Of a DNA stretch of 64,000 nucleotides, positions 1 through 64,000 are shown piece after piece (position 1 is the first letter of the stretch; every line of letters begins with the position of its first letter). The stretch lies in assembly GCA_965202585.1 (NCBI GenBank), contig OZ241831.1, positions 60,822,001-60,886,000 of the forward strand. Reading direction: 5' to 3'. Made by a program: the position numbers and the translations under genes. The notes beneath the pieces were generated by a model. It was given only the letters and a program-made list of their open reading frames with translations. It did not search any database and was not told where the DNA came from. Source of the DNA: Thalia democratica. Taxonomy: Eukaryota.

Positions 1-254
1 ATTACATGTAAAGTTTATTTTAATACACAAAGCTAATCAAAATAGTAATTATTAGAGCTGATTAATTACAAACATATAAACACCAAAAGGAGCATTAAGT
101 AAATAAAGCAACACTATAGTCAAAAATAAATTCATAAATGCTTACAAATTTTACCATACTAACTAATTCAAAACGTGTTGTATATGTGCTGATGGTTTAG
201 TACAGTTTTCAAGCCAACTGACTTTATAAACTGAATAAATCAGTTTAATATAAG

Positions 255-293
255 TCCTCGTTAGTATCGTGGTGAGTATTCCCCGACGGGGAA
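255..293 (+). pseudogene. Internally deleted tRNA-Asp(GTC) pseudogene
   Basis: TCCTCGTTAGTATCGTGGTGAGT-ATTCCCCGACGGGGA: both ends of tRNA-Asp (compare 17985-18056) with the anticodon arm and most of the T arm removed between two ATTCCC repeats. TATAAA at 225 and a downstream T-run are retained. Confidence 0.9.
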
Positions 294-1099
294 GTTTTTT
301 GTATAAAATATTTAATTTTCTTTTTTACTTATCAATTTTTGAAATAACTATAATAAATGTAGTTCTGTAATAAAATACTATTATGCCTCTTTATAGTTAC
401 AAATTTTGCACGACAAAATTATTTACACTTTTTTAAAAACTAAACAACTTAACGTGCAGTTAAAGTCTATGTATAAATATAAACAGATTTTGTAAATATA
501 ATTTAGCATAAGGTACATAATATGGTTAAAAAAGCAATTATACTTCAAACTAATCACTGCTTTTTCAGCTTACCAAAGCAGTAACAATTGTATGAAAATT
601 ACAATATTTAACAAATAAGATTATTGTTATTGTGACATAATTTACTTAATTTACTGTAAAGTACAGGATATTTAAATATAATTATAAATGTACAAATTAT
701 CAAATTTAAACACTTTAATAAAAATAAACTCATTCTTGTATTAATAAACTGTCAAAACAAACAAAAAAATAATCATAACTTTAATAATTTTAAAAAATAC
801 TAATAGTTAATAATCAATATACATATAATAAATCCGAATTGTTTAAGTTTTTATTCTGTCAATTACATTTTTATTAAAAAAGTCTTTTTTGTCAAAACAA
901 TTTACATGTTTTCTATTTTAGCGCACTACATGCTTTCATCAGCAATACTTGTGTTCAATATAAAGCAATATAAAAAATATATAAACAACATGTATTTATA
1001 TATATAGAAAATAATGTAATTAAATAAACTTCAACACTTTCCACAGAGCCCACTTGATGGGCTTTTAAATAATTTATTATGAAAAGCAATTTAAAAAAA

Positions 1100-1141
1100 A
1101 ACATACGTTTCATAAAGCTAAATGCTTAAATCTTCAGCTAG
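1100..1141 (-). ncRNA. Degenerate minimal type I hammerhead ribozyme-like motif
   Basis: Minus strand CTAG-CTGAAGA-T-ttaagc-attta-gcttta-T-GAAAC-gtat-GT-T; homologous to the better copy at 61945-62001. Stem I is weak here. Confidence 0.4.
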
Positions 1142-1212
1142 TACGATTTGAAATAAATAGCACTTTGCTATACAATGATAAAAAAGTTATACAAAAAAAC
1201 AAAAAGATTATG

Positions 1213-2207
1213 CATGGTTGCCACTGATCAAGCTGAGAAAAATTTCCTGACTTTTCCTGACTTTTTCCTGACTTTATAACAAAATTTTCCTGACTTTTCC
1301 AAAACAAACTCTTAAAACAATTTTTTTTTTTAAATACATAATCTAACACTTAAAACTATATAAAGCTTTCACTCCAATTTTAATACAGGTTAAAAACAAC
1401 ATTTTTTGCTGAATTCTATCATCAAACTTCCAGTACATCACTTAGACCATCTGTGTATGATTGATGTTTGTAATAAACAGCTCTATCAGCAAAATACTTG
1501 TATTATTACCTTATAAACACAGCTTGTTTGAAAAACGACACAACTTTTTAGCATTTCCTAGCATAAATGTATCTAGATAAACAAAGGACATATAAGGAAC
1601 TTTTACAATTAAACCTTGAATTAATAACGAATTTTCACAACTAAAATCTAAAACAATAAAAATTTTTACAGTTGAAACCTTAAAACAATAAAGAACTTAA
1701 TCAAATCCTGTTTTTTTAAATGTATGTACTTTGATAAAACACTTTGATTCTAAAATTATGCTAGATAAACTTTTGTGTATATACCACAGTTTCACTATGG
1801 AAGTGTCCTTGCTACAGATCATCAATACTAAAAAGCTTACAAAATCTGCTTGTTCAAGTAGGGTACTTGTTCAATATGTTAATAGAAAATTTTTGCAGTT
1901 TTATAAAGGATATTTTACTAATCTATACCAGATAAAGGCATTGGAAATAAAATTAAATATTTTTGTAATTTATAGGAAAATTTTGGAATTTTTTTCTGAC
2001 TTTAAATGACTTTTAACTAATTTTTACCATTTGAAGGCTTTGGAAAACAAGGAACTTTGTAAATTTTAACTGACAAAATCTGACTTTTTTTTTTATTTTA
2101 TCAAATTTCCTGACTTTTTTTCAAAACCCCCCATTTTTTCCTGACTTTTGTCATTTTTTTAAACTTTTCCTGATTTCCTGACTTTTCCTGACCGAGTGGC
2201 AACCCTG
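1213..2207. mobile_element. Non-autonomous hAT-like DNA transposon
   Basis: TIRs CATGGTTGCCACT and AGTGGCAACCCTG, many subterminal TCCTGACT repeats, flanking 6-mers ATTATG (1207) and ACTATG (2208). The homologous site near 61566 lacks the element and has a single AGTATG. Confidence 0.8.
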
Positions 2208-2866
2208 ACTATGACGTATTTATTAAATATTGTACAGTACAAATATTCAGTACAAAAATTAATCTTTCAACCAAACAAAAATTAAAATTCACAAAACTAC
2301 AATTACATGACTGTGAAGTATTTTACAATTTATTGTATTTCAATAGAAGCATTTTTATATGTCGACAAGACGATATAAATTCAGTCCTTTTATTTAAACA
2401 ACCTTTATTTTTCAACGCATACACAACGGCCGTTGATTCTTTTAAACACAGCCTGCAAACAGGCTTATTACCACCTGCTATTGGCTTTTTATCACCTCAA
2501 AAGTTATTCTAAAATCAATGTTTTTGCGCTTTAGGTCACAAACATACTTTGAAAGCTCAGTCTCATTTTCATATAAATGATTAGCATATCGGAGTCTGAA
2601 CTGAGTTGAGCCAATGTAGAACTTCTTTTCAAGGTCAGACTTAACTATTGCCTTGTAAATAATGTTCCCTAAACGGCAATTGCTTATTTTCAAATTTTAC
2701 TTGCAGCCACCAGCGCAATTGTATTGATTCTGGATTAGCTTACTTATAAGATATATATACATATATATGTAAAAAAAAAAAGAAAATGTGAGCTCCATTT
2801 CAAAACAGTCAACTAGCTCACTCATTTATACAGTTTATAACCACAATATACAGCACCCTATCACAA

Positions 2867-2939
2867 GTTTCCGTAGTGTAGCGGTTATCACGTTCGCCTA
2901 ACACGCGAAAGGTCCCCGGTTCGAGCCCGGGCGGAAACA
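2867..2939 (+). tRNA. tRNA-Val(AAC)
   Basis: 73-nt cloverleaf GTTTCCG...CGGAAACA, anticodon arm TTCGC-CT-AAC-AC-GCGAA, TATAA at -31, T-run after. Absent from the right arm. Confidence 0.97.
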
Positions 2940-3236
2940 TTTTGGGTGTGCTTATTATCGTAAGTACGAAATGTTACAATAAAAATTATAAATAAGGTTT
3001 GTTGAGCACAAAGAAGTATTTATTTATATCAATCTGTACTAAAATTTTTCTTTACACCTCCAAAACTAAAACACGTATAAATAAAACTTTAGAGTGTTAA
3101 TTTTTTATTAACATGTTAATTAATAGTATTGGAAATTTAAACGCTGTTTTGAAAATAGGTAACTGTATACTTAAAAACTAGTTGCTAAATTAAGTATGAT
3201 AAACATCTTATTCCATATACAACTTAAAAGAGGATG

Positions 3237-3309
3237 CGCCCAACGTGGGGCTCGAACCCACGACCGTTGGATTAAGAGTCCAACGCTCTACCGACTGAGC
3301 TAGCCGGGC
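3237..3309 (-). tRNA. tRNA-Lys(CTT)
   Basis: GCCCGGC...GTTGGGCG, anticodon arm TTGGA-CT-CTT-AA-TCCAA; one of four identical copies. Confidence 0.97.
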
Positions 3310-3393
3310 ACGTTAGAAATAAACTTTTTGAGTTTATAAAGCCTTTGTGACGATGCTATGACGTAATAATGCATTGACTCACGTCAAAAAATC

Positions 3394-3465
3394 GGGCTCG
3401 TCCGGGATTTGAACCCGGGACCTCTCGCACCCAAAGCGAGAATCATACCCCTAGACCAACGAGCC
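3394..3465 (-). tRNA. tRNA-Pro(TGG)
   Basis: GGCTCGT...ACGAGCCC, anticodon arm CTCGC-TT-TGG-GT-GCGAG, 72 nt. Confidence 0.97.
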
Positions 3466-3647
3466 GCTTGTTTAAGAGGATATATTCAACATTATATTTT
3501 TCAAAAACTGCTGTCTATGACGTAATAATCCAGTTGTAAGCTCAATGTTTAGCTGCTGGTTATTCGATTGCTATATTTATGGTTTAAACTTAAGCTTTTA
3601 CTTGATCAGTTTGAAATGCGCTTGTGTGCTATTGACTACATTGTTAA

Positions 3648-4352
3648 GGCCATAGGGGGGGGTAGACCATGTTTTTTACAAGTTGATCTTATTTTATAGA
3701 GTTTTTACTAAGCTTCAAGATGCTTTTTACCGTTTTTAAAAATTCGAATTAGTTTTTGAGATATGACCAGCCAAAGTCGGGCCGCATAACAGGTTCCTTA
3801 TGGGGAAGGAAAACTAAAACGGCGAAAAAAGACTAATTCATTCAAAATCTATCTCCTCCTTCATTTTTTAAGCAATCTTCTTCAAACTTTCACAGTCTAT
3901 TCTTTATACAATAACAAAAAAACGTTATTTGTGACTTTAAAAAATTTCAAGTAAAAATACCTTTTTTTTGTAATTTTATGACAAAAATTAAAAAAAAAAG
4001 TGAATTTTCATCAAAAAAAATTTTTTTTTACAAAAAAAAGGTATTTTTACTTGAAATTTTTTAAAGTCACAAATAACGTTTTTTTGTTATTGTATAAAGA
4101 ATAGACTGTGAAAGTTTGAAGAAGATTGCTTAAAAAATGAAGGAGGAGATAGATTTTGAATGAATTAGTCTTTTTTCGCCGTTTTAGTTTTCCTTCCCCA
4201 TAAGGAACCTGTTATGCGGCCCGACTTTGGCCGGTCATATCTCAAAAACTAATTTGAATTTTTAAAAACGGTAAAAAGCATCTTGAAGCTTAGTAAAAAC
4301 TCTATAAAATAAGATCAACTTGTAAAAAACATGGTCTACCCCCCCTATGGCC
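3648..4352. mobile_element. Palindromic Kolobok-type MITE (TTAA target)
   Basis: ~325-bp arms (3648-3973 and 4028-4352) with only a few mismatches. Termini GGCCATAGGGG and CCCCTATGGCC, TTAA on both sides. The mirrored right-arm site has a single TTAA (60426-60429). GG terminus with TTAA fits Kolobok rather than piggyBac. Confidence 0.85.
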
Positions 4353-4368
4353 TTAACACTTATTTATT

Positions 4369-7300
4369 TTAGCTATAAACTATGTACATCATTTCTGAAC
4401 AATAATTGATTTCATACTACAGTATTTTTAATATATTGTTTACAATTTTGTACTGGAAATTCAAGAGCAAAAACAAGCTTATTTCATGTATTTTAATAAC
4501 CAATACTAGTTTAAAACTTTCAACAATTTAATCCACTAACCATTTGTGCTTCTGGCGAAATTTGCTTGTGGGTAAATAATTCTCTTTCTATTCGGAGTGC
4601 TATGTTGTCCATTACTGCTACAACCTAATAAAAAATACTTTGATTTAGTTAACAAATGTTTTAATTATATAACCGAACAAAAAAAACAAAAAGCATGTTT
4701 AATGAAGAAAAAACATTGAATTTAATTTAAAATGAGTTTTCATTAAATATTTTGCATCATTAAATGATCAAGCAAAAAAAAAAACCTTACCATCAATATA
4801 AAGAATTGAACGTATTTAATTTGTCAAAGAAAAGACTTATAAAATATAGTTAAAATTTTTTAAATAAGTTTATATAATTTTCATTTAAAGAAAGTTACAA
4901 ACTGCAAGGTTCATGTATTTTTACTTAAAAACAATTTAAAAAGGACATATAATTTTTAAATTTACTTTCTGATACTTATGTCATATCATAAAAAATATTA
5001 AAATTGTTTATTTTATTATAATTCTTGTGTTATATTAAAGAGTATTAAAAAGAACAAATATAAACAAATTACGTAAATATATGAAATTGTACTTTATGTT
5101 GTATACTCAGGTTTTTGTTCATTGTAATTTAGTTTTAGACTGACAAAATTTATAACTAAAAAACCTGTTACATATTTAAATTAAAAAAAAAAATTAGCGA
5201 TTTAAAGATTTGTTTTTTATTTATTAAAGAATGTCAACTCTTACAACTAGTACTTGTAAAATTTTTATGCATACTGCTTCTAATAACAAAAAACTAACTA
5301 TAACAGATTATAAATTTTAAAATACATATACAAACAAATAATCATTTCACTTAGTTTTACCTACTTATGATTAAACACAAAAAATGTTATTTATTTTTAG
5401 TACTTCACACTGATAATAATAAGGTTCAGCCAAGATAATTGCATTACAACAATATTTCAACACTATAACAGATCTTCAGGCACAAATAAACACATTAAGA
5501 ATAAAAGCATTATAATTCAATGACTAGCAAACTACTGTACTAATAAGTAATAAACGCTTTTACAATTAATCATATACAAAGACAAACAAGCAAAAAGTAA
5601 TCAAAAGTTTTTTTATAATAAGTAGAACTAAGTAAAGTATACATTTGCATTACAACAGTATTTCAATTAGCAGATCTTCAGGCACAAGTAAACATATTTA
5701 CAATAAAAGCATTTATATAACATAAATCAATGAATAGCAAACTACTATACTTATAAATTTTAAATATTTTTACAATAAATTATATACAACGACAAACAAG
5801 CAAAAAGTAATCAAAAGTTATTTGAATTAGTAGATTTAAGTAAAGTATACTTTTCAATTAAAAATAAATTATTTAAAATATATTCAATTAAAAAATATTA
5901 TAAGCAACTAAAAATACAAACACAGCATAACAAAAACTAAAAATTTTCTGGACTTGGATAGATTTTATATAAATTACTACATTAAAAACTATCAGAAAAC
6001 ATTTATTTGGAGAAAATTATGATAAACAAATTAAAGGAAATATAAGTCCTATTTTTTACAAAAACAACTATTCAGCCTTTTCTATTTACTATCCCCAGTT
6101 AATGTTGAGAAACTAAACTATCTAATTATTTTAAATATGTATTTAGAATATGACCATGTGAAACTTTTTGAAAAAAACAAAAAGGCGACCATGACGGGAC
6201 TCGAACCCGCAATCCCTCGATTCGAAGTCGAGTGCCTTATCCATTAGGCCACACGGCCGGTCTATTGAGAAGGGACATACGCATTTATAAATGCGCTTGT
6301 TTGGCTGAATACTCTCAAATAAAGCTCTGCATAGCAAATTTATGTGAGTAAAAGTTATTACTCACTTTTTTCAATTTCTCTCGTATTAAAGCGGCTTGCT
6401 AGCAATGCTAAGTTTGCTGTTTCTCTATGTAGTTGCAGAAACAAAATTTTATCTTAAATGATTTTAATTTAAATGTCATGTAAGGCATTATTGTGTTTAA
6501 ATATGCCAATTTATTAATTTTTAAGGTGGAGATGTTATACTACAAAAATAACCTTTAAGTTACTTTTCGAACTTTTTTTTGGAACTCTTATTATCAAATA
6601 TAAAATTAACAGATTTAATTTTACTATACAGTCTTTAACGAACTTACTTTTTTTTAATTCTGTTTAACTTAAATTAAACTTATAAGCTGATATTATAAAC
6701 TTTGTAAAAAGCATTTTTTTAATGATAAGAAAGTATAAGTTAGTAGTTTAATTTTCATTTTTGTAAATACTTATTATACTTCTATATACAATTTTCTAAT
6801 TCAAATTTGCTTCTATCGTAAAATTAATTATAGCTTCATATGTTAAAAACCTTTAACTTTACATAAAACTTTTTAAACTTATTTTATATTTATTTTTTGA
6901 CAGCTTATTTTACAATTCAAAATTGATAAAAGTTAACATCAATAATAAACTTAACATATATCAAATTATTTTTTAAATTATACATGCTATGAATATGATC
7001 AGATATGTTCAACAATAAAATAAGTATAAAGATAACTGCTGAAAACAATATTTTTAAGTAAAGTCAATCATATAGCTTTTTTTTTTTTGCAATAAGTGTT
7101 TTAACTTTATAAAATTAAAATCTTAGCAATCAAACTTCAATAGAAAGGAAATAATCTACTTTGTTGTAAGCAAAAACATTTATAGCAAATAAAAAGCAGA
7201 ACAATTTTAACATAGAAAGTATAAAAATCAAATAACTTAAAGATTAAAGTTATTTAAATATACGTAAAGATAAAATACATACCATTATAAATTAAAACAG

Positions 7301-10300
7301 ACAAGTTTATTTATTTGAAAGCATCGGGGTAAAAGTACGCATTACTTATAGATCAGAAAAAGTAGGGAAATATTTCTCCCTAAAAGATTCAATAAGTAGC
7401 TTGTATCAGAGTTGTCTTGTCTATAAATTTATGTGTCCAGGAGATCTGAACAACCAGTACATTGGTGAGACAGAAAGACAATTTTTCGTCAGAATTAAAG
7501 AACATGTGACCCCAACCAACAGTGCGGTGTTTAAACATATTGAAAATTGTGTATTTTGTACTAATTGTAAAAATATTTATAATTGTTTCAAGGTTATAAA
7601 AACGTGCACTTCGTATAATGAATTATTATCTTCTGAAGCTCTACTCATAAAAAAATTCCAGCCAAATTTGAATAATCAGCTTGGTCCTGATAAAGGATCA
7701 AGAGTAACTATTAATGTGTTTAAATAATCCATTTTGTTTTAATTGTTTATAAAAATCCATTTTTGTTAATTACTTGTCGTTTTAATTAGTTGTGTTTTTT
7801 ACAAATGATATAATTTCACTCAATTTATTTTGTCTTAGTTTAACTAGAGAGTGTTTAGTATTTTGATAAGGGAATATGGACATTCCGAAAGCGCTTAAGT
7901 TTTAATAAAGTTTATAATGAAAAAATTTGTTTGTCTTGTAGTTAAATGGTACTTAATTGCATTAAAAGGTCTAAATATATCTGAAGTTTATTTTAGTTTA
8001 GCAGTTATAGTTACTAAAATCGCAACTACTATTTTTCGATACATTTTTAAATAAAATAAAAGTTACATTTTCTTAAAGAGCTACTTTTAAGTAGAAACAA
8101 AACTGTAAGAAAAAAATGACTTTATTAGTTTACTTTATATATATATATATTACTATACATATTGTTTCAGCTACAAAAATCACTAGAATAATTTTCTAAT
8201 TTATTCATAAATAAGTTTGTTTCAAACAGCAATGTTTGTAGCATTGAAACCCAAAATAAAGAATTAACTTTTCATGTCAAATTTATGTTCTTGTAAAATA
8301 TATATGAAACATTGACAGCAGAGTCCCATGACAATTTTTTAAATAAACTATAACATCATGGAACTATTTGTCTTACCCTACACAAAAAAATCTTTACTAT
8401 AATGTGATTTCCTCAAAGTACTTATATGCAAGTAACATTAAACCTTGAAAATTAATTTAGGTTAATAACCTTAGTTAATCTAAACAAATATCATTGCATA
8501 AAAAAGAACTTTTGCTAAAATGAATACTTCAAATAATAATTGCTTAATTTAGCAATTACATATACAATAATTAAATTATTACAACTAAAAATATAAGCTT
8601 TTATAGGTTCTCACTAAAGTATTCTTCTTTTTTTTACAATTGGTATAAAATTACAACATTAAAACGTAAATAAAATGTAATACTAAAACAATCATCTAAC
8701 ACAACAAAATCATACCTAGTACGTTGTAAGCAGGTTCCTGTTGAGAACACACGAATCTTCTGTTCTTGAAGTGGTTGGTGATGCTGGGTGTTCTACTGTG
8801 TAACTTGCTAATATGAGGAGACTGGTGCCTACTGTGAAGCTTCATGTGAGGACTCACTTGCCTGCTGTGGAGTTTGTTCCTCATCTTCTGCGTTGTGAAG
8901 TTCATCTTCAGTTTTTGAAGTTCCCTGTTCTTCTCACCCACTGATGCCAGTAACTGTATGAATGAAACAGTTAAAAACTCATAAACAAAAACGAAAATAA
9001 ACGGTTTTGGTACTAATGTATAACTAGATAAGAGTAGTTTATAATAAATATTTTTGTGTATTTTTTAAAAAAGGAACACAATATTTTTAATTCTTCCAGT
9101 AACTGTTTAATGGGAATGGTTGTAGATTTTTTTGTAAACAATATATAACAGTAGTTTTCAACCTTAAAAAAATTTTTTGATTTGTGTAAACCAAAAAGGT
9201 TTTAGTTTCCAGACTTTATTTAGTTTATATTCTTTAAAATATTCATATTTGGATATGTTTAAACCAACTAATATTTCATATACAAAGAAGATTTATATGT
9301 ATAAGACAAACATTGTTAAAATTTTAGATTTGTTAACCAATAAATTATTTAACCATTATTTAAAATATAATCATATTTGAAACTTAATTCAAATTAAAAT
9401 AAATATTAACAAATTGATACTTTGAAATTCAATAAATTTAACATAAACATCTAACACATGATTAAGTGATTTCTCATCAAAATATAAGTTTTAATGCCTT
9501 TAAACCTTATCTACTAAAATTGTCATTTTGTTTGATTTTTATAAAACACTAACCTCACTGTGGCTAGTTTTAACAGACTTGAGTTCTTTCGATTGATCAG
9601 TGAGTTTTTGTGACAAAGAAATATTTTCATCCTTCAAGCTTGTAAAAGCGTGAGCGTATTTCTTTTCTATTTGCTCTATTTTTGCCTTGTAACTTTCTAT
9701 GATGTGGTCCTGAAAAAATGTAAATTGTTCAAGACATTTAATTCAAGAGACTTTTTAAATTTATTGAAATTAAATTTAATTTTATGAATATATAATATTT
9801 TGTACCTCTACTGTACAACCTATTATAAAAATTAGTCAACAGTAAAACATTTACAATGGTTATAAAAAATTTGAAATACTAATTAATCTTTATAATATTT
9901 AAAATCACATATATGAGACTAAAATTAGCTAAAACTTCATTTTGTAAATTATTAAAATCTAATAACTAATTTAAAAATTTTTTAACTTTTATAATAATCA
10001 CATAAATAAATAAAAAATTAAATAAAAAAACAAATAAAATATAAGTATTGAAACTGTGTTCATTCATATAAATTTTATACTTATTCAAAATGTAAAAACT
10101 AACATGCTGTATTGAGAATGTAATAAAAACAACAAACCTTATACAGGGAGTCTTGGGTGGTCTGAAATATCCAAAAGTTCATGGCTCTGGTGCAAATGTC
10201 CATGATGACATCTGGTTTGTGGCCAACCAGGGACATGGTCTTGTACCCTTCACTTGGGTTTAGGTTGACCCTGACAAACTCGTATTCCTCCCCCTTCATT

Positions 10301-11304
10301 ACGTGGCCACACACTGGACACTTGTGCTGTTGTACTGTTTGATTGTAAAAAGTATATTTAAATATGTTATATATAAAGTACAAAATTATACACTACAACT
10401 ATGTGCTGTTGCACAGTGAAATTATAAGATTTTGAAATACTTCTATTATAATATATTTCTATTGATGTTATAAGAAATATTTCAAACAATTAAATAAGTA
10501 ATCGAACACGAATAGCCTAGAAAAAGCAACATGTGTGTAGTTTAAAATATTATAATTAGAATAAGATGTAAAAAAAGCAAATTTACAATGAATATAAGCT
10601 TTTTTTTGTATATATAAGGTGTAATAAAGCTTACAAGGCTAGTTTAAAATATATGGAATGGAAATAAAGCCAAATATAAAAATTTTAAATTACTTGGTGA
10701 TGAAATTATACTTCTAAAAACAAAAGACATCAGATTTAGGCAAATATTTGTAGAGCTAAAGAAGAGGCAGGTATATAGCTAGACAAAATTAAGGTACTTC
10801 AAAACAATGTAAAACAACAACGTTTTGCATATCTTTTTTACTGTTATGCTTTAGCTAAACGTACTTTAAACAAATTGTATTTAGATGAAACCAATTCTTA
10901 ATCTAAAATTTAGATTTGAAACACTAAAATTGTTGAAGTAACATTAGATATATTTATTTTAAAAACATTTTGATGGTCAAATAAGTTTATACCCAAATTT
11001 AAAATAGCTCTACTTTTAAATATGTATACATTGGACAGCACAAAGCTATTTTAAAAATATAGCTTTTCTAAAACAAAACCTAAACAAAAAATACTACCAA
11101 ATTAAAAATCATTCAAAAAAAGCGCAATTCAAATCATGCTGCAAAGCACACATGTGTAGTAAGTAGTAGCAATTGTATTTTCTCACCTAAAAACTTGTTG
11201 CCGTGCTCATTGCAGAAAATGTGTGAGCAGCAAGTCACCCAAGCGTGACCGTTTGACAGCGGCTTGCCACACTCTCTCAAATTGCACTTCAGTTCGCAGT
11301 CCAT
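4369..11304 (-). CDS. HEI10: HEI10/CCNB1IP1 meiotic RING E3 ligase, apparently intact (~272 aa predicted)
   Basis: Exons 11304-11187 (MDCELKCNLRECGKPLSNGHAWVTCCSHIFCNEHG), 10334-10138 (CPVC...NPSEGYKTMSLVG.KPDVIMDICTRAMNFWIFQ), 9709-9554 and 8953-8716 (EKNRELQKL), then probable 4624-4541 and 4394-4369. All junctions are GT-AG with matching phases (1,0,0,1,1); total 819 nt. Motifs match CCNB1IP1 (AWVT.CSHIFC..HG, LSPSEEYK.M.L.G, AL.FW.YQ). The last two exons are less certain; an alternative end is TAG at 8696. Confidence 0.88.
5440..5850. repeat. Diverged ~205-bp tandem duplication, left arm only
   Basis: TTGCATTACAACA...CAGATCTTCAGGCACAA...GACAAACAAGCAAAAAGTAATCAAAAGTT...AAGTAAAGTATAC occurs twice in tandem. 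The right arm (~59190-59400) has one copy. Confidence 0.75.
6186..6258 (-). tRNA. tRNA-Arg(TCG)
   Basis: GGCCGTG...CATGGTCG, anticodon arm CTCGA-CT-TCG-AA-TCGAG; lies in predicted HEI10 intron 4. Confidence 0.97.
7310..7975 (+). mobile_element. 5-prime-truncated Penelope-like retroelement (GIY-YIG C-terminus)
   Basis: ORF 7401-7727: LVYKFMCPG...YIGETERQFFVRIKEH...EALLIKKFQPNLNNQ. The tail has GGAAT-atggac-ATTCC-GAAAGCGC. Absent from the mirrored right-arm position (~50900). Boundaries are approximate. Confidence 0.85.
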
Positions 11305-11902
11305 TGTTAAAAGTTAATTTTTTATTTGCTAGTTCTGTGAAGTGGTAAAATATTAACGGTTGCACTTAACAAAAGAATGGTTTACAATGAAGTTTTCATT
11401 TAAACAACATTTGGAGGTTTTGATATTAACTATTTAAATAAAAACATTTAAATGTTGCTATTTTTTCAATTAAATAAATACTTTTTTTCCATTTATAAGT
11501 AAAAATTTGATTTTTCAACAGCTAAACTTGTACAATTTTAAACAAAAAAAGTAAGCAGTCTTCGCAAATTTGTAAATATTTGTCAGTAAAATTGTTTATT
11601 AAATTGACTTTACATGATAATTTCATTAATCTATGCTTAAAAAAGCTAACATATATTATTTATTAATAAGATGTTGAAATGTTTAAAAAGTTGTTTAAGT
11701 TAACAGTGAAGTCTTTTAATATCTTTTATGTATTTCAACTTGTAATTAATTTTAATACAATGCACTTCATAAACTTAAGCTTAAATAGTTATAAACTTTT
11801 TTATAAAAATAAAGTAAAAACTTTAAAGGTACAAAATACAATTTTTAAAATTCTAACTTGTTAAAGGTACTATTAAAAACACTAGAAAAGTACATAAAAA
11901 TG

Positions 11903-12021
11903 TGTCAGAAGTGGGATTCGAACCCACGCCCACAATTGTGGACCAGAACACTCAGCATTGCATAGCAATGAAGCATTATTCCGCTTGAGTCTGGCGCCTT
12001 AGACCACTCGGCCATCCTGAC
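11903..12021 (-). tRNA. tRNA-Leu(CAA) with ~35-nt intron
   Basis: GTCAGGA...TTCTGACA; CCAGA-CT-CAA-G, then intron, then TTCTGG; long variable arm. Confidence 0.95.
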
Positions 12022-13516
12022 TTGTGATAAAAGCAAATAGTATGCATATATAAAGCATACTGCATTGGTAGCATACAGTTAATGTTAAAATAAACTTGCT
12101 TTTGGCCTTCACACAATTATATTGAATGCTTTAAACTTCTTTGAACAGTTGTACTTTTACTGGGATAAGCTATGTTGTTACTAATTTTGTTTGCAAATAT
12201 TAAAAACTTAACTTATGAGATATAAATCTAATCTATAGTTTTAAAGTCATTATCTTTGAATTACAGTTTAAAAAACTTTCACTTCAAATGTATGTTGTAT
12301 TTTATTTCAAAAATGACTAGTTAACAATAAATTAAGCACAGTACACATCTTTACGACTAATTAAATATTAAGGTTATAAAGTTGTAAACTTCAAAATGCA
12401 ATTTGCATAAGAAAATAATTTTAGTTATTAATTTCAAAAAGACATGTTATGACAAAAACAGACAGTAAATTTTTTAATATTATTGTGCAACAGAAAATAT
12501 ATCACTAATTTTTTAATAACTTACTATATAATTTAAATTAATGCTTAAAATTTACAATTTTGCATTTCATTTGAAAATTTTATATGTCAAGTCTAAAAAT
12601 TTTAATAAAAAATGTGTATAGATAATTTTATATTATGAAGATAAAAATCTTTAAAATATGAAAATTATACAAAATAAACATTTTAATTCTTTTTCATGCA
12701 CAAAAATTTTTATACCAAAAACTTTTTTTAAGACTAAGAAGGTATATAAGTAGCTATTTTATGAACAGGTTTTTTAAAATTAACTTTAAAAGGACTTTTT
12801 ACAACAAATATAACATATTTAAAATACTATTATGTTACATAGGTTTTAGATACTTAATATTCAATATGACACACTAAAATGCTTAAACTTACTTGTCAGA
12901 TCTTTTGAAAACTATTTAAAGTTTTTATATATGTAGGAGTTTTCATAATATAATTAATTTGTTATGTTTTAAATCTTAATGGACTTAACTTTAATTAATT
13001 TAAGCAAGTTTGTTTCAAAAAAAAAGTTATAAACTAAAATATTTCTTTATGCAATGTTGTTAAAATACTAGAAAATTAAGTATATTTACTTATTAAAGCT
13101 TACAAATTTACCTTAGATTGTTCAAAAAGATACATGAAATAGTACACTTTACTTTTATAGTTGAGATTGTATAAATTTAAGCTTGTTTATATTTTTTATG
13201 TGCTTCCGATTTAACATGTTACACCTTTTTCAAATTTGCTTATATTTTTTTTAATTTGCACAAAAATATGTGTACTTGTCATCTTGTAAAAAACTGCAAT
13301 ACTTTTTTAAACTTGTTTAGAACATATTTTTTTATTAAATTTTTTCAAAAATGTTTTTTACACCTTTCCAAGCTTAACATCACTTGCTCATAAGTGAAAA
13401 ACCATTTAACTGATGGCATCTTTTACACTAGCCTCACGATTCACAAAAAATATTTTTTAAGTGTTAAGCATTTAAGTTACAACATGTGTTAATCTACCTG
13501 CCAGTTCAACAACTAA

Positions 13517-14801
13517 GGTCATAGGGGATCTACTTTTTTTATTTTTCTGTTTGATTAAGAGAGGTTACTGCAAGTTGATCATAAATTGTAATTTTCTATA
13601 TTAGCTATCAAAAGCTTTTTACCCCTTAACAATATTCATAGTATTTGGATACAAGGGGTCAAAGCTAAAGACAAGGTTCGTGCGCAAAATTTTTTTTATT
13701 TAGCCTGACTGAGACTAGTTTAGCCTGACATTTTTTCAAAGTAAGGAAAATCCCCTTTAGAAGTCAATTTGGGTATTGGGGAGGTCTTGATTAGTACTAT
13801 TGTAGTCTCCGACTTCAACCAGCTTTATCTCAAAAATATTTTCAGCTTTAAAATTCTGCAAAAAGCAACTTATAGCTTTGTTACAACTGAATAAAATAAG
13901 ACTAAATTGTGAAAAAGGTGATTGACAACCAACCAAAAGGTGAAAAATGAATTGTACCTAAAATTTGTACTCCCACAAAACTTAGTACTTATATCTTAAA
14001 GCTAAGTTTTAGTGTTGCGAATACCTCTAATAACTTAAAACAAACAGTAAATGTATGAATAAACTACTAAGAGTTTTAATCTAAAAATAATTGGTATAAA
14101 GCCTTTAAATTAGAAATTTAAACAGTTAAACCAACTAAGCTCTGAAGAACATAGCTGATGTAAACAAATTTAAACAAACAACTAAGTTGTTGTACTAAAC
14201 TGTAATGTTTAAACTGTTTTTTTTTTAATTTTCATAATTATGACGTATATAATCTACTCAAAACAAAATAATGAAGATTATAAAAAAAAAATTAGAGATT
14301 CAACATTAGGTTTTCAGCATTTATTATTACAAATACTGACTAATTTTGTCTTTAATAACAAAATCTTTATTTAGAAATAAATTCACATTTCAATTTGATC
14401 TTAAAAAGATTTCTCAATTTTTTTAATCAAAATTTTCAAGCATTTGAACTGAGAAAAACTGAGATTCTCAAATTTTTAAATAAAAAAACTGATTTAGCCT
14501 GACGTTTTTCAACTTTTTTCAGAAAAACTGATTTAGCCTGACGTACACGAACCCTGTAAAGAGTACAATAAGTACCTTATGAAAGCAAAAAAAGTATTTT
14601 ATCATAATGATAATCTATCATGTTTTTTTTTTTTGAAAGTTTTGCATCTCCCATAAGATTCCTATTGTTGCCTCTGACTTTGACTGCTATATCTTCAAAA
14701 TTATTTTGAATTTTTTAAATCTGTTAAAAGCATTTTGTAGCTAAGCAAAAACTTTATTAAGATCAAATTGTGAAAAAAGTGTTTTACCATCCCCCTATGC
14801 C
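13517..14801. mobile_element. Old Kolobok-type element related to 3648-4352, with nested hAT-like MITE
   Basis: Degenerate termini GGTCATAGGGG and CCCCCTATGCC, subterminal similarity (AAGATCAA.TTGT.AAAAA) to the young MITE. TSD has decayed. Confidence 0.45.
13672..14556. mobile_element. hAT-like MITE with 6-bp TSD
   Basis: TIR CA(A/G)GGTTCGTG and CACGAACCCTG, subterminal TTTAGCCTGAC repeats, TAAAGA on both sides (13666-13671, 14557-14562). Confidence 0.75.
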
Positions 14802-15060
14802 TTCAAACTAAAAATTAGAATTTTTTACATCACCTTTAATTCTGCTTTTATTTATTTTTTCTAAATACATAAATAATGTAACACTACATATATTTCAAAC
14901 ATTTAAAATAATATTGTCTAAACATTTGGTGTTTATGTTGAAAAACAAAAAATTATTTTTTTTCAAGGAAATTGCATTTTAAAAAATACAGTCGATCCAT
15001 ACCTTTGTATTGGAAACTTTTTACATACATGACTACATCTCATAGTTAATTACCAATAAA

Positions 15061-15549
15061 ATCTATCTCCTCCTTCATTTTTTAAGCAATCTTCTTCAAA
15101 TTTTGAAAGAAAGTGTATTATTAAATTTTAAAAGATTAAATGCAGGAATTTTTTTAATTTTTTAAATTAAATTTTTTATTAAAAACAAACCACCTTTTTT
15201 TTTTTTTTTTTTTGTTCTAAAATTTTTATTTTTTAATATTTTTAAAATTCCAACATTTAAAGTCTTTTAAACTATAAAAGGAAAGTTTCCTGAAAGTTTG
15301 AGGTCTTAAGCTCAAAAATGGAGGAGATAATAGATATTAGTGTTTTTTTTATTTCTGAGAAAATTGACCTTGAAAAATTTGCAGTCCATAAGTTTGTATC
15401 TAAAAACTTTTATAAAAATTACAATATCTTAAAAGTTAAATAAGATTTTCTAATTATATAAAAACTGGCCTGTGGTTTATACTTCAAGCTTTCATATAAG
15501 ATCCAATGTTAATTTTAATAAAAAAAATGTCCAACCCCCCTATGCCTTT
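15061..15549. mobile_element. Fragment of Kolobok-type element
   Basis: ATCTATCTCCTCCTTCATTTTTTAAGCAATCTTCTTCAAA matches the 3648-4352 MITE. Ends in CCCCCTATGCC; that terminus is deleted in the right-arm mirror (~31308). Confidence 0.5.
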
Positions 15550-16832
15550 GACAACCTACAAACTTTCTGTGCCCAAACAAAGTTATAAATTGAAATGCAG
15601 CTTAGTTTCTTTCAGGTTAATACATAAAAAGATAAGCTATTACCTTACAATTTATTTCAAAAACCAAGCAAGTATCAATCATTATTTTAGCTAAGTCAGA
15701 ATTTTTATATTCATTATAAATACAATACTTTTGGTATTCTTTGATCAACTTGCTAATATGTTCCTATTTATTATTCATTGAAAAAATAGTCATCAATGTG
15801 TTAACCACTAATCAAAATATACCCTTTAAGAATTATTGTATTTTGGAACAATTTATTCAGTAAACTATACATGATATTTACTACAAAAAGATTGTGAGTA
15901 TACTAGAAAGTTGAAAAGTTGTCAACAACTTACTTAATACTCCAGTAGCATTATTTAGCATTACAAGTTTAGTAATAATTATTAATTAACATTACTAATT
16001 AGAACAGGTAAGTACAACACTATTTGTTTAACGTTTTATTTATAAAGAATTGAAGAAATACAAAAATGTGGTCACAACTATGGTCAAGGGATTGGTGTTG
16101 AGATATACTTTTTGGACATAAGCTACACAACATTTAAGTGTTTGTTTTAACTTAAAATGTAAATTAGTACCAATATAATTTTTAGTAAAGATTTTATATC
16201 TATTTAATGGACATGTAACACAATTGTTTATAAAATTGTATCTGTTTTTCCTTTTTAAGCAGTAAAGTTTTTTTATTACATTTACTCATTGAGAGCTTGT
16301 GTGTTTACCTCTCCGCCCAACTAAGCTAATGTTGCCATATGTTATAATTAAACTTTTGTTGTTATATATCAGGGGTCAAGGTTAGTTTTAGGAAAGTAAA
16401 TTTAAAAGCGTATCAACATTGGTTCAATAATAGATAAACTACAGTTTCAAACAAAGATAAGTAAAATAAATTTACAATAAATTATTGAATTAGAAATAAT
16501 ACTTGATTTTAGATGATAAAAACGCTTTAGCAGAAAAATTTTAAAACCAAGTTAAGCAAAAATTTACTGATGCTTATTTTTATAACAAGTAAAAATGACA
16601 AAGAACTAAACAAATTTAAATTTATCAAAAATTTATATGATTAATGCCATTAAAAGTATTCAAAATTGCACATTTTACAAAAACTTAAATCATAAAAACG
16701 GTTTTTCAATCCAAAAACATTGCATTTAAAAAACAACACAAAAGTTTTGAACAGCTCTAACGCGTTAACCCGCAATAAAGACTATTCTACTTTTTTTGGT
16801 ATAAATATTTACTATTTGGTGCCCCTCCAAGT

Positions 16833-16905
16833 GTCTCCGTAGCGCAATGGATAGCGCGCTGGACTTCTAATCCAGAGGTTCCGGGTTCGAGTCCCGGCGG
16901 AGATG
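16833..16905 (+). tRNA. tRNA-Arg(TCT), intronless
   Basis: GTCTCCG...CGGAGATG, anticodon arm CTGGA-CT-TCT-AA-TCCAG. Confidence 0.97.
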
Positions 16906-17902
16906 CGCCCTTTTTATAGTGATTTTAATTATCAAGTTTTGTTCTTAAAAGTCAAATAAGGTTTGTATTGACCAATCAAGTTTTAATATTACTATCTACT
17001 TTAACAAAAGTTTTCGAATAGAAAACTAAAGGTGCTTTATACAACTACTTTAAATTATGTAAGTTATTAAAAGCTTCTTTTGAATATCAACGAAGATTTT
17101 TGTATACTTTTGTTTTAAGTGTAACAATTAAAGTTTTCAACTCACATTCAATGAATTAAATACAAATAATTTAAATTAATAAATTACCCTATAAGAGATT
17201 TTCAGTAATGTTTAATATTCTAAAAAATAAAAAAAGTACGGACAATAAGGCATACAAAAAATTAACAAACTAGATTTAAAACTAGCAAAAAGTACTAAAC
17301 AATTTTAAACTACTAAAAATATTTTATTGTTCTAAATAATGAAAAAAATTATAAAAGTTAAAATCTAGTTAAATAAGTTTTTTTTAAATATAAACAAAAC
17401 TAAATAGTTCAAAACGACAAACTAAGGTTACAACAATTTGCAAATAAAAACTGTTAAGCATATGCATTATCAGCTAAAATTAAAATTAGTTTTATGAAAC
17501 TACCAGTAAACCAAATTGTTAAATGTAATTTTTGTAAAAAAAAAATTTGTCTTTATTATTAGTTTTATGGACTATAATCTAATATTATCAAAACATTGCC
17601 AACTTTGAAGTATAACTTACCGATTTTTATAGAAAGTTTGAAATATTAAGACAGACATATATTTACATCTAGTACATTATTTTATTTATTATATCTAAGT
17701 TGTTAAGTGTGAGTTCATAAAATGAGGACAGGAAAAAAGTGTTCATTCAATTTTTTATCGCTAAAACTGTAACCCAAAACTGCTTAGTGCATAGAAGTAT
17801 AATTTGCAAAGCTTCAATAAAGTATTTAAGTGCTATTGACAACAGCAGCGCTAAAAAGAAGCAATTAACTTTATATAGCATAAGTTTGGCTTTCAGATGT
17901 GT

Positions 17903-17976
17903 GGCCGGTTAGCTCAGTTGGTTAGAGCTTCGTGCTAATAACGCGAATGTCGCGGGTTCGATCCCCGTACTGGCCA
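17903..17976 (+). tRNA. tRNA-Ile(AAT)
   Basis: GGCCGGT...ACTGGCCA, anticodon loop CT-AAT-AA. No T-run before the following tRNA-Asp. Confidence 0.93.
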
Positions 17977-17984
17977 CATATCCA

Positions 17985-18056
17985 TCTTCGTTAGTATAGT
18001 GGTGAGTATTCCCGCCTGTCACGCGGGCGACCGGGGTTCGATTCCCCGACGGGGAG
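17985..18056 (+). tRNA. tRNA-Asp(GTC)
   Basis: TCTTCGT...ACGGGGAG, loop CT-GTC-AC. Starts 8 nt after tRNA-Ile; T-run terminator follows. Confidence 0.93.
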
Positions 18057-19672
18057 TTTTTTGTGTTTTTTCTTTAAACTCCAAAGTCTAGTTGATTTTA
18101 AAAGCGTTTAAACCTAATTATTTATTTTTTTATTGATCTGTATTTTTATTAAAGAAACATAAAAAGATATATAGAAAATTGGAAATTAAAAAGCTTTTGT
18201 GATGTGTAAAGTATCATGTTTGTAAATGTACACCAAGTTATAGACCATCTAGCCTTTAAAATTTACTTAATAAAACATTTATCTTATGAAAGCCAAAATA
18301 TTCAATCTAAAAGTATATAAGATTACAATAATATAAACTTAGTAAATTAATAAAATTAAGACAAAAGTTTTATTTAGTTTATTAATTAACATATGATTTA
18401 AATTCTCAAATCTACATCTACTGTATAAGAATAACTTTACATGCAAATAAAACTAAAGATATAATCAGTTATTTTAAGTTTCAAATTGTTTAAGTATCTA
18501 GTTGTAAAACTACTTACTAGATAAGCTTTAAAAATGAAGTAGATAACTTACTTTATAATAATGTTTTAAGAAAGTGTTTAACAACAAAAATCATACATTG
18601 TTAATAGCTAAAAAACTGAAAGCTATCCTTTTTTTTAAAAACAGATCTTGGAGTTTAGACAGTGGTAATTTATCAAACACATAAATTTTATATTCAATGA
18701 ATTTGTTTTTTCAAAGTTTTCTAAGTTTTTGACAACGAAACTTAATTAAAAACGATAATTATACTTTTTATTATAGTTATTTAATAATATTTTGGACTAG
18801 GTTGTATTATTCATGATTCTTACAGGCTTCAAAATTCTTTTCAATGCAACAAAATTGTGTTTTAATTATTAAAAAGTGATTTTATTACTTTAGAACTTTT
18901 ATGATTTATTTTGTTCTATTGATGTTTAATTGTAGACTCACTTTGAAAGAAAAATTTTGAAGTAAAGCAAAGTGAGTATTATTTAGTTAACATGCAAACT
19001 TTGCCATTTCATTCTAAAACACAAACAAGTGCCTATGATTTAAAATGTAAACTATTTCATAGCTTTGACTTTGTTTTAGCTTTATTACGAACTTTCTAAG
19101 ATTTAAAGAAACAGTAGTTTACCTAAATTGAATAAAGCTAATAACTGTTAAATTAATTGTTGTACAAGTAAAAAAATTGAGTTTAATATGGCTGCTTAAT
19201 TTCAAAATAAAAAGTAATTGTGTTTAATTGTAAGTTAAGTATAAAAAGTAATAATCAAAATAATAACCTAATAAACAAAAAAGAAATTATAGATTGTAAA
19301 CTTTAAGATATTAATTAAATCATGCATATTTATTGATAAAAATAAGAATGTAAAACCACACAATAAAAAAACAGATTGATTTCTAAAAAAGAATCAATTA
19401 AACATTAAGATTAAACAGTTTATGATAAAATGAAAGAGGTCGAAATTTTCATTTAAAATGAAAATTTAATTTAGTAAATAGTAAATACTGCAAAATTAAA
19501 CCAATAAAGTATTTAGAAAATTAGCATGTTATGGTTTTTTATAACTTTAAACTCTTCTATAGTCTTCAGTTTCTTTGACAGCTTTTCCATCTTTCGAAAA
19601 CTCGCTCCTCTGTTTATATTAATAAAATGTTAAACAATAAAGATTAAACTATATGTATATACTGACAAGCAA

Positions 19673-19861
19673 ACTAACTGCAATATACTCATCATTGCCC
19701 AAGTATTATCTCTTATGACGTTGTTATATGCATTAATTGTGTTATTTATATAAAACAAGACCAAAAAATATATGTTAATAAATACATATTTTATGTAACT
19801 ATATTTACATATACTAACTGCAATGTGCTCATCATTGCCCAAGTATTCTCTTTTATGACGT
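19673..19861. repeat. Two 49-bp direct repeats (period 140) with ATGACGT motifs next to a GC box; possible promoter
   Basis: ACTAACTGCAAT....CTCATCATTGCCCAAGTATT.TCT..TATGACGT at 19673-19721 and 19813-19861, CCGCCCACCC at ~19887. Mirrored at 26975-27163. Confidence 0.55.
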
Positions 19862-19965
19862 CTTTTTATTCCGTTCATTTCAAATTCCGCCCACCCGTCA
19901 ACAAATTCCGATCGTTTTAACTGAAATAGTAAATTATTAGTAAAATGTTAACTAATTAAAAAGAA

Positions 19966-20038
19966 TGACCACGATGGGACTCGAACCCACAATCTTCCGG
20001 TTCGTAGCCGGACGCCTTATCCATTGGGCCACGCGGCC
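19966..20038 (-). tRNA. tRNA-Arg(ACG)
   Basis: GGCCGCG...CGTGGTCA, anticodon arm TCCGG-CT-ACG-AA-CCGGA. Confidence 0.95.
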
Positions 20039-21326
20039 AGTCTATCGAAAACTAATATCAGCGTATATATTTTATTGTTAAAAGCGTAGTCTGTTACGTC
20101 ATAATGCAATTTGAAATTTTTTCGCACATGCAGCTTGATTAACTTATTGTTGTATACTTTTGGTTTTAAGTATCATAACTATAATTCTCAACTTTGGTTG
20201 AAAAAGGTACAAATATTTTATTTTAAAGAATTCTGTTATAAAACAACGTTTGACTGTATTAGAAATGTTCAGTTAAGTTATAACTAAGTTCTTATTCAAA
20301 CAGCTAATTTATACTTTAAAAAAATTTTCGTTTCCTTTTAAAATCATGTTTCTTAGTTTAGTAGCAAACAGTTAGCTTAATGGCTATTAAAGTTCTTAAT
20401 GATGTTAGGTGTGCATAATCTATACAAAAACAGGTTTGAGTATTTAATACTTGTTATCATACCAGTGAAAGGTTTTTATTATCTTTGATAGAATTAAAGT
20501 GTTTACTTTTATTTATATTGAAAATACTTAAACTCAAAACTGTTTGACAGAGTTGCCACAATTAAAAAAAATATGAATACTGAATAAACATTTGTTTGTT
20601 TCACTTAAAATGTAATGCTCAAAAAACTGTGTGGCGATTTACCGATAAAAATCTAGAAACTCTCAAGATAGAATTTGTTAAATGCACTGATTACATAATA
20701 GTGTCCATACTTACATTAATTAAATTAACAAAATATACAGTTTAAATAAATTGAATAAAGCTTTAATATCTATTCTACATAACATAAACTTGTTTTTCAT
20801 GCGGGAACTTAGCTGAAGTTTATTAATTTTGTTTAATAATTTAAAAATAAGTTACATAAAAAAAAAAACAAGATGCCAGTTAGTTAAATATAGTTACAAT
20901 AAAATATTGTTTTTACAGTTACTTTAGTATATTCTTTTTTAATTGATTTTTAATTTAAAGATTTCATATTAAATAGTTTGGGTTGTATTTTATTAAACTA
21001 AGTGAACTATTTATATAAGTAAAACATGTTTTAAGTAAATACTTTTTATTGTTAGTTATTTTTTACTTCTAGGTTATTTTACAACTTATATGCTAAGTCT
21101 GACTAAACTTTACTTTTTTAGTTAGATAAATAGCTTATTACTGGTAAAGAGTAAATTTATTTTTCCTATTAAGGTGTTAGATTAGAATTATTTGTACAGA
21201 AAACTATTACTTTATGTATTGGGTTTTCAAACTCAGACTAACCATTATTATTTTTATCAGATCAGTATATAATTGTTTTTTTTTATATTTTAATTATGCC
21301 AAAGTTTACATATTTTAAGAATTCTT

Positions 21327-21686
21327 ATATGAAAGTTCCTAATATGTCGTTTGTTTATCTAGATACATTTATGCTAGGAAATGCTAAAACTTTTTCAGAC
21401 AAGCTGTGTTTATAAGGTAATTATACAATGCTGATAGAGCCGTTTTTTACAAACATCAATCATACACAGATGGTTTAAGTGATGTACTGGAAGTTTGATG
21501 ATAGAATTCAGCAAAAAACTGCTGTTTTTAACCTGTATTAATATTAGATTGAAAGCTTCATATAGTTATAAGTGTTAGGTTATGTATTTTACAATAAGTT
21601 TAATTTAAGAGTTTGATTTAGAAAAGTCAGGAAAATTTTGGTAAAAAGTCAGGAAATTTTTCTCAGCATGATCAGTGGCAACCATG
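21327..21686 (-). mobile_element. Left-end fragment of the hAT-like family at 1213-2207
   Basis: Reverse complement of CATGGTTGCCACTGATCA.GCTGAGAAAA.TTTCCTGAC..., collinear with ~1213-1600. Confidence 0.75.
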
Positions 21687-22141
21687 TATACGGTAGTTTG
21701 TTTTTAGATTTTATATTATCGCTTAGTTTCTTGTACCTATGTTGTGTAAAAAAATTAAATTTTACCAAAAGTCAAGTATTTTTTGTAATTAAAAAAATAA
21801 TTTAAAACGTTTAAAACTTGCTTTCAGAGTCGTAAGTGATATTCATTCGAATTTTGTACTTGTACTATACTCTACTTCTGATGCTAAGTAAATATCTGTT
21901 ATAATCTAAGCTGGTAAACTATTAATCATTAAGAGAAAAGAAAATTATAAACATAAGAAAATCTTATTGTTTTATAACTAAGATAAATAGAGATTTATAA
22001 AAAATTACGTACAAAAACATAAAATTATTTTACATGTCCACAATTTATAGAGTAATCTTTTTAAATTTTGGTTCTTGGCAATAACTCGACAAATAGTAGT
22101 AAAATGCTATATTTATTTTGTAAAACGATATTTAACAAAAG

Positions 22142-22264
22142 TTATGTGCTATCACTATAAAAATTAAACAATAATGCATAATTTAATTCTAATACATCTA
22201 ATGATTTAATTATGTGCTATCACTATAAAAATAAAACAAAAATGCATAATTTAATTCTAATACA
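22142..22264. repeat. Tandem duplication, 55-bp unit, period 68
   Basis: TTATGTGCTATCACTATAAAAAT.AAACAA.AATGCATAATTTAATTCTAATACA at 22142 and 22210. Confidence 0.85.
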
Positions 22265-22382
22265 ACCCCAAAACAAAAAAATTTGAGCAAAATCTGTATA
22301 TGAAAACAAATGATTTGTGGATAGATGCCAATTTTACAAGTAATTTAAATTTATAAACGCAATTAACCTTATTCCAGCAGAA

Positions 22383-22453
22383 GCATTGTTGGTTCAGTTG
22401 TAGAATTCTCGCCTGCCACGCGGGAGGCCCGGCTTCGATTCCCGGACAACGCA
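22383..22453 (+). tRNA. tRNA-Gly(GCC), degenerate (possible pseudogene)
   Basis: Gly(GCC) body with D-loop GG changed to TG, T-stem GGTTCG changed to GCTTCG (B box) and acceptor-stem substitutions. TATAAA at -31. Confidence 0.8.
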
Positions 22454-22848
22454 TTTTTATTACCAATTTTCTTTGTTTAACTAATAAATTAATGAAGCCG
22501 ATCATAGACTAAAATTCCATTTACCCATTAAAGATTTAACAAAACTTTTGTAACGGTATATGCACGTTTATTTAAAAATGATTAATAACTACTGTTACAA
22601 CTTTTGAAAACATAGCACAGTTTGTAAGTTTAAAAGCTTAGGCAACCCTAATCAAACCAAAAATAGTATAAACTAATTAGTAAATATGTGTAACTTTCTT
22701 GTCAAACAAATTCTAAAATATTTTATAGAATAATTTTATTGAAAAAAAATCCAAAACACATCTTTTTAAACTGAATTAACCTTAAAACAAAATTTAAGTT
22801 GGTTGTGATTAAAAAAGCAACAAGAGTAATAATTTTACAATAAGGGTG

Positions 22849-22921
22849 CGCCCAACGTGGGGCTCGAACCCACGACCGTTGGATTAAGAGTCCAACGCTC
22901 TACCGACTGAGCTAGCCGGGC
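22849..22921 (-). tRNA. tRNA-Lys(CTT)
   Basis: Identical to 3237-3309; lies in the palindrome spacer. Confidence 0.97.
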
Positions 22922-23791
22922 ACATTTGATATGCTTTTGTTGAGTTTATAAAACCTTTGTGACGATGCTATGACTTAATAATAAATTTACTGACGTCAAA
23001 TAAGGATCGTATGAAATTTTAATAAAAAGCTGTAGGTATTTTCATGGGTTTTTTTATGGGTTCACTAGTTGTAGCAAAAAAAATGCAAAAAACTCAACTT
23101 TTTTCATTTCTGACGTATATTTGAAATTTTTTTTGTACATTTATATTGGTAAAGTGTTTTCAAAGATAAAATTGTAAAATTATTCAATTTTATTTTCACA
23201 TGACGTTATTTTTCCAACTTTTTTTAGAGAACATTTTATATATAAACAATTTAATTATGGGCTCCTTAGTTTAGCAAATGCTATAGCTTATTTTTTACCT
23301 TTTAAACTGTAAGTTTTAATTGTAAGCCCTGATTTGATTACTTTCTATGTAACTAAAATAACAAACAACCTAACAGGGCATTTACATTTTAATATACTAT
23401 GATTTAGCCTTTTGTTATTGATATTTTTAATCAATTTTATTTTAATAATGAAACATTTATATTACATTTTCAATTGTGGCTTAAAAAAGTTTACCTACCT
23501 TCAATATTTAAAACTAGAGCATTACACTTATCTATTAAACAGTAGTGACATAATAAACACACATACTTAATCCTTTTAAGTTTAGTCTAAAAATGTACTT
23601 AAAATGAACAACAGAGTACTCTAAAACTTAAATAAGAAATTACTATGGAGTAGCAATAATGAACACTATGTTTTTTAAAACCAACTTTTATCACACAAAA
23701 ACTTAATTTTTATCATAGTTATTCTTAAAACAAAATATTTTTCACTTATACAAAGTTTTAAGATTAACTTAAGTTATTACAAAATAAAAAG

Positions 23792-23873
23792 CGTCGTCGG
23801 CAGGATTCGAACCTGCGCGGGCAGAGCCCAATTGATTTCTAGTCAATCGCCTTAACCACTCGGCCACAACGAC
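23792..23873 (-). tRNA. tRNA-Ser(AGA)
   Basis: GTCGTTG...CGACGACG, 82 nt, anticodon arm ATTGA-CT-AGA-AA-TCAAT, long variable arm. Confidence 0.96.
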
Positions 23874-25150
23874 TTGTGGATGAATACATGTATAAACGTT
23901 TATAATGCTGTTATTTGTAAATAGCTGGTAATTTTGTAGCTATACACAAGTTTAATTGAGTTTTAGGCTTTTCAAAGCTTGTAGAAAAAGAATATTTTAA
24001 ACTATAGTATTCTTGAGAAATTGTTGTTAATCAAGATTAGCTTTTACAAAAACATCAGTAAGTTTTAAACTTTTCCAATATCTATAAATTATATATACAT
24101 AGTAATTTCTTAGATTGTTGTTAGATTGCTTCTATGCAGCTTGTTTTTGCAGAATTTGTTAATTTTCTCAATTTCATATTACACATTTTATTCAACATTT
24201 TTTGCTATCAAAATGAAAAAAATAGCAATTATCAAGATATTTGTTTTAAGAAAATTAAGAACGTAATATATATATAAATGCATTAGCATCAAAATTGACT
24301 ATCTAAATAAACTTTGTTTAATACCTCATAATGTATATGTTTGTAAAATTTGTAAAACTTAATTCTATAAAATTTATTAGACCTAATTTTATAGACTTTA
24401 TTTTGCTTTGATAATCGGTGGAAATAACACCCAAACTATTGTAAGCAAATTTACATAAAGTTATTTATTTTACTTTAAAATAAATAGTTGTGTTATTTTA
24501 AGACTGTGGTTTTCTTAAGATACAGTTGTTTCCCCATCCTAGTAAAACTAAGCTAAGGTTGCCAATTTTTTTCTAGGTCTTCAAAAATTTTTCCAGGTTT
24601 TTAAAATTACTCGTTTTAAGGTCTATTTTTACTTTTATTTAAAATTAAAGTAAAAAACTATGCTAAAGAGATTAACGACATTGAAAAGATTTCTTTTGGC
24701 TTCTTTATATATGTCTTTTAACAAAATACAAATAGCTTAAAGTTTAGTTAAAACCGAAATGTGAAAACAATTTTCAACAATTTCAGATCTTTTTGAAGCA
24801 ATTATTACTCTATAAATAGATTTAGTTTTCTATCTCTCTTACAAAATTCATCGATACTTTTTAGAATATGTCCCTTTACAAAAAAGGTACGCCCAAACGT
24901 CTAACAATTACAATTACTTGTAGAGAGACTCTTTATATTTACATTTACTTAGCATCAGAAGTACAGTTTAGTACAAGTAAAAAATTGGAACGATTAGTAC
25001 TTATGACCACTGAAAGCAAGTTTTAAACGTTTTAAATTATTTTTTTAATTACAAAAAATACTTGACTTTTGGTAAAATTTAATTTTTTTACACAACATAG
25101 GTACAAGAAACTAAGCGATAATATAAAATCTAAAAACAAACTACCGTATA

Positions 25151-25510
25151 CATGGTTGCCACTGATCATGCTGAGAAAAATTTCCTGACTTTTTACCAAA
25201 ATTTTCCTGACTTTTCTAAATCAAACTCTTAAATTAAACTTATTATAAAATACATAACCTAACACTTATAACTATATGAAGCTTTCAATCTAATATTAAT
25301 ACAGGTTAAAAACAGCAGTTTTTTGCTGAATTCTATCATCAAACTTCCAGTACATCACTTAAACCATCTGTGTATGATTGATGTTTGTAAAAAACAGCTC
25401 TATCAGCATTGTATAATTACCTTATAAACACAGCTTGTCTGAAAAAGTTTTAGCATTTCCTAGCATAAATGTATCTAGATAAACAAACGACATATTAGGA
25501 ACTTTCATAT
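25151..25510 (+). mobile_element. Left-end fragment of hAT-like family (mirror of 21327-21686)
   Basis: CATGGTTGCCACTGATCATGCTGAGAAAAATTTCCTGAC..., collinear with ~1213-1600. Confidence 0.75.
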
Positions 25511-26797
25511 AAGAATTCTTAAAATATGTAAACTTTGGCATAATTAAAATATAAAAAAAAACAATTATATACTGATCTGATAAAAATAATAATGGTTAGT
25601 CTGAATTTGAAAACCCAATACATAAAGTAATAGTTTTCTGTACAAATAATTCTAATCTAACACCTTAATAGGAAAAATAAATTTACTCTTTACCAGTAAT
25701 AAGCTATTTATCTAACTAAAAAAGTAAAGTTTAGTCAGACTTAGCATATAAGTTGTAAAATAACCTAGAAGTAAAAAATAACTAACAATAAAAAGTATTT
25801 ACTTAAAACATGATTTACTTATATAAATAGTTCACTTAGTTTAATAAAATACAACCCAAACTATTTAATATGAAATCTTTAAATTAAAAATCAATTAAAA
25901 AAGAATATACTAAAGTAACTGTAAAAACAATATTTTATTGTAACTATATTTAACTAACTGGCATCTTGTTTTTTTTTTATGTAACTTATTTTTAAATTAT
26001 TAAACAAAATTAATAAACTTCAGCTAAGTTCCCGCATGAAAAACAAGTTTATGTTATGTAGAATAGATATTAAAGCTTTATTCAATTTATTTAAACTGTA
26101 TATTTTGTTAATTTAATTAATGTAAGTATGGACACTATTATGTAATCAGTGCATTTAACAAATTCTATCTTGAGAGTTTCTAGATTTTTATCGGTAAATC
26201 GCCACACAGTTTTTTGAGCATTACATTTTAAGTGAAACAAACAAATGTTTATTCAGTATTCATATTTTTTTTAATTGTGGCAACTCTGTCAAACAGTTTT
26301 GAGTTTAAGTATTTTCAATATAAATAAAAGTAAACACTTTAATTCTATCAAAGATAATAAAAACCTTTCACTGGTATGATAACAAGTATTAAATACTCAA
26401 ACCTGTTTTTGTATAGATTATGCACACCTAACATCATTAAGAACTTTAATAGCCATTAAGCTAACTGTTTGCTACTAAACTAAGAAACATGATTTTAAAA
26501 GGAAACGAAAATTTTTTTAAAGTATAAATTAGCTGTTTGAATAAGAACTTAGTTATAACTTAACTGAACATTTCTAATACAGTCAAACGTTGTTTTATAA
26601 CAGAATTCTTTAAAATAAAATATTTGTACCTTTTTCAACCAAAGTTGAGAATTATAGTTATGATACTTAAAACCAAAAGTATACAACAATAAGTTAATCA
26701 AGCTGCATGTGCGAAAAAATTTCAAATTGCATTATGACGTAACAGACTACGCTTTTAACAATAAAATATATACGCTGATATTAGTTTTCGATAGACT

Positions 26798-26870
26798 GGC
26801 CGCGTGGCCCAATGGATAAGGCGTCCGGCTACGAACCGGAAGATTGTGGGTTCGAGTCCCATCGTGGTCA
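26798..26870 (+). tRNA. tRNA-Arg(ACG)
   Basis: Exact mirror of 19966-20038; TATATA at -31. Confidence 0.95.
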
Positions 26871-28791
26871 TTCTTTTTAATTAGTTAACATTTTACTAAT
26901 AATTAACTATTTCAGTTAAAACGATCGGAATTTGTTGACGGGTGGGCGGAATTTGAAATGAACGGAATAAAAAGACGTCATAAAAGAGAATACTTGGGCA
27001 ATGATGAGCACATTGCAGTTAGTATATGTAAATATAGTTACATAAAATATGTATTTATTAACATATATTTTTTGGTCTTGTTTTATATAAATAACACAAT
27101 TAATGCTTATAACAACGTCATAAGAGATAATACTTGGGCAATGATGAGTATATTGCAGTTAGTTTGCTTGTCAGTATATACATATAGTTTAATCTTTATT
27201 GTTTAACATTTTATTAATATAAACAGAGGAGCGAGTTTTCGAAAGATGGAAAAGCTGTCAAAGAAACTGAAGACTATAGAAGAGTTTAAAGTTATAAAAA
27301 ACCATAACATGCTTATTTTCTAAATACTTTATTGGTTTAATTTTGCAGTATTTACTATTTACTAAATTAAATTTTCATTTTAAATGAAAATTTCGACCTC
27401 TTTCATTTTATCATAAACTGTTTAATCTTAATGTTTAATTGATTCTTTTTTAGAAATCAATCTGTTTTTTTATTGTGTGGTTTTACATTCTTATTTTTAT
27501 CAATAAATATGCATGATTTAATTAATATCTTAAAGTTTACAATCTATAATTTCTTTTTTGTTTATTAGGTTATTATTTTGATTATTACTTTTTATACTTA
27601 ACTTACAATTAAATACAATTACTTTTTATTTTGAAATTAAGCAGCCATATTAAACTCAATTTTTTTACTTGTACAACAATTAGTTTAACAGTTATTAGCT
27701 TTATTCAATTTAGGTAAACTACTGTTTCTTTAAATCTTAGAAAGTTCGTAATAAAGCTAAAACAAAGTCAAAGCTATGAAATAGTTTACAGTTTAAATCA
27801 TAGGCACTTGTTTGTGTTTTAGAATGAAATGGCAAAGTTTGCATTTTAACTAAATGATACTCACTTTGCTTTACTTCAAAATTTTTCTTTCAAAATGAGT
27901 CTACAATTAAACATCAATAGAACAAAATAAATCATAAAAGTTCTAAAGTAATAAAATCACTTTTTAATAATTAAAACACAATTTTGTTGCATTGAAAAGA
28001 ATTTTGAAGCCTGTAAGAATCATGAATAATACAACCTAGTCCAAAATATTATTAAATAACTATAATAAAAAGTATAATTATTGTTTTTAATTAAGTTTCG
28101 TTGTCAAAAACTTAGAAAACTTTGAAAAAACAAATTCATTGAATATCAAATTTATGTGTTTGATAAATTACCACTGTCTAAATTCCTAGATCTGTTTTTA
28201 AAAAAAAGGATAGCTTTCAGTTCTTTAGCTATTAACAATGTATGATTTTTCTTGTTAAACTCTATTTGAAAACATTATTATAAAGTAAGTTATCTACTTC
28301 ATTTTTAAAGCTTATCTAGTAAGTAGTTTTACAACTAGATACTTAAACAATTTGAAACTTAAAATAACTGATTATATCTTTAGTTTTATTTGCATGTAAA
28401 GTTATTCTTATACAGTAGATGTAGATTTGAGAATTTAAATCATATGTTAATTAATAAACTAAATAAAACTTTTGTCTTAATTTTATTAATTTACTAAGTT
28501 TATATTGTTGTAATCTTATATACTTTTAGATTGAATATTTTGGCTTTCATAAGATAAATGTTTTATTAAGTAAATTTTAAAGGCTAGATGGTCTATAACT
28601 TGGTGTACATTTACAAACATGATACTTTACACATCACAAAAGTTTTTTAATTTCCAATTTTCTATATATTTTTTTATGTTTCTTTAATAAAAATACAGAT
28701 CAATAAAAAAATATATAATTAGGTTTAAACGCTTTTAAAAGAAAACTTTGGACTTAAAAGACTTTGGAGTTTAAAGAAAAAACACAAAAAA

Positions 28792-28863
28792 CTGCCCGTC
28801 GGGGAATCGAACCCCGGTCGCCCGCGTGACAGGCGGGAATACTCACCACTATACTAACGAGGA
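28792..28863 (-). tRNA. tRNA-Asp(GTC), acceptor-stem mismatch
   Basis: TCCTCGT...ACGGGCAG (C2-C71 mismatch); 8 nt downstream of tRNA-Ile. Confidence 0.88.
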
Positions 28864-28871
28864 TTAACATG

Positions 28872-28945
28872 TGGCCAGTACGGGGATCGAACCCGCGACA
28901 TTCGCGTTATTAGCACGACGCTCTAACCAACTGAGCTAACCGGCC
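28872..28945 (-). tRNA. tRNA-Ile(AAT)
   Basis: Mirror of 17903-17976 with GAGCGTCG; loop CT-AAT-AA. Confidence 0.94.
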
Positions 28946-29950
28946 ACACGTCTAACGGCTAAACTTATACTATATAAAGTTAATTGCTCCTTTTTAGCGC
29001 TGCTGTTGTCAATAGCACTTCATATTAAATACTTTATTGAAGCTTTGCAAATTATACTTCTATGCACTAAGCAGTTTTGGGTTACAGTTTTAGCGATAAA
29101 AAATTAAATGAATACTTTTTTCCTGTCCTCATTTTATGAACTCACACTTAACAACTTAGATATAATAAATAAAATAATGTACTAGATGTAAATATATGTC
29201 TGTCTTAATATTTCAAACTTTCTATAAAAATCGGTAAGTTATACTTCAAAGTTGGCAATGTTTTGATAATATTAGATTATAGTCCATAAAACTAATAATA
29301 AAGACAAATTTTTTTTTTACAAAAATTACATTTAACAATTTGGTTTACTGGTAGTTTCATAAAACTAATTTTAATTTTAGCTGATAATGCATATGCTTAA
29401 CAGTTTTTATTTGCAAATTGTTGTAACCTTAGTTTGTCGTTTTGAACTATTTAGTTTTGTTTATATTTAAAAAAAACTTATTTAACTAGATTTTAACTTT
29501 TATAATTTTTTTCATTATTTAGAACAATAAAATATTTTTAGTAGTTTAAAACTGTTTAGTACTTTTTGCTAGTTTTAAATCTAGTTTGTTAATTTTTTGT
29601 ATGCCTTATTGTCCGTACTTTTTTTTTATTTTTTAGAATATTAAACATTACTGAAAATCTCTTATAGGGTAATTTATTACTTTAAATTATTTGTATTTAA
29701 TTCATTGAATGTGAGTTGAAAACTTTAATTGTTACACTTAAAACAAAAGTATACAAAAATCTTCGTTGATATTCAAAAGAAGCTTTTAATAACTTACATA
29801 ATTTAAAGTAGTTGTATAAAGCACCTTTAGTTTTCTATTCGAAAACTTTTGTTAAAGTAGATAGTAATATTAAAACTTGATTGGTCAATACAAACCTTAT
29901 TTGACTTTTAAGAACAAAACTTGATAATTAAAATCACTATAAAAAGGGCG

Positions 29951-30023
29951 CATCTCCGCCGGGACTCGAACCCGGAACCTCTGGATTAGAAGTCCAGCGC
30001 GCTATCCATTGCGCTACGGAGAC
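29951..30023 (-). tRNA. tRNA-Arg(TCT)
   Basis: Exact mirror of 16833-16905. Confidence 0.97.
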
Positions 30024-32273
30024 ACTTGGAGGGGCACCAAATAGTAAATATTTATACCAAAAAAAGTAGAATAGTCTTTATTGCGGGTTAACGCGTTAGA
30101 GCTGTTCAAAACTTTTGTGTTGTTTTTTAAATGCAATGTTTTTGGATTGAAAAACCGTTTTTATGATTTAAGTTTTTGTAAAATGTGCAATTTTGAATAC
30201 TTTTAATGGCATTAATCATATAAATTTTTGATAAATTTAAATTTGTTTAGTTCTTTGTCATTTTTACTTGTTATAAAAATAAGCATCAGTAAATTTTTGC
30301 TTAACTTGGTTTTAAAATTTTTCTGCTAAAGCGTTTTTATCATCTAAAATCAAGTATTATTTCTAATTCAATAATTTATTGTAAATTTATTTTACTTATC
30401 TTTGTTTGAAACTGTAGTTTATCTATTATTGAACCAATGTTGATACGCTTTTAAATTTACTTTCCTAAAACTAACCTTGACCCCTGATATATAACAACAA
30501 AAGTTTAATTATAACATATGGCAACATTAGCTTAGTTGGGCGGAGAGGTAAACACACAAGCTCTCAATGAGTAAATGTAATAAAAAAACTTTACTGCTTA
30601 AAAAGGAAAAACAGATACAATTTTATAAACAATTGTGTTACATGTCCATTAAATAGATATAAAATCTTTACTAAAAATTATATTGGTACTAATTTACATT
30701 TTAAGTTAAAACAAACACTTAAATGTTGTGTAGCTTATGTCCAAAAAGTATATCTCAACACCAATCCCTTGACCATAGTTGTGACCACATTTTTGTATTT
30801 CTTCAATTCTTTATAAATAAAACGTTAAACAAATAGTGTTGTACTTACCTGTTCTAATTAGTAATGTTAATTACTAGTTATTACTAAACTTGTAATGCTA
30901 AGTAATGCTACTGGAGTATTAAGTAAGTTGTTGACAACTTTTCAACTTTCTAGTATACTCACAATCTTTTTGTAGTAAATATCATGTATAGATTACTGAA
31001 TAAATTGTTCCAAAATACAATAATTCTTAAAGGGTATATTTTGATTAGTGGTTAACACATTGATGACTATTTTTTCAATGAATAATAAATAGGAACATAT
31101 TAGCAAGTTGATCAAAGAATACCAAAAGTATTGTATTTATAATGAATATAAAAATTCTGACTTTGCTAAAATAATGATTGATACTTGCTTGATTTTTGAA
31201 ATAAATTGTAAGGTAATAGCTTATCTTTATATGTATTAACCTGAAAGAAACTAAGCTGCATTTCAATTTATAACTTTGTTTGGGCACAGAAAATTTGTAG
31301 GTTGTCAAACATTTTTTTTATTTAAATTAACATTGGATCTTATATGAAAGCTTGAAGTATAAACCACAGGCCAGTTTTTATATAATTAGAAAATCTTATT
31401 TAACTTTTAAGATATTGTAATTTTTATAAAAGTTTTTAGATACAAACTTATGGACTGCAAATTTTTCAAGGTAAATTTTCTCAGAAATAAAAAAAACACT
31501 AATATCTATTATCTCCTCCATTTTTGAGCTTAAGACCTCAAACTTTCAGGAAACTTTCCTTTTATAATTTAAAAGACTTTAAATGTTGGAATTTTAAAAA
31601 TATAAATTTTAGATCAAAAAAAAAAAAAGGTGGTTTGTTTTTAATAAAAAATTTAATTTAAAAAATTAAAAAAATTCCTGCATTTAATCTTTTAAAATTT
31701 AATAATACATTTTCTTTCAAAATTTGAAGAAGATTGCTTAAAAAATGAAGGAGGAGATAGATTTTATTGGTAATTAACTATGAGATGTAGTCATGTATGT
31801 AAAAAGTTTCCAATACAAAGGTATGGATCGACTGTATTTTTTAAAATGCAATTTCCTTGAAAAAAATTACTTTTTTGTTTTTCAACATAAACACCAAATG
31901 TTTAGACAACATTATTTTAAATGTTTGAAATCTATGTAGTGTTACAATTTTTATGTATTTAGAAAAAATAAATAAAAGCAGAATTAAAGGTGATGTAGAA
32001 AATTCTAATTTTTAGTTTGAAGGCATAGGGGGATGGTAAAGCACTTTTTTCACGATTTGATCTTATTTTATAAAGTTTTTGCTTAGCTACAAAATGCTTT
32101 TAACAGATTTAAAAAATTCAAAATAATTTTGAAGATATAGCAGTCAAAGTCAGAGGCAACAATAGGAATCTTATGGGAGATGCAAAACTTTCAAAAAAAA
32201 CAAAAAACATGATAGATTATCATTATGATAAAATACTTTTTTTGCTTTCATAAGGTACTTATTGAACTCTTTA

Positions 32274-33158
32274 CAGGGTTCGTGTACGTCAGGCTAAATC
32301 AGTTTTTCTGAAAAAAGTTGAAAAACGTCAGGCTAAATCAGTTTTTTTATTTAAAAATTTGAGAATCTCAGTTTTTCTCAGTTCAAATGCTTGAAAATTT
32401 TGATTAAAAAAATTGAGAAATCTTTTTAAGATCAAATTGAAATGTGAATTTATTTCTAAATAAAGATTTTGTTATTAAAGACAAAATTAGTCAGTATTTG
32501 TAATAATAAATGCTGAAAACCTAATGTTGAATCTCTAATTTTTTTTTTATAATCTTCATTATTTTGTTTTGAGTAGATTATATACGTCATAATTATGAAA
32601 ATTAAAAAAAAACAGTTTAAACATTACAGTTTAGTACAACAACTTAGTTGTTTGTTTAAATTTGTTTACATCAGCTATGTTCTTCAGAGCTTAGTTGGTT
32701 TAACTGTTTTAATTTCTAATTTAAAGGCTTTATACCAAATACTTTTAGATTAAAACTTTTAGTAGTTTATTCATACATTTACTGTTTGTTTTAAGTTATT
32801 AGAGGTATTCGCAACACTAAAACTTAGCTTTAAGATATAAGTACTAAGTTTTGTGGGAGTACAAATTTTAGGTACAATTCATTTTTCACCTTTTTGTTGG
32901 TTGTCAATCACCTTTTTCATAATATAGTCTTATTTTATTCAGTTGTAACTAAGCTATAAGTTGCTTTTTGCAGAATTTTAAAGCTGAAAATATTTTTGAG
33001 ATAAAGCTGGTTGAAGTCAGAGACTACAATAGTACTAATCAAGACCTCCCCAATACCCAAATTGACTTCTAAAAGGGGATTTTCCTTACTTTGAAAAAAT
33101 GTCAGGCTAAACTAGTCTCAGTCAGGCTAAATAAAAAAAATTTTGCGCACGAACCCTG
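32274..33158. mobile_element. hAT-like MITE (mirror of 13672-14556)
   Basis: Perfect TIRs CAGGGTTCGTG and CACGAACCCTG, flanked by TCTTTA on both sides. Confidence 0.75.
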
Positions 33159-34817
33159 TCTTTAGCTTTGATCCCTTGTATCCAAATACTATGAATATTG
33201 TTAAGGGGTAAAAAGCTTGCGATAGATAATATAGAAAATTACAATTTATGATCAACTTGCAGTAACCTTCCTTAATCAAACAGAAAAATAAATAAATTAG
33301 ACCCCCTATGACCTTAGTTGTTGAACTGGCAGGTAGATTAAGACATGTTGTAACTTAAAGTTTATAAAATATTTTTTGTGCAGAGTGAAGCTAGTGTAAA
33401 AGTTGCCATCAGTTAAATGGTTTATCACTTATGAGCAAGTGATGTTTAACTTGAAAAGGTGTAAAAAACATTTTTGAAAAACAATTCATAAAAAAATATG
33501 TTCTAAACAAGTTTAAAAAAGTATTGCAGTTTTTTACAAGATGACAAGTACACATATTTTTGTGCAAATTAAAAATACTATAAGCAAATTAAAAAAAGGT
33601 GTAACATGTTAAATCGGAAGCACATAAAAAATATAAATAAGCTTAAATTTATACAATCCCAACTATAAAGTAAATTTGTATTTCATGTATCTTTTTGAGC
33701 AATCTAAAGTAAATTTGTAAGCTTTAATAAGTAAATATGCTTAGTTTTCTAGTTTTTTAACAACATAGCATAAAAAAGTATTTTAGTTTATAACTTTTTT
33801 AAGAAACAAATTTGCTTAAATTATTTTAATTTAAGTCTATTAAGATTTAAAACATAATAAATTAATTATGTTATGGAAACTCCTACAAATATAAAAACTT
33901 CAAATAGTTTTCAAAAGATCTGATAAGTAAGTTTAAGCATTTTAGTGTGTCATATTGAATATTAAGTATCTAAAACCTAAGTAACATAATTGTATTTTAA
34001 ATATATACTATTTGTTGTAAAAAGTCCTTTTAAAGTTAATTTTAACAACCTGTTCATAAAATAGTTACTTATATAGCTTCTTAGTTTAAAAAAAAGTTTT
34101 TGGTATAAAAATTTTTGTGCATGGAAAAGAATTTAAATGTTTATATTGTATAATTTTCATATTTAAAAGGCTTTTTATCTTCAAAATATAGAATTATCTA
34201 TACACAATTTTTATTAAAATGTTTAGACTTGACATATAAAGTATTTTATTAAAATTTTCAAATGAGTTGCAAAATTGTTAATTTAAAGCATCAATTTAAA
34301 TTACATAGTAAGTTTTTAAAAATTTAAGTGATATGTTTCTGTTGCACAATAATATTACAACATTTACTATCTGTTTTTGTCATAACATGTCTTTTTGAAA
34401 TTATTAGCCATATCTAAAATTACTTTCTTATGCAAATTGCATTTTGAAGTTAACAACTTTATTACCTTGATACTTAATTAATCAAAAAAAAGTATACTGT
34501 GCTTAATTTATTATTCACTTGTCATTTTTGAAATAAAGTACAACATACATTTGCAGTCATTTTTTTTTTAAATTTTAATTTAAAGATAATAACTTAAAAA
34601 CTATATATTAGATTTATACATTATAAGTTAAGTTTTTAATATTTGCAAACAAAATTATTAACAACATAGCCTATCCTAGTATAAGTACAGCTGTTCAAAC
34701 AAGTTTAAAACATTTAATATAGTTGTGTGAAGGCCAAAGGCAAGTTTATTTTAACATTAACTGTATGCTACCAATGCAGTATGCTTTATATATGCATACT
34801 ATTTGCTTCTATCACAA

Positions 34818-34936
34818 GTCAGGATGGCCGAGTGGTCTAAGGCGCCAGACTCAAGCGTAATAATGCTTCATTGCCATGCAATGCCGAGTGTTCTGGTCCA
34901 CAATTGTGGGCGTGGGTTCGAATCCCACTTCTGACA
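34818..34936 (+). tRNA. tRNA-Leu(CAA) with ~35-nt intron
   Basis: Mirror of 11903-12021; differences are confined to the intron; TATATA at -31. Confidence 0.95.
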
Positions 34937-35559
34937 CATTTTTTATGTACTTTTCTAGTGTTTTTAGTAGTACCTTTAACAAGTTTAAACTTTAAAAATT
35001 GTATTTTGTACCTTTAAAGTTTTTACTTTATTTTTATAGAAAAATTTATAATTATTTAAACTTAAATTTATGAAGTGCATTGTTTTAAAATTAATTACAA
35101 GTTGAAATACATAAAAAATATTAAAATACTTAATTTAACTGTAAACTTAACAGCTTTTAAGTTTTAAACACTCCAACATCTAATTAATAAATTATATATG
35201 TTAGCATTTTTAAGCATATATTAGTGAAATTATCATGTAAAATCAATTTAATAAACAATTTTAATGACAAATATTTACAAATTTGCAAAGACTGCTTATT
35301 TTGTTTGTTTAGAATTACACAAGTTTAGCTGTTGAAAAATCAAATGCTTACTTATAAATGGATATACAGTGTATTTATTTAATTAAAAACATAGCAAAAT
35401 TTAAATGTTTTTATATAAATAGTTAATATATATAAATAGTTAAAAAACTCAAAATGTTGTTTAAATAAAAACTTCATTGTAAACCATAATTTTGTTAAGT
35501 GCAACTGTTAATATTTTGCCACTTCACAGAACTAGCAAATAAAAAATTAACTTTTAAAA

Positions 35560-38500
35560 ATGGACTGCGAACTGAAGTGCAATTTGAGAGAGTGTGGCAA
35601 GCCGCTGTCAAGCGGTCATGCTTGGGTGACTTGCTGCTCACACATTTTCTGCAATGAGCATGGCAACAAGTTTTTAGGTGAGAAAATAGAATTGCTACTA
35701 CTTACTACACATGTGTGCTTTGCAGCATGAATTAAATTGCGCTTTTTTTGAATGATTTTTAATTTGGTAGTATTTTTTGTTTAGGTTTTGTTTTAGAAAA
35801 GCTATATTTTTGATGGCTTTGTGCTCTCCATTGTATACACATTTTTAAGGTGAACTATTTTAAAGTTGGGTATATTCTTAGTTGATAATCAAACTGTTTT
35901 TAAATTAAATAAATCTAATGTTACTTCAACAATTTTAGTGTTTGGAATCTATATTTTAGATTAAGAATTGGTTTTTCATCTAAATGTTCTGTATAAAGCT
36001 TATTTAAAAAAAGTATTATAACTTTTTGTTGGTGAAAAGCCTACCCTTTAAAAATAAGTATTACATATTGAAAAACTATTTGTTTAATTTTGGCTAAAGC
36101 ATGACAGTAAAAAAGATATGCAAAACACTGTTGTTTTACATTGTTTTGAAGTACCTTAATTTTGTCTAGTTATTTACCTGCATACTTAGCTATACAAATA
36201 TTTGCCTAAATCTGATGTCTTTTGTTTTTAGAAGTATAATCTTATCACCAAGTAATTTAAAATTTTTGTATTTGGCTTTATTTCCACCACCAAATATTTT
36301 AAACTAGCTTTGTAAGTTTTAATATACCTTATATATTAAAAAAAATCTTATATTCATTGTAAGCTTGCTTTTGTTACATCTTATTTTAATCGTAATACTT
36401 TTATACTACACACATGTTGCTTTTTCTAGTGTTCGATTACCTATTTAATTATTGAAACCTACATTTTTATGAAATTTCTCATAACTTAACTGTACAACAG
36501 CACATAGTTGTAGTGTATAGTTTTGTACCACATATATAAAGTATTTAACTATAATTTTTACAATCAAACAGTACAACAGCACAAGTGTCCAGTGTGTGGC
36601 CACATAATGAAGGGGGAGGAATACGAGTTTGTCCGTGTCAACCTCAACCCAAGTGAAGGGTACAAGACCATGTCCTTGGTGGGCCACAAACCAGATGTTA
36701 TCATGGACATTTGTACCAGGGCCATGAACTTTTGGATATTTCAGACCACCCAAGACTCACTGTATAAGGTTTGTTGTTTTAAAAATATATAAATTAATAT
36801 TAATTAATAATTTAATTAAATAAAATTTAATGAAAAATCACTTAATCATGTGTTAAATGTTTATGTTAAATTTTTTGAATTTCAGAGTATCAATTTTATT
36901 AATATTTATTTTAATTTGAATTAAGTTTCAAATATGATTATATTTTAAATAATGATAAAATAATTAATTGGTTAAAAAATCTAAAATATAAACAAAGTTT
37001 GTCTTAAACATATAAATCATCCGTATATATGAAGTATTAATTGTTTTTAACACATCCAACTATAAGTATTAAAGAAAAAATAAACTAAATCAAGTCTCAA
37101 AAAAAATTTTTGGTCTACACAATTCAAAGAATTTTTTTAAGGTTGAAAACTACTGTTATATATTATTTAAAAAAGCTTAATTGACAACAATTCCCACCAA
37201 ACAGTTACTGGCAAAAGGTGAGTGAAAATAAAATTGTTTTCACTTATTTCAATTACACAATAATATTTTTATAATAACTACTTTTATGTATGATATATAC
37301 GTTTCAAAGCCTGTTTATTTTCGTTTTTTGTTTATGATATTTACTGTTTCATTCATGCAGTTACTGGCATCAGTGGGTGAGAAGAACAGGGAACTTCAAA
37401 AGCTGAAGATGAACTTCACAACGCAGAAGATGAGGAACAAACTCCACAGCAGGCAAGTGAGTCCTCACATGAAGCTCCACAGCAGGCAAGTTAGTCCTCA
37501 CATGAAGCTCCACAGCAGGCAAGTTAGTCCACACATGAAGCTCCACAGCAGGCAAGTGAGTCCTCACATGAAACTCCACAGCAGGCAAGTTAGTCCTCAC
37601 ATGAAACTCCACAGTAGGCAAGTGAGTCCTCACATGAAACTTCACAGCAGGCAAGTGAGTCCTCACATGAAACTTCACAGCAGGCAAGTTAGTCCTCACA
37701 TGAAACTCCACAGCAGGCAAGTGAGTCCTCACATGAAACTCCACAGCAGGCAAGTTAGTCCTCACATGAAACTCCACAGCAGGCAAGTTAGTCCGCACAT
37801 GAAACTCCACAGTAGGCAAGTGAGTCCGCACATGAAACTTCACAGTAGGCAAGTGAGTCCTCACATGAAACTCCACAGTAGGCAAGTGAGTCCGCACATG
37901 AAACTCCACAGCAGGCAAGTTAGTCCGCACATGAAACTCCACAGCAGGCAAGTTAGTCCGAACATGAAACTTCACAGCAGGCAAGTTAGTCCGCACATGA
38001 AACTTCACAGCAGGCAAGTTAGTCCGCACATGAAACTTCACAGCAGGCAAGTTAGTCCGAACATGAAACTCCACAGCAGGCAAGTTAGTCCGCACATGAA
38101 ACTTCACAGCAGGCAAGTTAGTCCGCACATGAAACTTCACAGTAGGCAAGTTAGTCCGAACATGAAACTCCACAGCAGGCAAGTTAGTCCGCACATGAAA
38201 CTCCACAGCAGGCAAGTGAGTCCGCACATGAAACTCCACAGCAGGCAAGTGAGTCCGCACATGAAGCTCCACAGTAGGCAAGTTAGTCCGCACATGAAAC
38301 TCCACAGCAGGCAAGTTAGTCCGCACATGAAACTCCACAGCAGGCAAGTTAGTCCGCACATGAAACTCCACAGCAGGCAAGTTAGTCCGCACATGAAACT
38401 CCACAGCAGGCAAGTGAGTCCTCACATGAAACTTCACAGCAGGCAAGTGAGTCCTCACATGAAACTCCACAGCAGGCAAGTTAGTCCGCACATGAAACTC

Positions 38501-40921
38501 CACAGCAGGCAAGTGAGTCCTCACATGAAACTTCACAGCAGGCAAGTTAGTCCGAACATGAAACTTCACAGCAGGCAAGTGAGTCCCCACATGAAACTCC
38601 ACAGTAGGCAAGTTAGTCCGCACATGAAACTCCACAGCAGGCAAGTTAGTCCGAACATGAAACTTCACAGCAGGCAAGTTAGTCCGCACATGAAACTTCA
38701 CAGCAGGCAAGTTAGTCCGCACATGAAACTTCACAGCAGGCAAGTTAGTCCGAACATGAAACTCCACAGCAGGCAACTTAGTCCGCACATGAAACTCCAC
38801 AGCAGGCAAGTGAGTCCGCACATGAAACTTCACAGCAGGCAAGTTAGTCCGCACATGAAACTCCACAGTAGGCAAGTTAGTCCTTACATGAAACTCCACA
38901 GTAGGCAAGTGAGTCCGCACATGAAACTTCACAGCAGGCAAGTGAGTCCGCACATGAAACTCCACAGCAGGCAAGTTAGTCCGCACATGAAACTTCACAG
39001 TAGGCAAGTTAGTCCAAACATGAAACTTCACAGCAGGCAAGTTAGTCCGCACATGAAACTTCACAGCAGGCAAGTGAGTCCGCACATGAAACTCCACAGC
39101 AGGCAAGTTAGTCCGAACATGAAACTTCACAGCAGGCAAGTTAGTCCGCACATGAAACTTCACAGCAGGCAAGTTAGTCCGCACATGAAACTCCACAGCA
39201 GGCAAGTTAGTCCGCACATGAAAATTCACAGCAGGCAAGTGAGTCCGCACATGAAACTCCACAGCAGGCAAGTTAGTCCGCACATGAAACTCCACAGCAG
39301 GCAAGTTAGTCCGCACATGAAGCTCCACAGCAGGCAAGTTAGTCCGCACATGAAACTTCACAGCAGGCAAGTTAGTCCGCACATGAAACTTCACAGCAGG
39401 CAAGTTAGTCCGAACATGAAACTTCACAGCAGGCAAGTTAGTCCGCACATGAAACTTCACAGCAGGCAAGTGAGTCCGCACATGAAACTTCACAGTAGGC
39501 AAGTGAGTCCGCACATGAAACTCCACAGCAGGCAAGTGAGTCCTCACATGAAACTCCACAGCAGGCAAGTTAGCCCGCACATGAAACTTCACAGCAGGCA
39601 AGTTAGTCCGCACATGAAACTTCACAGCAGGCAAGTTAGTCCGCACATGAAACTCCACAGCAGGCAAGTTAGTCCTCACATGAAACTTCACAGCAGGCAA
39701 GTTAGTCCGCACATGAAGCTTCACAGCAGGCAAGTTAGTCCGCACATGAAACTCCACAGCAGGCAAGTTAGTCCACACATGAAACTCCACAGCAGGCAAG
39801 TGAGTCCGCACATGAAACTTCACAGCAGGCAAGTTAGTCCGCACATGAAACTCCACAGCAGGCAAGTGAATCCTCACATGAAGCTCCACAGCAGGCAAGT
39901 TAGTCCCCACATGAAACTTCACAGCAGGCAAGTTAGTCCGCACATGAAACTCCACAGTAGGCAAGTGAGTCCTCACATGAAGCTTCACAGTAGGCAAGTT
40001 AGTCCTTACATGAAACTCCACAGCAGGCAAGTTAGTCCTCACATGAAACTCCACAGTAGGCAAGTGAGTCCGCACATGAAACTTCACAGCAGGCAAGTTA
40101 GTCCGCACATGAAACTTCACAGCAGGCAAGTTAGTCCGCACATGAAACTTCACAACAGGCAAGTTAGTCCGCACATGAAACTTCACAGCAGGCAAGTGAG
40201 TCCCCACATGAAGCTCCACAGCAGGCAAGTTAGTCCGCACATGAAACTCCACAGCAGGCAAGTTAGTCCGAACATGAAACTTCACAGCAGGCAAGTTAGT
40301 CCGCACATGAAACTCCACAGTAGGCAAGTTAGTCCGCACATGAAACTCCACAGCAGGCAAGTTAGTCCGCACATGAAACTCCACAGCAGACAAGTTAGTC
40401 CGCACATGAAACTCCACAGTAGGCAAGTTAGTCCGCACATGAAACTCCACAGCAGGCAACTTAGTCCGCACATGAAACTCCACAGCAGGCAAGTGAGTCC
40501 GCACATGAAACTTCACAGCAGGCAAGTGAGTCCGCACATGAAACTCCACAGCAGGCAAGTTAGTCCGCACATGAAACTTCACAGTAGGCAAGTTAGTCCA
40601 AACATGAAACTTCACAGCAGGCAAGTTAGTCCGCACATGAAACTTCACAGCAGGCAAGTGAGTCCGCACATGAAACTCCACAGCAGGCAAGTTAGTCCGA
40701 ACATGAAACTTCACAGCAGGCAAGTTAGTCCGCACATGAAACTTCACAGCAGGCAAGTTAGTCCGCACATGAAACTCCACAGCAGGCAAGTTAGTCCGCA
40801 CATGAAAATTCACAGCAGGCAAGTTAGTCCGCACATGAAACTCCACAGCAGGCAAGTTAGTCCGCACATGAAACTCCACAGCAGGCAAGTTAGTCCGCAC
40901 ATGAAGCTTCACAGCAGGTAA
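35560..40921 (+). CDS. HEI10: HEI10/CCNB1IP1 paralogue A: intact RING exons, exon 3 deleted in frame, exon 4 with ~105 (MKLHSRQVSPH) repeats before the first stop (~1290 aa predicted)
   Basis: Exons 35560-35677, 36572-36768 and 37361-40921 have intact GT-AG sites and an open frame. Exon 3 (156 nt, phase 0-0) is missing between 36768 and ~36835. First stop is CAA to TAA at 40919. Expression is unknown. Confidence 0.65.
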
Positions 40922-42262
40922 GTGAGTCCGCACATGAAACTCCACAGCAGGCAAGTTAGTCCGCACATGAAACTCCACAGCAGGCAAGTTAGTCCGCACA
41001 TGAAGCTCCACAGCAGGCAAGTTAGTCCGCACATGAAACTTCACAGCAGGCAAGTTAGTCCGCACATGAAACTTCACAGCAGGCAAGTTAGTCCGCACAT
41101 GAAACTTCACAGCAGGCAAGTTAGTCCTCACATGAAACTTCACAGCAGGCAAGTTAGTCCGCACATGAAACTTCACAGCAGGCAAGTTAGTCCGCACATG
41201 AAACTCCACAGCAGGCAAGTTAGTCCGCACATGAAAATTCACAGTAGGCAAGTTAGTCCGTACATGAAACTCCACAACAGGCAAGTTAGTCCGCACATGA
41301 AACTCCACAGCAGGCAAGTGAGTCCCCACATGAAACTCCACAGCAGGCAAGTTAGTCCGCACATGAAACTCCACAGCAGGCAAGTGAGTCCACACATGAA
41401 ACTCCACAGCAGGCAAGTTAGTCCGCACATGAAGCTTCACAGCAGGCAAGTGAGTCCGCACATGAAACTCCACAGCAGGCAAGTTAGTCCGCACATGAAA
41501 CTTCACAGCAGGCAAGTTAGTCCGCACATGAAACTTCACAGCAGGCAAGTTAGTCCGCACATGAAACTTCACAGCAGGCAAGTTAGTCCGCACATAAAAC
41601 TCCACAGCAGGCAAGTGAGTCCCCACATGAAACTCCACAGCAGGCAAGTTAGTCCGCACATGAAACTCCACAGCAGGCAAGTGAGTCCACACATGAAACT
41701 TTACAGCAGGCAAGTTAGTCCGCACATGAAACTTCACAGCAGGCAAGTTAGTCCGCACATGAAACTCCACAGCAGGCAAGTTAGTCCGCACATGAAACTT
41801 CACAGCAGGCAAGTTAGTCCGCACATGAAACTTCACAGCAGGCAAGTGAGTCCGCACATGAAACTTCACAGCAGGCAAGTTAGTCCGCACATGAAACTTC
41901 ACAGCAGGCAAGTTAGTCCGCACATGAAACTCCACAGCAGGCAAGTTAGTCCGCACATGAAACTTCACAGCAGGCAAGTTAGTCCGCACATGAAACTTCA
42001 CAGCAGGCAAGTGAGTCCTCACATGAAACTCCACAGTAGGCAAGTTAGTCCGCACATGAAACTTCACAGCAGGCAAGTTAGTCCGCACATGAAACTCCAC
42101 AGCAGGCAAGTTAGTCCGCACATGAAACTTCACAGCAGGCAAGTAAGTCCGCACATGAAACTTCACAGTAGGCAAGTGAGTCCTCACATGAAACTCCACA
42201 GCAGGCAAGTGAGTCCGCACATGAAACTCCACAGCAGGCAAGTTAGTCCGCACATGAAACTT
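37439..42262 (+). repeat. Coding minisatellite array A, 33-bp unit, ~146 units
   Basis: Unit ATG AAA CTY CAC AGY AGG CAA GTK AGT CCN CAC, derived from the single unit in exon 4 of the left-arm gene (~8843-8875). Confidence 0.98.
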
Positions 42263-43469
42263 TTTATTTTAAATATAATTTTTACAATCAAACAGTACAA
42301 CAGCACAAGTGTCCAGTGTGAGGCTACGTAATGAAGGGGGAGGAATACGAGTTTTTCAGGGTCAACCTCAACCCAAGTGAAGGGTACAAGACCATGTTGT
42401 TGGTGGGCCACAAACCAGATGTTATCATGGACATTTGTACCAGGGCCATGAACTTTTGGATATTCCAGACCACCCAAGACTCCCTGTATAAGGTTTGTTG
42501 TTAAAATTACACTTTCAATACAACATGTTAGTTTTAGTATTTTGAATAAGTATAAAATTTATTTGAATGAACCTAGTTTTAAAACTTGTATTTTATTTGT
42601 TGTTTTATTTAATTTTTTTATTTATTTATGTGATTATTCATAAAATTAAAAAAATTTTAAATGAGTTATTAGTTTCAATAATTTACAAAATGAAGTTTTA
42701 GCTAATTAGTCTCATATATGTGATTTTAAATATTATAAAGATTAATTGGTATTTCATATTTTTTATAACCATTATAAATTTTTTACTGTTGACTAATTTT
42801 TATAATAGGTTATGCTGTAGAGGTACATAATATTATACATTCATAATATTAAATTTAATTTCAATAAATTTAAAAAGTCTCTTGAATTAAATGTCTTGCA
42901 CAATTTACATTTTTTTAGGACCACATCATAGAAAGTTACAAGGAAAAAATAGATCAAATAGAAAAGAAGTACGCTCACGCTTTTACAAGCTTGAAAGATG
43001 AAAATATTTCTTTGTCACAAAAACTCACTGATCAATCGAAAGAACTCAAGTCTGTTAAAACTAGTGATGTACCGGACTCACTATCCGGGTCCGGGTCCGG
43101 CCGGATTCTAATTTGAAAAAAAAGTCTGGATCCGGTTCCGGCTGGATTTTAATTTGAAAAAAAAGTCCGGATCCGGTTCCGGCCGGATTCTAATTTGAAA
43201 AAAAAGTCCGGATCCGGGTCCGGCCGGATCCTAACAGAGATCCGGCCGGACCCGGATCTAGTTAGTAAAAAAGAGCATATTGAAAAGTATTTTTCCAAAA
43301 ACAAACCATGTGTAAATTAATAAGAGTCATTTTCGTCAGCTAAAATGAAACATCTACCGTGATTGGCTCATTTTGTACATGTGACTAATTTACATTTGTT
43401 TACATTTAAACTATGAAATAAACATTTCAGAAATGCAACTCATTACATATGTTGTTAAATTGAAAACTT

Positions 43470-43985
43470 TGGAATAAATACTTGCATTATTTATTGTTTA
43501 AAGTTGAGCTTAAAGAATATTTAGAGTTAATACGGTTGAATTTAAGAGCCGATGAGAATCATATGACAAAATGTTTCAAACTAAATACTGATGCAACAAA
43601 ACATCAGAACATGACAGGCAGTTTATATGTAAGCAGTTAGTTAATTTGGTGTGCAGCTTGAAGCAACAAAATATCTTGAACTTTTTTGTGAATGTTTATT
43701 GTAAGTAGTGTTTTGTTTTAAAAGTGAATATTTCAACTGGTGTTTAATTGTTTAAATATTTAAGCCAGGTTTATAGTTTAATAGTTTATTAAAAATTTAA
43801 CAGTTTCTTGTTTACTAAAAGTTTTATTTAATTTTTAGTTTATTGTTTTAAGTCTTTTGATATAGATTTAAATAGCTTCCAGTTTTTAAAGTGTTACCAA
43901 AGTAATTAATAGTTTTGTATATGCTAGTATTTCTTGTTGTGTTTTATATAAAAGATTCATCACTCAAAACTGTCGTGTCTGATTA
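43470..43985 (+). mobile_element. Diverged partial LTR related to the Gypsy LTRs at 51908 and 57957
   Basis: Collinear with the first ~500 bp of the LTR (ATGAGAATCA, TGTTTCAAACTAA, TTGGTGTGCAGC, AATATTTAAGCCAGGTTTATAGTT, TTTACTAAAAGTTTTATTTAATTTTTAGTTTATTGTTT); roughly 75-80% identity by eye. Confidence 0.85.
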
Positions 43986-44538
43986 TAGAAAGTAATCTCA
44001 GTTAGAATTTAGAATTTGTTAGATATTAATTAAATAAGGTAGGATTTAACTATGATGGGTAGTACTAATAGGTTAAGTGTACCACAATCAGTACACAACT
44101 TTACTACCAAATTGTCAACCCTTGCTAGCTGTTCTACTGATTACAAGATTAAAGTAGTTTTTTCAGTTTTTAATAACCTCATTCTGACTCAGGCTTGTTT
44201 ATATTCACTCTAGCTAGTTTTATTGACTTAAACAGAGGCAACCCTGCTAGTTTGAAAATTTTTGGGAATTTTAGAAATCTTGGACTGCCTCAGGCTAGTT
44301 TAGTTTTTTATAAAAACTCAGGCTAATTTTCTTTTAGATTTTGAATGAGTTTGAGCTGATCCAGTTTTCAATAGTTTGTAGTTTTCTAGTGTATTTTGTT
44401 CAAGAACTTGATTTCAGATTTTTAATTGTAAATAACACCTAAATTTGTAAACCTTGTGGCTAGCTGTTCTAATTATTATTAGATTAAAGTTTTTTTTTTA
44501 GTTTTAAAAATCTCATTCTGACTCAGGCTAGTTTATAC

Positions 44539-44729
44539 TAGTGATGTATTGGACTCACTATCCGGGTCCGGGTCCGGCCGGATATTGCCATTTTGTCTGA
44601 TATCCGGATCTGGCCGGATTTTAATTTGAAAAAAAAGTCCGGATCCGGTTCCGGCCGGATTCTAATTTGAAAAAAAAGTCCGGATCCGGGTCCGGCCGGA
44701 CCCGAAATTGTGGGTCCGGTACATCACTA
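44539..44729. mobile_element. Complete 191-bp MITE forming the right end of the composite element
   Basis: Has its own left TIR TAGTGATGTATTGGAC (2 mismatches), preceded by GTTTATAC, and shares the right TIR. Confidence 0.85.
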
Positions 44730-45435
44730 GTTAAAACTAGCCACAGTGAGGTTAGTGTTTAATAAAAATCAAACAAAATAACAATTTTAGTAGATAATGT
44801 TAAAAGGCATTAAAACTAAAATTATGATGAGAAATCACTTAATCATGTGTTAAATGTTTATGTTAAGTTTTTTGAATTTCAAAGTATCAATTTTATTAAC
44901 ATTTATTTTAATTTGAATTAAGTTTCAAATATGATTATATTTTAAATAATCGTAAAATAATTTATTGGTTAAAAAATCTAAAATATAAACAAAGTTTGTC
45001 TTATACATATAAATCATCCGTATATATGAAGTATTAATTGTTTTTAACACATCCAACTATAAGTATTAAAGAAAAAATAAACTAAATTAAGTCTCAAAAA
45101 AAATTTTTGGTCTACACAATTCAAAGAATTTTTTTAAGGTTGAAAACTACTGTTATATATTATTTAAAAAAGCTTAATTGACAACAATTCCCACCAAACA
45201 GTTACTGACAAAAGGTGAGTGAAAATAAAATTGTTTTCACTTATTTCAATTACACAATAATATTTTTATAATAATTACTTTTATGTATGATACATACGTT
45301 TCATAGCCTGTTTATTTTCGTTTTTTGTATATGATATTTAACTGTTTCGTTCATGCAGTTACTGGCATCAGTGGGTGAGAAGAACAGGGAACTTCAAAAA
45401 CTTAAGATGAACTTCAAAAGCTGAAGATGAGGAAC

Positions 45436-48400
45436 AAACTCCACAGCAGGCAAGTGAGTCCGCACATGAAACTCCACAGCAGGCAAGTTAGTCCGCACAT
45501 GAAACTTCACAGCAGGCAAGTTAGTCCGCACATGAAACTCCACAGCAGGCAAGTTAGTCCGCACATGAAACTCCACAGCAGGCAAGTTAGTCCGCACATG
45601 AAACTCCACAGTAGGCAAGTTAGTCCGCACATGAAACTCCACAGTAGGCAAGTTAGTCCGCACATGAAACTTCACAGCAGGCAAGTGAGTCCGCACATGA
45701 AACTCCACAGCAGGCAAGTGAGTCCGCACATGAAACTCCACAGCAGGCAAGTTAGTCCACACATGAAACTTCACAGCAGGCAAGTTAGTCCGCACATGAA
45801 ACTCCACAGCAGGCAAGTTAGTCCACACATGAAACTTCACAGCAGGCAAGTTAGTCCGCACATGAAACTCCACAGCAGGCAAGTTAGTCCGCACATGAAG
45901 CTCCACAGCAGGCAAGTTAGTCCGCACATGAAACTCCACAGCAGGCAAGTTAGTCCGCACATGAAACTCCACAGCAGGCAAGTTAGTCCGCACATGAAAC
46001 TTCACAGCAGGCAAGTTAGTCCGCACATGAAACTCCACAGCAGGCAAGTTAGTCCGCACATGAAACTTCACAGCAGGCAAGTTAGTCCGCACATTAAACT
46101 TCACAGCAGGCAAGTGAGTCCACACATGAAACTTCACAGCAGGCAAGTTAGTCCGCACATGAAGCTTCACATCAGGCAAGTTAGTCCGCACATGAAACTC
46201 CACAGCAGGCAAGTGAGTCCCCACATGAAACTCCACAGCAGGCAAGTTAGTCCGCACATGAAACTCCACAGCAGGCAAGTTAGTCCGCACATGAAACTTC
46301 ACAGCAGGCAAGTGAGTCCTCACATGAAACTCCACAGCAGGCAAGTTAGTCCGCTCATGAAACTCCACAGTAGGCAAGTTAGTCCGCACATGAAGCTTCA
46401 CAGCAGGCAAGTTAGTACGCACATGAAACTTCACAGCAGGCAAGTGAGTCCGCACATGAAACTCCACAGCAGGCAAGTTAGTCCAAACATGAAACTTCAC
46501 AGCAGGCAAGTGAGCCCTCACATGAAACTCCACAGCAGGCAAGTTAGTCCGCACATGAAACTTCACAGCAGGCAAGTTAGTCCTCACATGAAACTCCACA
46601 GCAGGCAAGTGAGTCCGCACATGAAACTCCACAGCAGGCAAGTGAGTCCACACATGAAACTTCACAGCAGGCAAGTTAGTCCACACATGAAACTCCACAG
46701 CAGGCAAGTTAGTCCACACATGAAACTTCACAGTAGGCAAGTTAGTCCTCACATGAAACTCCACAGCAGGCAAGTTAGTCCGCACATGAAACTCCACAGC
46801 AGGCAAGTGAGTCAGCACATGAAACTCCACAGTAGGCAAGTGAGTCCGCACATGAAACTTCACAGTAGGCAAGTTAGTCCGCACATGAAACTCCACAGCA
46901 GGCAAGTGAGTCCGCACATGAAACTCCACAGCAGGCAAGTGAGTCCGCACATGAAACTCCACAGTAGGCAAGTGAGTCCGCACATGAAACTCCACAGTAG
47001 GCAAGTGAGTCCGCATATGAAACTTCACAGCAGGCAAGTTAGTCCGCACATGAAACTTCACAGTAGGCAAGTTAGTCCTCACATGAAACTTCACAGCAGG
47101 CAAGTTAGTCCTCACATGAAACTCCACAGCAGGCAAGTTAGTCCACACATGAAACTTCACAGCAGGCAAGTTAGTCCTCACATGAAACTCCACAGCAGGC
47201 AAGTTAGTCCGCACATGAAACTCCACAGCAGGCAAGTTAGTCCTCACATGAAACTTCACAGCAGGCAAGTTAGTCCTCACATGAAACTCCACAGCAGGCA
47301 AGTTAGTCCGCACATGAAACTCCACAGCAGGCAAGTGAGTCCGCACATGAAACTTCACAGCAGGCAAGTGAGTCCGCACATGAAACTCCACAGCAGGCAA
47401 GTTAGTCCTCACATGAAACTTCACAGCAGGCAAGTTAGTCCTCACATGAAACTCCACAGCAGGCAAGTTAGTCCACACATGAAACTTCACAGCAGGCAAG
47501 TTAGTCCTCACATGAAACTCCACAGCAGGCAAGTTAGTCCGCACATGAAACTCCACAGCAGGCAAGTTAGTCCTCACATGAAACTCCACAGCAGGCAAGT
47601 TAGTCCGCACATGAAACTCCACAGCAGGCAAGTGAGTCCGCACATGAAACTTCACAGTAGGCAAGTTAGTCCTCACATGAAACTTCACAGCAGGCAAGTT
47701 AGTCCTCACATGAAACTCCACAGCAGGCAAGTTAGTCCACACATGAAACTTCACAGCAGGCAAGTTAGTCCTCACATGAAACTCCACAGCAGGCAAGTTA
47801 GTCCGCACATGAAACTCCACAGCAGGCAAGTTAGTCCTCACATGAAACTTCACAGCAGGCAAGTTAGTCCGCACATGAAACTCCACAGTAGGCAAGTTAG
47901 TCCGCACATGAAACTCCACAGCAGGCAAGTGAGTCCGCACATGAAACTCCACAGCAGGCAAGTTAGTCCACACATGAAACTTCACAGCAGGCAAGTTAGT
48001 CCGCACATGAAACTCCACAGCAGGCAAGTGAGTCCGCACATGAAACTTCACAGCAGGCAAGTTAGTCCGCACATGAAACTTCACAGCAGGCAAGTTAGTC
48101 CGCACATTAAACTTCACAGCAGGCAAGTTAGTCCGCACATGAAACTCCACAGCAGGCAAGTTAGTCCCCACATGAAACTTCACAGCAGGCAAGTTAGTCC
48201 GCACATGAAACTTCACAGCAGGCAAGTTAGTCCGCACATTAAACTTCACAGCAGGCAAGTTAGTCCGCACATGAAACTCCACAGCAGGCAAGTTAGTCCC
48301 CACATGAAACTTCACAGCAGGCAAGTTAGTCCACACATGAAACTTCACAGCAGGCAAGTGAGTCCTCACATGAAACTCCACAGCAGGCAAGTTAGTCCTC

Positions 48401-50103
48401 ACATGAAACTTCACAGCAGGCAAGTTAGTCCGCACATGAAACTCCACAGTAGGCAAGTTAGTCCGCACATGAAACTCCACAGCAGGCAAGTTAGTCTTCA
48501 CATGAAACTTCACAGTAGGCAAGTTAGTCCGCACATGAAACTTCACAGTAGGCAAGTTAGTCCGCACATGAAACTTCACAGCAGGCAAGTTAGTCCGCAC
48601 ATGAAACTTCACAGTAGGCAAGTTAGTCCGCACATGAAACTTCACAGTAGGCAAGTTAGTCCGCACATGAAACTTCACAGCAGGCAAGTTAGTCCGCACA
48701 TGAAACTTCACAGTAGGCAAGTTAGTCCGCACATGAAACTTCACAGCAGGCAAGTGAGTCCTCACATGAAACTTCACAGCAGGCAAGTGAGTCCGCACAT
48801 GAAACTCCACAGCAGGCAAGTTAGTCCGCACATGAAACTTCACAGTAGGCAAGTGAGTCAGCACATGAAACTCCACAGTAGGCAAGTTAGTCCGCACATG
48901 AAACTCCACAGCAGGCAAGTTAGTCCGCACATGAAACTTCACAGCAGGCAAGTTAGTCCTCACATGAAACTCCACAGTAGGCAAGTTAGTCCACATATGA
49001 AACTCCACAGTAGGCAAGTGAGTCCACACATGAAACTTCACAGCAGGCAAGTTAGTCCACACATGAAACTTCACAGCAGGCAAGTTAGTCTTCACATGAA
49101 ACTTCACAGCAGGCAAGTTAGTCCGCACATGAAACTCCACAGCAGGCAAGTTAGTCCGCACATGAAACTCCACAGCAGGCAAGTTAGTCCACACATGAAA
49201 CTTCACAGCAGGCAAGTGAGTCCGCACATGAAACTCCACAGCAGGCAAGTTAGTCCGCTTATGAAACTCCACAGCAGGCAAGTTAGTCCGCACATGAAAC
49301 TTCACAGCAGGCAAGTGAGTCCGCACATGAAACTCCACAGCAGGTAAGTTAGTCCGCACATGAAACTTCACAGTAGGCAAGTTAGTCCTCACATGAAACT
49401 CCACAGTAGGCAAGTTAGTCCCCACATGAAGCTTCACATCAGGCAAGTTAGTCCGCACATGAAACTCCACAGTAGGCAAGTTAGTCCGCACATGAAGCTT
49501 CACAGCAGGTAAGTTAGTCCGCACATGAAACTTCACAGTAGGCAAGTTAGTCCTCACATGAAACTCCACAGTAGGCAAGTTAGTCCCCACATGAAGCTTC
49601 ACATCAGGCAAGTTAGTCCGCACATGAAACTCCACAGTAGGCAAGTTAGTCCGCACATGAAGCTTCACATCAGGCAAGTTAGTCCGCACATGAAACTCCA
49701 CAGCAGGCAAGTGAGTCCCCACATGAAACTCCACAGCAGGCAAGTTAGTTCGCACATGAAACTCCACAGCAGGCAAGTTAGTCCGCACATGAAACTTCAC
49801 AGCAGGCAAGTGAGTCCGCACATGAAACTCCACAGCATGCAAGTGAGTCCGCACATGAAACTTCACAGCAGGCAAGTTAGTCCGCACATGAAACTCCACA
49901 GCAGGCAAGTGAGTCCGCACATGAAACTTCACAGCAGGCAAGTTAGTCCGCACATGAAACTTCACAGCAGGCAAGTTAGTCCGCACATGAAACTCCACAG
50001 TAGGCAAGTTAGTCCCCACATGAAACTCCACATCAGGCAAGTTAGTCCGCACATGAAACTCCACAGCAGGCAAGTTAGTCCGCACATGAAACTCCACAGT
50101 AGG
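45436..50103 (+). repeat. Coding minisatellite array B, 33-bp unit, ~141 units
   Basis: Same unit as array A. Stops at 49345 and 49510 (CAA to TAA). Ends by rejoining the ancestral exon-4 tail (PPHISKLHSRTPSITNHFKNRRF). Confidence 0.98.
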
Positions 50104-51907
50104 CGCCAGCCTCCTCATATTAGCAAGTTGCACAGTAGAACACCTAGCATCACCAACCACTTCAAGAACAGAAGATTCGTGTGTTCTCAACAGGAACCTG
50201 CTTACAACGTACTAGGTATGATTTTGTTGTGTTTAGAAATATAAGTTTAATTAAGTTGTCAAGAATATTAAATAGTTTTATTAAAACTTATAAATGTTTT
50301 TTGTTACCGAATGTAATAATTAAATTGTTGTTCTATCCGTAAGTTAGTAAATTAAACAATCGAAAACTGAAAGTTTCATTTAACAGAAGACTTTTAATGA
50401 ATTACATTTGTGTTAGTTATTAATAAAATTTTTCAAGTACTTGGTTTTATGTTCTTTACATATAAGTATTTTGAAGAAAATACTTTACCGTTGAGTTTAT
50501 TTTGGTGCAGCATAAGATACTAGTTCATTAAAATTGTTCTGTGCTGTTATAAATTTATTTCAAAATTTTGTTATTGGACTCATGTTATTGTCAACATTAC
50601 AAACATATAATTCGACACTATAAGTTTATTCTATGTTTTGTGTTTCATGCTACTAAAATAGTTGTTTGAAACAAACTTATTTATAAGTAAATTAGAAATT
50701 TATTTTGTGATCTTTGTAGCTTGAAACACTGTATATAGTAATATATATGTATATATAACAAACTAATAATGTCAATTTTGTTTTTACAGTTGTGTTTTTA
50801 CTAAAGTGTGGCTCTTTAAGAAATAGTAACTCTTCTTTTATTTAAAGATATATAAAAATATAATAGTTGCAATTTAAGTAACTATAGCTGCTAAGTTCAG
50901 ATAAACTTGTCTGTTTCATTTTAAAAATAGTTTCTGGCTGTTTTGGTAAGAATTTTTCGTTTAAGTATATTTAAATAACCTCAGAATAGTTATAGTATAC
51001 TTAAATTCTTCTAGTTATTTAATTTTTATGCTTGTATGTTGAAATTATTATTTTTATTAATTGCTATAAATGTTTTTGCTTACAACATAGTAGATTATTT
51101 CTTTTATATTGAAGTTTGATTGCCAAGACATTAATTTTAATAAGTGAAAATACATATTACTAAAAAAGCTATGTTTGACTTTATTTGAAAAGATTGAAAT
51201 CGAACAATGATCCTTATACATAATTTTATTGTTGAACATATCTGATCATATCCATAGCATGTATAATTTTTCAACTTTTTGATATATGTTAAGTTTATTA
51301 TTGATGTTAACTTTTATCAATTTTGAATTGTAAAATAAGCTATAAAAAAATAAATATAAAATAAGTTTCAAAAGTTTTATGTAAAGTTAAAGCTTTTTAA
51401 CATATGAAGCTCTAATTAATTTTACAATAGAAGCAAATCTGAATTAGAAAATTGTATAAAGAAGTATAATAAATATTTTAAAAAATAAAAATTATTCTAC
51501 TAACTTATACTTTTTAAACATTAAAAAAAAAATTGCTTTTTACAAAGTTTATAATATCAGCTAATAAGTTTAATTTAAGTTAAACAGAATTAAAAAAAAA
51601 GTAAGTTAATTAAAGACTGTATAGTAAAATTAAAGCTGTTAGTTTTATATTTGATAATAAGATTTCCAAAAAAAAAAAGTTCTATCAGAAGAGTATATTG
51701 AAAACATCAAGTTCGAAAAGTAACTTAAAGGTTATTTTTGTAGTAACAACTTTCAAAAATTAATTAATTGGTTATATTTTAAACACAATAATGCCTTAAA
51801 TGACATTTAAATTAAAAACATTTAAGAAAGTATTTTATTTCTGCAACCACATAGAGAAACAGCAAACTTAGCATTGCTAGCAAGCTGTTTTAATAAGAGA
51901 GAAATTG

Positions 51908-52679
51908 TGTAATGAATACGTGCATTATTCATTATTCAAAGTTTAGCTCAGAGAATATTTTGAGTTTGACACGCTTCATTGCACTAGCCAATGAGAATCA
52001 TCTGACGTGTTTCAAACTAATTCTGATGCAACTAAATATCAGAAAATGACAGTCAGTGTATTTGTAAGCAGTTGGTGAGTTGGTGTGCAGCTGGAACTAC
52101 CTTGTATTGATTTGTGATTGTGTATTGTAAGTATTGTTTTGTGTTAAAGTGAATATTTTAAATGGTATTTAATTGTTTTAATATTTAAGCCAGGTTTATA
52201 GTTAATAATTTATTCTTTTACAGTTTCTTCTTTACTAAAAGTTTTATTTAATTTTTAGTTTATTGTTTAAAGTCTTTTAAAGAAATTTAAATAGATTGTA
52301 GTTTCTAAAAAGTTTGTCATAGTAATTTATAGTTTTGTATATGCTATTATTTCTTGTTTTGTTTTATATAAGAGTCATCACTTAAAACTGTCTGTCTGAT
52401 TTATATAAAATAGTCTAGAGTAGCTTTAAGTGTTTTTTATATATTTTCCACTGATAATTACAAATTAGCACTTATAAATAAGTTATAGTACTATGTCCCA
52501 CTTAGAGAATATTAATGATAAGTTGCCTGCAGCGGGTCCTGAAAATAAGCCTGTTAGAAGGTCACCCCGCTTGCAGGAAAAGTCTGAACAAAAAGGTCAG
52601 GTTGACTATCTGCCCACAGTAAGTCACCCTGACCAAACTGAGGCTTTAGATGTTGGGTCACCAACATCGGTAGCCCACA
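51908..52679 (+). repeat. 5-prime LTR (contains gag ATG at 52493)
   Basis: TGTAATG...CCCACA; about 11 differences from the 3-prime LTR by eye. Followed by A-TGGCGTCCTC (PBS-like). Confidence 0.93.
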
Positions 52680-53890
52680 ATGGCGTCCTCTTAAGTAGTG
52701 AGAACTACCAATCCTTTAACCAACAGTTAAATAAGTCAGAGTTTGAGGAAAATAAGATACAAACCACTTGTAATAAAATTGGGCCCTACAGAATTGAAAA
52801 TGAAAGTAAGGTAAGCACCAATAGGCAGCAGCAGGCTTTAGATTATGAAAGTGCACTAGAAGTGGAAGACTTGGAGATAGAGAAACTCACAAAGCTAGTA
52901 GCCCAAGCTAAAATGTTAGAAAAGAAGGCCATCTTAAAAAAGGAATTAAACTCTATTTATAATAGATTAGATGAAGGTCAAAACAAATTCCAAAGTAAGA
53001 TAAGTTATAGTGACAGCAGTCCTGTATATACTTCTTCCAACACTGTAGGGGCTACACATAACATCAGTCTGAAACAAAGGACTTTAGAGAACTGCAAACT
53101 TTTTCCCCAGATTGAAGCCATAAGGGACCCTGTTATTGAGTTAAGATTTTTTGAGGATAGGTGTAGTACTTATGGCATCACTGATGATACAGAAAAGTTT
53201 GAAATTCTTCAAAGAATCTGGCCGCGTGCTGACATAATAGACTTTGTTGAAGCTTATGATGAGGACCGAACATACTACAATTTGTTTAAATTTTTAGAAG
53301 GCAAAGGCAGTAAGTTGCCTCGAATCTTAGGTGTGAGCCCATCATGGTCGGGACCAGTAAAATTTCAAAACTTGTTTCTGTCAGCCAAACAATGGGCAAG
53401 AGCAGCTGAGGAAGACAGAATTAAATATTTTATGTATGTACATGCCCCAGATAATCTGAAAAAGAAAATTAAAGAATGTTTTGGGCTTGGTTATAATGAG
53501 TTCTTAAGACGGGCTGAATCAATATGCAACATTGAAGAACAGAAAGTTTGTGAACAAGCTAAAAATTTTACATATGAACCTAATGTTTTAAAATATAATA
53601 AGCGCTACACTACTAAACAAAGGTGGCAAGATAATATTCCACAAAGACAAAAATATTTTAGAAATTATGATCACAAACGTACCCAGGGGTATTCGGGAGA
53701 AGTTTATAACCAACGTGAAAATCATGACACAAACATTAATGCCAACACTATGCCATCAAACTTTCTTTGCAAAAATCACAGAAAATATGGTAATAACACT
53801 TATGAATGTGATGCACCCGATACTTGCAGAATGGCTGGCATCACAGTACAACGTCAAACAAAAAACGAGCTCCCATCTTCAAGACATTAA
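52493..53890 (+). CDS. gag: Gypsy Gag (465 aa)
   Basis: Open ORF; C-terminal CKNHRKYGNNTYECDAPDTC (CHCC-type knuckle of CsRn1-like elements); precedes pol. Confidence 0.85.
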   Translation: MSHLENINDKLPAAGPENKPVRRSPRLQEKSEQKGQVDYLPTVSHPDQTEALDVGSPTSVAHNGVLLSSENYQSFNQQLNKSEFEENKIQTTCNKIGPYRIENESKVSTNRQQQALDYESALEVEDLEIEKLTKLVAQAKMLEKKAILKKELNSIYNRLDEGQNKFQSKISYSDSSPVYTSSNTVGATHNISLKQRTLENCKLFPQIEAIRDPVIELRFFEDRCSTYGITDDTEKFEILQRIWPRADIIDFVEAYDEDRTYYNLFKFLEGKGSKLPRILGVSPSWSGPVKFQNLFLSAKQWARAAEEDRIKYFMYVHAPDNLKKKIKECFGLGYNEFLRRAESICNIEEQKVCEQAKNFTYEPNVLKYNKRYTTKQRWQDNIPQRQKYFRNYDHKRTQGYSGEVYNQRENHDTNINANTMPSNFLCKNHRKYGNNTYECDAPDTCRMAGITVQRQTKNELPSSRH

Positions 53891-56800
53891 GAGGACAGAA
53901 AACCTCTTACTATGCCTACTGAACCTACTTTTGTAGGTTCCACTAACAAACCATGGCGGTCTAATCAGCCATCACAGAGCTGTCAGCCAAACGTTAAAGG
54001 TGAGATGCGTCATGATGTTAAGGCAAGTCAGAACTTCAACACCAATTGGTCATTTGCTATCACAAACACCCCGTCAATTGATCCTAAAACCTTACCACAG
54101 AGTCTACTATTTGTAAAGGACAATGTTACTAATGTACTTTTTTTGGTTGACTCTGGGTGCGAAATTTCAATATTGCCAAAGAATCTCACAAATGGTATTA
54201 ACAACTATTTCAAACCATTCAGTAAATCCATAAAAGGAATTGGCAACAATGAAATCCACCCAATAGGAAGCGCTTGTGTTGAACTTCAAATAGGTAATTT
54301 AGATATTGTTAAACACAACTTCTGGGTTACACAAGAATCCCAGAGTTATGGAATATTAGGCATGGACATCTTAATGGTCAACAAATTAACAATATGCCCA
54401 TTTGCATTAAAGTTGTGGCACCAACAATCTAACCAAACAGCTAAATTGTTCAAGGCTGCAAACTTGCCTACACCAGTAGTTTTGTCAACAAATTCAGGAG
54501 AAGTTAAATACAGTAATAATACCACGTTAGAGGCAAAATGTGAAACACTACTGATGAACTACCCTGAGCTTACAAAAACTCCTGATTACACTGCTCCGAG
54601 AAAACACAACCACTTTCTAGAGATTATAGTTGACAACTATAAACCGCGAATGATTAAGGCGCGGAGATGTAATTTTACTTGTCAACAAAAAGTAGATAAA
54701 AACTATTCAGATCTAATTGCGAGAGGAGCGGTTGTAAAGGGAGATGCCAACATGTGTGCATCACCAATCACGGTAGTGCCCAAAAAAGATGGTGATTTGT
54801 GTCGATTACACAGTTTTGAATGCCCACACACGTCCATTTTCATACCCGCTACCGCGCATAGATATGCTTTCGGAAAGAATTCCGGGAGGTACCTCTTTTT
54901 TCAGCACATTAGATCTTAAAGAGGCTTACTATAGTTTGCCTCTCCTTCCAAACTCACAAAAATATGCTGCTATCATAACTAATTCCGGAGTATTTGTCCC
55001 TAAGGTGACTTCTTTTGGGTTGCGGAATGCGCCAACACGTTTCCAGAAGTTTATGGATAGTATCTTGTTTTCATGTAAGGCCTTCACGTTTGTATATTTA
55101 GATGATATTCTTGTGTTTTCAGATTCCGCGGACAGTCACATATCACATTTAAAACAGGTTTTGGAAACATTGTCAACAAACGGTTTATTTTTAAATAAAG
55201 CAAAATGTTCTTTTGCAAAGACTAAGGTAGACTTTTTAGGTCATACAGTAGGTGTTGACGGGGTTGATGTTATGGAATCTAAAGTCGAAGCGATAAAAAA
55301 ACTACCATTACCAACAACACGAAAAGAATTAAAAAGGTTTATTGGTATGGTCAGTTATTATCATAAATTGATTCCAAAGTTATCTGAAGTAATGGCACCA
55401 CTTACAGAAATTTCAGGGGGACCTAAAGAGAGCAATAGGAAAATCATTAAACTTACAGACAGTCAAACCAAAGCTTATCATGACACAATAGCTATGTTAG
55501 TTGAATCAGCAACAATAAGCTACGAGGATCACACTAAACCTCTGATTCTATTCACTGACGCATCGGACAGTCATGTCGGTGCAGTGTTAGAACAAGAAGG
55601 TAAAAATGGGGAAATGCAACCTCTGGCCTTCTTTTCTAAAAAACTTCCCCCATCCAAGCAGGTACGTCACACTTTTTATAAGGAGCTTCGTGGAGTATAC
55701 TTGGCTCTTAAGCACTTTCAAAGTAGAGTATTGGGGAGGTCTTTAATAATTAGAACTGACAGTAGATCAGTAGAAAGGGCCATTACAAATGAGGTGGCTA
55801 ACCAATCTCCTGCGGAACAACGTTGGATATGTGCTATAAAAGAGTTTAATCCAACAGTAAAACATATTGACGGTATAAAAAACGTGGTGGCCGATAGCTT
55901 GAGTAGACCACCACAAAGCACGGCGATGTATGTGAAAGTATGCAAAGAGGATTCAGATTATGTGTACACGTCTGAGTCGAATAAAAGTGACAGTGAGTCA
56001 GATGATTACAGTATTATTGACGAAGACCCACTCATAAACTCCAATTTTTTTAGCCCGGAATAAAAAAACACAGATACAGAGGCAATTAGTTCTAAAAAAA
56101 TAAATAAGAAAGCAATTGCGACATTACAAGCTAAGGAATCAGGGTTAATGGATATTGTATGTAAAATGGATAAAAGAATTGAATATCTAGAACCAGAAAA
56201 ATTAGCAGTGGTGATAGAGGAAGGCAACAAACGAGTGATTCTTCCCGAAGCCTTGCGCCTAAGAGTATTCAACATGGCTCATGATAGATTGGCACTTGGG
56301 CATAGAGAAAACAATCGAGGCCATTGCAAAAGACTACTACTGGCCCACTATGATCAAAGACATAACACACTGGGTCAAAAGTTGTGTAGTATGTCAAGCA
56401 ACAAAGGTTGCGAGGTATAATCGGCCAAAAATTGGTTTCTTTCCGGACAATACTGAACGTTTCCAGTTTGTTCACATAGATCTTGTGGGTCCGTTAAATG
56501 AGATTTCTTGCAACAATAAATTTATTTTGACAGCTAAAGACCGAGCAACAGGGTTCCTTGTAACTATGCCAATTCCAGATAAAAAAGCTGTGACTGTTAG
56601 GAATGCTTTTTTTCAATGCTGGGTAGGTCCGTTTGGGGTCCCACAAGTGGTCGTTTCCGATAATGGCCAAGAATTTGTAAATACTGTTTTGACTGAAGCC
56701 TTCGAACAGTTGGGCATAGACCATCGTTTAATTAGCCCGTACAGCCCCCAAACAAATGGTTTTATAGAGAGGCAACATAAAACTATCAATGTAGCACTTC

Positions 56801-57339
56801 GTGCTTTGTCCGATAAGACAAATTGGGCGCTACATTTGCCCCTAATAACTGCAGCTATTAACAATACCTTTGTGGAAGGGTCACTGTACACCCCATCTCA
56901 GTATGCCCTAGGGGCATCACTCAACCTTTCGGGTAGTGTAATGTTCAATGAAATTAAGGAAAATTCACTCATTACTACACCTAATTTATTAGATACCGAA
57001 ACTTTTTTAAATACAATGGCAAAAACTGGTAGACAGTTCAAACGTTATAAAAATAAGCCTTATTATGAACCAGGTATATTTGAGTGTGAATGGGTATGGC
57101 TCAGAAGACAAAACAAGCGGAAACTTAGTTCACTTTATCACGGCCCGTATAGAGTTCATTCTTGCTCAGAACAAAGCATGGTAATTCAGAAGAACTCGGG
57201 GTTAGTAAAAGTCTCTATAAGAAACGTGAAAGCTTACGTGCCCAGAGACATAAAATCTTCTGCCACAGGTAATTACAATTTAAGGGAACGTAAAATTCCA
57301 ATAAATTACGCCGAAACATCAAGCTCTGATGATTTATGA
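53891..57339 (+). pseudogene. pol: Gypsy Pol (protease, RT, RNase H, integrase) with frameshifts and a stop
   Basis: FLVDSGCEISILP; LDLKEAYY, FGLRNAP, YLDDILVFS; TDASD; H..LG..KT, CVVCQ, VHIDLVGP, SDNGQEF, NGFIERQHKT, GPY. Frameshift near 54795, in-frame TAA at 56061, frameshift near 56293. Confidence 0.93.
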
Positions 57340-57956
57340 TCTCTAAAATATCATTAATCAATTTATAAAATTCTTTGTATTCTTGGGTTAAGTTAGGCAT
57401 GACAGTTGAGTGATGATTCTGTATGACTAAACATATGTTTTTTTTTTTTGTGAAAAAATTTTGATTCTAATACCAATTGATACTATATTGCCAAAGATTT
57501 TTTTTTTTGAGTTTAATATTTTGATTAAGAGTTGTTTATCTATTTATAGTAAAAATAATATTTGGAATTGTAAGCGTAAATTTATTGATATTTCATTTTA
57601 TTTATTGTGCAAATACTATTATGTTGATACCATTTTTTTTTTACCATGTTGTCTAAGATTTTTTTACTGAGTTAGTTATTCTGATAAAATTTATGTTATT
57701 ATATAAATTTTTTTTATTATGTGAAAACCAAATACCTAATTTTTCTCTCTCCTATTAATATTCTACTTAAGTTTGATTTTTAAATTAGTTCATGACTATT
57801 TTGAATTTGTTTGTTCTTTACACTGTTCCTTTTATTTTGTTTTTTTGCTGTTTACCAATTAGATTTAGGTGAACATCACCTTAGAATTCTTCTAGCAGGA
57901 GGCAAGCAGAGGATAGAGTGATAATGCTCTTCAAAAAAAAGGACTACAGAAGATAG

Positions 57957-58728
57957 TGTAATGAATACGTGCATTATTCATTATTCAAAGTTGAGCTCAG
58001 AGAATATTTTGAGTTTGACACGCTTCATTGCACTAGCCAATGAGAATCATCTGACGTGTTTCAAACTAATTCTGATGCAACTAAATATCAGAAAATGACA
58101 GTCAGTGTATTTGTAAGCAGTTGGTGAGTTGGTGTGCAGCTGGAACTACCTTGTATTGATTTGTGATTGTGTATTGTAAGTATTGTTTTGTGTTAAAGTG
58201 AATATTTTAACTGGTATAAAATTGTTTTAATATTTAAGCCAGGTTTATAGTTAATAATTTATTCTTTTACAGTTTCTTCTTTACTAAAAGTTTTATTTAA
58301 TTTTTAGTTTATTGTTTAAAGTCTTTTAAAGAAATTTAAATAGATTGTAGTTTCTAAAAAGTTTGTCATAGTAATTTATAGTTTTGTATATGCTATTATT
58401 TCTTGTTTTGTTTTATATAAGAGTCATCACTTAAAACTGTCTGTCTGATTTATATAAAATAGTCTAGAAAAGCTTTAAGTGTTTTATATATATTTTCCAC
58501 TGATAATTACAAATTAGCACTTATAAATAAGTTATAGTACTATGTCCCACTTAGAGAATATTAATGATAAGTTGCCTGCTGCGGGTCCTGAAAATAAGCC
58601 TGTTAGAAGGTCACCCCGCTTGCAGGAAAAGTCTGAACAAAAAGGTCAGGTTGACTATCTGCCCACAGTAAGTCACCCTGACCAAACTGAGGCTTTAGAT
58701 GTTGGGTCACCAACATTGGTAGCCCACA
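57957..58728 (+). repeat. 3-prime LTR
   Basis: 772 bp; repeats the first ~62 gag codons (ORF 58542-58733). Confidence 0.93.
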
Positions 58729-58835
58729 ATTGAAAAAAAAATTTTATCACAGCAATTTGCTATGCAGAGCTTTATATGAGAGCATTCAGCCAAATAAGCG
58801 CATTTATATACCCGTATGTCCCTTCCCAACAGACC

Positions 58836-58908
58836 GGCCGTGTGGCCTAATGGATAAGGCACTCGACTTCGAATCGAGGGATTGCGGGTTCGAGTCCCGT
58901 CATGGTCG
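58836..58908 (+). tRNA. tRNA-Arg(TCG)
   Basis: Identical mirror of 6186-6258; TATATA at -31; T-run terminator. Confidence 0.97.
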
Positions 58909-60220
58909 CTTTTTTCTTTTTATTTTTAATAAGATACATAAATATCATAAAACAGTTTCACATGGTCATATTCTAAATACATGCACAAAGTGTTTAGATA
59001 GTTTAGTTTGTCAACATTAACTGAGGAGAGCATTATAGACTTATTTTTTCTTTAATTTGTATATCATATTTTTTCTAGTTTTTATGTATTAAGTTATATA
59101 AAATCTATTCAAAACATGTTTTGTTTATACTATGCTATGTTTGTAGTTTTAGTTGCTTTGATATTTTATAACTTATTTTTAATTAAAAAGTATACTTTAC
59201 TTAATTCAACTTATTACAAATAACTTTTGATTACTTTTTGCTTGTTTTTCTTTGTATATAATTGATTGTAAAAGTGTTTATTAATTATTAGTTTAGTAAT
59301 TTGCTAGTCATTAATTTGTAGTATACAAATGCTTTTATTCTAAATATCTTTTTTTGTGCCTGAAGACTTAGTGTTGAAATATTGTTGTAATGCAATTATA
59401 TTGGCTGAACCTTATTGTTGTTAGTGTGAAGTACTAAAAATAAATAATATTTTGTGTTAAAGTAGGTGGATAAAGTGATTATTTGTTTGTATATGTATTG
59501 CAAAATTTATAATCTATTATAGGTAGTTTTTAGTTTTAAAAGTAAGTGACATGGAAATTTTACAAGTAATTGTAAAAGTTGACAGTTTTTAACAGATAAA
59601 TAACAAGTCTTTAACCTGCTTAAATTTTTTTAAATCTAAATATGTATGAGGATTTTTAGTTATGAATTTTGTCAGTTTAAAATTAAATTATAATGAACTT
59701 ATACAGGAGCAAAACAACGTAAAGTACAATTTCATATATTTACAATTTCTTTTTTTATTTTAACTTAAATATAATACAAAAGCTATAATGTTGAAGGATA
59801 GTTTTAATATTTTTTATTATAGAACATAAATACAGAAAGTAAATTTAAAAACTAAATGTCCTTTGTAAATTGTATTTTAAACTTAAGTTTTTAAGTAAAA
59901 ATACTAAAACTAAGCAGTTTGTGATTTTTTTACTTTTCTTTAATTAGAAAACTCTATCAACTTAATTTTAAAATTTTAACTGTATTTTATAAGTTTTTTT
60001 TTTGTAAAAAGTAAATTCTTTCAATTTTTTTATATTGATAGTAAGGTTTTTTTTTATGCCAGAACATTTAATGATGCAAAATTATTTTAAGAAAAATCAT
60101 TTAAAATTATATTCAATGCTTCTTTTCACTTCATTAAAACAGCTTTTTGTTTATTTGGTTCGGTTGAGCTTTTATATAATTAAAACATTCATTTAATTAA
60201 ATACAAATACTTTTTATTAG

Positions 60221-60304
60221 GCTGTAGCAGTAATGGACAACATAGCACTCCGAATAGAAAGAAAATTATTTACCCACAAGCAAATTTCGCCAGAAGCACA
60301 AATG
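60221..60304 (+). pseudogene. HEI10: Right-arm copy of probable HEI10 exon 5
   Basis: TTTTTATTAG acceptor, GTTAGT donor, 84 nt, only 2 differences from 4541-4624 amid ~80-85% identical flanks. Phase-1 reading GCSSNGQHSTPNRKKIIYPQANFARSTN. Confidence 0.65.
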
Positions 60305-60608
60305 GTTAGTTGAATAAGTTATTGAAAGTTTTAAACTAGTGCTGACATTTAAAATATTGTAGTATCAAATCAATTATTGCTCCAGAAATGATGTATACAT
60401 AGTTTATAGCTAAAATAAATAAGTCTTAACAATGTAGTCAATAGCACACAAGCACATTTTCAAACTGATCAAGTAAAAACTTAAGTTTAAACCATAAATA
60501 TAGCAATGTAATAAATAGCAGCTGAACATTGAGCTTATAACTGCATTGTTACGTCATAGACATCAGTTTTTGGGAAATATAATGTTGACAATTTGCAATC
60601 GTATAAGC

Positions 60609-60680
60609 GGCTCGTTGGTCTAGGGGTATGATTCTCGCTTTGGGTGCGAGAGGTCCCGGGTTCAAATCCCGGACGAGCCC
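60609..60680 (+). tRNA. tRNA-Pro(TGG)
   Basis: Identical mirror of 3394-3465. Confidence 0.97.
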
Positions 60681-60761
60681 GTTTTTGTGTCTGTTAAAGC
60701 ATTATTACGTCATAGCATCGTCTCAAAGGCTTTAAAAAGTCAACAAGTTCTTCTCTAACGT

Positions 60762-60834
60762 GCCCGGCTAGCTCAGTCGGTAGAGCGTTGGACTCTTAAT
60801 CCAACGGTCGTGGGTTCGAGCCCCACGTTGGGCG
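60762..60834 (+). tRNA. tRNA-Lys(CTT)
   Basis: Identical mirror of 3237-3309. Confidence 0.97.
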
Positions 60835-61183
60835 CACTTTTTTTATTTTAAGTATCTGGAATAGATACTGTTTAATTTTGTCATAATTAAACTGACAATT
60901 TGTTTTTAAGTAAACAATTACATATTTTAAAAAAGCTTTCTAAATTTCCAATACATTTAATTAAAATATTAATAAAAAAATTTACACTCTTAAAATACAA
61001 TAACTTATTATGTATTGCATAGTCACTTAATTGTAGTTTGAAATATAATTTGTGAATTGAAATATATTTTGTTTTTTTGGATGAAGATTAATTCTGCACT
61101 TAATTTTTGCACTGTACTTATTTAATAACTACGTCATTTGTATAACTGTTATATCATTGTTTAGCTATTTATTTCAAGCTGTA

Positions 61184-61227
61184 CTAGCTGAAGGTAAAGC
61201 ATTTAGCTTTATGAAACGTATGTTCTG
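61184..61227 (+). ncRNA. Degenerate hammerhead-like motif (mirror of 1100-1141)
   Basis: CTAG-CTGAAGG-TAAAGC-attta-GCTTTA-T-GAAAC-gtat-GT-T-CTG; the core has a substitution. Confidence 0.35.
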
Positions 61228-61323
61228 TTTTTTTTTTTAATATTTACATTTCTTAATAAGTTGTTTAAAATCCCTTAAATTGGGCTCTGTGGAAAGTGTT
61301 GAAGTTTATTTAACCACATTATT

Positions 61324-61326
<3 letters not shown>

Positions 61327-61364
<38 letters not shown>
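61327..61364. repeat. (TA)n microsatellite
   Basis: About 19 TA units. A second TA run at 62031-62051 brackets the hairpin insert. Confidence 0.95.
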
Positions 61365-61369
<5 letters not shown>

Positions 61370-61455
61370 AGGTTAATGTTTAAACGTAAACACTTTCAAC
61401 TGAGCCCACTTGAAGGGCTTTTAAATAATTTATTCAAATGGCGATTTTAAAAATT

Positions 61456-61512
61456 CTGGAACATATGTTTCACAAAGCTTTAATTTTTCATAAAGCTTTG
61501 ATCATCAGCCAG
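61456..61512 (-). ncRNA. Candidate hammerhead ribozyme (antisense mirror of 61945-62001)
   Basis: Exact reverse complement of 61945-62001 within the hairpin. Confidence 0.55.
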
Positions 61513-61944
61513 TTAAATTCAAAATACAAAGCACTGTGCTAAACAAAGATACAAAAGTTATGCAAAAAAACAAAAAACAGTATGACGTAATATTGTACAT
61601 TACAAATATTCAGTACAAAAATCGATCTACCTTCTAACTAATTAAACAACTAAAATTAACGAAAACAACAGTTAATTGACTATAAAATGCTTCAAAATTT
61701 GTTGTGTTTTAAAAGAAGCTTGTCGACATATAAAAAAGCTTCTTTTAAAACACAACAAATTTTGAAGCATTTTATAGTCAATTAACTGTTGTTTTCGTTA
61801 ATTTTAGTTGTTTAATTAGTTAGAAGGTAGATCGATTTTTGTACTGAATATTTGTAATGTACAATATTACGTCATACTGTTTTTTGTTTTTTTGCATAAC
61901 TTTTGTATCTTTGTTTAGCACAGTGCTTTGTATTTTGAATTTAA

Positions 61945-62001
61945 CTGGCTGATGATCAAAGCTTTATGAAAAATTAAAGCTTTGTGAAACATATGTTCCA
62001 G
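61945..62001 (+). ncRNA. Candidate minimal type I hammerhead ribozyme
   Basis: CTGG-CTGATGA-T-CAAAGCTTT-loop-AAAGCTTTG-T-GAAAC-ATAT-GT-T-CCAG: stems I, II and III all pair. Stem III is the palindrome ACATATGT; stem II is closed by U-U. Confidence 0.6.
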
Positions 62002-63556
62002 AATTTTTAAAATCGCCATTTGAATAAATTATATATATATATATATATATACATTTTTAATATTTTTTATATTGCTTTCTATTGAACACAAATATTGCCG
62101 ATGAAAGCATGTAGTGCGCTGAAACACCTGTACAAGAAAACAAAAACATGTAAATTAGTGATAAAAAAAACAACGGATTAAAACAATCAACTTAATTAAG
62201 ATTGACTTTTATACTATACAAATATCATAGTTGTAAGCATGATTACGTAGTTTATAAATATAAAAACCAAGTTTTTAGTTTAGTTGTTTGTTTTAATTCG
62301 TTGTTTTTTTTTAACAGATATTACACAACATACTAAAATAAATAACAAGGTATTTCTACATTAGATTTACTAAGATAATCTTAATACTATGTGTTATTAC
62401 CAAGTAGCTTAAGATTGCTTGATCATAAAAATTATTTTATAATTTTTTGCTAAGTAATCAATAAAGTTAAAAGTTCATGATTCAGAATTACTTCTTATAA
62501 CGAATTTAAATAATTTACTGTAAAAAAGTGTTATTATTAGTATACTATATTGATAGTTTTAAAAGTATTGAATAACTAAAAGTTTCTTTAGGATAAACAA
62601 TTAAGTATCATTTAATAATAAAAGTTTTAAGTATTAATTTAAAAATAATAAAGAAATAGTTATGAATGTTTCACAAAGTTCAGATTAAAAGCCACTTTAT
62701 TTATTAAGTCAAGTTTACATTAATAAAAACAAATGTTAAGTATATAGCATAATTTTTTTTATGACTATTACCAATTTGTTCAAATATTTCTAAATTTAAG
62801 TTTTAAATCATAGATAATTATTTTTGCTATATTTTCACGGGTTTAGTTTTTATTTGAGTATTTACACCAAACAATGTTTCAGTTGAATTACCAATTGTTG
62901 TTGAATTCAATAATTTACTAACTGTTTTTTATATTAAATAAAAGTTAATTAGAAACTGAACACATCAGCGGTTAAACAAATTTAAGAAAAATAATCTTCA
63001 AAAAAAGTATACGGATCATATTATAAACAACTAATGCAATAAATATATAATTCTGTTTCCAAGCTTAGAACTTTCTAATCAATTCAGCAATCCAATATTT
63101 TTAAATTTTAGTTTTTTTGTCTTGAGTTAAAAGTTTCTAAAGTCAATGTCGATTTTAGTAACAGAAGGGCGTATTAGGTTAAATGGATCTTAATTTAAGT
63201 AATTTTAAGCTTTTTTTATTTTCAAGTACAGATTTTATTAGTAGTCTATTTTCTATCCTGAGTTATGTTAAGAAATATACAAATGTTAACTTTATAATTC
63301 AGGCATATTGTTCAAAGTGTTTGCGTTACCTCGCGTTACACAAAACCAAAGTTTTTTCTTAATATGTTTTATGACCTAATTTAAATAGTACAAACGTTTT
63401 TATCTTTACTTTTATTAATTACAATCAAAAGTTTCGTCAACAGTTGATGTTAAGTTACTAATCCTTGACGAATCTTTTTTCACGTCAGTCAATGCATTAT
63501 TACGTCCTAGCATCGTCACAAAGGCTTTATAAATCAATATAGCTCATTTCAGACGT

Positions 63557-63629
63557 GCCCGGCTAGCTCAGTCGGTAGAGCGTTGGACTCTTAATCCAAC
63601 GGTCGTGGGTTCGAGCCCCACGTTGGGCG
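63557..63629 (+). tRNA. tRNA-Lys(CTT)
   Basis: Identical to the other three Lys copies; 5-prime flank (TATAAA, ACGTC motifs) is homologous to theirs. Confidence 0.97.
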
Positions 63630-64000
63630 CACTTTTTTTATTTTAAGTACAACAAGAGCTAGTTAATTTTAATTATTTAAAGAAAAGTTATTTTCTAAAG
63701 AAAAATTATAACAATCTTACTTCCTACACATAATTAGTCAAAAGTTTTACACTTGTATTCGTTTTTTTTAACTATGTTTTAGTTATTAAGTGTTTTACAT
63801 GATAAAGTTTGTGAAGGTTTTCATACTAACTTTGATTTTTAATTTATTGTTGTACTTACTAAACAAACTATTAAATTACAGTCATTATAAATAAGGAAAT
63901 ACATTGATCAATCAAGTTTTGTTATTAGTATGTTGCATTATATTTATTTACTAAAATATTCTTCAGGTATTTTTTTTTGAAAATTAAGCTATCCACCTGC

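Follow-up and report, generated by a model that had tools for sequence, protein, structure and literature searches.

A partly homogenised inverted repeat within an array of alternately oriented units with tRNA and HEI10-like genes in Thalia democratica

Palindromes whose arms gene conversion keeps alike are known above all from the sex chromosomes of mammals, where exchange between the arms maintains human Y palindromes P1-P8 and the palindromes of the primate X (PMC3723533, PMC8327919, PMC8981503); those of the primate X carry a signature of GC-biased conversion (PMC8981503). Long inverted repeats are also actively maintained on Caenorhabditis autosomes (PMC1803023). Palindromic duplications without homogenisation have been described as well, such as SD12A1 on mouse chromosome 12, with arms ~93% identical (PMC13688818), and the palindromic collinear blocks of Folsomia candida (PMC5490193). 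Inverted triplications and amplicons arise via fold-back, origin-dependent inverted-repeat amplification (ODIRA) or breakage-fusion-bridge cycles (PMC10766186).

We analysed a window of 64,000 nucleotides from Thalia democratica, in which two arms, L and R, mirror each other. Like the mammalian palindromes, the pair has inverted arms on either side of a unique spacer, a block of ~8 kb at ~99% identity that implies multi-kb tracts, and a rearranged symmetry centre, here a foreign V-type spacer with an inner 1.65 kb specific to L and R. Unlike them, L/R is homogenised only over the inner ~7.7 kb and at 99.0% rather than 99.9%, shows no GC bias, carries tRNA genes in the block with the protein gene outside it, and belongs to an array of five or more copies that exchange in direct orientation too. 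The pair resembles the Caenorhabditis repeats, which are non-Y, as an invertebrate inverted repeat with arms more alike than age predicts, but those are few-kb gene pairs with cross-species evidence, whereas L/R was judged against paralogous outgroups in one genome. The outer two thirds of the arms are inverted copies at family-baseline identity, as in SD12A1 and Folsomia; unlike these, L/R combines a homogenised core with a second, direct exchange partner for one of its arms. As in fold-back amplicons, the copies alternate head-to-head and tail-to-tail, and the A/B spacer is the collinear continuation of one arm, but the array copies are old (8-13% diverged) and apparently reshuffled by conversion, and no junction-level signature was recovered. 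A conversion-homogenised palindrome is a known structure; its setting inside the tRNA-gene cluster of an AT-rich marine animal is new.

The inverted homology was real and far beyond chance, with one BLAST HSP aligning 10879-21893 to 35985-24943 at 96.2% over 11,095 columns. Collinear blocks reached outward to 977/61357 in the window, and homology continued past its left end to the outer limits of L and R listed in Table 1. The 3.05-kb spacer had no second copy within the pair. The initial annotation, which described mirrored arms whose identity falls from ~99% next to the spacer to ~91% at about 12 kb and lower still beyond, was reproduced by BLAST and the identity profile. Its single 60-kb palindrome with drifted outer arms was replaced by a ~25-kb unit present in at least five copies that alternate in orientation (A> <B L> <R ... 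E>) along ~165 kb of contig C7; the unit carries around ten genes for tRNA and a single HEI10-like gene. The alternation was strict, with head-to-head and tail-to-tail joints, which is the pattern of a fold-back, ODIRA or breakage-fusion-bridge amplicon, and the B/L tail joint was self-inverted about -3577. An origin of (L,R) by simple tandem duplication of (A,B) was rejected, as B-R identity was 98% distally, yet A-L was 80-93% there and B-R 88-96% proximally. One fold-back event in which R was copied from L as far as the 33-bp arrays was also rejected, as the mid zone of R was close to no copy.

Table 1. Coordinates of the inverted repeat, its unit copies and its genes, counted from the first letter of the window.
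Feature	Position	Strand	Description
Copy A	-49116 to -26356	+	
Copy B	-23300 to -3969	-	
Copy L	-3200 to 21893	+	
Copy R	24943 to 64499	-	
Distal part of L	1-9800, onward to about -3200	+	77-90% identical to R, likewise to B; groups with A
Mid zone of L	9800-14200	+	L-R 90-94%, the family baseline; HEI10 exons 1-2; intron-containing tRNA 11903-12021
Homogenised block, left arm	14200-21827	+	~99% identical to R, patchy ages; (L,R) clade, 100% support
Left arm edge	21828-21893	+	66 bp, ~80% identical to right edge in the alignment (short sample)
Spacer, single-copy	21894-24942	.	Piece of another unit type (V), with 83-90% identity to each arm of palindromes P2 and P3
Right arm edge	24943-25009	-	66 bp; contiguous with the spacer's right end in V-type units elsewhere
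Homogenised block, right arm	25010-32630	-	Counterpart of left block; (L,R) clade
Mid zone of R	32631-36780	-	Family-baseline identity; intron-containing tRNA 34818-34936; HEI10 exons 1 and 2 on + strand
R-private tandem duplication	36815-50104	+	Period ~8 kb; unique flanks of the two duplicates 95-96% identical
Distal part of R	49465-64000, onward to 64499	-	96-99% identical to B; (R,B) clade, 100% support
LTR retrotransposon, R-private	51904-58252	+	300-bp LTRs 98% identical; absent from B and L
HEI10/CCNB1IP1-like gene, copy L	8699-11304	-	Predicted; approximate open segments
Predicted exons 1, 2, 3, 4 of L gene	11176-11304, ~10162-10341, ~9542-9742, ~8699-9064		
HEI10 exons 1, 2 of R	35560-35688, 36550-36729	+	Mid zone of R
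Extra R HEI10 exon-2 copy	42274-42453	+	TGA stop; inside R-private tandem duplication
tRNAs, distal L			Val, Lys, Pro, Arg-TCG
tRNAs, left block	16833, 17903, 17985, 19965		Arg-TCT, Ile, Asp, Arg-ACG
tRNAs, right block	26797, 28792, 28871, 29950		Arg-ACG, Asp, Ile, Arg-TCT
tRNAs, distal R			Arg-TCG, Pro, Lys, Lys, Val

Copies A, B, L, R and E were then placed in a 5-way alignment and in maximum-likelihood (ML) trees, with the paralogous copies as outgroups within one genome. L-R identity was 99.6-100% at 19.4-21.4 kb, 91-93% at 10.9-13.4 kb and 75-86% in the outer blocks. The drop was stepwise and not the smooth gradient expected from the initial reading, with a step at ~14.0-14.2 kb and an internal island at 17.8-18.2 kb. 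L and R were 98.2-99.9% identical only over L 13.8-21.9 kb, where the other pairs were at 87-96%; the L-R-specific block measured ~7.7 kb, and the (L,R) clade was found in this inner block only. Over L 9.8-13.8 kb, all ten copy pairs were 90-95% alike and the tree was star-like, with L not sister to R, which fits a burst of copies whose joints have since been rearranged (foreign spacer, transposable element insertions). Outside ~14.2-21.8 kb, L and R were no closer to each other than either was to A, B or E, and the special kinship assumed for the outer arms is not supported. Further out (L -1.2 to 8.8 kb), R-B identity was 96.6-98.7% vs 77-90% for L-R, and the tree was ((R,B)100,E)100 with branches of 0.009 and 0.013 in the (R,B) clade. 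Copy B is a direct repeat of distal R, ~61-68 kb away to the left of the window; decay in place, as proposed for the distal right arm, thus gives way to a different recent partner.

By the annotation rule for palindromes (arms of at least 8 kb at 99% identity or more; PMC8327919), the 60-kb span falls clearly short, with 96% over 11 kb and 75-86% beyond, while substitution identity was 99.0% over 13680-21827 (8.1 kb) and the part specific to L-R covers ~7.7 kb. The 8,148 bp of the inner block contained 80 substitutions and 12 indels, which were overdispersed (index 3.5, p=2.5e-10). When the differences were scaled by local family divergence, their density remained heterogeneous (chi-square 111, 12 df, p=3e-18), so sub-blocks differ in age. 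The stretch 15983-17175 had 0 differences vs 15.6 expected (P=1.6e-7), despite fast baseline evolution there (9.6%). Derived sites shared by L and R made up 4.0% of the inner block vs 0.4% of the mid zone (15 sites). Most inner differences were singletons, even between the arms (30 vs 31), and 13% had both states among the outgroups; since this is near the estimated homoplasy level, the block gives only weak direct evidence of retained old variants. A dispersed repeat of ~780 bp occupied the same place in both arms (20907-21690 and 25147-25930), and its copies elsewhere were up to 95% identical. Neither the GC content of the five copies (25.1-25.3% in all) nor the L=R derived sites gave a signal of GC-biased conversion; the latter showed a weak excess of 84 AT-to-GC vs 59 GC-to-AT changes, and GC bias is no strict requirement of the palindrome family. 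Rfam gave no match for the conserved island at 13.4-14.4 kb.

The inner limit of the block was marked by the 66-bp arm edges, whose divergence (Table 1) directly adjoined 969 bp at 100% identity. The edge element had five genomic occurrences only, always in V-type sequence (among them units of this type in palindrome P3 and a locus at a distance of ~1 Mb), and the same junction therefore predates the divergence of the edges. For the same reason, the edges were rejected as terminal inverted repeats of a transposon that formed the spacer. The exact 43-nt junction pattern had no match in metagenome contigs, and in a search of sequencing runs 3 of 11 words of the right junction stretch occurred in one 2016 marine metagenome, too few to count. 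Two runs of one organism contained fractions of 0.60 and 0.58 of the words from the 6-kb centre and may derive from the sample behind the assembly, and a run of a second organism, a close relative, contained 21% of the words. Together with the differing sub-block ages, the inner-only clade and the shared repeat, the diverged edges indicate, in this comparison of copies within one genome, that the similarity of the arms exceeds what their age would permit and that they evolve in concert. The original idea of an old inverted repeat homogenised close to its centre was thus supported.

Such homogenisation was not found in every palindrome compared. In the neighbouring palindromes P2 and P3, identity fell with distance from the centre (P2, rho 0.54, p=0.017; P3, rho 0.70, p=0.011), and the trend within the L/R block was weak (rho 0.43, p=0.09). 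In the sister palindrome A/B, whose spacer is of similar size, no high-identity centre was present. This indicates that conversion is not a general property of such architecture, and a general centre effect is not supported.

The pattern is probably best explained by an old inverted repeat in which arm-to-arm conversion repeatedly overwrote the inner ~7.7 kb, while the sequence outside stayed at the family baseline and distal R exchanged with B. L and R are head-to-head inverted copies of the ~25-kb unit from the alternately oriented array, and their inverted repeat would have roughly the age of the family (~8-13% divergence). Repeated non-reciprocal recombination between the arms (arm-to-arm conversion), in tracts of ~0.5 kb to several kb, would act on the inner block next to the spacer and hold it at ~99%. 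The distal 12-15 kb of R would have exchanged sequence with copy B instead. Given the baseline outside the block and the R-B exchange, the apparent decay from the spacer would combine three histories rather than form one gradient. The structure, identities, tree switches, heterogeneous ages and diverged edge are observed; from these patterns we infer conversion as the mechanism, its continuation today and the first origin of the array.

A single ~60-kb inverted duplication, with conversion declining smoothly from the spacer and outer arms (HEI10 included) that diverged in place, would account for identity that peaks beside the spacer and is lower outward, for the centre-high trend in P2 and P3, and for the position of HEI10 outside the block. 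We consider it improbable, because at 9.8-14 kb L-R identity was not above L-A or L-B and L was not grouped with R, because distal R was 97-99% identical to B but 77-90% to L, with tree switches that contradict the model over the outer 45 kb, and because the profile was a step with an island and no slope, and A/B had no gradient. One recent rewrite of the inner ~8 kb (by long-tract repair, break-induced replication or fold-back re-duplication), followed by ordinary mutation with local rate variation and no continuing conversion, has a similarly small chance of being correct. It agrees with the balanced singletons, the absence of homogenisation in A/B and the island, which surrounds two tRNA genes. 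The flanks of tRNA genes are often highly mutable, and the island may reflect this rather than a tract boundary. Against a single rewrite stand the age heterogeneity that persists after local scaling, the 1.2-kb stretch without differences and a separate L-R patch of 94-96% identity at 9.4-9.9 kb.

An assembly artefact was also considered, namely a fold-back chimera, an inverted haplotype join, or a false duplication that produced the B-like distal R. The proximal and distal parts of R are separated by long 33-bp arrays, a place where assembly errors can occur, and the B-R divergence of ~2% is similar in magnitude to the heterozygosity of many marine invertebrates. On the other hand, there was not a single N across the 230 kb examined, the arms were ~1% apart with indels and patchy ages, and the spacer was unique, with its own tRNA genes and old diverged edges. 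Moreover, the flanks of the B-like block were non-allelic to those of B (88% on one side, no homology on the other), and R had private insertions. An artefact is highly improbable, and repeated conversion of the inner block is the reading we retain.

As to gene content, ARAGORN and Rfam identified 8 mirrored tRNA pairs in the window instead of the nine first counted; the tRNA-Val at 2867 is unpaired because its segment is missing from R and B. The three tRNA genes of the spacer are tRNA-Gly, Lys-CTT and Ser-AGA; the spacer also contains a small dispersed repeat (~24716-24879). HEI10-like exons were recovered on both arms, as first described. The copy L product matched zf-RING_5 at the curated cut-off, with an Atlas lead to CCNB1IP1 (score 0.80), and its exon 4 encodes about three 11-aa repeats. 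The HEI10 genes lie outside the homogenised block, which itself carries tRNA genes, and to this extent their proposed escape from conversion was supported; their divergence was not, since the proteins were 97-100% identical over the five copies in the exons tested, with mostly synonymous nucleotide differences. All five HEI10-like genes of the genome are located in the amplicon.

Among the private insertions previously listed for each arm, a Penelope-like GIY-YIG fragment was recovered on the left (7401-7727) and an LTR element and 33-bp arrays on the right. L-private insertions lay at about 1213-2207, 3649-4352 and 7317-7983, and the left arm also carried hairpin elements. The two R-private arrays (37439-42261 and 45436-50104), both within the tandem duplication, had 146 and 141 units. 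The LTR element encodes protease, RT, RNase H and integrase, each in a separate open frame. Pfam gave no match for its first ORF or for the ORF at 2478-2693.

A wider proposal is tentative and rather unlikely: the whole array could be a palindromic amplicon built by fold-back-type duplications. It would contain ~60 tRNA genes and the only HEI10-like genes of the genome, five in number, each under purifying selection and one of them with a repeat tail that has grown about 150-fold, and would evolve in concert with conversion weighted to the palindrome centres (L/R, P2 and P3). If true, the array would correspond among invertebrates to the ampliconic palindromes of mammals, built around a meiotic crossover factor that is sensitive to dosage.

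These results indicate that paralogous copies can serve as built-in outgroups to locate the limits of homogenisation, here an outer limit at ~14.2 kb and an inner one that stops 66 bp before the spacer. One copy, R, can exchange with two partners, in inverted orientation near the centre and in direct orientation distally. What looks like an identity "gradient" along a palindrome can be composed of a family baseline and unrelated exchanges, and outgroup copies are therefore needed before distance-dependent conversion is read from it. In Arabidopsis, crossover number is controlled by HEI10 dosage (PMC5358726, PMC9556546), and the clustering of HEI10-like genes in the amplicon may matter for meiosis in this species.

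A long inverted repeat was found in the window, which was drawn from an 802-Mb animal genome with about 24% GC, by a repeat search and by self-BLAST against the reverse strand. Positions 10879-21893 of the left arm (L) paired with 35985-24943 of the right arm (R) in one HSP with 96.2% identity over 11,095 columns, and collinear blocks at 75-93% reached outward to 977/61357. In 500-bp windows, the substitution identity was 98.4-100% across 13.9-21.9 kb, dropping locally at 17.9-18.4 kb and over the final 500 bp, and the L-R identity across 10.9-13.4 kb was 91-93%. The mirrored arms of the initial annotation, with high central and lower outer identity, were reproduced. Insertions private to one arm, which it had also described, were real, with 33-bp arrays and an LTR element on the right and a GIY-YIG fragment on the left. 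The mirrored tRNA pairs were present as well, but ARAGORN and Rfam counted 8 of them in the window and not 9.

The 230 kb around the window were then examined by self-BLAST, which recovered at least five copies of the ~25-kb arm unit (A, B, L, R, and E). Their orientation alternates, with head-to-head joints at A/B and L/R and a tail-to-tail joint at B/L. The B/L joint is a 2.8-kb self-inverted stretch (C7:60817036-60819810; window frame -4964 to -2190, centre ~-3577), in which the identity was 81% at the very centre and 93-98% a few hundred bases away. Two neighbouring palindromes, P2 and P3, consist of a second unit type, V, with tRNA genes for Gly, Lys, Ser, Asp, Val and others, and align uninterrupted through their centres. 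The L/R spacer is a V-type fragment, which matches each arm of P2 and P3 at 83-90% identity. It also contains a ~165-bp dispersed element (24716-24879), which has many copies elsewhere at 84-91%. Across the 230 kb (C7:60720001-60950000), ARAGORN detected 86 tRNA genes, the masked spacer tRNA-Gly being counted additionally. The tRNA gene order repeats from unit to unit, and the leftmost ~33 kb gave no ARAGORN hit. The window belongs to a large tRNA gene cluster.

Locations of the repeat units and other features (window frame, with negative values to the left of the window, unless given for contig OZ241831.1, C7)
Feature	Location	Strand	Remarks
Copy A	-49116 to -26356	+	
Copy B	-23300 to -3969	-	
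Copy L	-3200 to 21893	+	
Copy R	24943 to 64499	-	
Copy E	95898 to ~114700	+	
P3, V-type palindrome	-64548 to -52101; C7:60757452-60769899		flanks array
P2, V-type palindrome	77156 to 95907; C7:60899156-60917907		flanks array
HEI10-like exons of R	35560-36729	+	
HEI10-like copy A	C7:60783160-60784336		
HEI10-like copy B	C7:60808954-60810111		
HEI10-like copy E	C7:60926050-60927219		
33-bp arrays, n = 2	37439-42261, 45436-50104		right arm; 146 + 141 units
LTR element	51904-58252		R; protease, RT, RNase H, integrase domains; LTRs 98% identical
GIY-YIG fragment			left arm
tRNA pairs, n = 4			inner block; Arg-TCT, Ile, Asp, Arg-ACG (ARAGORN + Rfam)
Intron-containing tRNA pair	11903/34818		ARAGORN + Rfam
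tRNA pairs, n = 3			distal; Arg-TCG, Pro, Lys (ARAGORN + Rfam)
tRNA genes, n = 3			spacer (ARAGORN + Rfam)
tRNA-Val without partner	2867		ARAGORN + Rfam

The relationships among the copies were resolved with a five-way MAFFT alignment of A, B, L, R, and E, from which the private arrays and the LTR element of R were removed. Identities were taken in 1-kb windows, and ML trees were built for three partitions (inner, mid, and distal), which agreed with these identities. In the inner partition (13.8-21.9 kb in L coordinates), L and R were 98.2-99.9% identical and the remaining pairs 87-96%, and the tree joined (L,R) at 100% with terminal branches of 0.006-0.007. In the mid zone (9.8-13.8 kb), all ten pairs were 90-95% identical, L-R was no higher than L-A or L-B, and the tree was star-like, with B nearer to L than R is. 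In the distal partition (-1.2 to 8.8 kb), R-B identity was 96.6-98.7%, while L-R was 77-90%, equal to L-B; the tree was ((R,B)100,E)100, with branches of 0.009 for R and 0.013 for B. At 200-bp resolution, the L-R divergence stayed at the family baseline up to ~14.0-14.2 kb and was below it from there towards the spacer. Sites at which L and R share a derived state (vs A=B=E) made up 4.0% of the inner block and 0.4% of the mid zone. Because L-R is at the family baseline outside the inner block, the tiers of "91%" and "80-85%" reflect family divergence and not decayed L-R kinship. A single ~60-kb palindrome with identity decaying from the spacer, as first proposed, was therefore not supported. 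Distal R has another recent partner, copy B, which lies ~61-68 kb leftward in direct orientation.

Several observations favour conversion between the arms over a young duplication as the source of the central identity. Arm homology ends at 21893/24943 with a 66-bp stretch of only ~80% identity, in which the arms show 13 differences and one indel, and the adjoining 969 bp are identical between the arms. The 66-bp element is part of the V-type sequence. In P3, and again at a locus ~1 Mb off, it runs directly into the counterpart of the spacer's right end, so the junction of element and arm arose a single time before an inverted duplication copied it. The two 66-bp copies have diverged as far as the family. 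As judged from these edges, the inverted repeat is old and the identity beside them secondary; conversion would be expected to fail at such edges, which are without homology on one flank. In the 8,148 bp of the inner block, 80 substitutions and 12 indels were counted, which were strongly overdispersed (index 3.5, p = 2.5e-10), and the heterogeneity persisted after scaling to the local divergence of the other copies (chi-square 111, 12 df, p = 3e-18). There were no differences at 15983-17175, where 15.6 were expected (P = 1.6e-7), although this segment is fast-evolving in the family (9.6%), and the 13.7-14.2 kb and 17.7-18.2 kb windows reached 0.5-0.6 of baseline. This pattern requires several exchanges of different age. 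The reading of the initial annotation was supported in part, for a homogenised core but not for one decaying 60-kb palindrome.

A ~780-bp dispersed repeat, of which all large contigs together carry dozens of copies at up to 95% identity, occupies the same place in both arms (20907-21690 and 25147-25930), which fits arm-to-arm transfer. The tRNA-Ile and tRNA-Asp genes (17903-18056; 28792-28945) lie in the sole part of the homogenised block, a small island, where L and R still differ by 4.5-6%. Each arm has its own substitutions inside these genes; the Rfam score of tRNA-Ile was lower in L (62.9 bits) than in R (64.9 bits), and that of tRNA-Asp was lower in R (51.3 bits) than in L (55.4 bits). 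Another island (13600-14000 / 32830-33230) showed only 1.7-3.7% divergence among all five copies, compared to 8-13% in the neighbouring sequence. Rfam gave no match for it and no ORF stood out; a conserved element with a regulatory or RNA function is a possibility. Each arm also carries one private hairpin-like element (3656-4345 or 61422-62035) whose inverted arms are long and almost perfect (318 nt at 99%; 300 nt at 100%). Being private to one arm, both postdate the most recent exchanges at those places.

An assembly artefact was considered very improbable. The 230 kb are free of gaps, with no N found anywhere; the arms differ by ~1%, indels included, and R has private insertions. Moreover, the spacer is unique and gene-bearing with old edges, and the flanks of the B-like block of R are not allelic with those of B. 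The exact junction pattern had no match among metagenome contigs. For window positions 20400-26400, a sequencing run labelled as a second organism contained 21% of the sampled words, an indication that data from a close relative, diverged by roughly 5%, exist, and four marine metagenomes contained 6-14%.

In copy L, open segments on the minus strand gave a putative four-exon HEI10-like gene (8699-11304), encoding in order a RING, a second zinc-binding region, a coiled coil, and a tail with about three 11-aa repeats. Exon 1 matched Pfam zf-RING_5 right at the curated cut-off. For exon 2, the "E3 ubiquitin-protein ligase CCNB1IP1" cluster ranked second (0.80) in the Atlas feature search among named clusters, a similarity that serves as a lead only. 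A six-frame search found five instances of exon 1 and six of exon 2 genome-wide, all in the array: one set per unit and an extra exon-2 copy with a TGA stop in R (42274-42453, +). Exon differences among the five units were mostly synonymous (13 synonymous and 0 non-synonymous for exon 2 of A vs E), and exon 1 was identical in four copies. All five copies thus seem to be functional genes on which purifying selection acts. The distal HEI10 copies had been thought to have escaped conversion and diverged. The gene does fall within the mid zone and not in the homogenised block, but the examined exons are not diverged in this sense. The 33-bp array is the expanded tail repeat of this gene (11 aa per unit), with 1 unit in A, 18 in B (window frame -11472 to -10847), 1 in L, and 2 in E. 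The expansion is limited to the B/R lineage, which provides another link between R and B. The arrays of R sit in a ~8-kb tandem duplication, with 95-96% identity between its unique flanks.

The divergence of P2 was 0.2% centrally and climbed to ~2% by 9 kb (rho 0.54, p = 0.017), and that of P3 increased outward from ~1% to 5-7% (rho 0.70, p = 0.011). The L/R block showed a weak distance trend (rho 0.43, p = 0.09), and the A/B palindrome had no centre trend, with 4-13% throughout and ~11% next to the spacer. A preference of conversion for the centre is possible, though not general. In yeast, inverted-repeat recombination drops as the inter-repeat distance increases, and this effect would match such a preference, which we regard as a lead.

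The inner 1.65 kb (20239-21893) was specific to L and R, and A, B, and E have a common alternative sequence there. Rearrangements are reported to concentrate at palindrome centres (PMC8327919), in agreement with this L/R-specific segment. The inner block behaves like mammalian sex-chromosome palindromes (PMC3723533, PMC8327919) and maintained Caenorhabditis inverted repeats (PMC1803023). For the outer arms, the counterparts are palindromic duplications that lack homogenisation (PMC13688818, PMC5490193), and the alternating orientation in the array is reminiscent of fold-back-type amplification (PMC10766186). No new mechanism is needed for the L/R structure; its useful features are the paralogues that serve as internal outgroups and the fact that one arm has a second exchange partner, in direct orientation.

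Follow-up and report, generated by a model that had tools for sequence, protein, structure and literature searches.

The right arm of a palindrome of about 60 kb, contained in the window (the whole 64,000-nucleotide stretch of Thalia democratica DNA analysed here), carries a paralogue of the meiotic E3 ligase HEI10 in which a short native motif of the disordered tail appears to have been multiplied into an in-frame array of more than one hundred 33-nt units. We favour, with about even confidence, the explanation that an old paralogue, functional in the past and carrying a coding minisatellite, underwent a recent internal duplication and is now at an early stage of decay. The divergence of the exons and the variation in the arrays suggest that both the paralogue and the repeat were once under selection as protein, and the most probable reading of the locus is a young paralogue in decay, not a new, tuned regulator.

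The duplication map obtained by self-BLAST places one HEI10 gene in each arm of the palindrome (Table 1). An earlier note on this DNA had described the left-arm gene as carrying one exact unit and two degenerate ones, and the right-arm gene as a HEI10 paralogue whose intact RING exons are fused in frame to the repeat; the translation of left-arm exon 4, the homology of right-arm exon 2 and the splice sites and phase of the right-arm junction all agree with that description. Right-arm exon 1 matches Pfam zf-RING_5 (E 8e-6), under the gathering score because it holds only half a domain, and exon 2 supplies the CPVCG half, so that a HEI10-type N-terminal RING is present. A phmmer search with exon 2 gave 344 matches, among them CCNB1IP1-like proteins with E values as low as 5e-17, the best named one being the CCNB1IP1-like protein of Ciona intestinalis (E 2e-16, 56% identity), to residues 42-105 of which exon 2 aligns end to end. 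No fifth HEI10 exon was found by tblastn with homologues, in GC islands or through arm-to-arm conservation; the GC islands considered as exon 5 candidates proved to be tRNA genes or a Penelope fragment.

Table 1. Positions of the HEI10 exons, repeat arrays and lesions in the window.
Feature	Position	Strand	Description
Left-arm canonical HEI10	8716..11304	-	three motif copies only, in exon 4
Left-arm exon 1	11304-11187	-	
Left-arm exon 2	10334-10138	-	
Left-arm exon 3	9709-9554	-	
Left-arm exon 4	8953-8716	-	motif run KLHSRQVSPHM, KLHSRHQSPHI, SKLHSRTPSITNH
Right-arm exon 1	35560..35677	+	ATG, first RING half; 39 aa; donor TAG|GTGAGA
Right-arm exon 2	36572..36768	+	CPVCG (second RING half), linker helix, coiled-coil start
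Intron without exon 3	36769..37360	+	~645 bp deleted relative to left arm (9481-10126) and copy B
Exon 4A lead-in	37361..37438	+	coiled-coil end, LLASVGEKNRELQKLKMNFTTQKMRN; in frame with exon 2
Array A	37439..42261	+	146 units of 33 nt (KLHSRQVSPHM), zero indels
Sole in-frame stop of array A	40919..40921	+	CAA>TAA, unit 106
Junction of internal tandem duplication	42262..42295	+	array A cut at unit position 5, joined to last ~34 nt of intron 1
Exon 2'	42296..42492	+	TGT>TGA at RING cysteine (42319-42321); also H>Y, V>F, S>L
Exon 3'	42919..44749	+	split near 3' end by ~1.67-kb element with terminal inverted repeats (about 43065-44729)
Exon 4B lead-in	45359..45435	+	77 nt, against 78 in exon 4A; -1 frameshift with a stop after 21 codons
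Array B	45436..50104	+	141 units; stops at 49345 and 49510
Conserved exon 4 tail	50089..50215	+	KLHSRRQPPHISKLHSRTPSITNHFKNRRFVCSQQEPAYNVL; in frame with array B only

In the upstream right-arm copy (copy A), exons 1 and 2 are intact with GT/AG sites, the splice sites of exons 1, 2 and 4A are canonical, and the junction 36768/37361 is in phase 0 on both sides. The HEI10 frame stays open over 1186 codons, counted from the acceptor of exon 4A at 37361, and the predicted product has 1291 aa, a mass of 152 kDa and a pI of 12. This frame ends at 40919, or at the latest at 42331, where in-frame read-through past array A meets a TAA (42329-42331), and it never reaches the conserved tail of exon 4. 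Exon 3, which encodes 52 aa and with them most of the coiled coil that forms the HEI10 rod (PMC13174674), is present in the left arm and in the downstream right-arm copy (copy B) but absent from copy A by self-BLAST and exon comparison; its loss is in frame. The left-arm copy has the long parallel coiled coil of about 100 residues, of which only the 26-aa lead-in is left in copy A. AlphaFold2 predicted a helix at residues 3-23 of this lead-in with low confidence, and for the lead-in with 15 units, modelled as a single sequence, it gave a pLDDT of 57.7 with no confident fold and a strand pattern that is untrustworthy.

Array A, as assembled, has a period of 33, 146.2 copies, 94% matches and 0% indels (Tandem Repeats Finder); cut in register, its units are constant in length and carry 0-5 mismatches each. 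The earlier note had counted about 146 tandem units with about 105 in frame ahead of the first stop, and had listed for the unit K, R, two H, no acidic residue, an S-P site and an R-x-x-S site, in a basic Ser-Pro tail. These figures hold, with 146 units as assembled, 105 full units before the TAA at 40919, a consensus of KLHSRQVSPHM with K, R, two H, no D or E, one S-P and one R-x-x-S, and a tail that proved extremely basic, with abundant S-P sites. The long open frame is in itself expected by construction, because the 33-nt unit is free of stops, and the minus strand is likewise open over the whole array. Every unit has donor-like sites (CAA|GTKAGT, CAG|GCAAGT), and the change at 40919 that creates the stop also creates the consensus donor CAG|GTAAGT, as is the case for all three array stops, one in A and two in B, which are perfect matches to it. 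Pfam matches on the repeat were spurious and reflected low complexity only.

Directly after array A comes another copy of exon 2, now decayed; it opens a copy B that was missed by the earlier note, which ended at 42262. Copy B consists of exon 2', an exon 3' split by a transposon, a frameshifted exon 4 lead-in, array B and the conserved tail. The nucleotide changes specific to exon 2' look neutral (1 synonymous, 5 non-synonymous), and the element in exon 3' has the terminal inverted repeat CTAGTGATGTACCGG and a duplicated flank TTAAAA. Copy B carries a nonsense change, an exon interrupted by a transposon, a frameshift and two array stops, and copy A has only an in-frame exon loss and one repeat stop. 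Decay is thus clear in the downstream half of the locus. Arrays A and B vary at the same sites and with similar allele frequencies, but unit order is not common to them: a comparison of unit order in both arrays found no common collinear block, and local block duplications occur inside each.

Assembly is difficult where long tandem arrays lie within a palindrome, and the lengths of the arrays or the tandem order of A and B could in principle stem from mis-assembled long reads or from two haplotypes placed in tandem. We consider this very unlikely. There is no N anywhere in the window, the A/B junction is a clean breakpoint from a cut unit to intron 1 sequence, the copies differ by discrete lesions (deletion, transposon, frameshift, nonsense), and the arrays hold 69 distinct unit sequences in non-periodic order. 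Searches of sequencing runs returned three runs of unspecified kind and one marine metatranscriptome; among these, runs X1 and X2, which may be the assembly's own sample, hold 0.43-0.45 of the array words, as against 0.46-0.47 for unique flank, and a run labelled as a different organism gave 0.31 and 0.42.

Comparison of the left copy (L) with copy A over exons 1, 2 and the 4A lead-in gives dN 0.0095 and dS 0.161, and comparison of L with copy B over exon 3 and the tail gives dN 0.0185 and dS 0.126. Of the 24 exon differences in all, 18 are synonymous (binomial p 4e-7 vs 25%). Exon 1 has three differences, one of them non-synonymous (N/S), exon 2 has ten (nine synonymous and V>I), the 4A lead-in has a single synonymous one, and the conserved tail has six, four of them synonymous and two non-synonymous. 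The intron before exon 4 shows 15% divergence on the L branch. From these ratios the right-arm paralogue has evidently been under strong purifying selection for most of the period since its split from the left-arm copy. The split between A and B is recent, with 7 and 9 lineage-specific changes per 522 intron columns, or about 3% vs the 15% between arms. After the duplication copy A gained four synonymous changes and one conservative one (p 0.016 vs 25%, on small counts), as against 1:5 in exon 2' of B (Fisher one-sided p 0.067), which hints that copy A is still constrained. A relative's locus on an ENA contig carries a Ciona-like HEI10 that lacks the repeat, and is too distant to polarise the changes.

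Variation within the arrays bears on whether the repeat itself was translated. The five highly variable unit positions (3, 6, 12, 21 and 27) are all third codon positions, and alleles present in at least 10 units are synonymous in seven cases and non-synonymous in one (17% expected; p 3e-5, or p 1e-3 with a transition-weighted expectation). The excess appears in the HEI10 frame only, the best other frame, on the minus strand, giving 4:4, and array piN/piS is 0.037. Rare alleles, at 4 synonymous to 16 non-synonymous, have a neutral ratio, equally in A and B. Across 287 units there are no indels, and stops number one in A and two in B. The arrays thus have what is seen in coding minisatellites, namely a unit that is a multiple of 3, a kept register, an open frame and synonymous-biased variation, and because the common variants are mostly synonymous the repeat was probably once translated.

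The opposite view is that the array arose as a non-coding minisatellite, out of two adjacent native motifs, only after the right-arm copy had died; it would ascribe the synonymous look to inherited differences between native copies plus chance. At positions 3, 6 and 12 the variants coincide exactly with what distinguishes native unit 1 from native unit 2, and they may therefore have been inherited rather than filtered inside the array; in addition, any stop-free unit with a length divisible by 3 yields long open frames automatically, and unequal exchange keeps the unit length of minisatellites. Leaving out positions 3, 6 and 12 weakens the test (Mann-Whitney p 0.06), but four of the five frequent new alleles are still synonymous (p 0.004-0.03), and the array-born alleles (GTT; CCG, CCA, CCC) are all synonymous. 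The right-arm exons 1-4, including the tail past the array, were under purifying selection until about the time of the A/B duplication, when both copies already had the same variant pool, and the 9.5 kb of array contain no indels, whereas the intron next to it shows about 10 gap runs for every 96 substitutions. An array that was never translated is thus improbable.

The explanation we prefer is a history of growth, duplication and decay. First, over most of the period that separates the two arms, the right-arm gene was a paralogue under selection with all of exons 1-4, and the native KLHSR... motif run in its exon 4 evidently expanded into the in-frame 33-nt minisatellite, presumably by unequal exchange or replication slippage. 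For at least some of this growth the repeat would have been translated, as a piece of the disordered tail at the C-terminus, since its common variants are nearly all synonymous and its register was never lost. Second, a recent tandem duplication produced another copy of the stretch running from exon 2 to the array. Finally, copy B decayed through the nonsense change in exon 2', the transposon in exon 3', the frameshift in the lead-in and two array stops, and copy A lost exon 3 and gained one array stop, while both arrays kept shuffling. The only open product today would then be a protein in which a RING and a shortened coil precede 105 repeats, with no link to the conserved tail.

It is possible, if rather unlikely, that exons 1, 2 and 4A with array A instead form a live, neofunctionalised germline gene for a 152-kDa RING protein with a polybasic S-P tail. 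Such a product could alter focus formation or chromatin binding and act as a crossover modifier, with array length as a fast-evolving tuning knob. The intact frame, canonical splice sites and phase-0 junction argue for it, as do the coding signature of the arrays with their lack of indels and the 4:1 ratio of copy A vs the 1:5 of B. The loss of exon 3 is in frame, and a stop inside the repeat tail merely shortens the protein. Exon 2 covers the homologue of human residues about 70-96, which form the head-to-head bundle or tetramer interface (PMC13174674); copy A thus appears, by alignment, to keep the linker helix and head-to-head bundle region after its RING, and because these parts are kept its product could assemble together with canonical HEI10. 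The assembly of foci is driven by HEI10 tails, and the dosage of HEI10 matters for its action (PMC13174674, PMC10756261, PMC9556546). Lastly, the marine metatranscriptome run (X4) holds 7% of sampled words of 37340-38600.

However, that 7% is about what exon 4 of the left-arm gene, with its native motifs, would be expected to yield and is too low to tell array transcripts from that exon, and X4 is not listed for exons 1-2. Copy A is also short of 52 aa of its coiled coil, its frame does not extend to the conserved exon 4 tail, which was under selection until recently, and rare array variants are neutral, equally in A and in the dead copy B. The donor-like sites of the units, together with AG sites in the array, would be expected to break the frame if they were used. 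We think it unlikely that copy A is live in the germline and that its RING protein of about 105 units co-assembles with canonical HEI10 and changes the formation of crossover foci, so that an unstable array length would give heritable, fast-evolving variation in crossover number. In a variant of this reading, the stops may serve as donors through which the array is spliced, with its frame kept, onto units further downstream or onto the conserved tail. A crossover-modifier or dominant-negative role, as the earlier note proposed, is still hypothetical because exon 3 is lost, the tail is unreachable, the downstream half is decaying and recent mutations are neutral; a recently disabled gene is at least as likely.

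Two HEI10 paralogues would on this evidence have been long kept in the tunicate lineage of Thalia democratica, and HEI10 is central to coarsening models of crossover patterning (PMC9556546, PMC10036115, PMC13174674). One copy of the pair has multiplied a tail motif more than 100-fold with its exons apparently under selection for most of that history, and the pair would be a ready-made experiment on tail valency and charge in HEI10 assembly. If the copy is now dead, the locus records the growth of a coding minisatellite, its duplication and then its decay in a palindromic duplicate.

Sperm-histone SPKK-type motifs and the RNA polymerase II heptad tail are tandem S-P repeat tails. The HEI10 repeat resembles them in having many short units, and since each of these has an S-P site such a tail would be multivalent and phosphorylatable; its strong positive charge would favour nucleic-acid binding. 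It has no sequence relationship to either of them: its unit reads S-P-H-M-K rather than S-P-K-K, and 0/104 sites fit the full [ST]-P-x-[KR] pattern.

HEI10 itself has a RING, a coiled coil that builds a rod and a disordered tail needed for focus assembly (PMC13174674). The present gene resembles canonical HEI10/CCNB1IP1 (Ciona XP_002128741 and human) in a RING split over exons 1-2, a conserved post-RING region and a coiled coil followed by a low-complexity Ser/Pro/basic tail, and the repeat sits exactly at the start of that tail. The relatives found have about 180-420 aa and no repeat tail; here 1160 aa of an 11-residue unit take the place of the usual tail, copy A is without 52 aa of coiled coil, and the lineage's conserved tail end lies outside the open frame. 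The earlier note knew of no HEI10 with such a tail, and none is present in the protein collections searched. The protein collection held no match for the 1211-aa array ORF, for the lead-in with 8 units or for exon 2 (a search separate from the phmmer search above), metagenome contigs held none for the lead-in or the degenerate two-unit pattern, and the ESM Atlas gave scores near 0.72, with low recognition and no relatives. The long multi-stretch matches P0009, P0066 and P0115, considered as long-tailed HEI10 proteins, appear to be two repetitive bacterial proteins and one long gene-fusion protein, and none of them is a HEI10 of that kind.

Internal tandem repeats are known to remodel young paralogues in segmental duplications (PMC2812944). 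Like those repeats and other coding minisatellites, the HEI10 array has an in-frame unit of a multiple of 3, exchange in unit register, fast turnover of unit order and block duplications. Unlike them, it reaches 146 + 141 units and forms, on a meiotic E3 ligase, a basic tail several-fold longer than the rest of the protein, and the array was later duplicated together with an exon.

The window is a large palindrome whose left arm (~977-21893) and right arm (24943-61357) are separated by a 3-kb spacer, and identity between the arms falls from 99-100% beside the spacer to ~81-87% at the outer ends. Each arm carries one HEI10 gene (Table). A phmmer search with exon 2 returned 344 relatives, the best named being a Ciona intestinalis CCNB1IP1-like protein (E 2e-16, 56% identity), and because of these matches the identification as HEI10 is sound; the same best hits, taken alone, point to a probable tunicate. 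Nineteen tRNA genes were predicted by ARAGORN (2867-63630), most as mirror pairs in both arms (e.g. 16833-20039 and 26797-30023; Arg-TCT, Ile-AAT, Asp-GTC, Arg-ACG, Arg-TCG, Pro-TGG and Lys-CTT), while the spacer has genes for Gly, Lys and Ser. GC-rich islands in the arms had been considered as exons and were rejected, since they are these tRNA genes. A short open stretch downstream of left-arm HEI10 (~7400-7550, plus strand) holds a GIY-YIG-like motif, YIGETERQFFVRIKEH, that resembles the endonuclease of Penelope-like elements.

Table. Coordinates of HEI10-related features in the two palindrome arms
Feature	Position	Strand	Remarks
Left-arm HEI10 exon 1	11304-11187	-	
Left-arm HEI10 exon 2	10334-10138	-	
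Left-arm HEI10 exon 3	9709-9554	-	
Left-arm HEI10 exon 4	8953-8716	-	
Right-arm exon 1, intact	35560-35677	+	
Right-arm exon 2, intact	36572-36768	+	
Exon 4A (copy A) acceptor	37361	+	Junction 36768/37361, phase 0 to phase 0
Array A	37439-42261	+	146 units of 33 nt, 0 indels
Exon 2' (copy B)	42296-42492	+	TGT>TGA at RING cysteine (42319), plus H>Y, V>F, S>L
Transposable insertion near 3' end of exon 3'	~43065-44729		~1.67 kb, terminal inverted repeats
Array B	45436-50104	+	141 units, two in-frame stops
Conserved exon 4 end	50089-50215	+	Reached in frame by array B only

The earlier note had described a right-arm HEI10 whose intact RING exons run in frame into about 146 tandem basic units, some 105 of them before the first stop, and each element of that description was borne out. 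The unit count, the intact exons 1 and 2 and their phase-0 junction are as tabulated, and the consensus unit reads KLHSRQVSPHM in the HEI10 frame. Starting at 37361, this frame stays open over 1186 codons, the sole stop in array A being a TAA at 40919, in unit 106. The unit does appear, as claimed, once exactly and otherwise in degenerate form in left-arm exon 4, which translates as ...QKMRN KLHSRQVSPHM KLHSRHQSPHI SKLHSRTPSITNHFKNRRFVCSQQEPAYNVL. Conceptual translation of copy A, the upstream right-arm copy, gives a predicted product of 1291 aa (152 kDa, pI 12.0) with a tail of 1160 aa, where more than 1100 had been proposed; in keeping with the unit composition reported, the tail is free of acidic residues and counts 212 K+R, 197 H, and 104 each of S-P and R-x-x-S sites. 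Exon 3, 52 aa of coiled coil, is missing from copy A through deletion of ~645 bp that both the left arm and copy B, the downstream right-arm copy, have kept.

An open frame alone is no coding evidence here, because tandem 33-nt units without a stop are bound to stay open and the minus strand is likewise open over both arrays. That the minisatellite was never translated is nevertheless an unlikely explanation in our view, considering how its units vary. The highly variable unit positions (3, 6, 12, 21 and 27) are all third codon positions in the HEI10 frame, and at position 27, in a fourfold degenerate Pro codon, all four bases occur. Alleles found in at least 10 units comprise seven synonymous and one non-synonymous change (p 3e-5 where 17% of possible changes are synonymous; p 1e-3 with an expectation of 30%), and piN/piS is 0.037. 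This excess was absent from all other frames, the best being a minus-strand frame with four of each class. Alleles at positions 3, 6 and 12 match exactly the differences between the first and second of the three native units of left-arm exon 4, and could be a legacy of the array's seeding instead of the outcome of filtering inside it. At position 21 (GTT) and position 27 (CCG, CCA, CCC), the alleles born inside the array are still all synonymous, and they make up four of the five frequent new alleles (p 0.004-0.03). Rare alleles (4 synonymous, 16 non-synonymous) show the neutral ratio and are as common in A as in the dead copy B. By this variation, the repeat bears the mark of selection on its translation, a mark older than the A/B duplication; variation among the units of arrays A and B gave no sign of selection thereafter.

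The surrounding exons also point to a gene with a long functional history. When the intron preceding exon 4 was aligned three ways (522 columns), 79 changes (15%) were specific to the left arm, against 7 to A and 9 to B. The arms are thus old, and the A/B duplication, with about one tenth of their age, is recent. The exons differ between arms at 24 sites in ~665 nt, 18 of them synonymous (p 4e-7). Nei-Gojobori estimates gave dN 0.0095 and dS 0.161 for the left arm against A (exons 1 and 2 and the exon 4 lead-in before the array), and dN 0.0185 and dS 0.126 against B (exon 3 and the tail). Because exon divergence is low and mostly synonymous against 15% in the intron, the right-arm gene must have been a functional paralogue through most of its history, exon 3 and the tail past the array included.

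Array A breaks off within a unit at 42261, where the final ~34 nt of intron 1 follow and then a second exon 2, so a segment that spans exon 2 through the array was duplicated in tandem. Besides the lesions in exon 2', the exon 4 lead-in of copy B has 77 nt instead of 78, a -1 frameshift. Besides its terminal inverted repeats (CTAGTGATGTACCGG), the element in exon 3' carries CCGG-rich subterminal tandem repeats of 41 nt (43084-43234 and 44602-44700), and over ~535 bp of its interior it shares 82% identity with the LTR of a neighbouring retrotransposon. The latter (51900-58730, right arm only) has direct repeats of 783 bp that are 98.6% identical (51900-52681, 57948-58730), and its open frames encode domains of aspartyl protease, reverse transcriptase/RNase H and integrase. 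The arrays share variable sites at similar allele frequencies, with no common run of four or more identical units and a best local unit alignment scoring below the shuffled mean. Since unit order is not shared and block duplications are local to each array (e.g. in A, a block of nine units recurs at a distance of 48 units), the arrays turn over much faster than point mutation. The ancestral Pro codon of the native unit, CCT, is found in 9 of the first 10 units of array A (37439-37770), the tenth having CCA, and array B is of the derived CCG type from its outset (45436-45770); from this difference, the 5' edge of array A looks like an old array edge and that of B homogenised.

We give about an even chance to an old, once-complete HEI10 paralogue, whose tail motif would have become a translated minisatellite and whose locus would have entered early decay after the internal duplication of the exon 2-to-array segment. 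That copy A is instead a live RING-repeat gene is less likely, albeit the strongest of the rivals. Its coding changes since the A/B split (four synonymous, one conservative V>I; binomial p 0.016), set against one synonymous and five non-synonymous in exon 2' (Fisher p 0.067), point in small counts to continuing constraint; on the other side stand the missing exon 3 and the arrays' lack of recent selection. The in-frame stops at 40919, 49345 and 49510 are one identical C>T change at unit position 16, which turns CAG/GCAAGT into the consensus 5' splice site CAG/GTAAGT. A donor there would leave two bases of the Arg codon, and an AG/G acceptor at the same position of a later unit should restore the frame exactly, so that the first stop need not define the product end; the candidate acceptors have no pyrimidine tracts. 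Two of the three stops are on a rare AAG-CTT unit background, one per array, which suggests common origin or exchange between arrays. Read without the 40919 stop, the frame would end at 42331, in exon 2' out of frame. In both right-arm copies, a 13-nt duplicate of the exon 4 start (TTACTGGCAAAAG; 37205-37217 and 45202-45214), lies in the intron ~150 nt upstream of exon 4, with a good acceptor (CAG/) on one side and on the other a strong donor (/GTGAGT). Searching the left arm for the pattern gave no match; this duplicate may act as a micro-exon of the decoy or poison type.

An assembly artefact we consider very improbable. In a run search that did not state run kind, two runs of one sample held 0.43-0.47 of sampled words, flank and array alike, and a third run under another organism label 0.31-0.42; all three are probably DNA because the flank query is ~80% intron. 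One marine metatranscriptome held 0.07 of array-region words, about the expected contribution of the native left-arm exon 4, which settles nothing. The protein and metagenome collections searched held no match to the repeat and no HEI10 relative with such a tail. A distant relative has a Ciona-like HEI10, on a 1.29-Mb ENA assembly contig (locus positions 10031-13667) and a shorter second contig (locus positions 9466-13102), with the RING end, coil and coil end on separate exons; mariner-type transposase genes lie nearby, and the locus showed no sign of the KLHSR repeat.

Human and Arabidopsis HEI10 form tetramers, fibres and foci through the combined action of the RING, a four-helix bundle arranged head to head, a lengthy coiled coil and disordered-tail motifs, and tail deletion abolishes the foci (PMC13174674). 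HEI10 is able to phase-separate (PMC10756261), and the number of crossovers is set by how much of it is present (PMC9556546, PMC10036115). If made, the predicted copy-A protein might plausibly be taken up into HEI10 tetramers and have a strong affinity for nucleic acid. Of the canonical architecture, its open frame retains the RING and, in exon 2, the bundle region; 52 aa of the coil and the conserved tail end of its lineage are missing, and 1160 aa of polybasic repeat are added.
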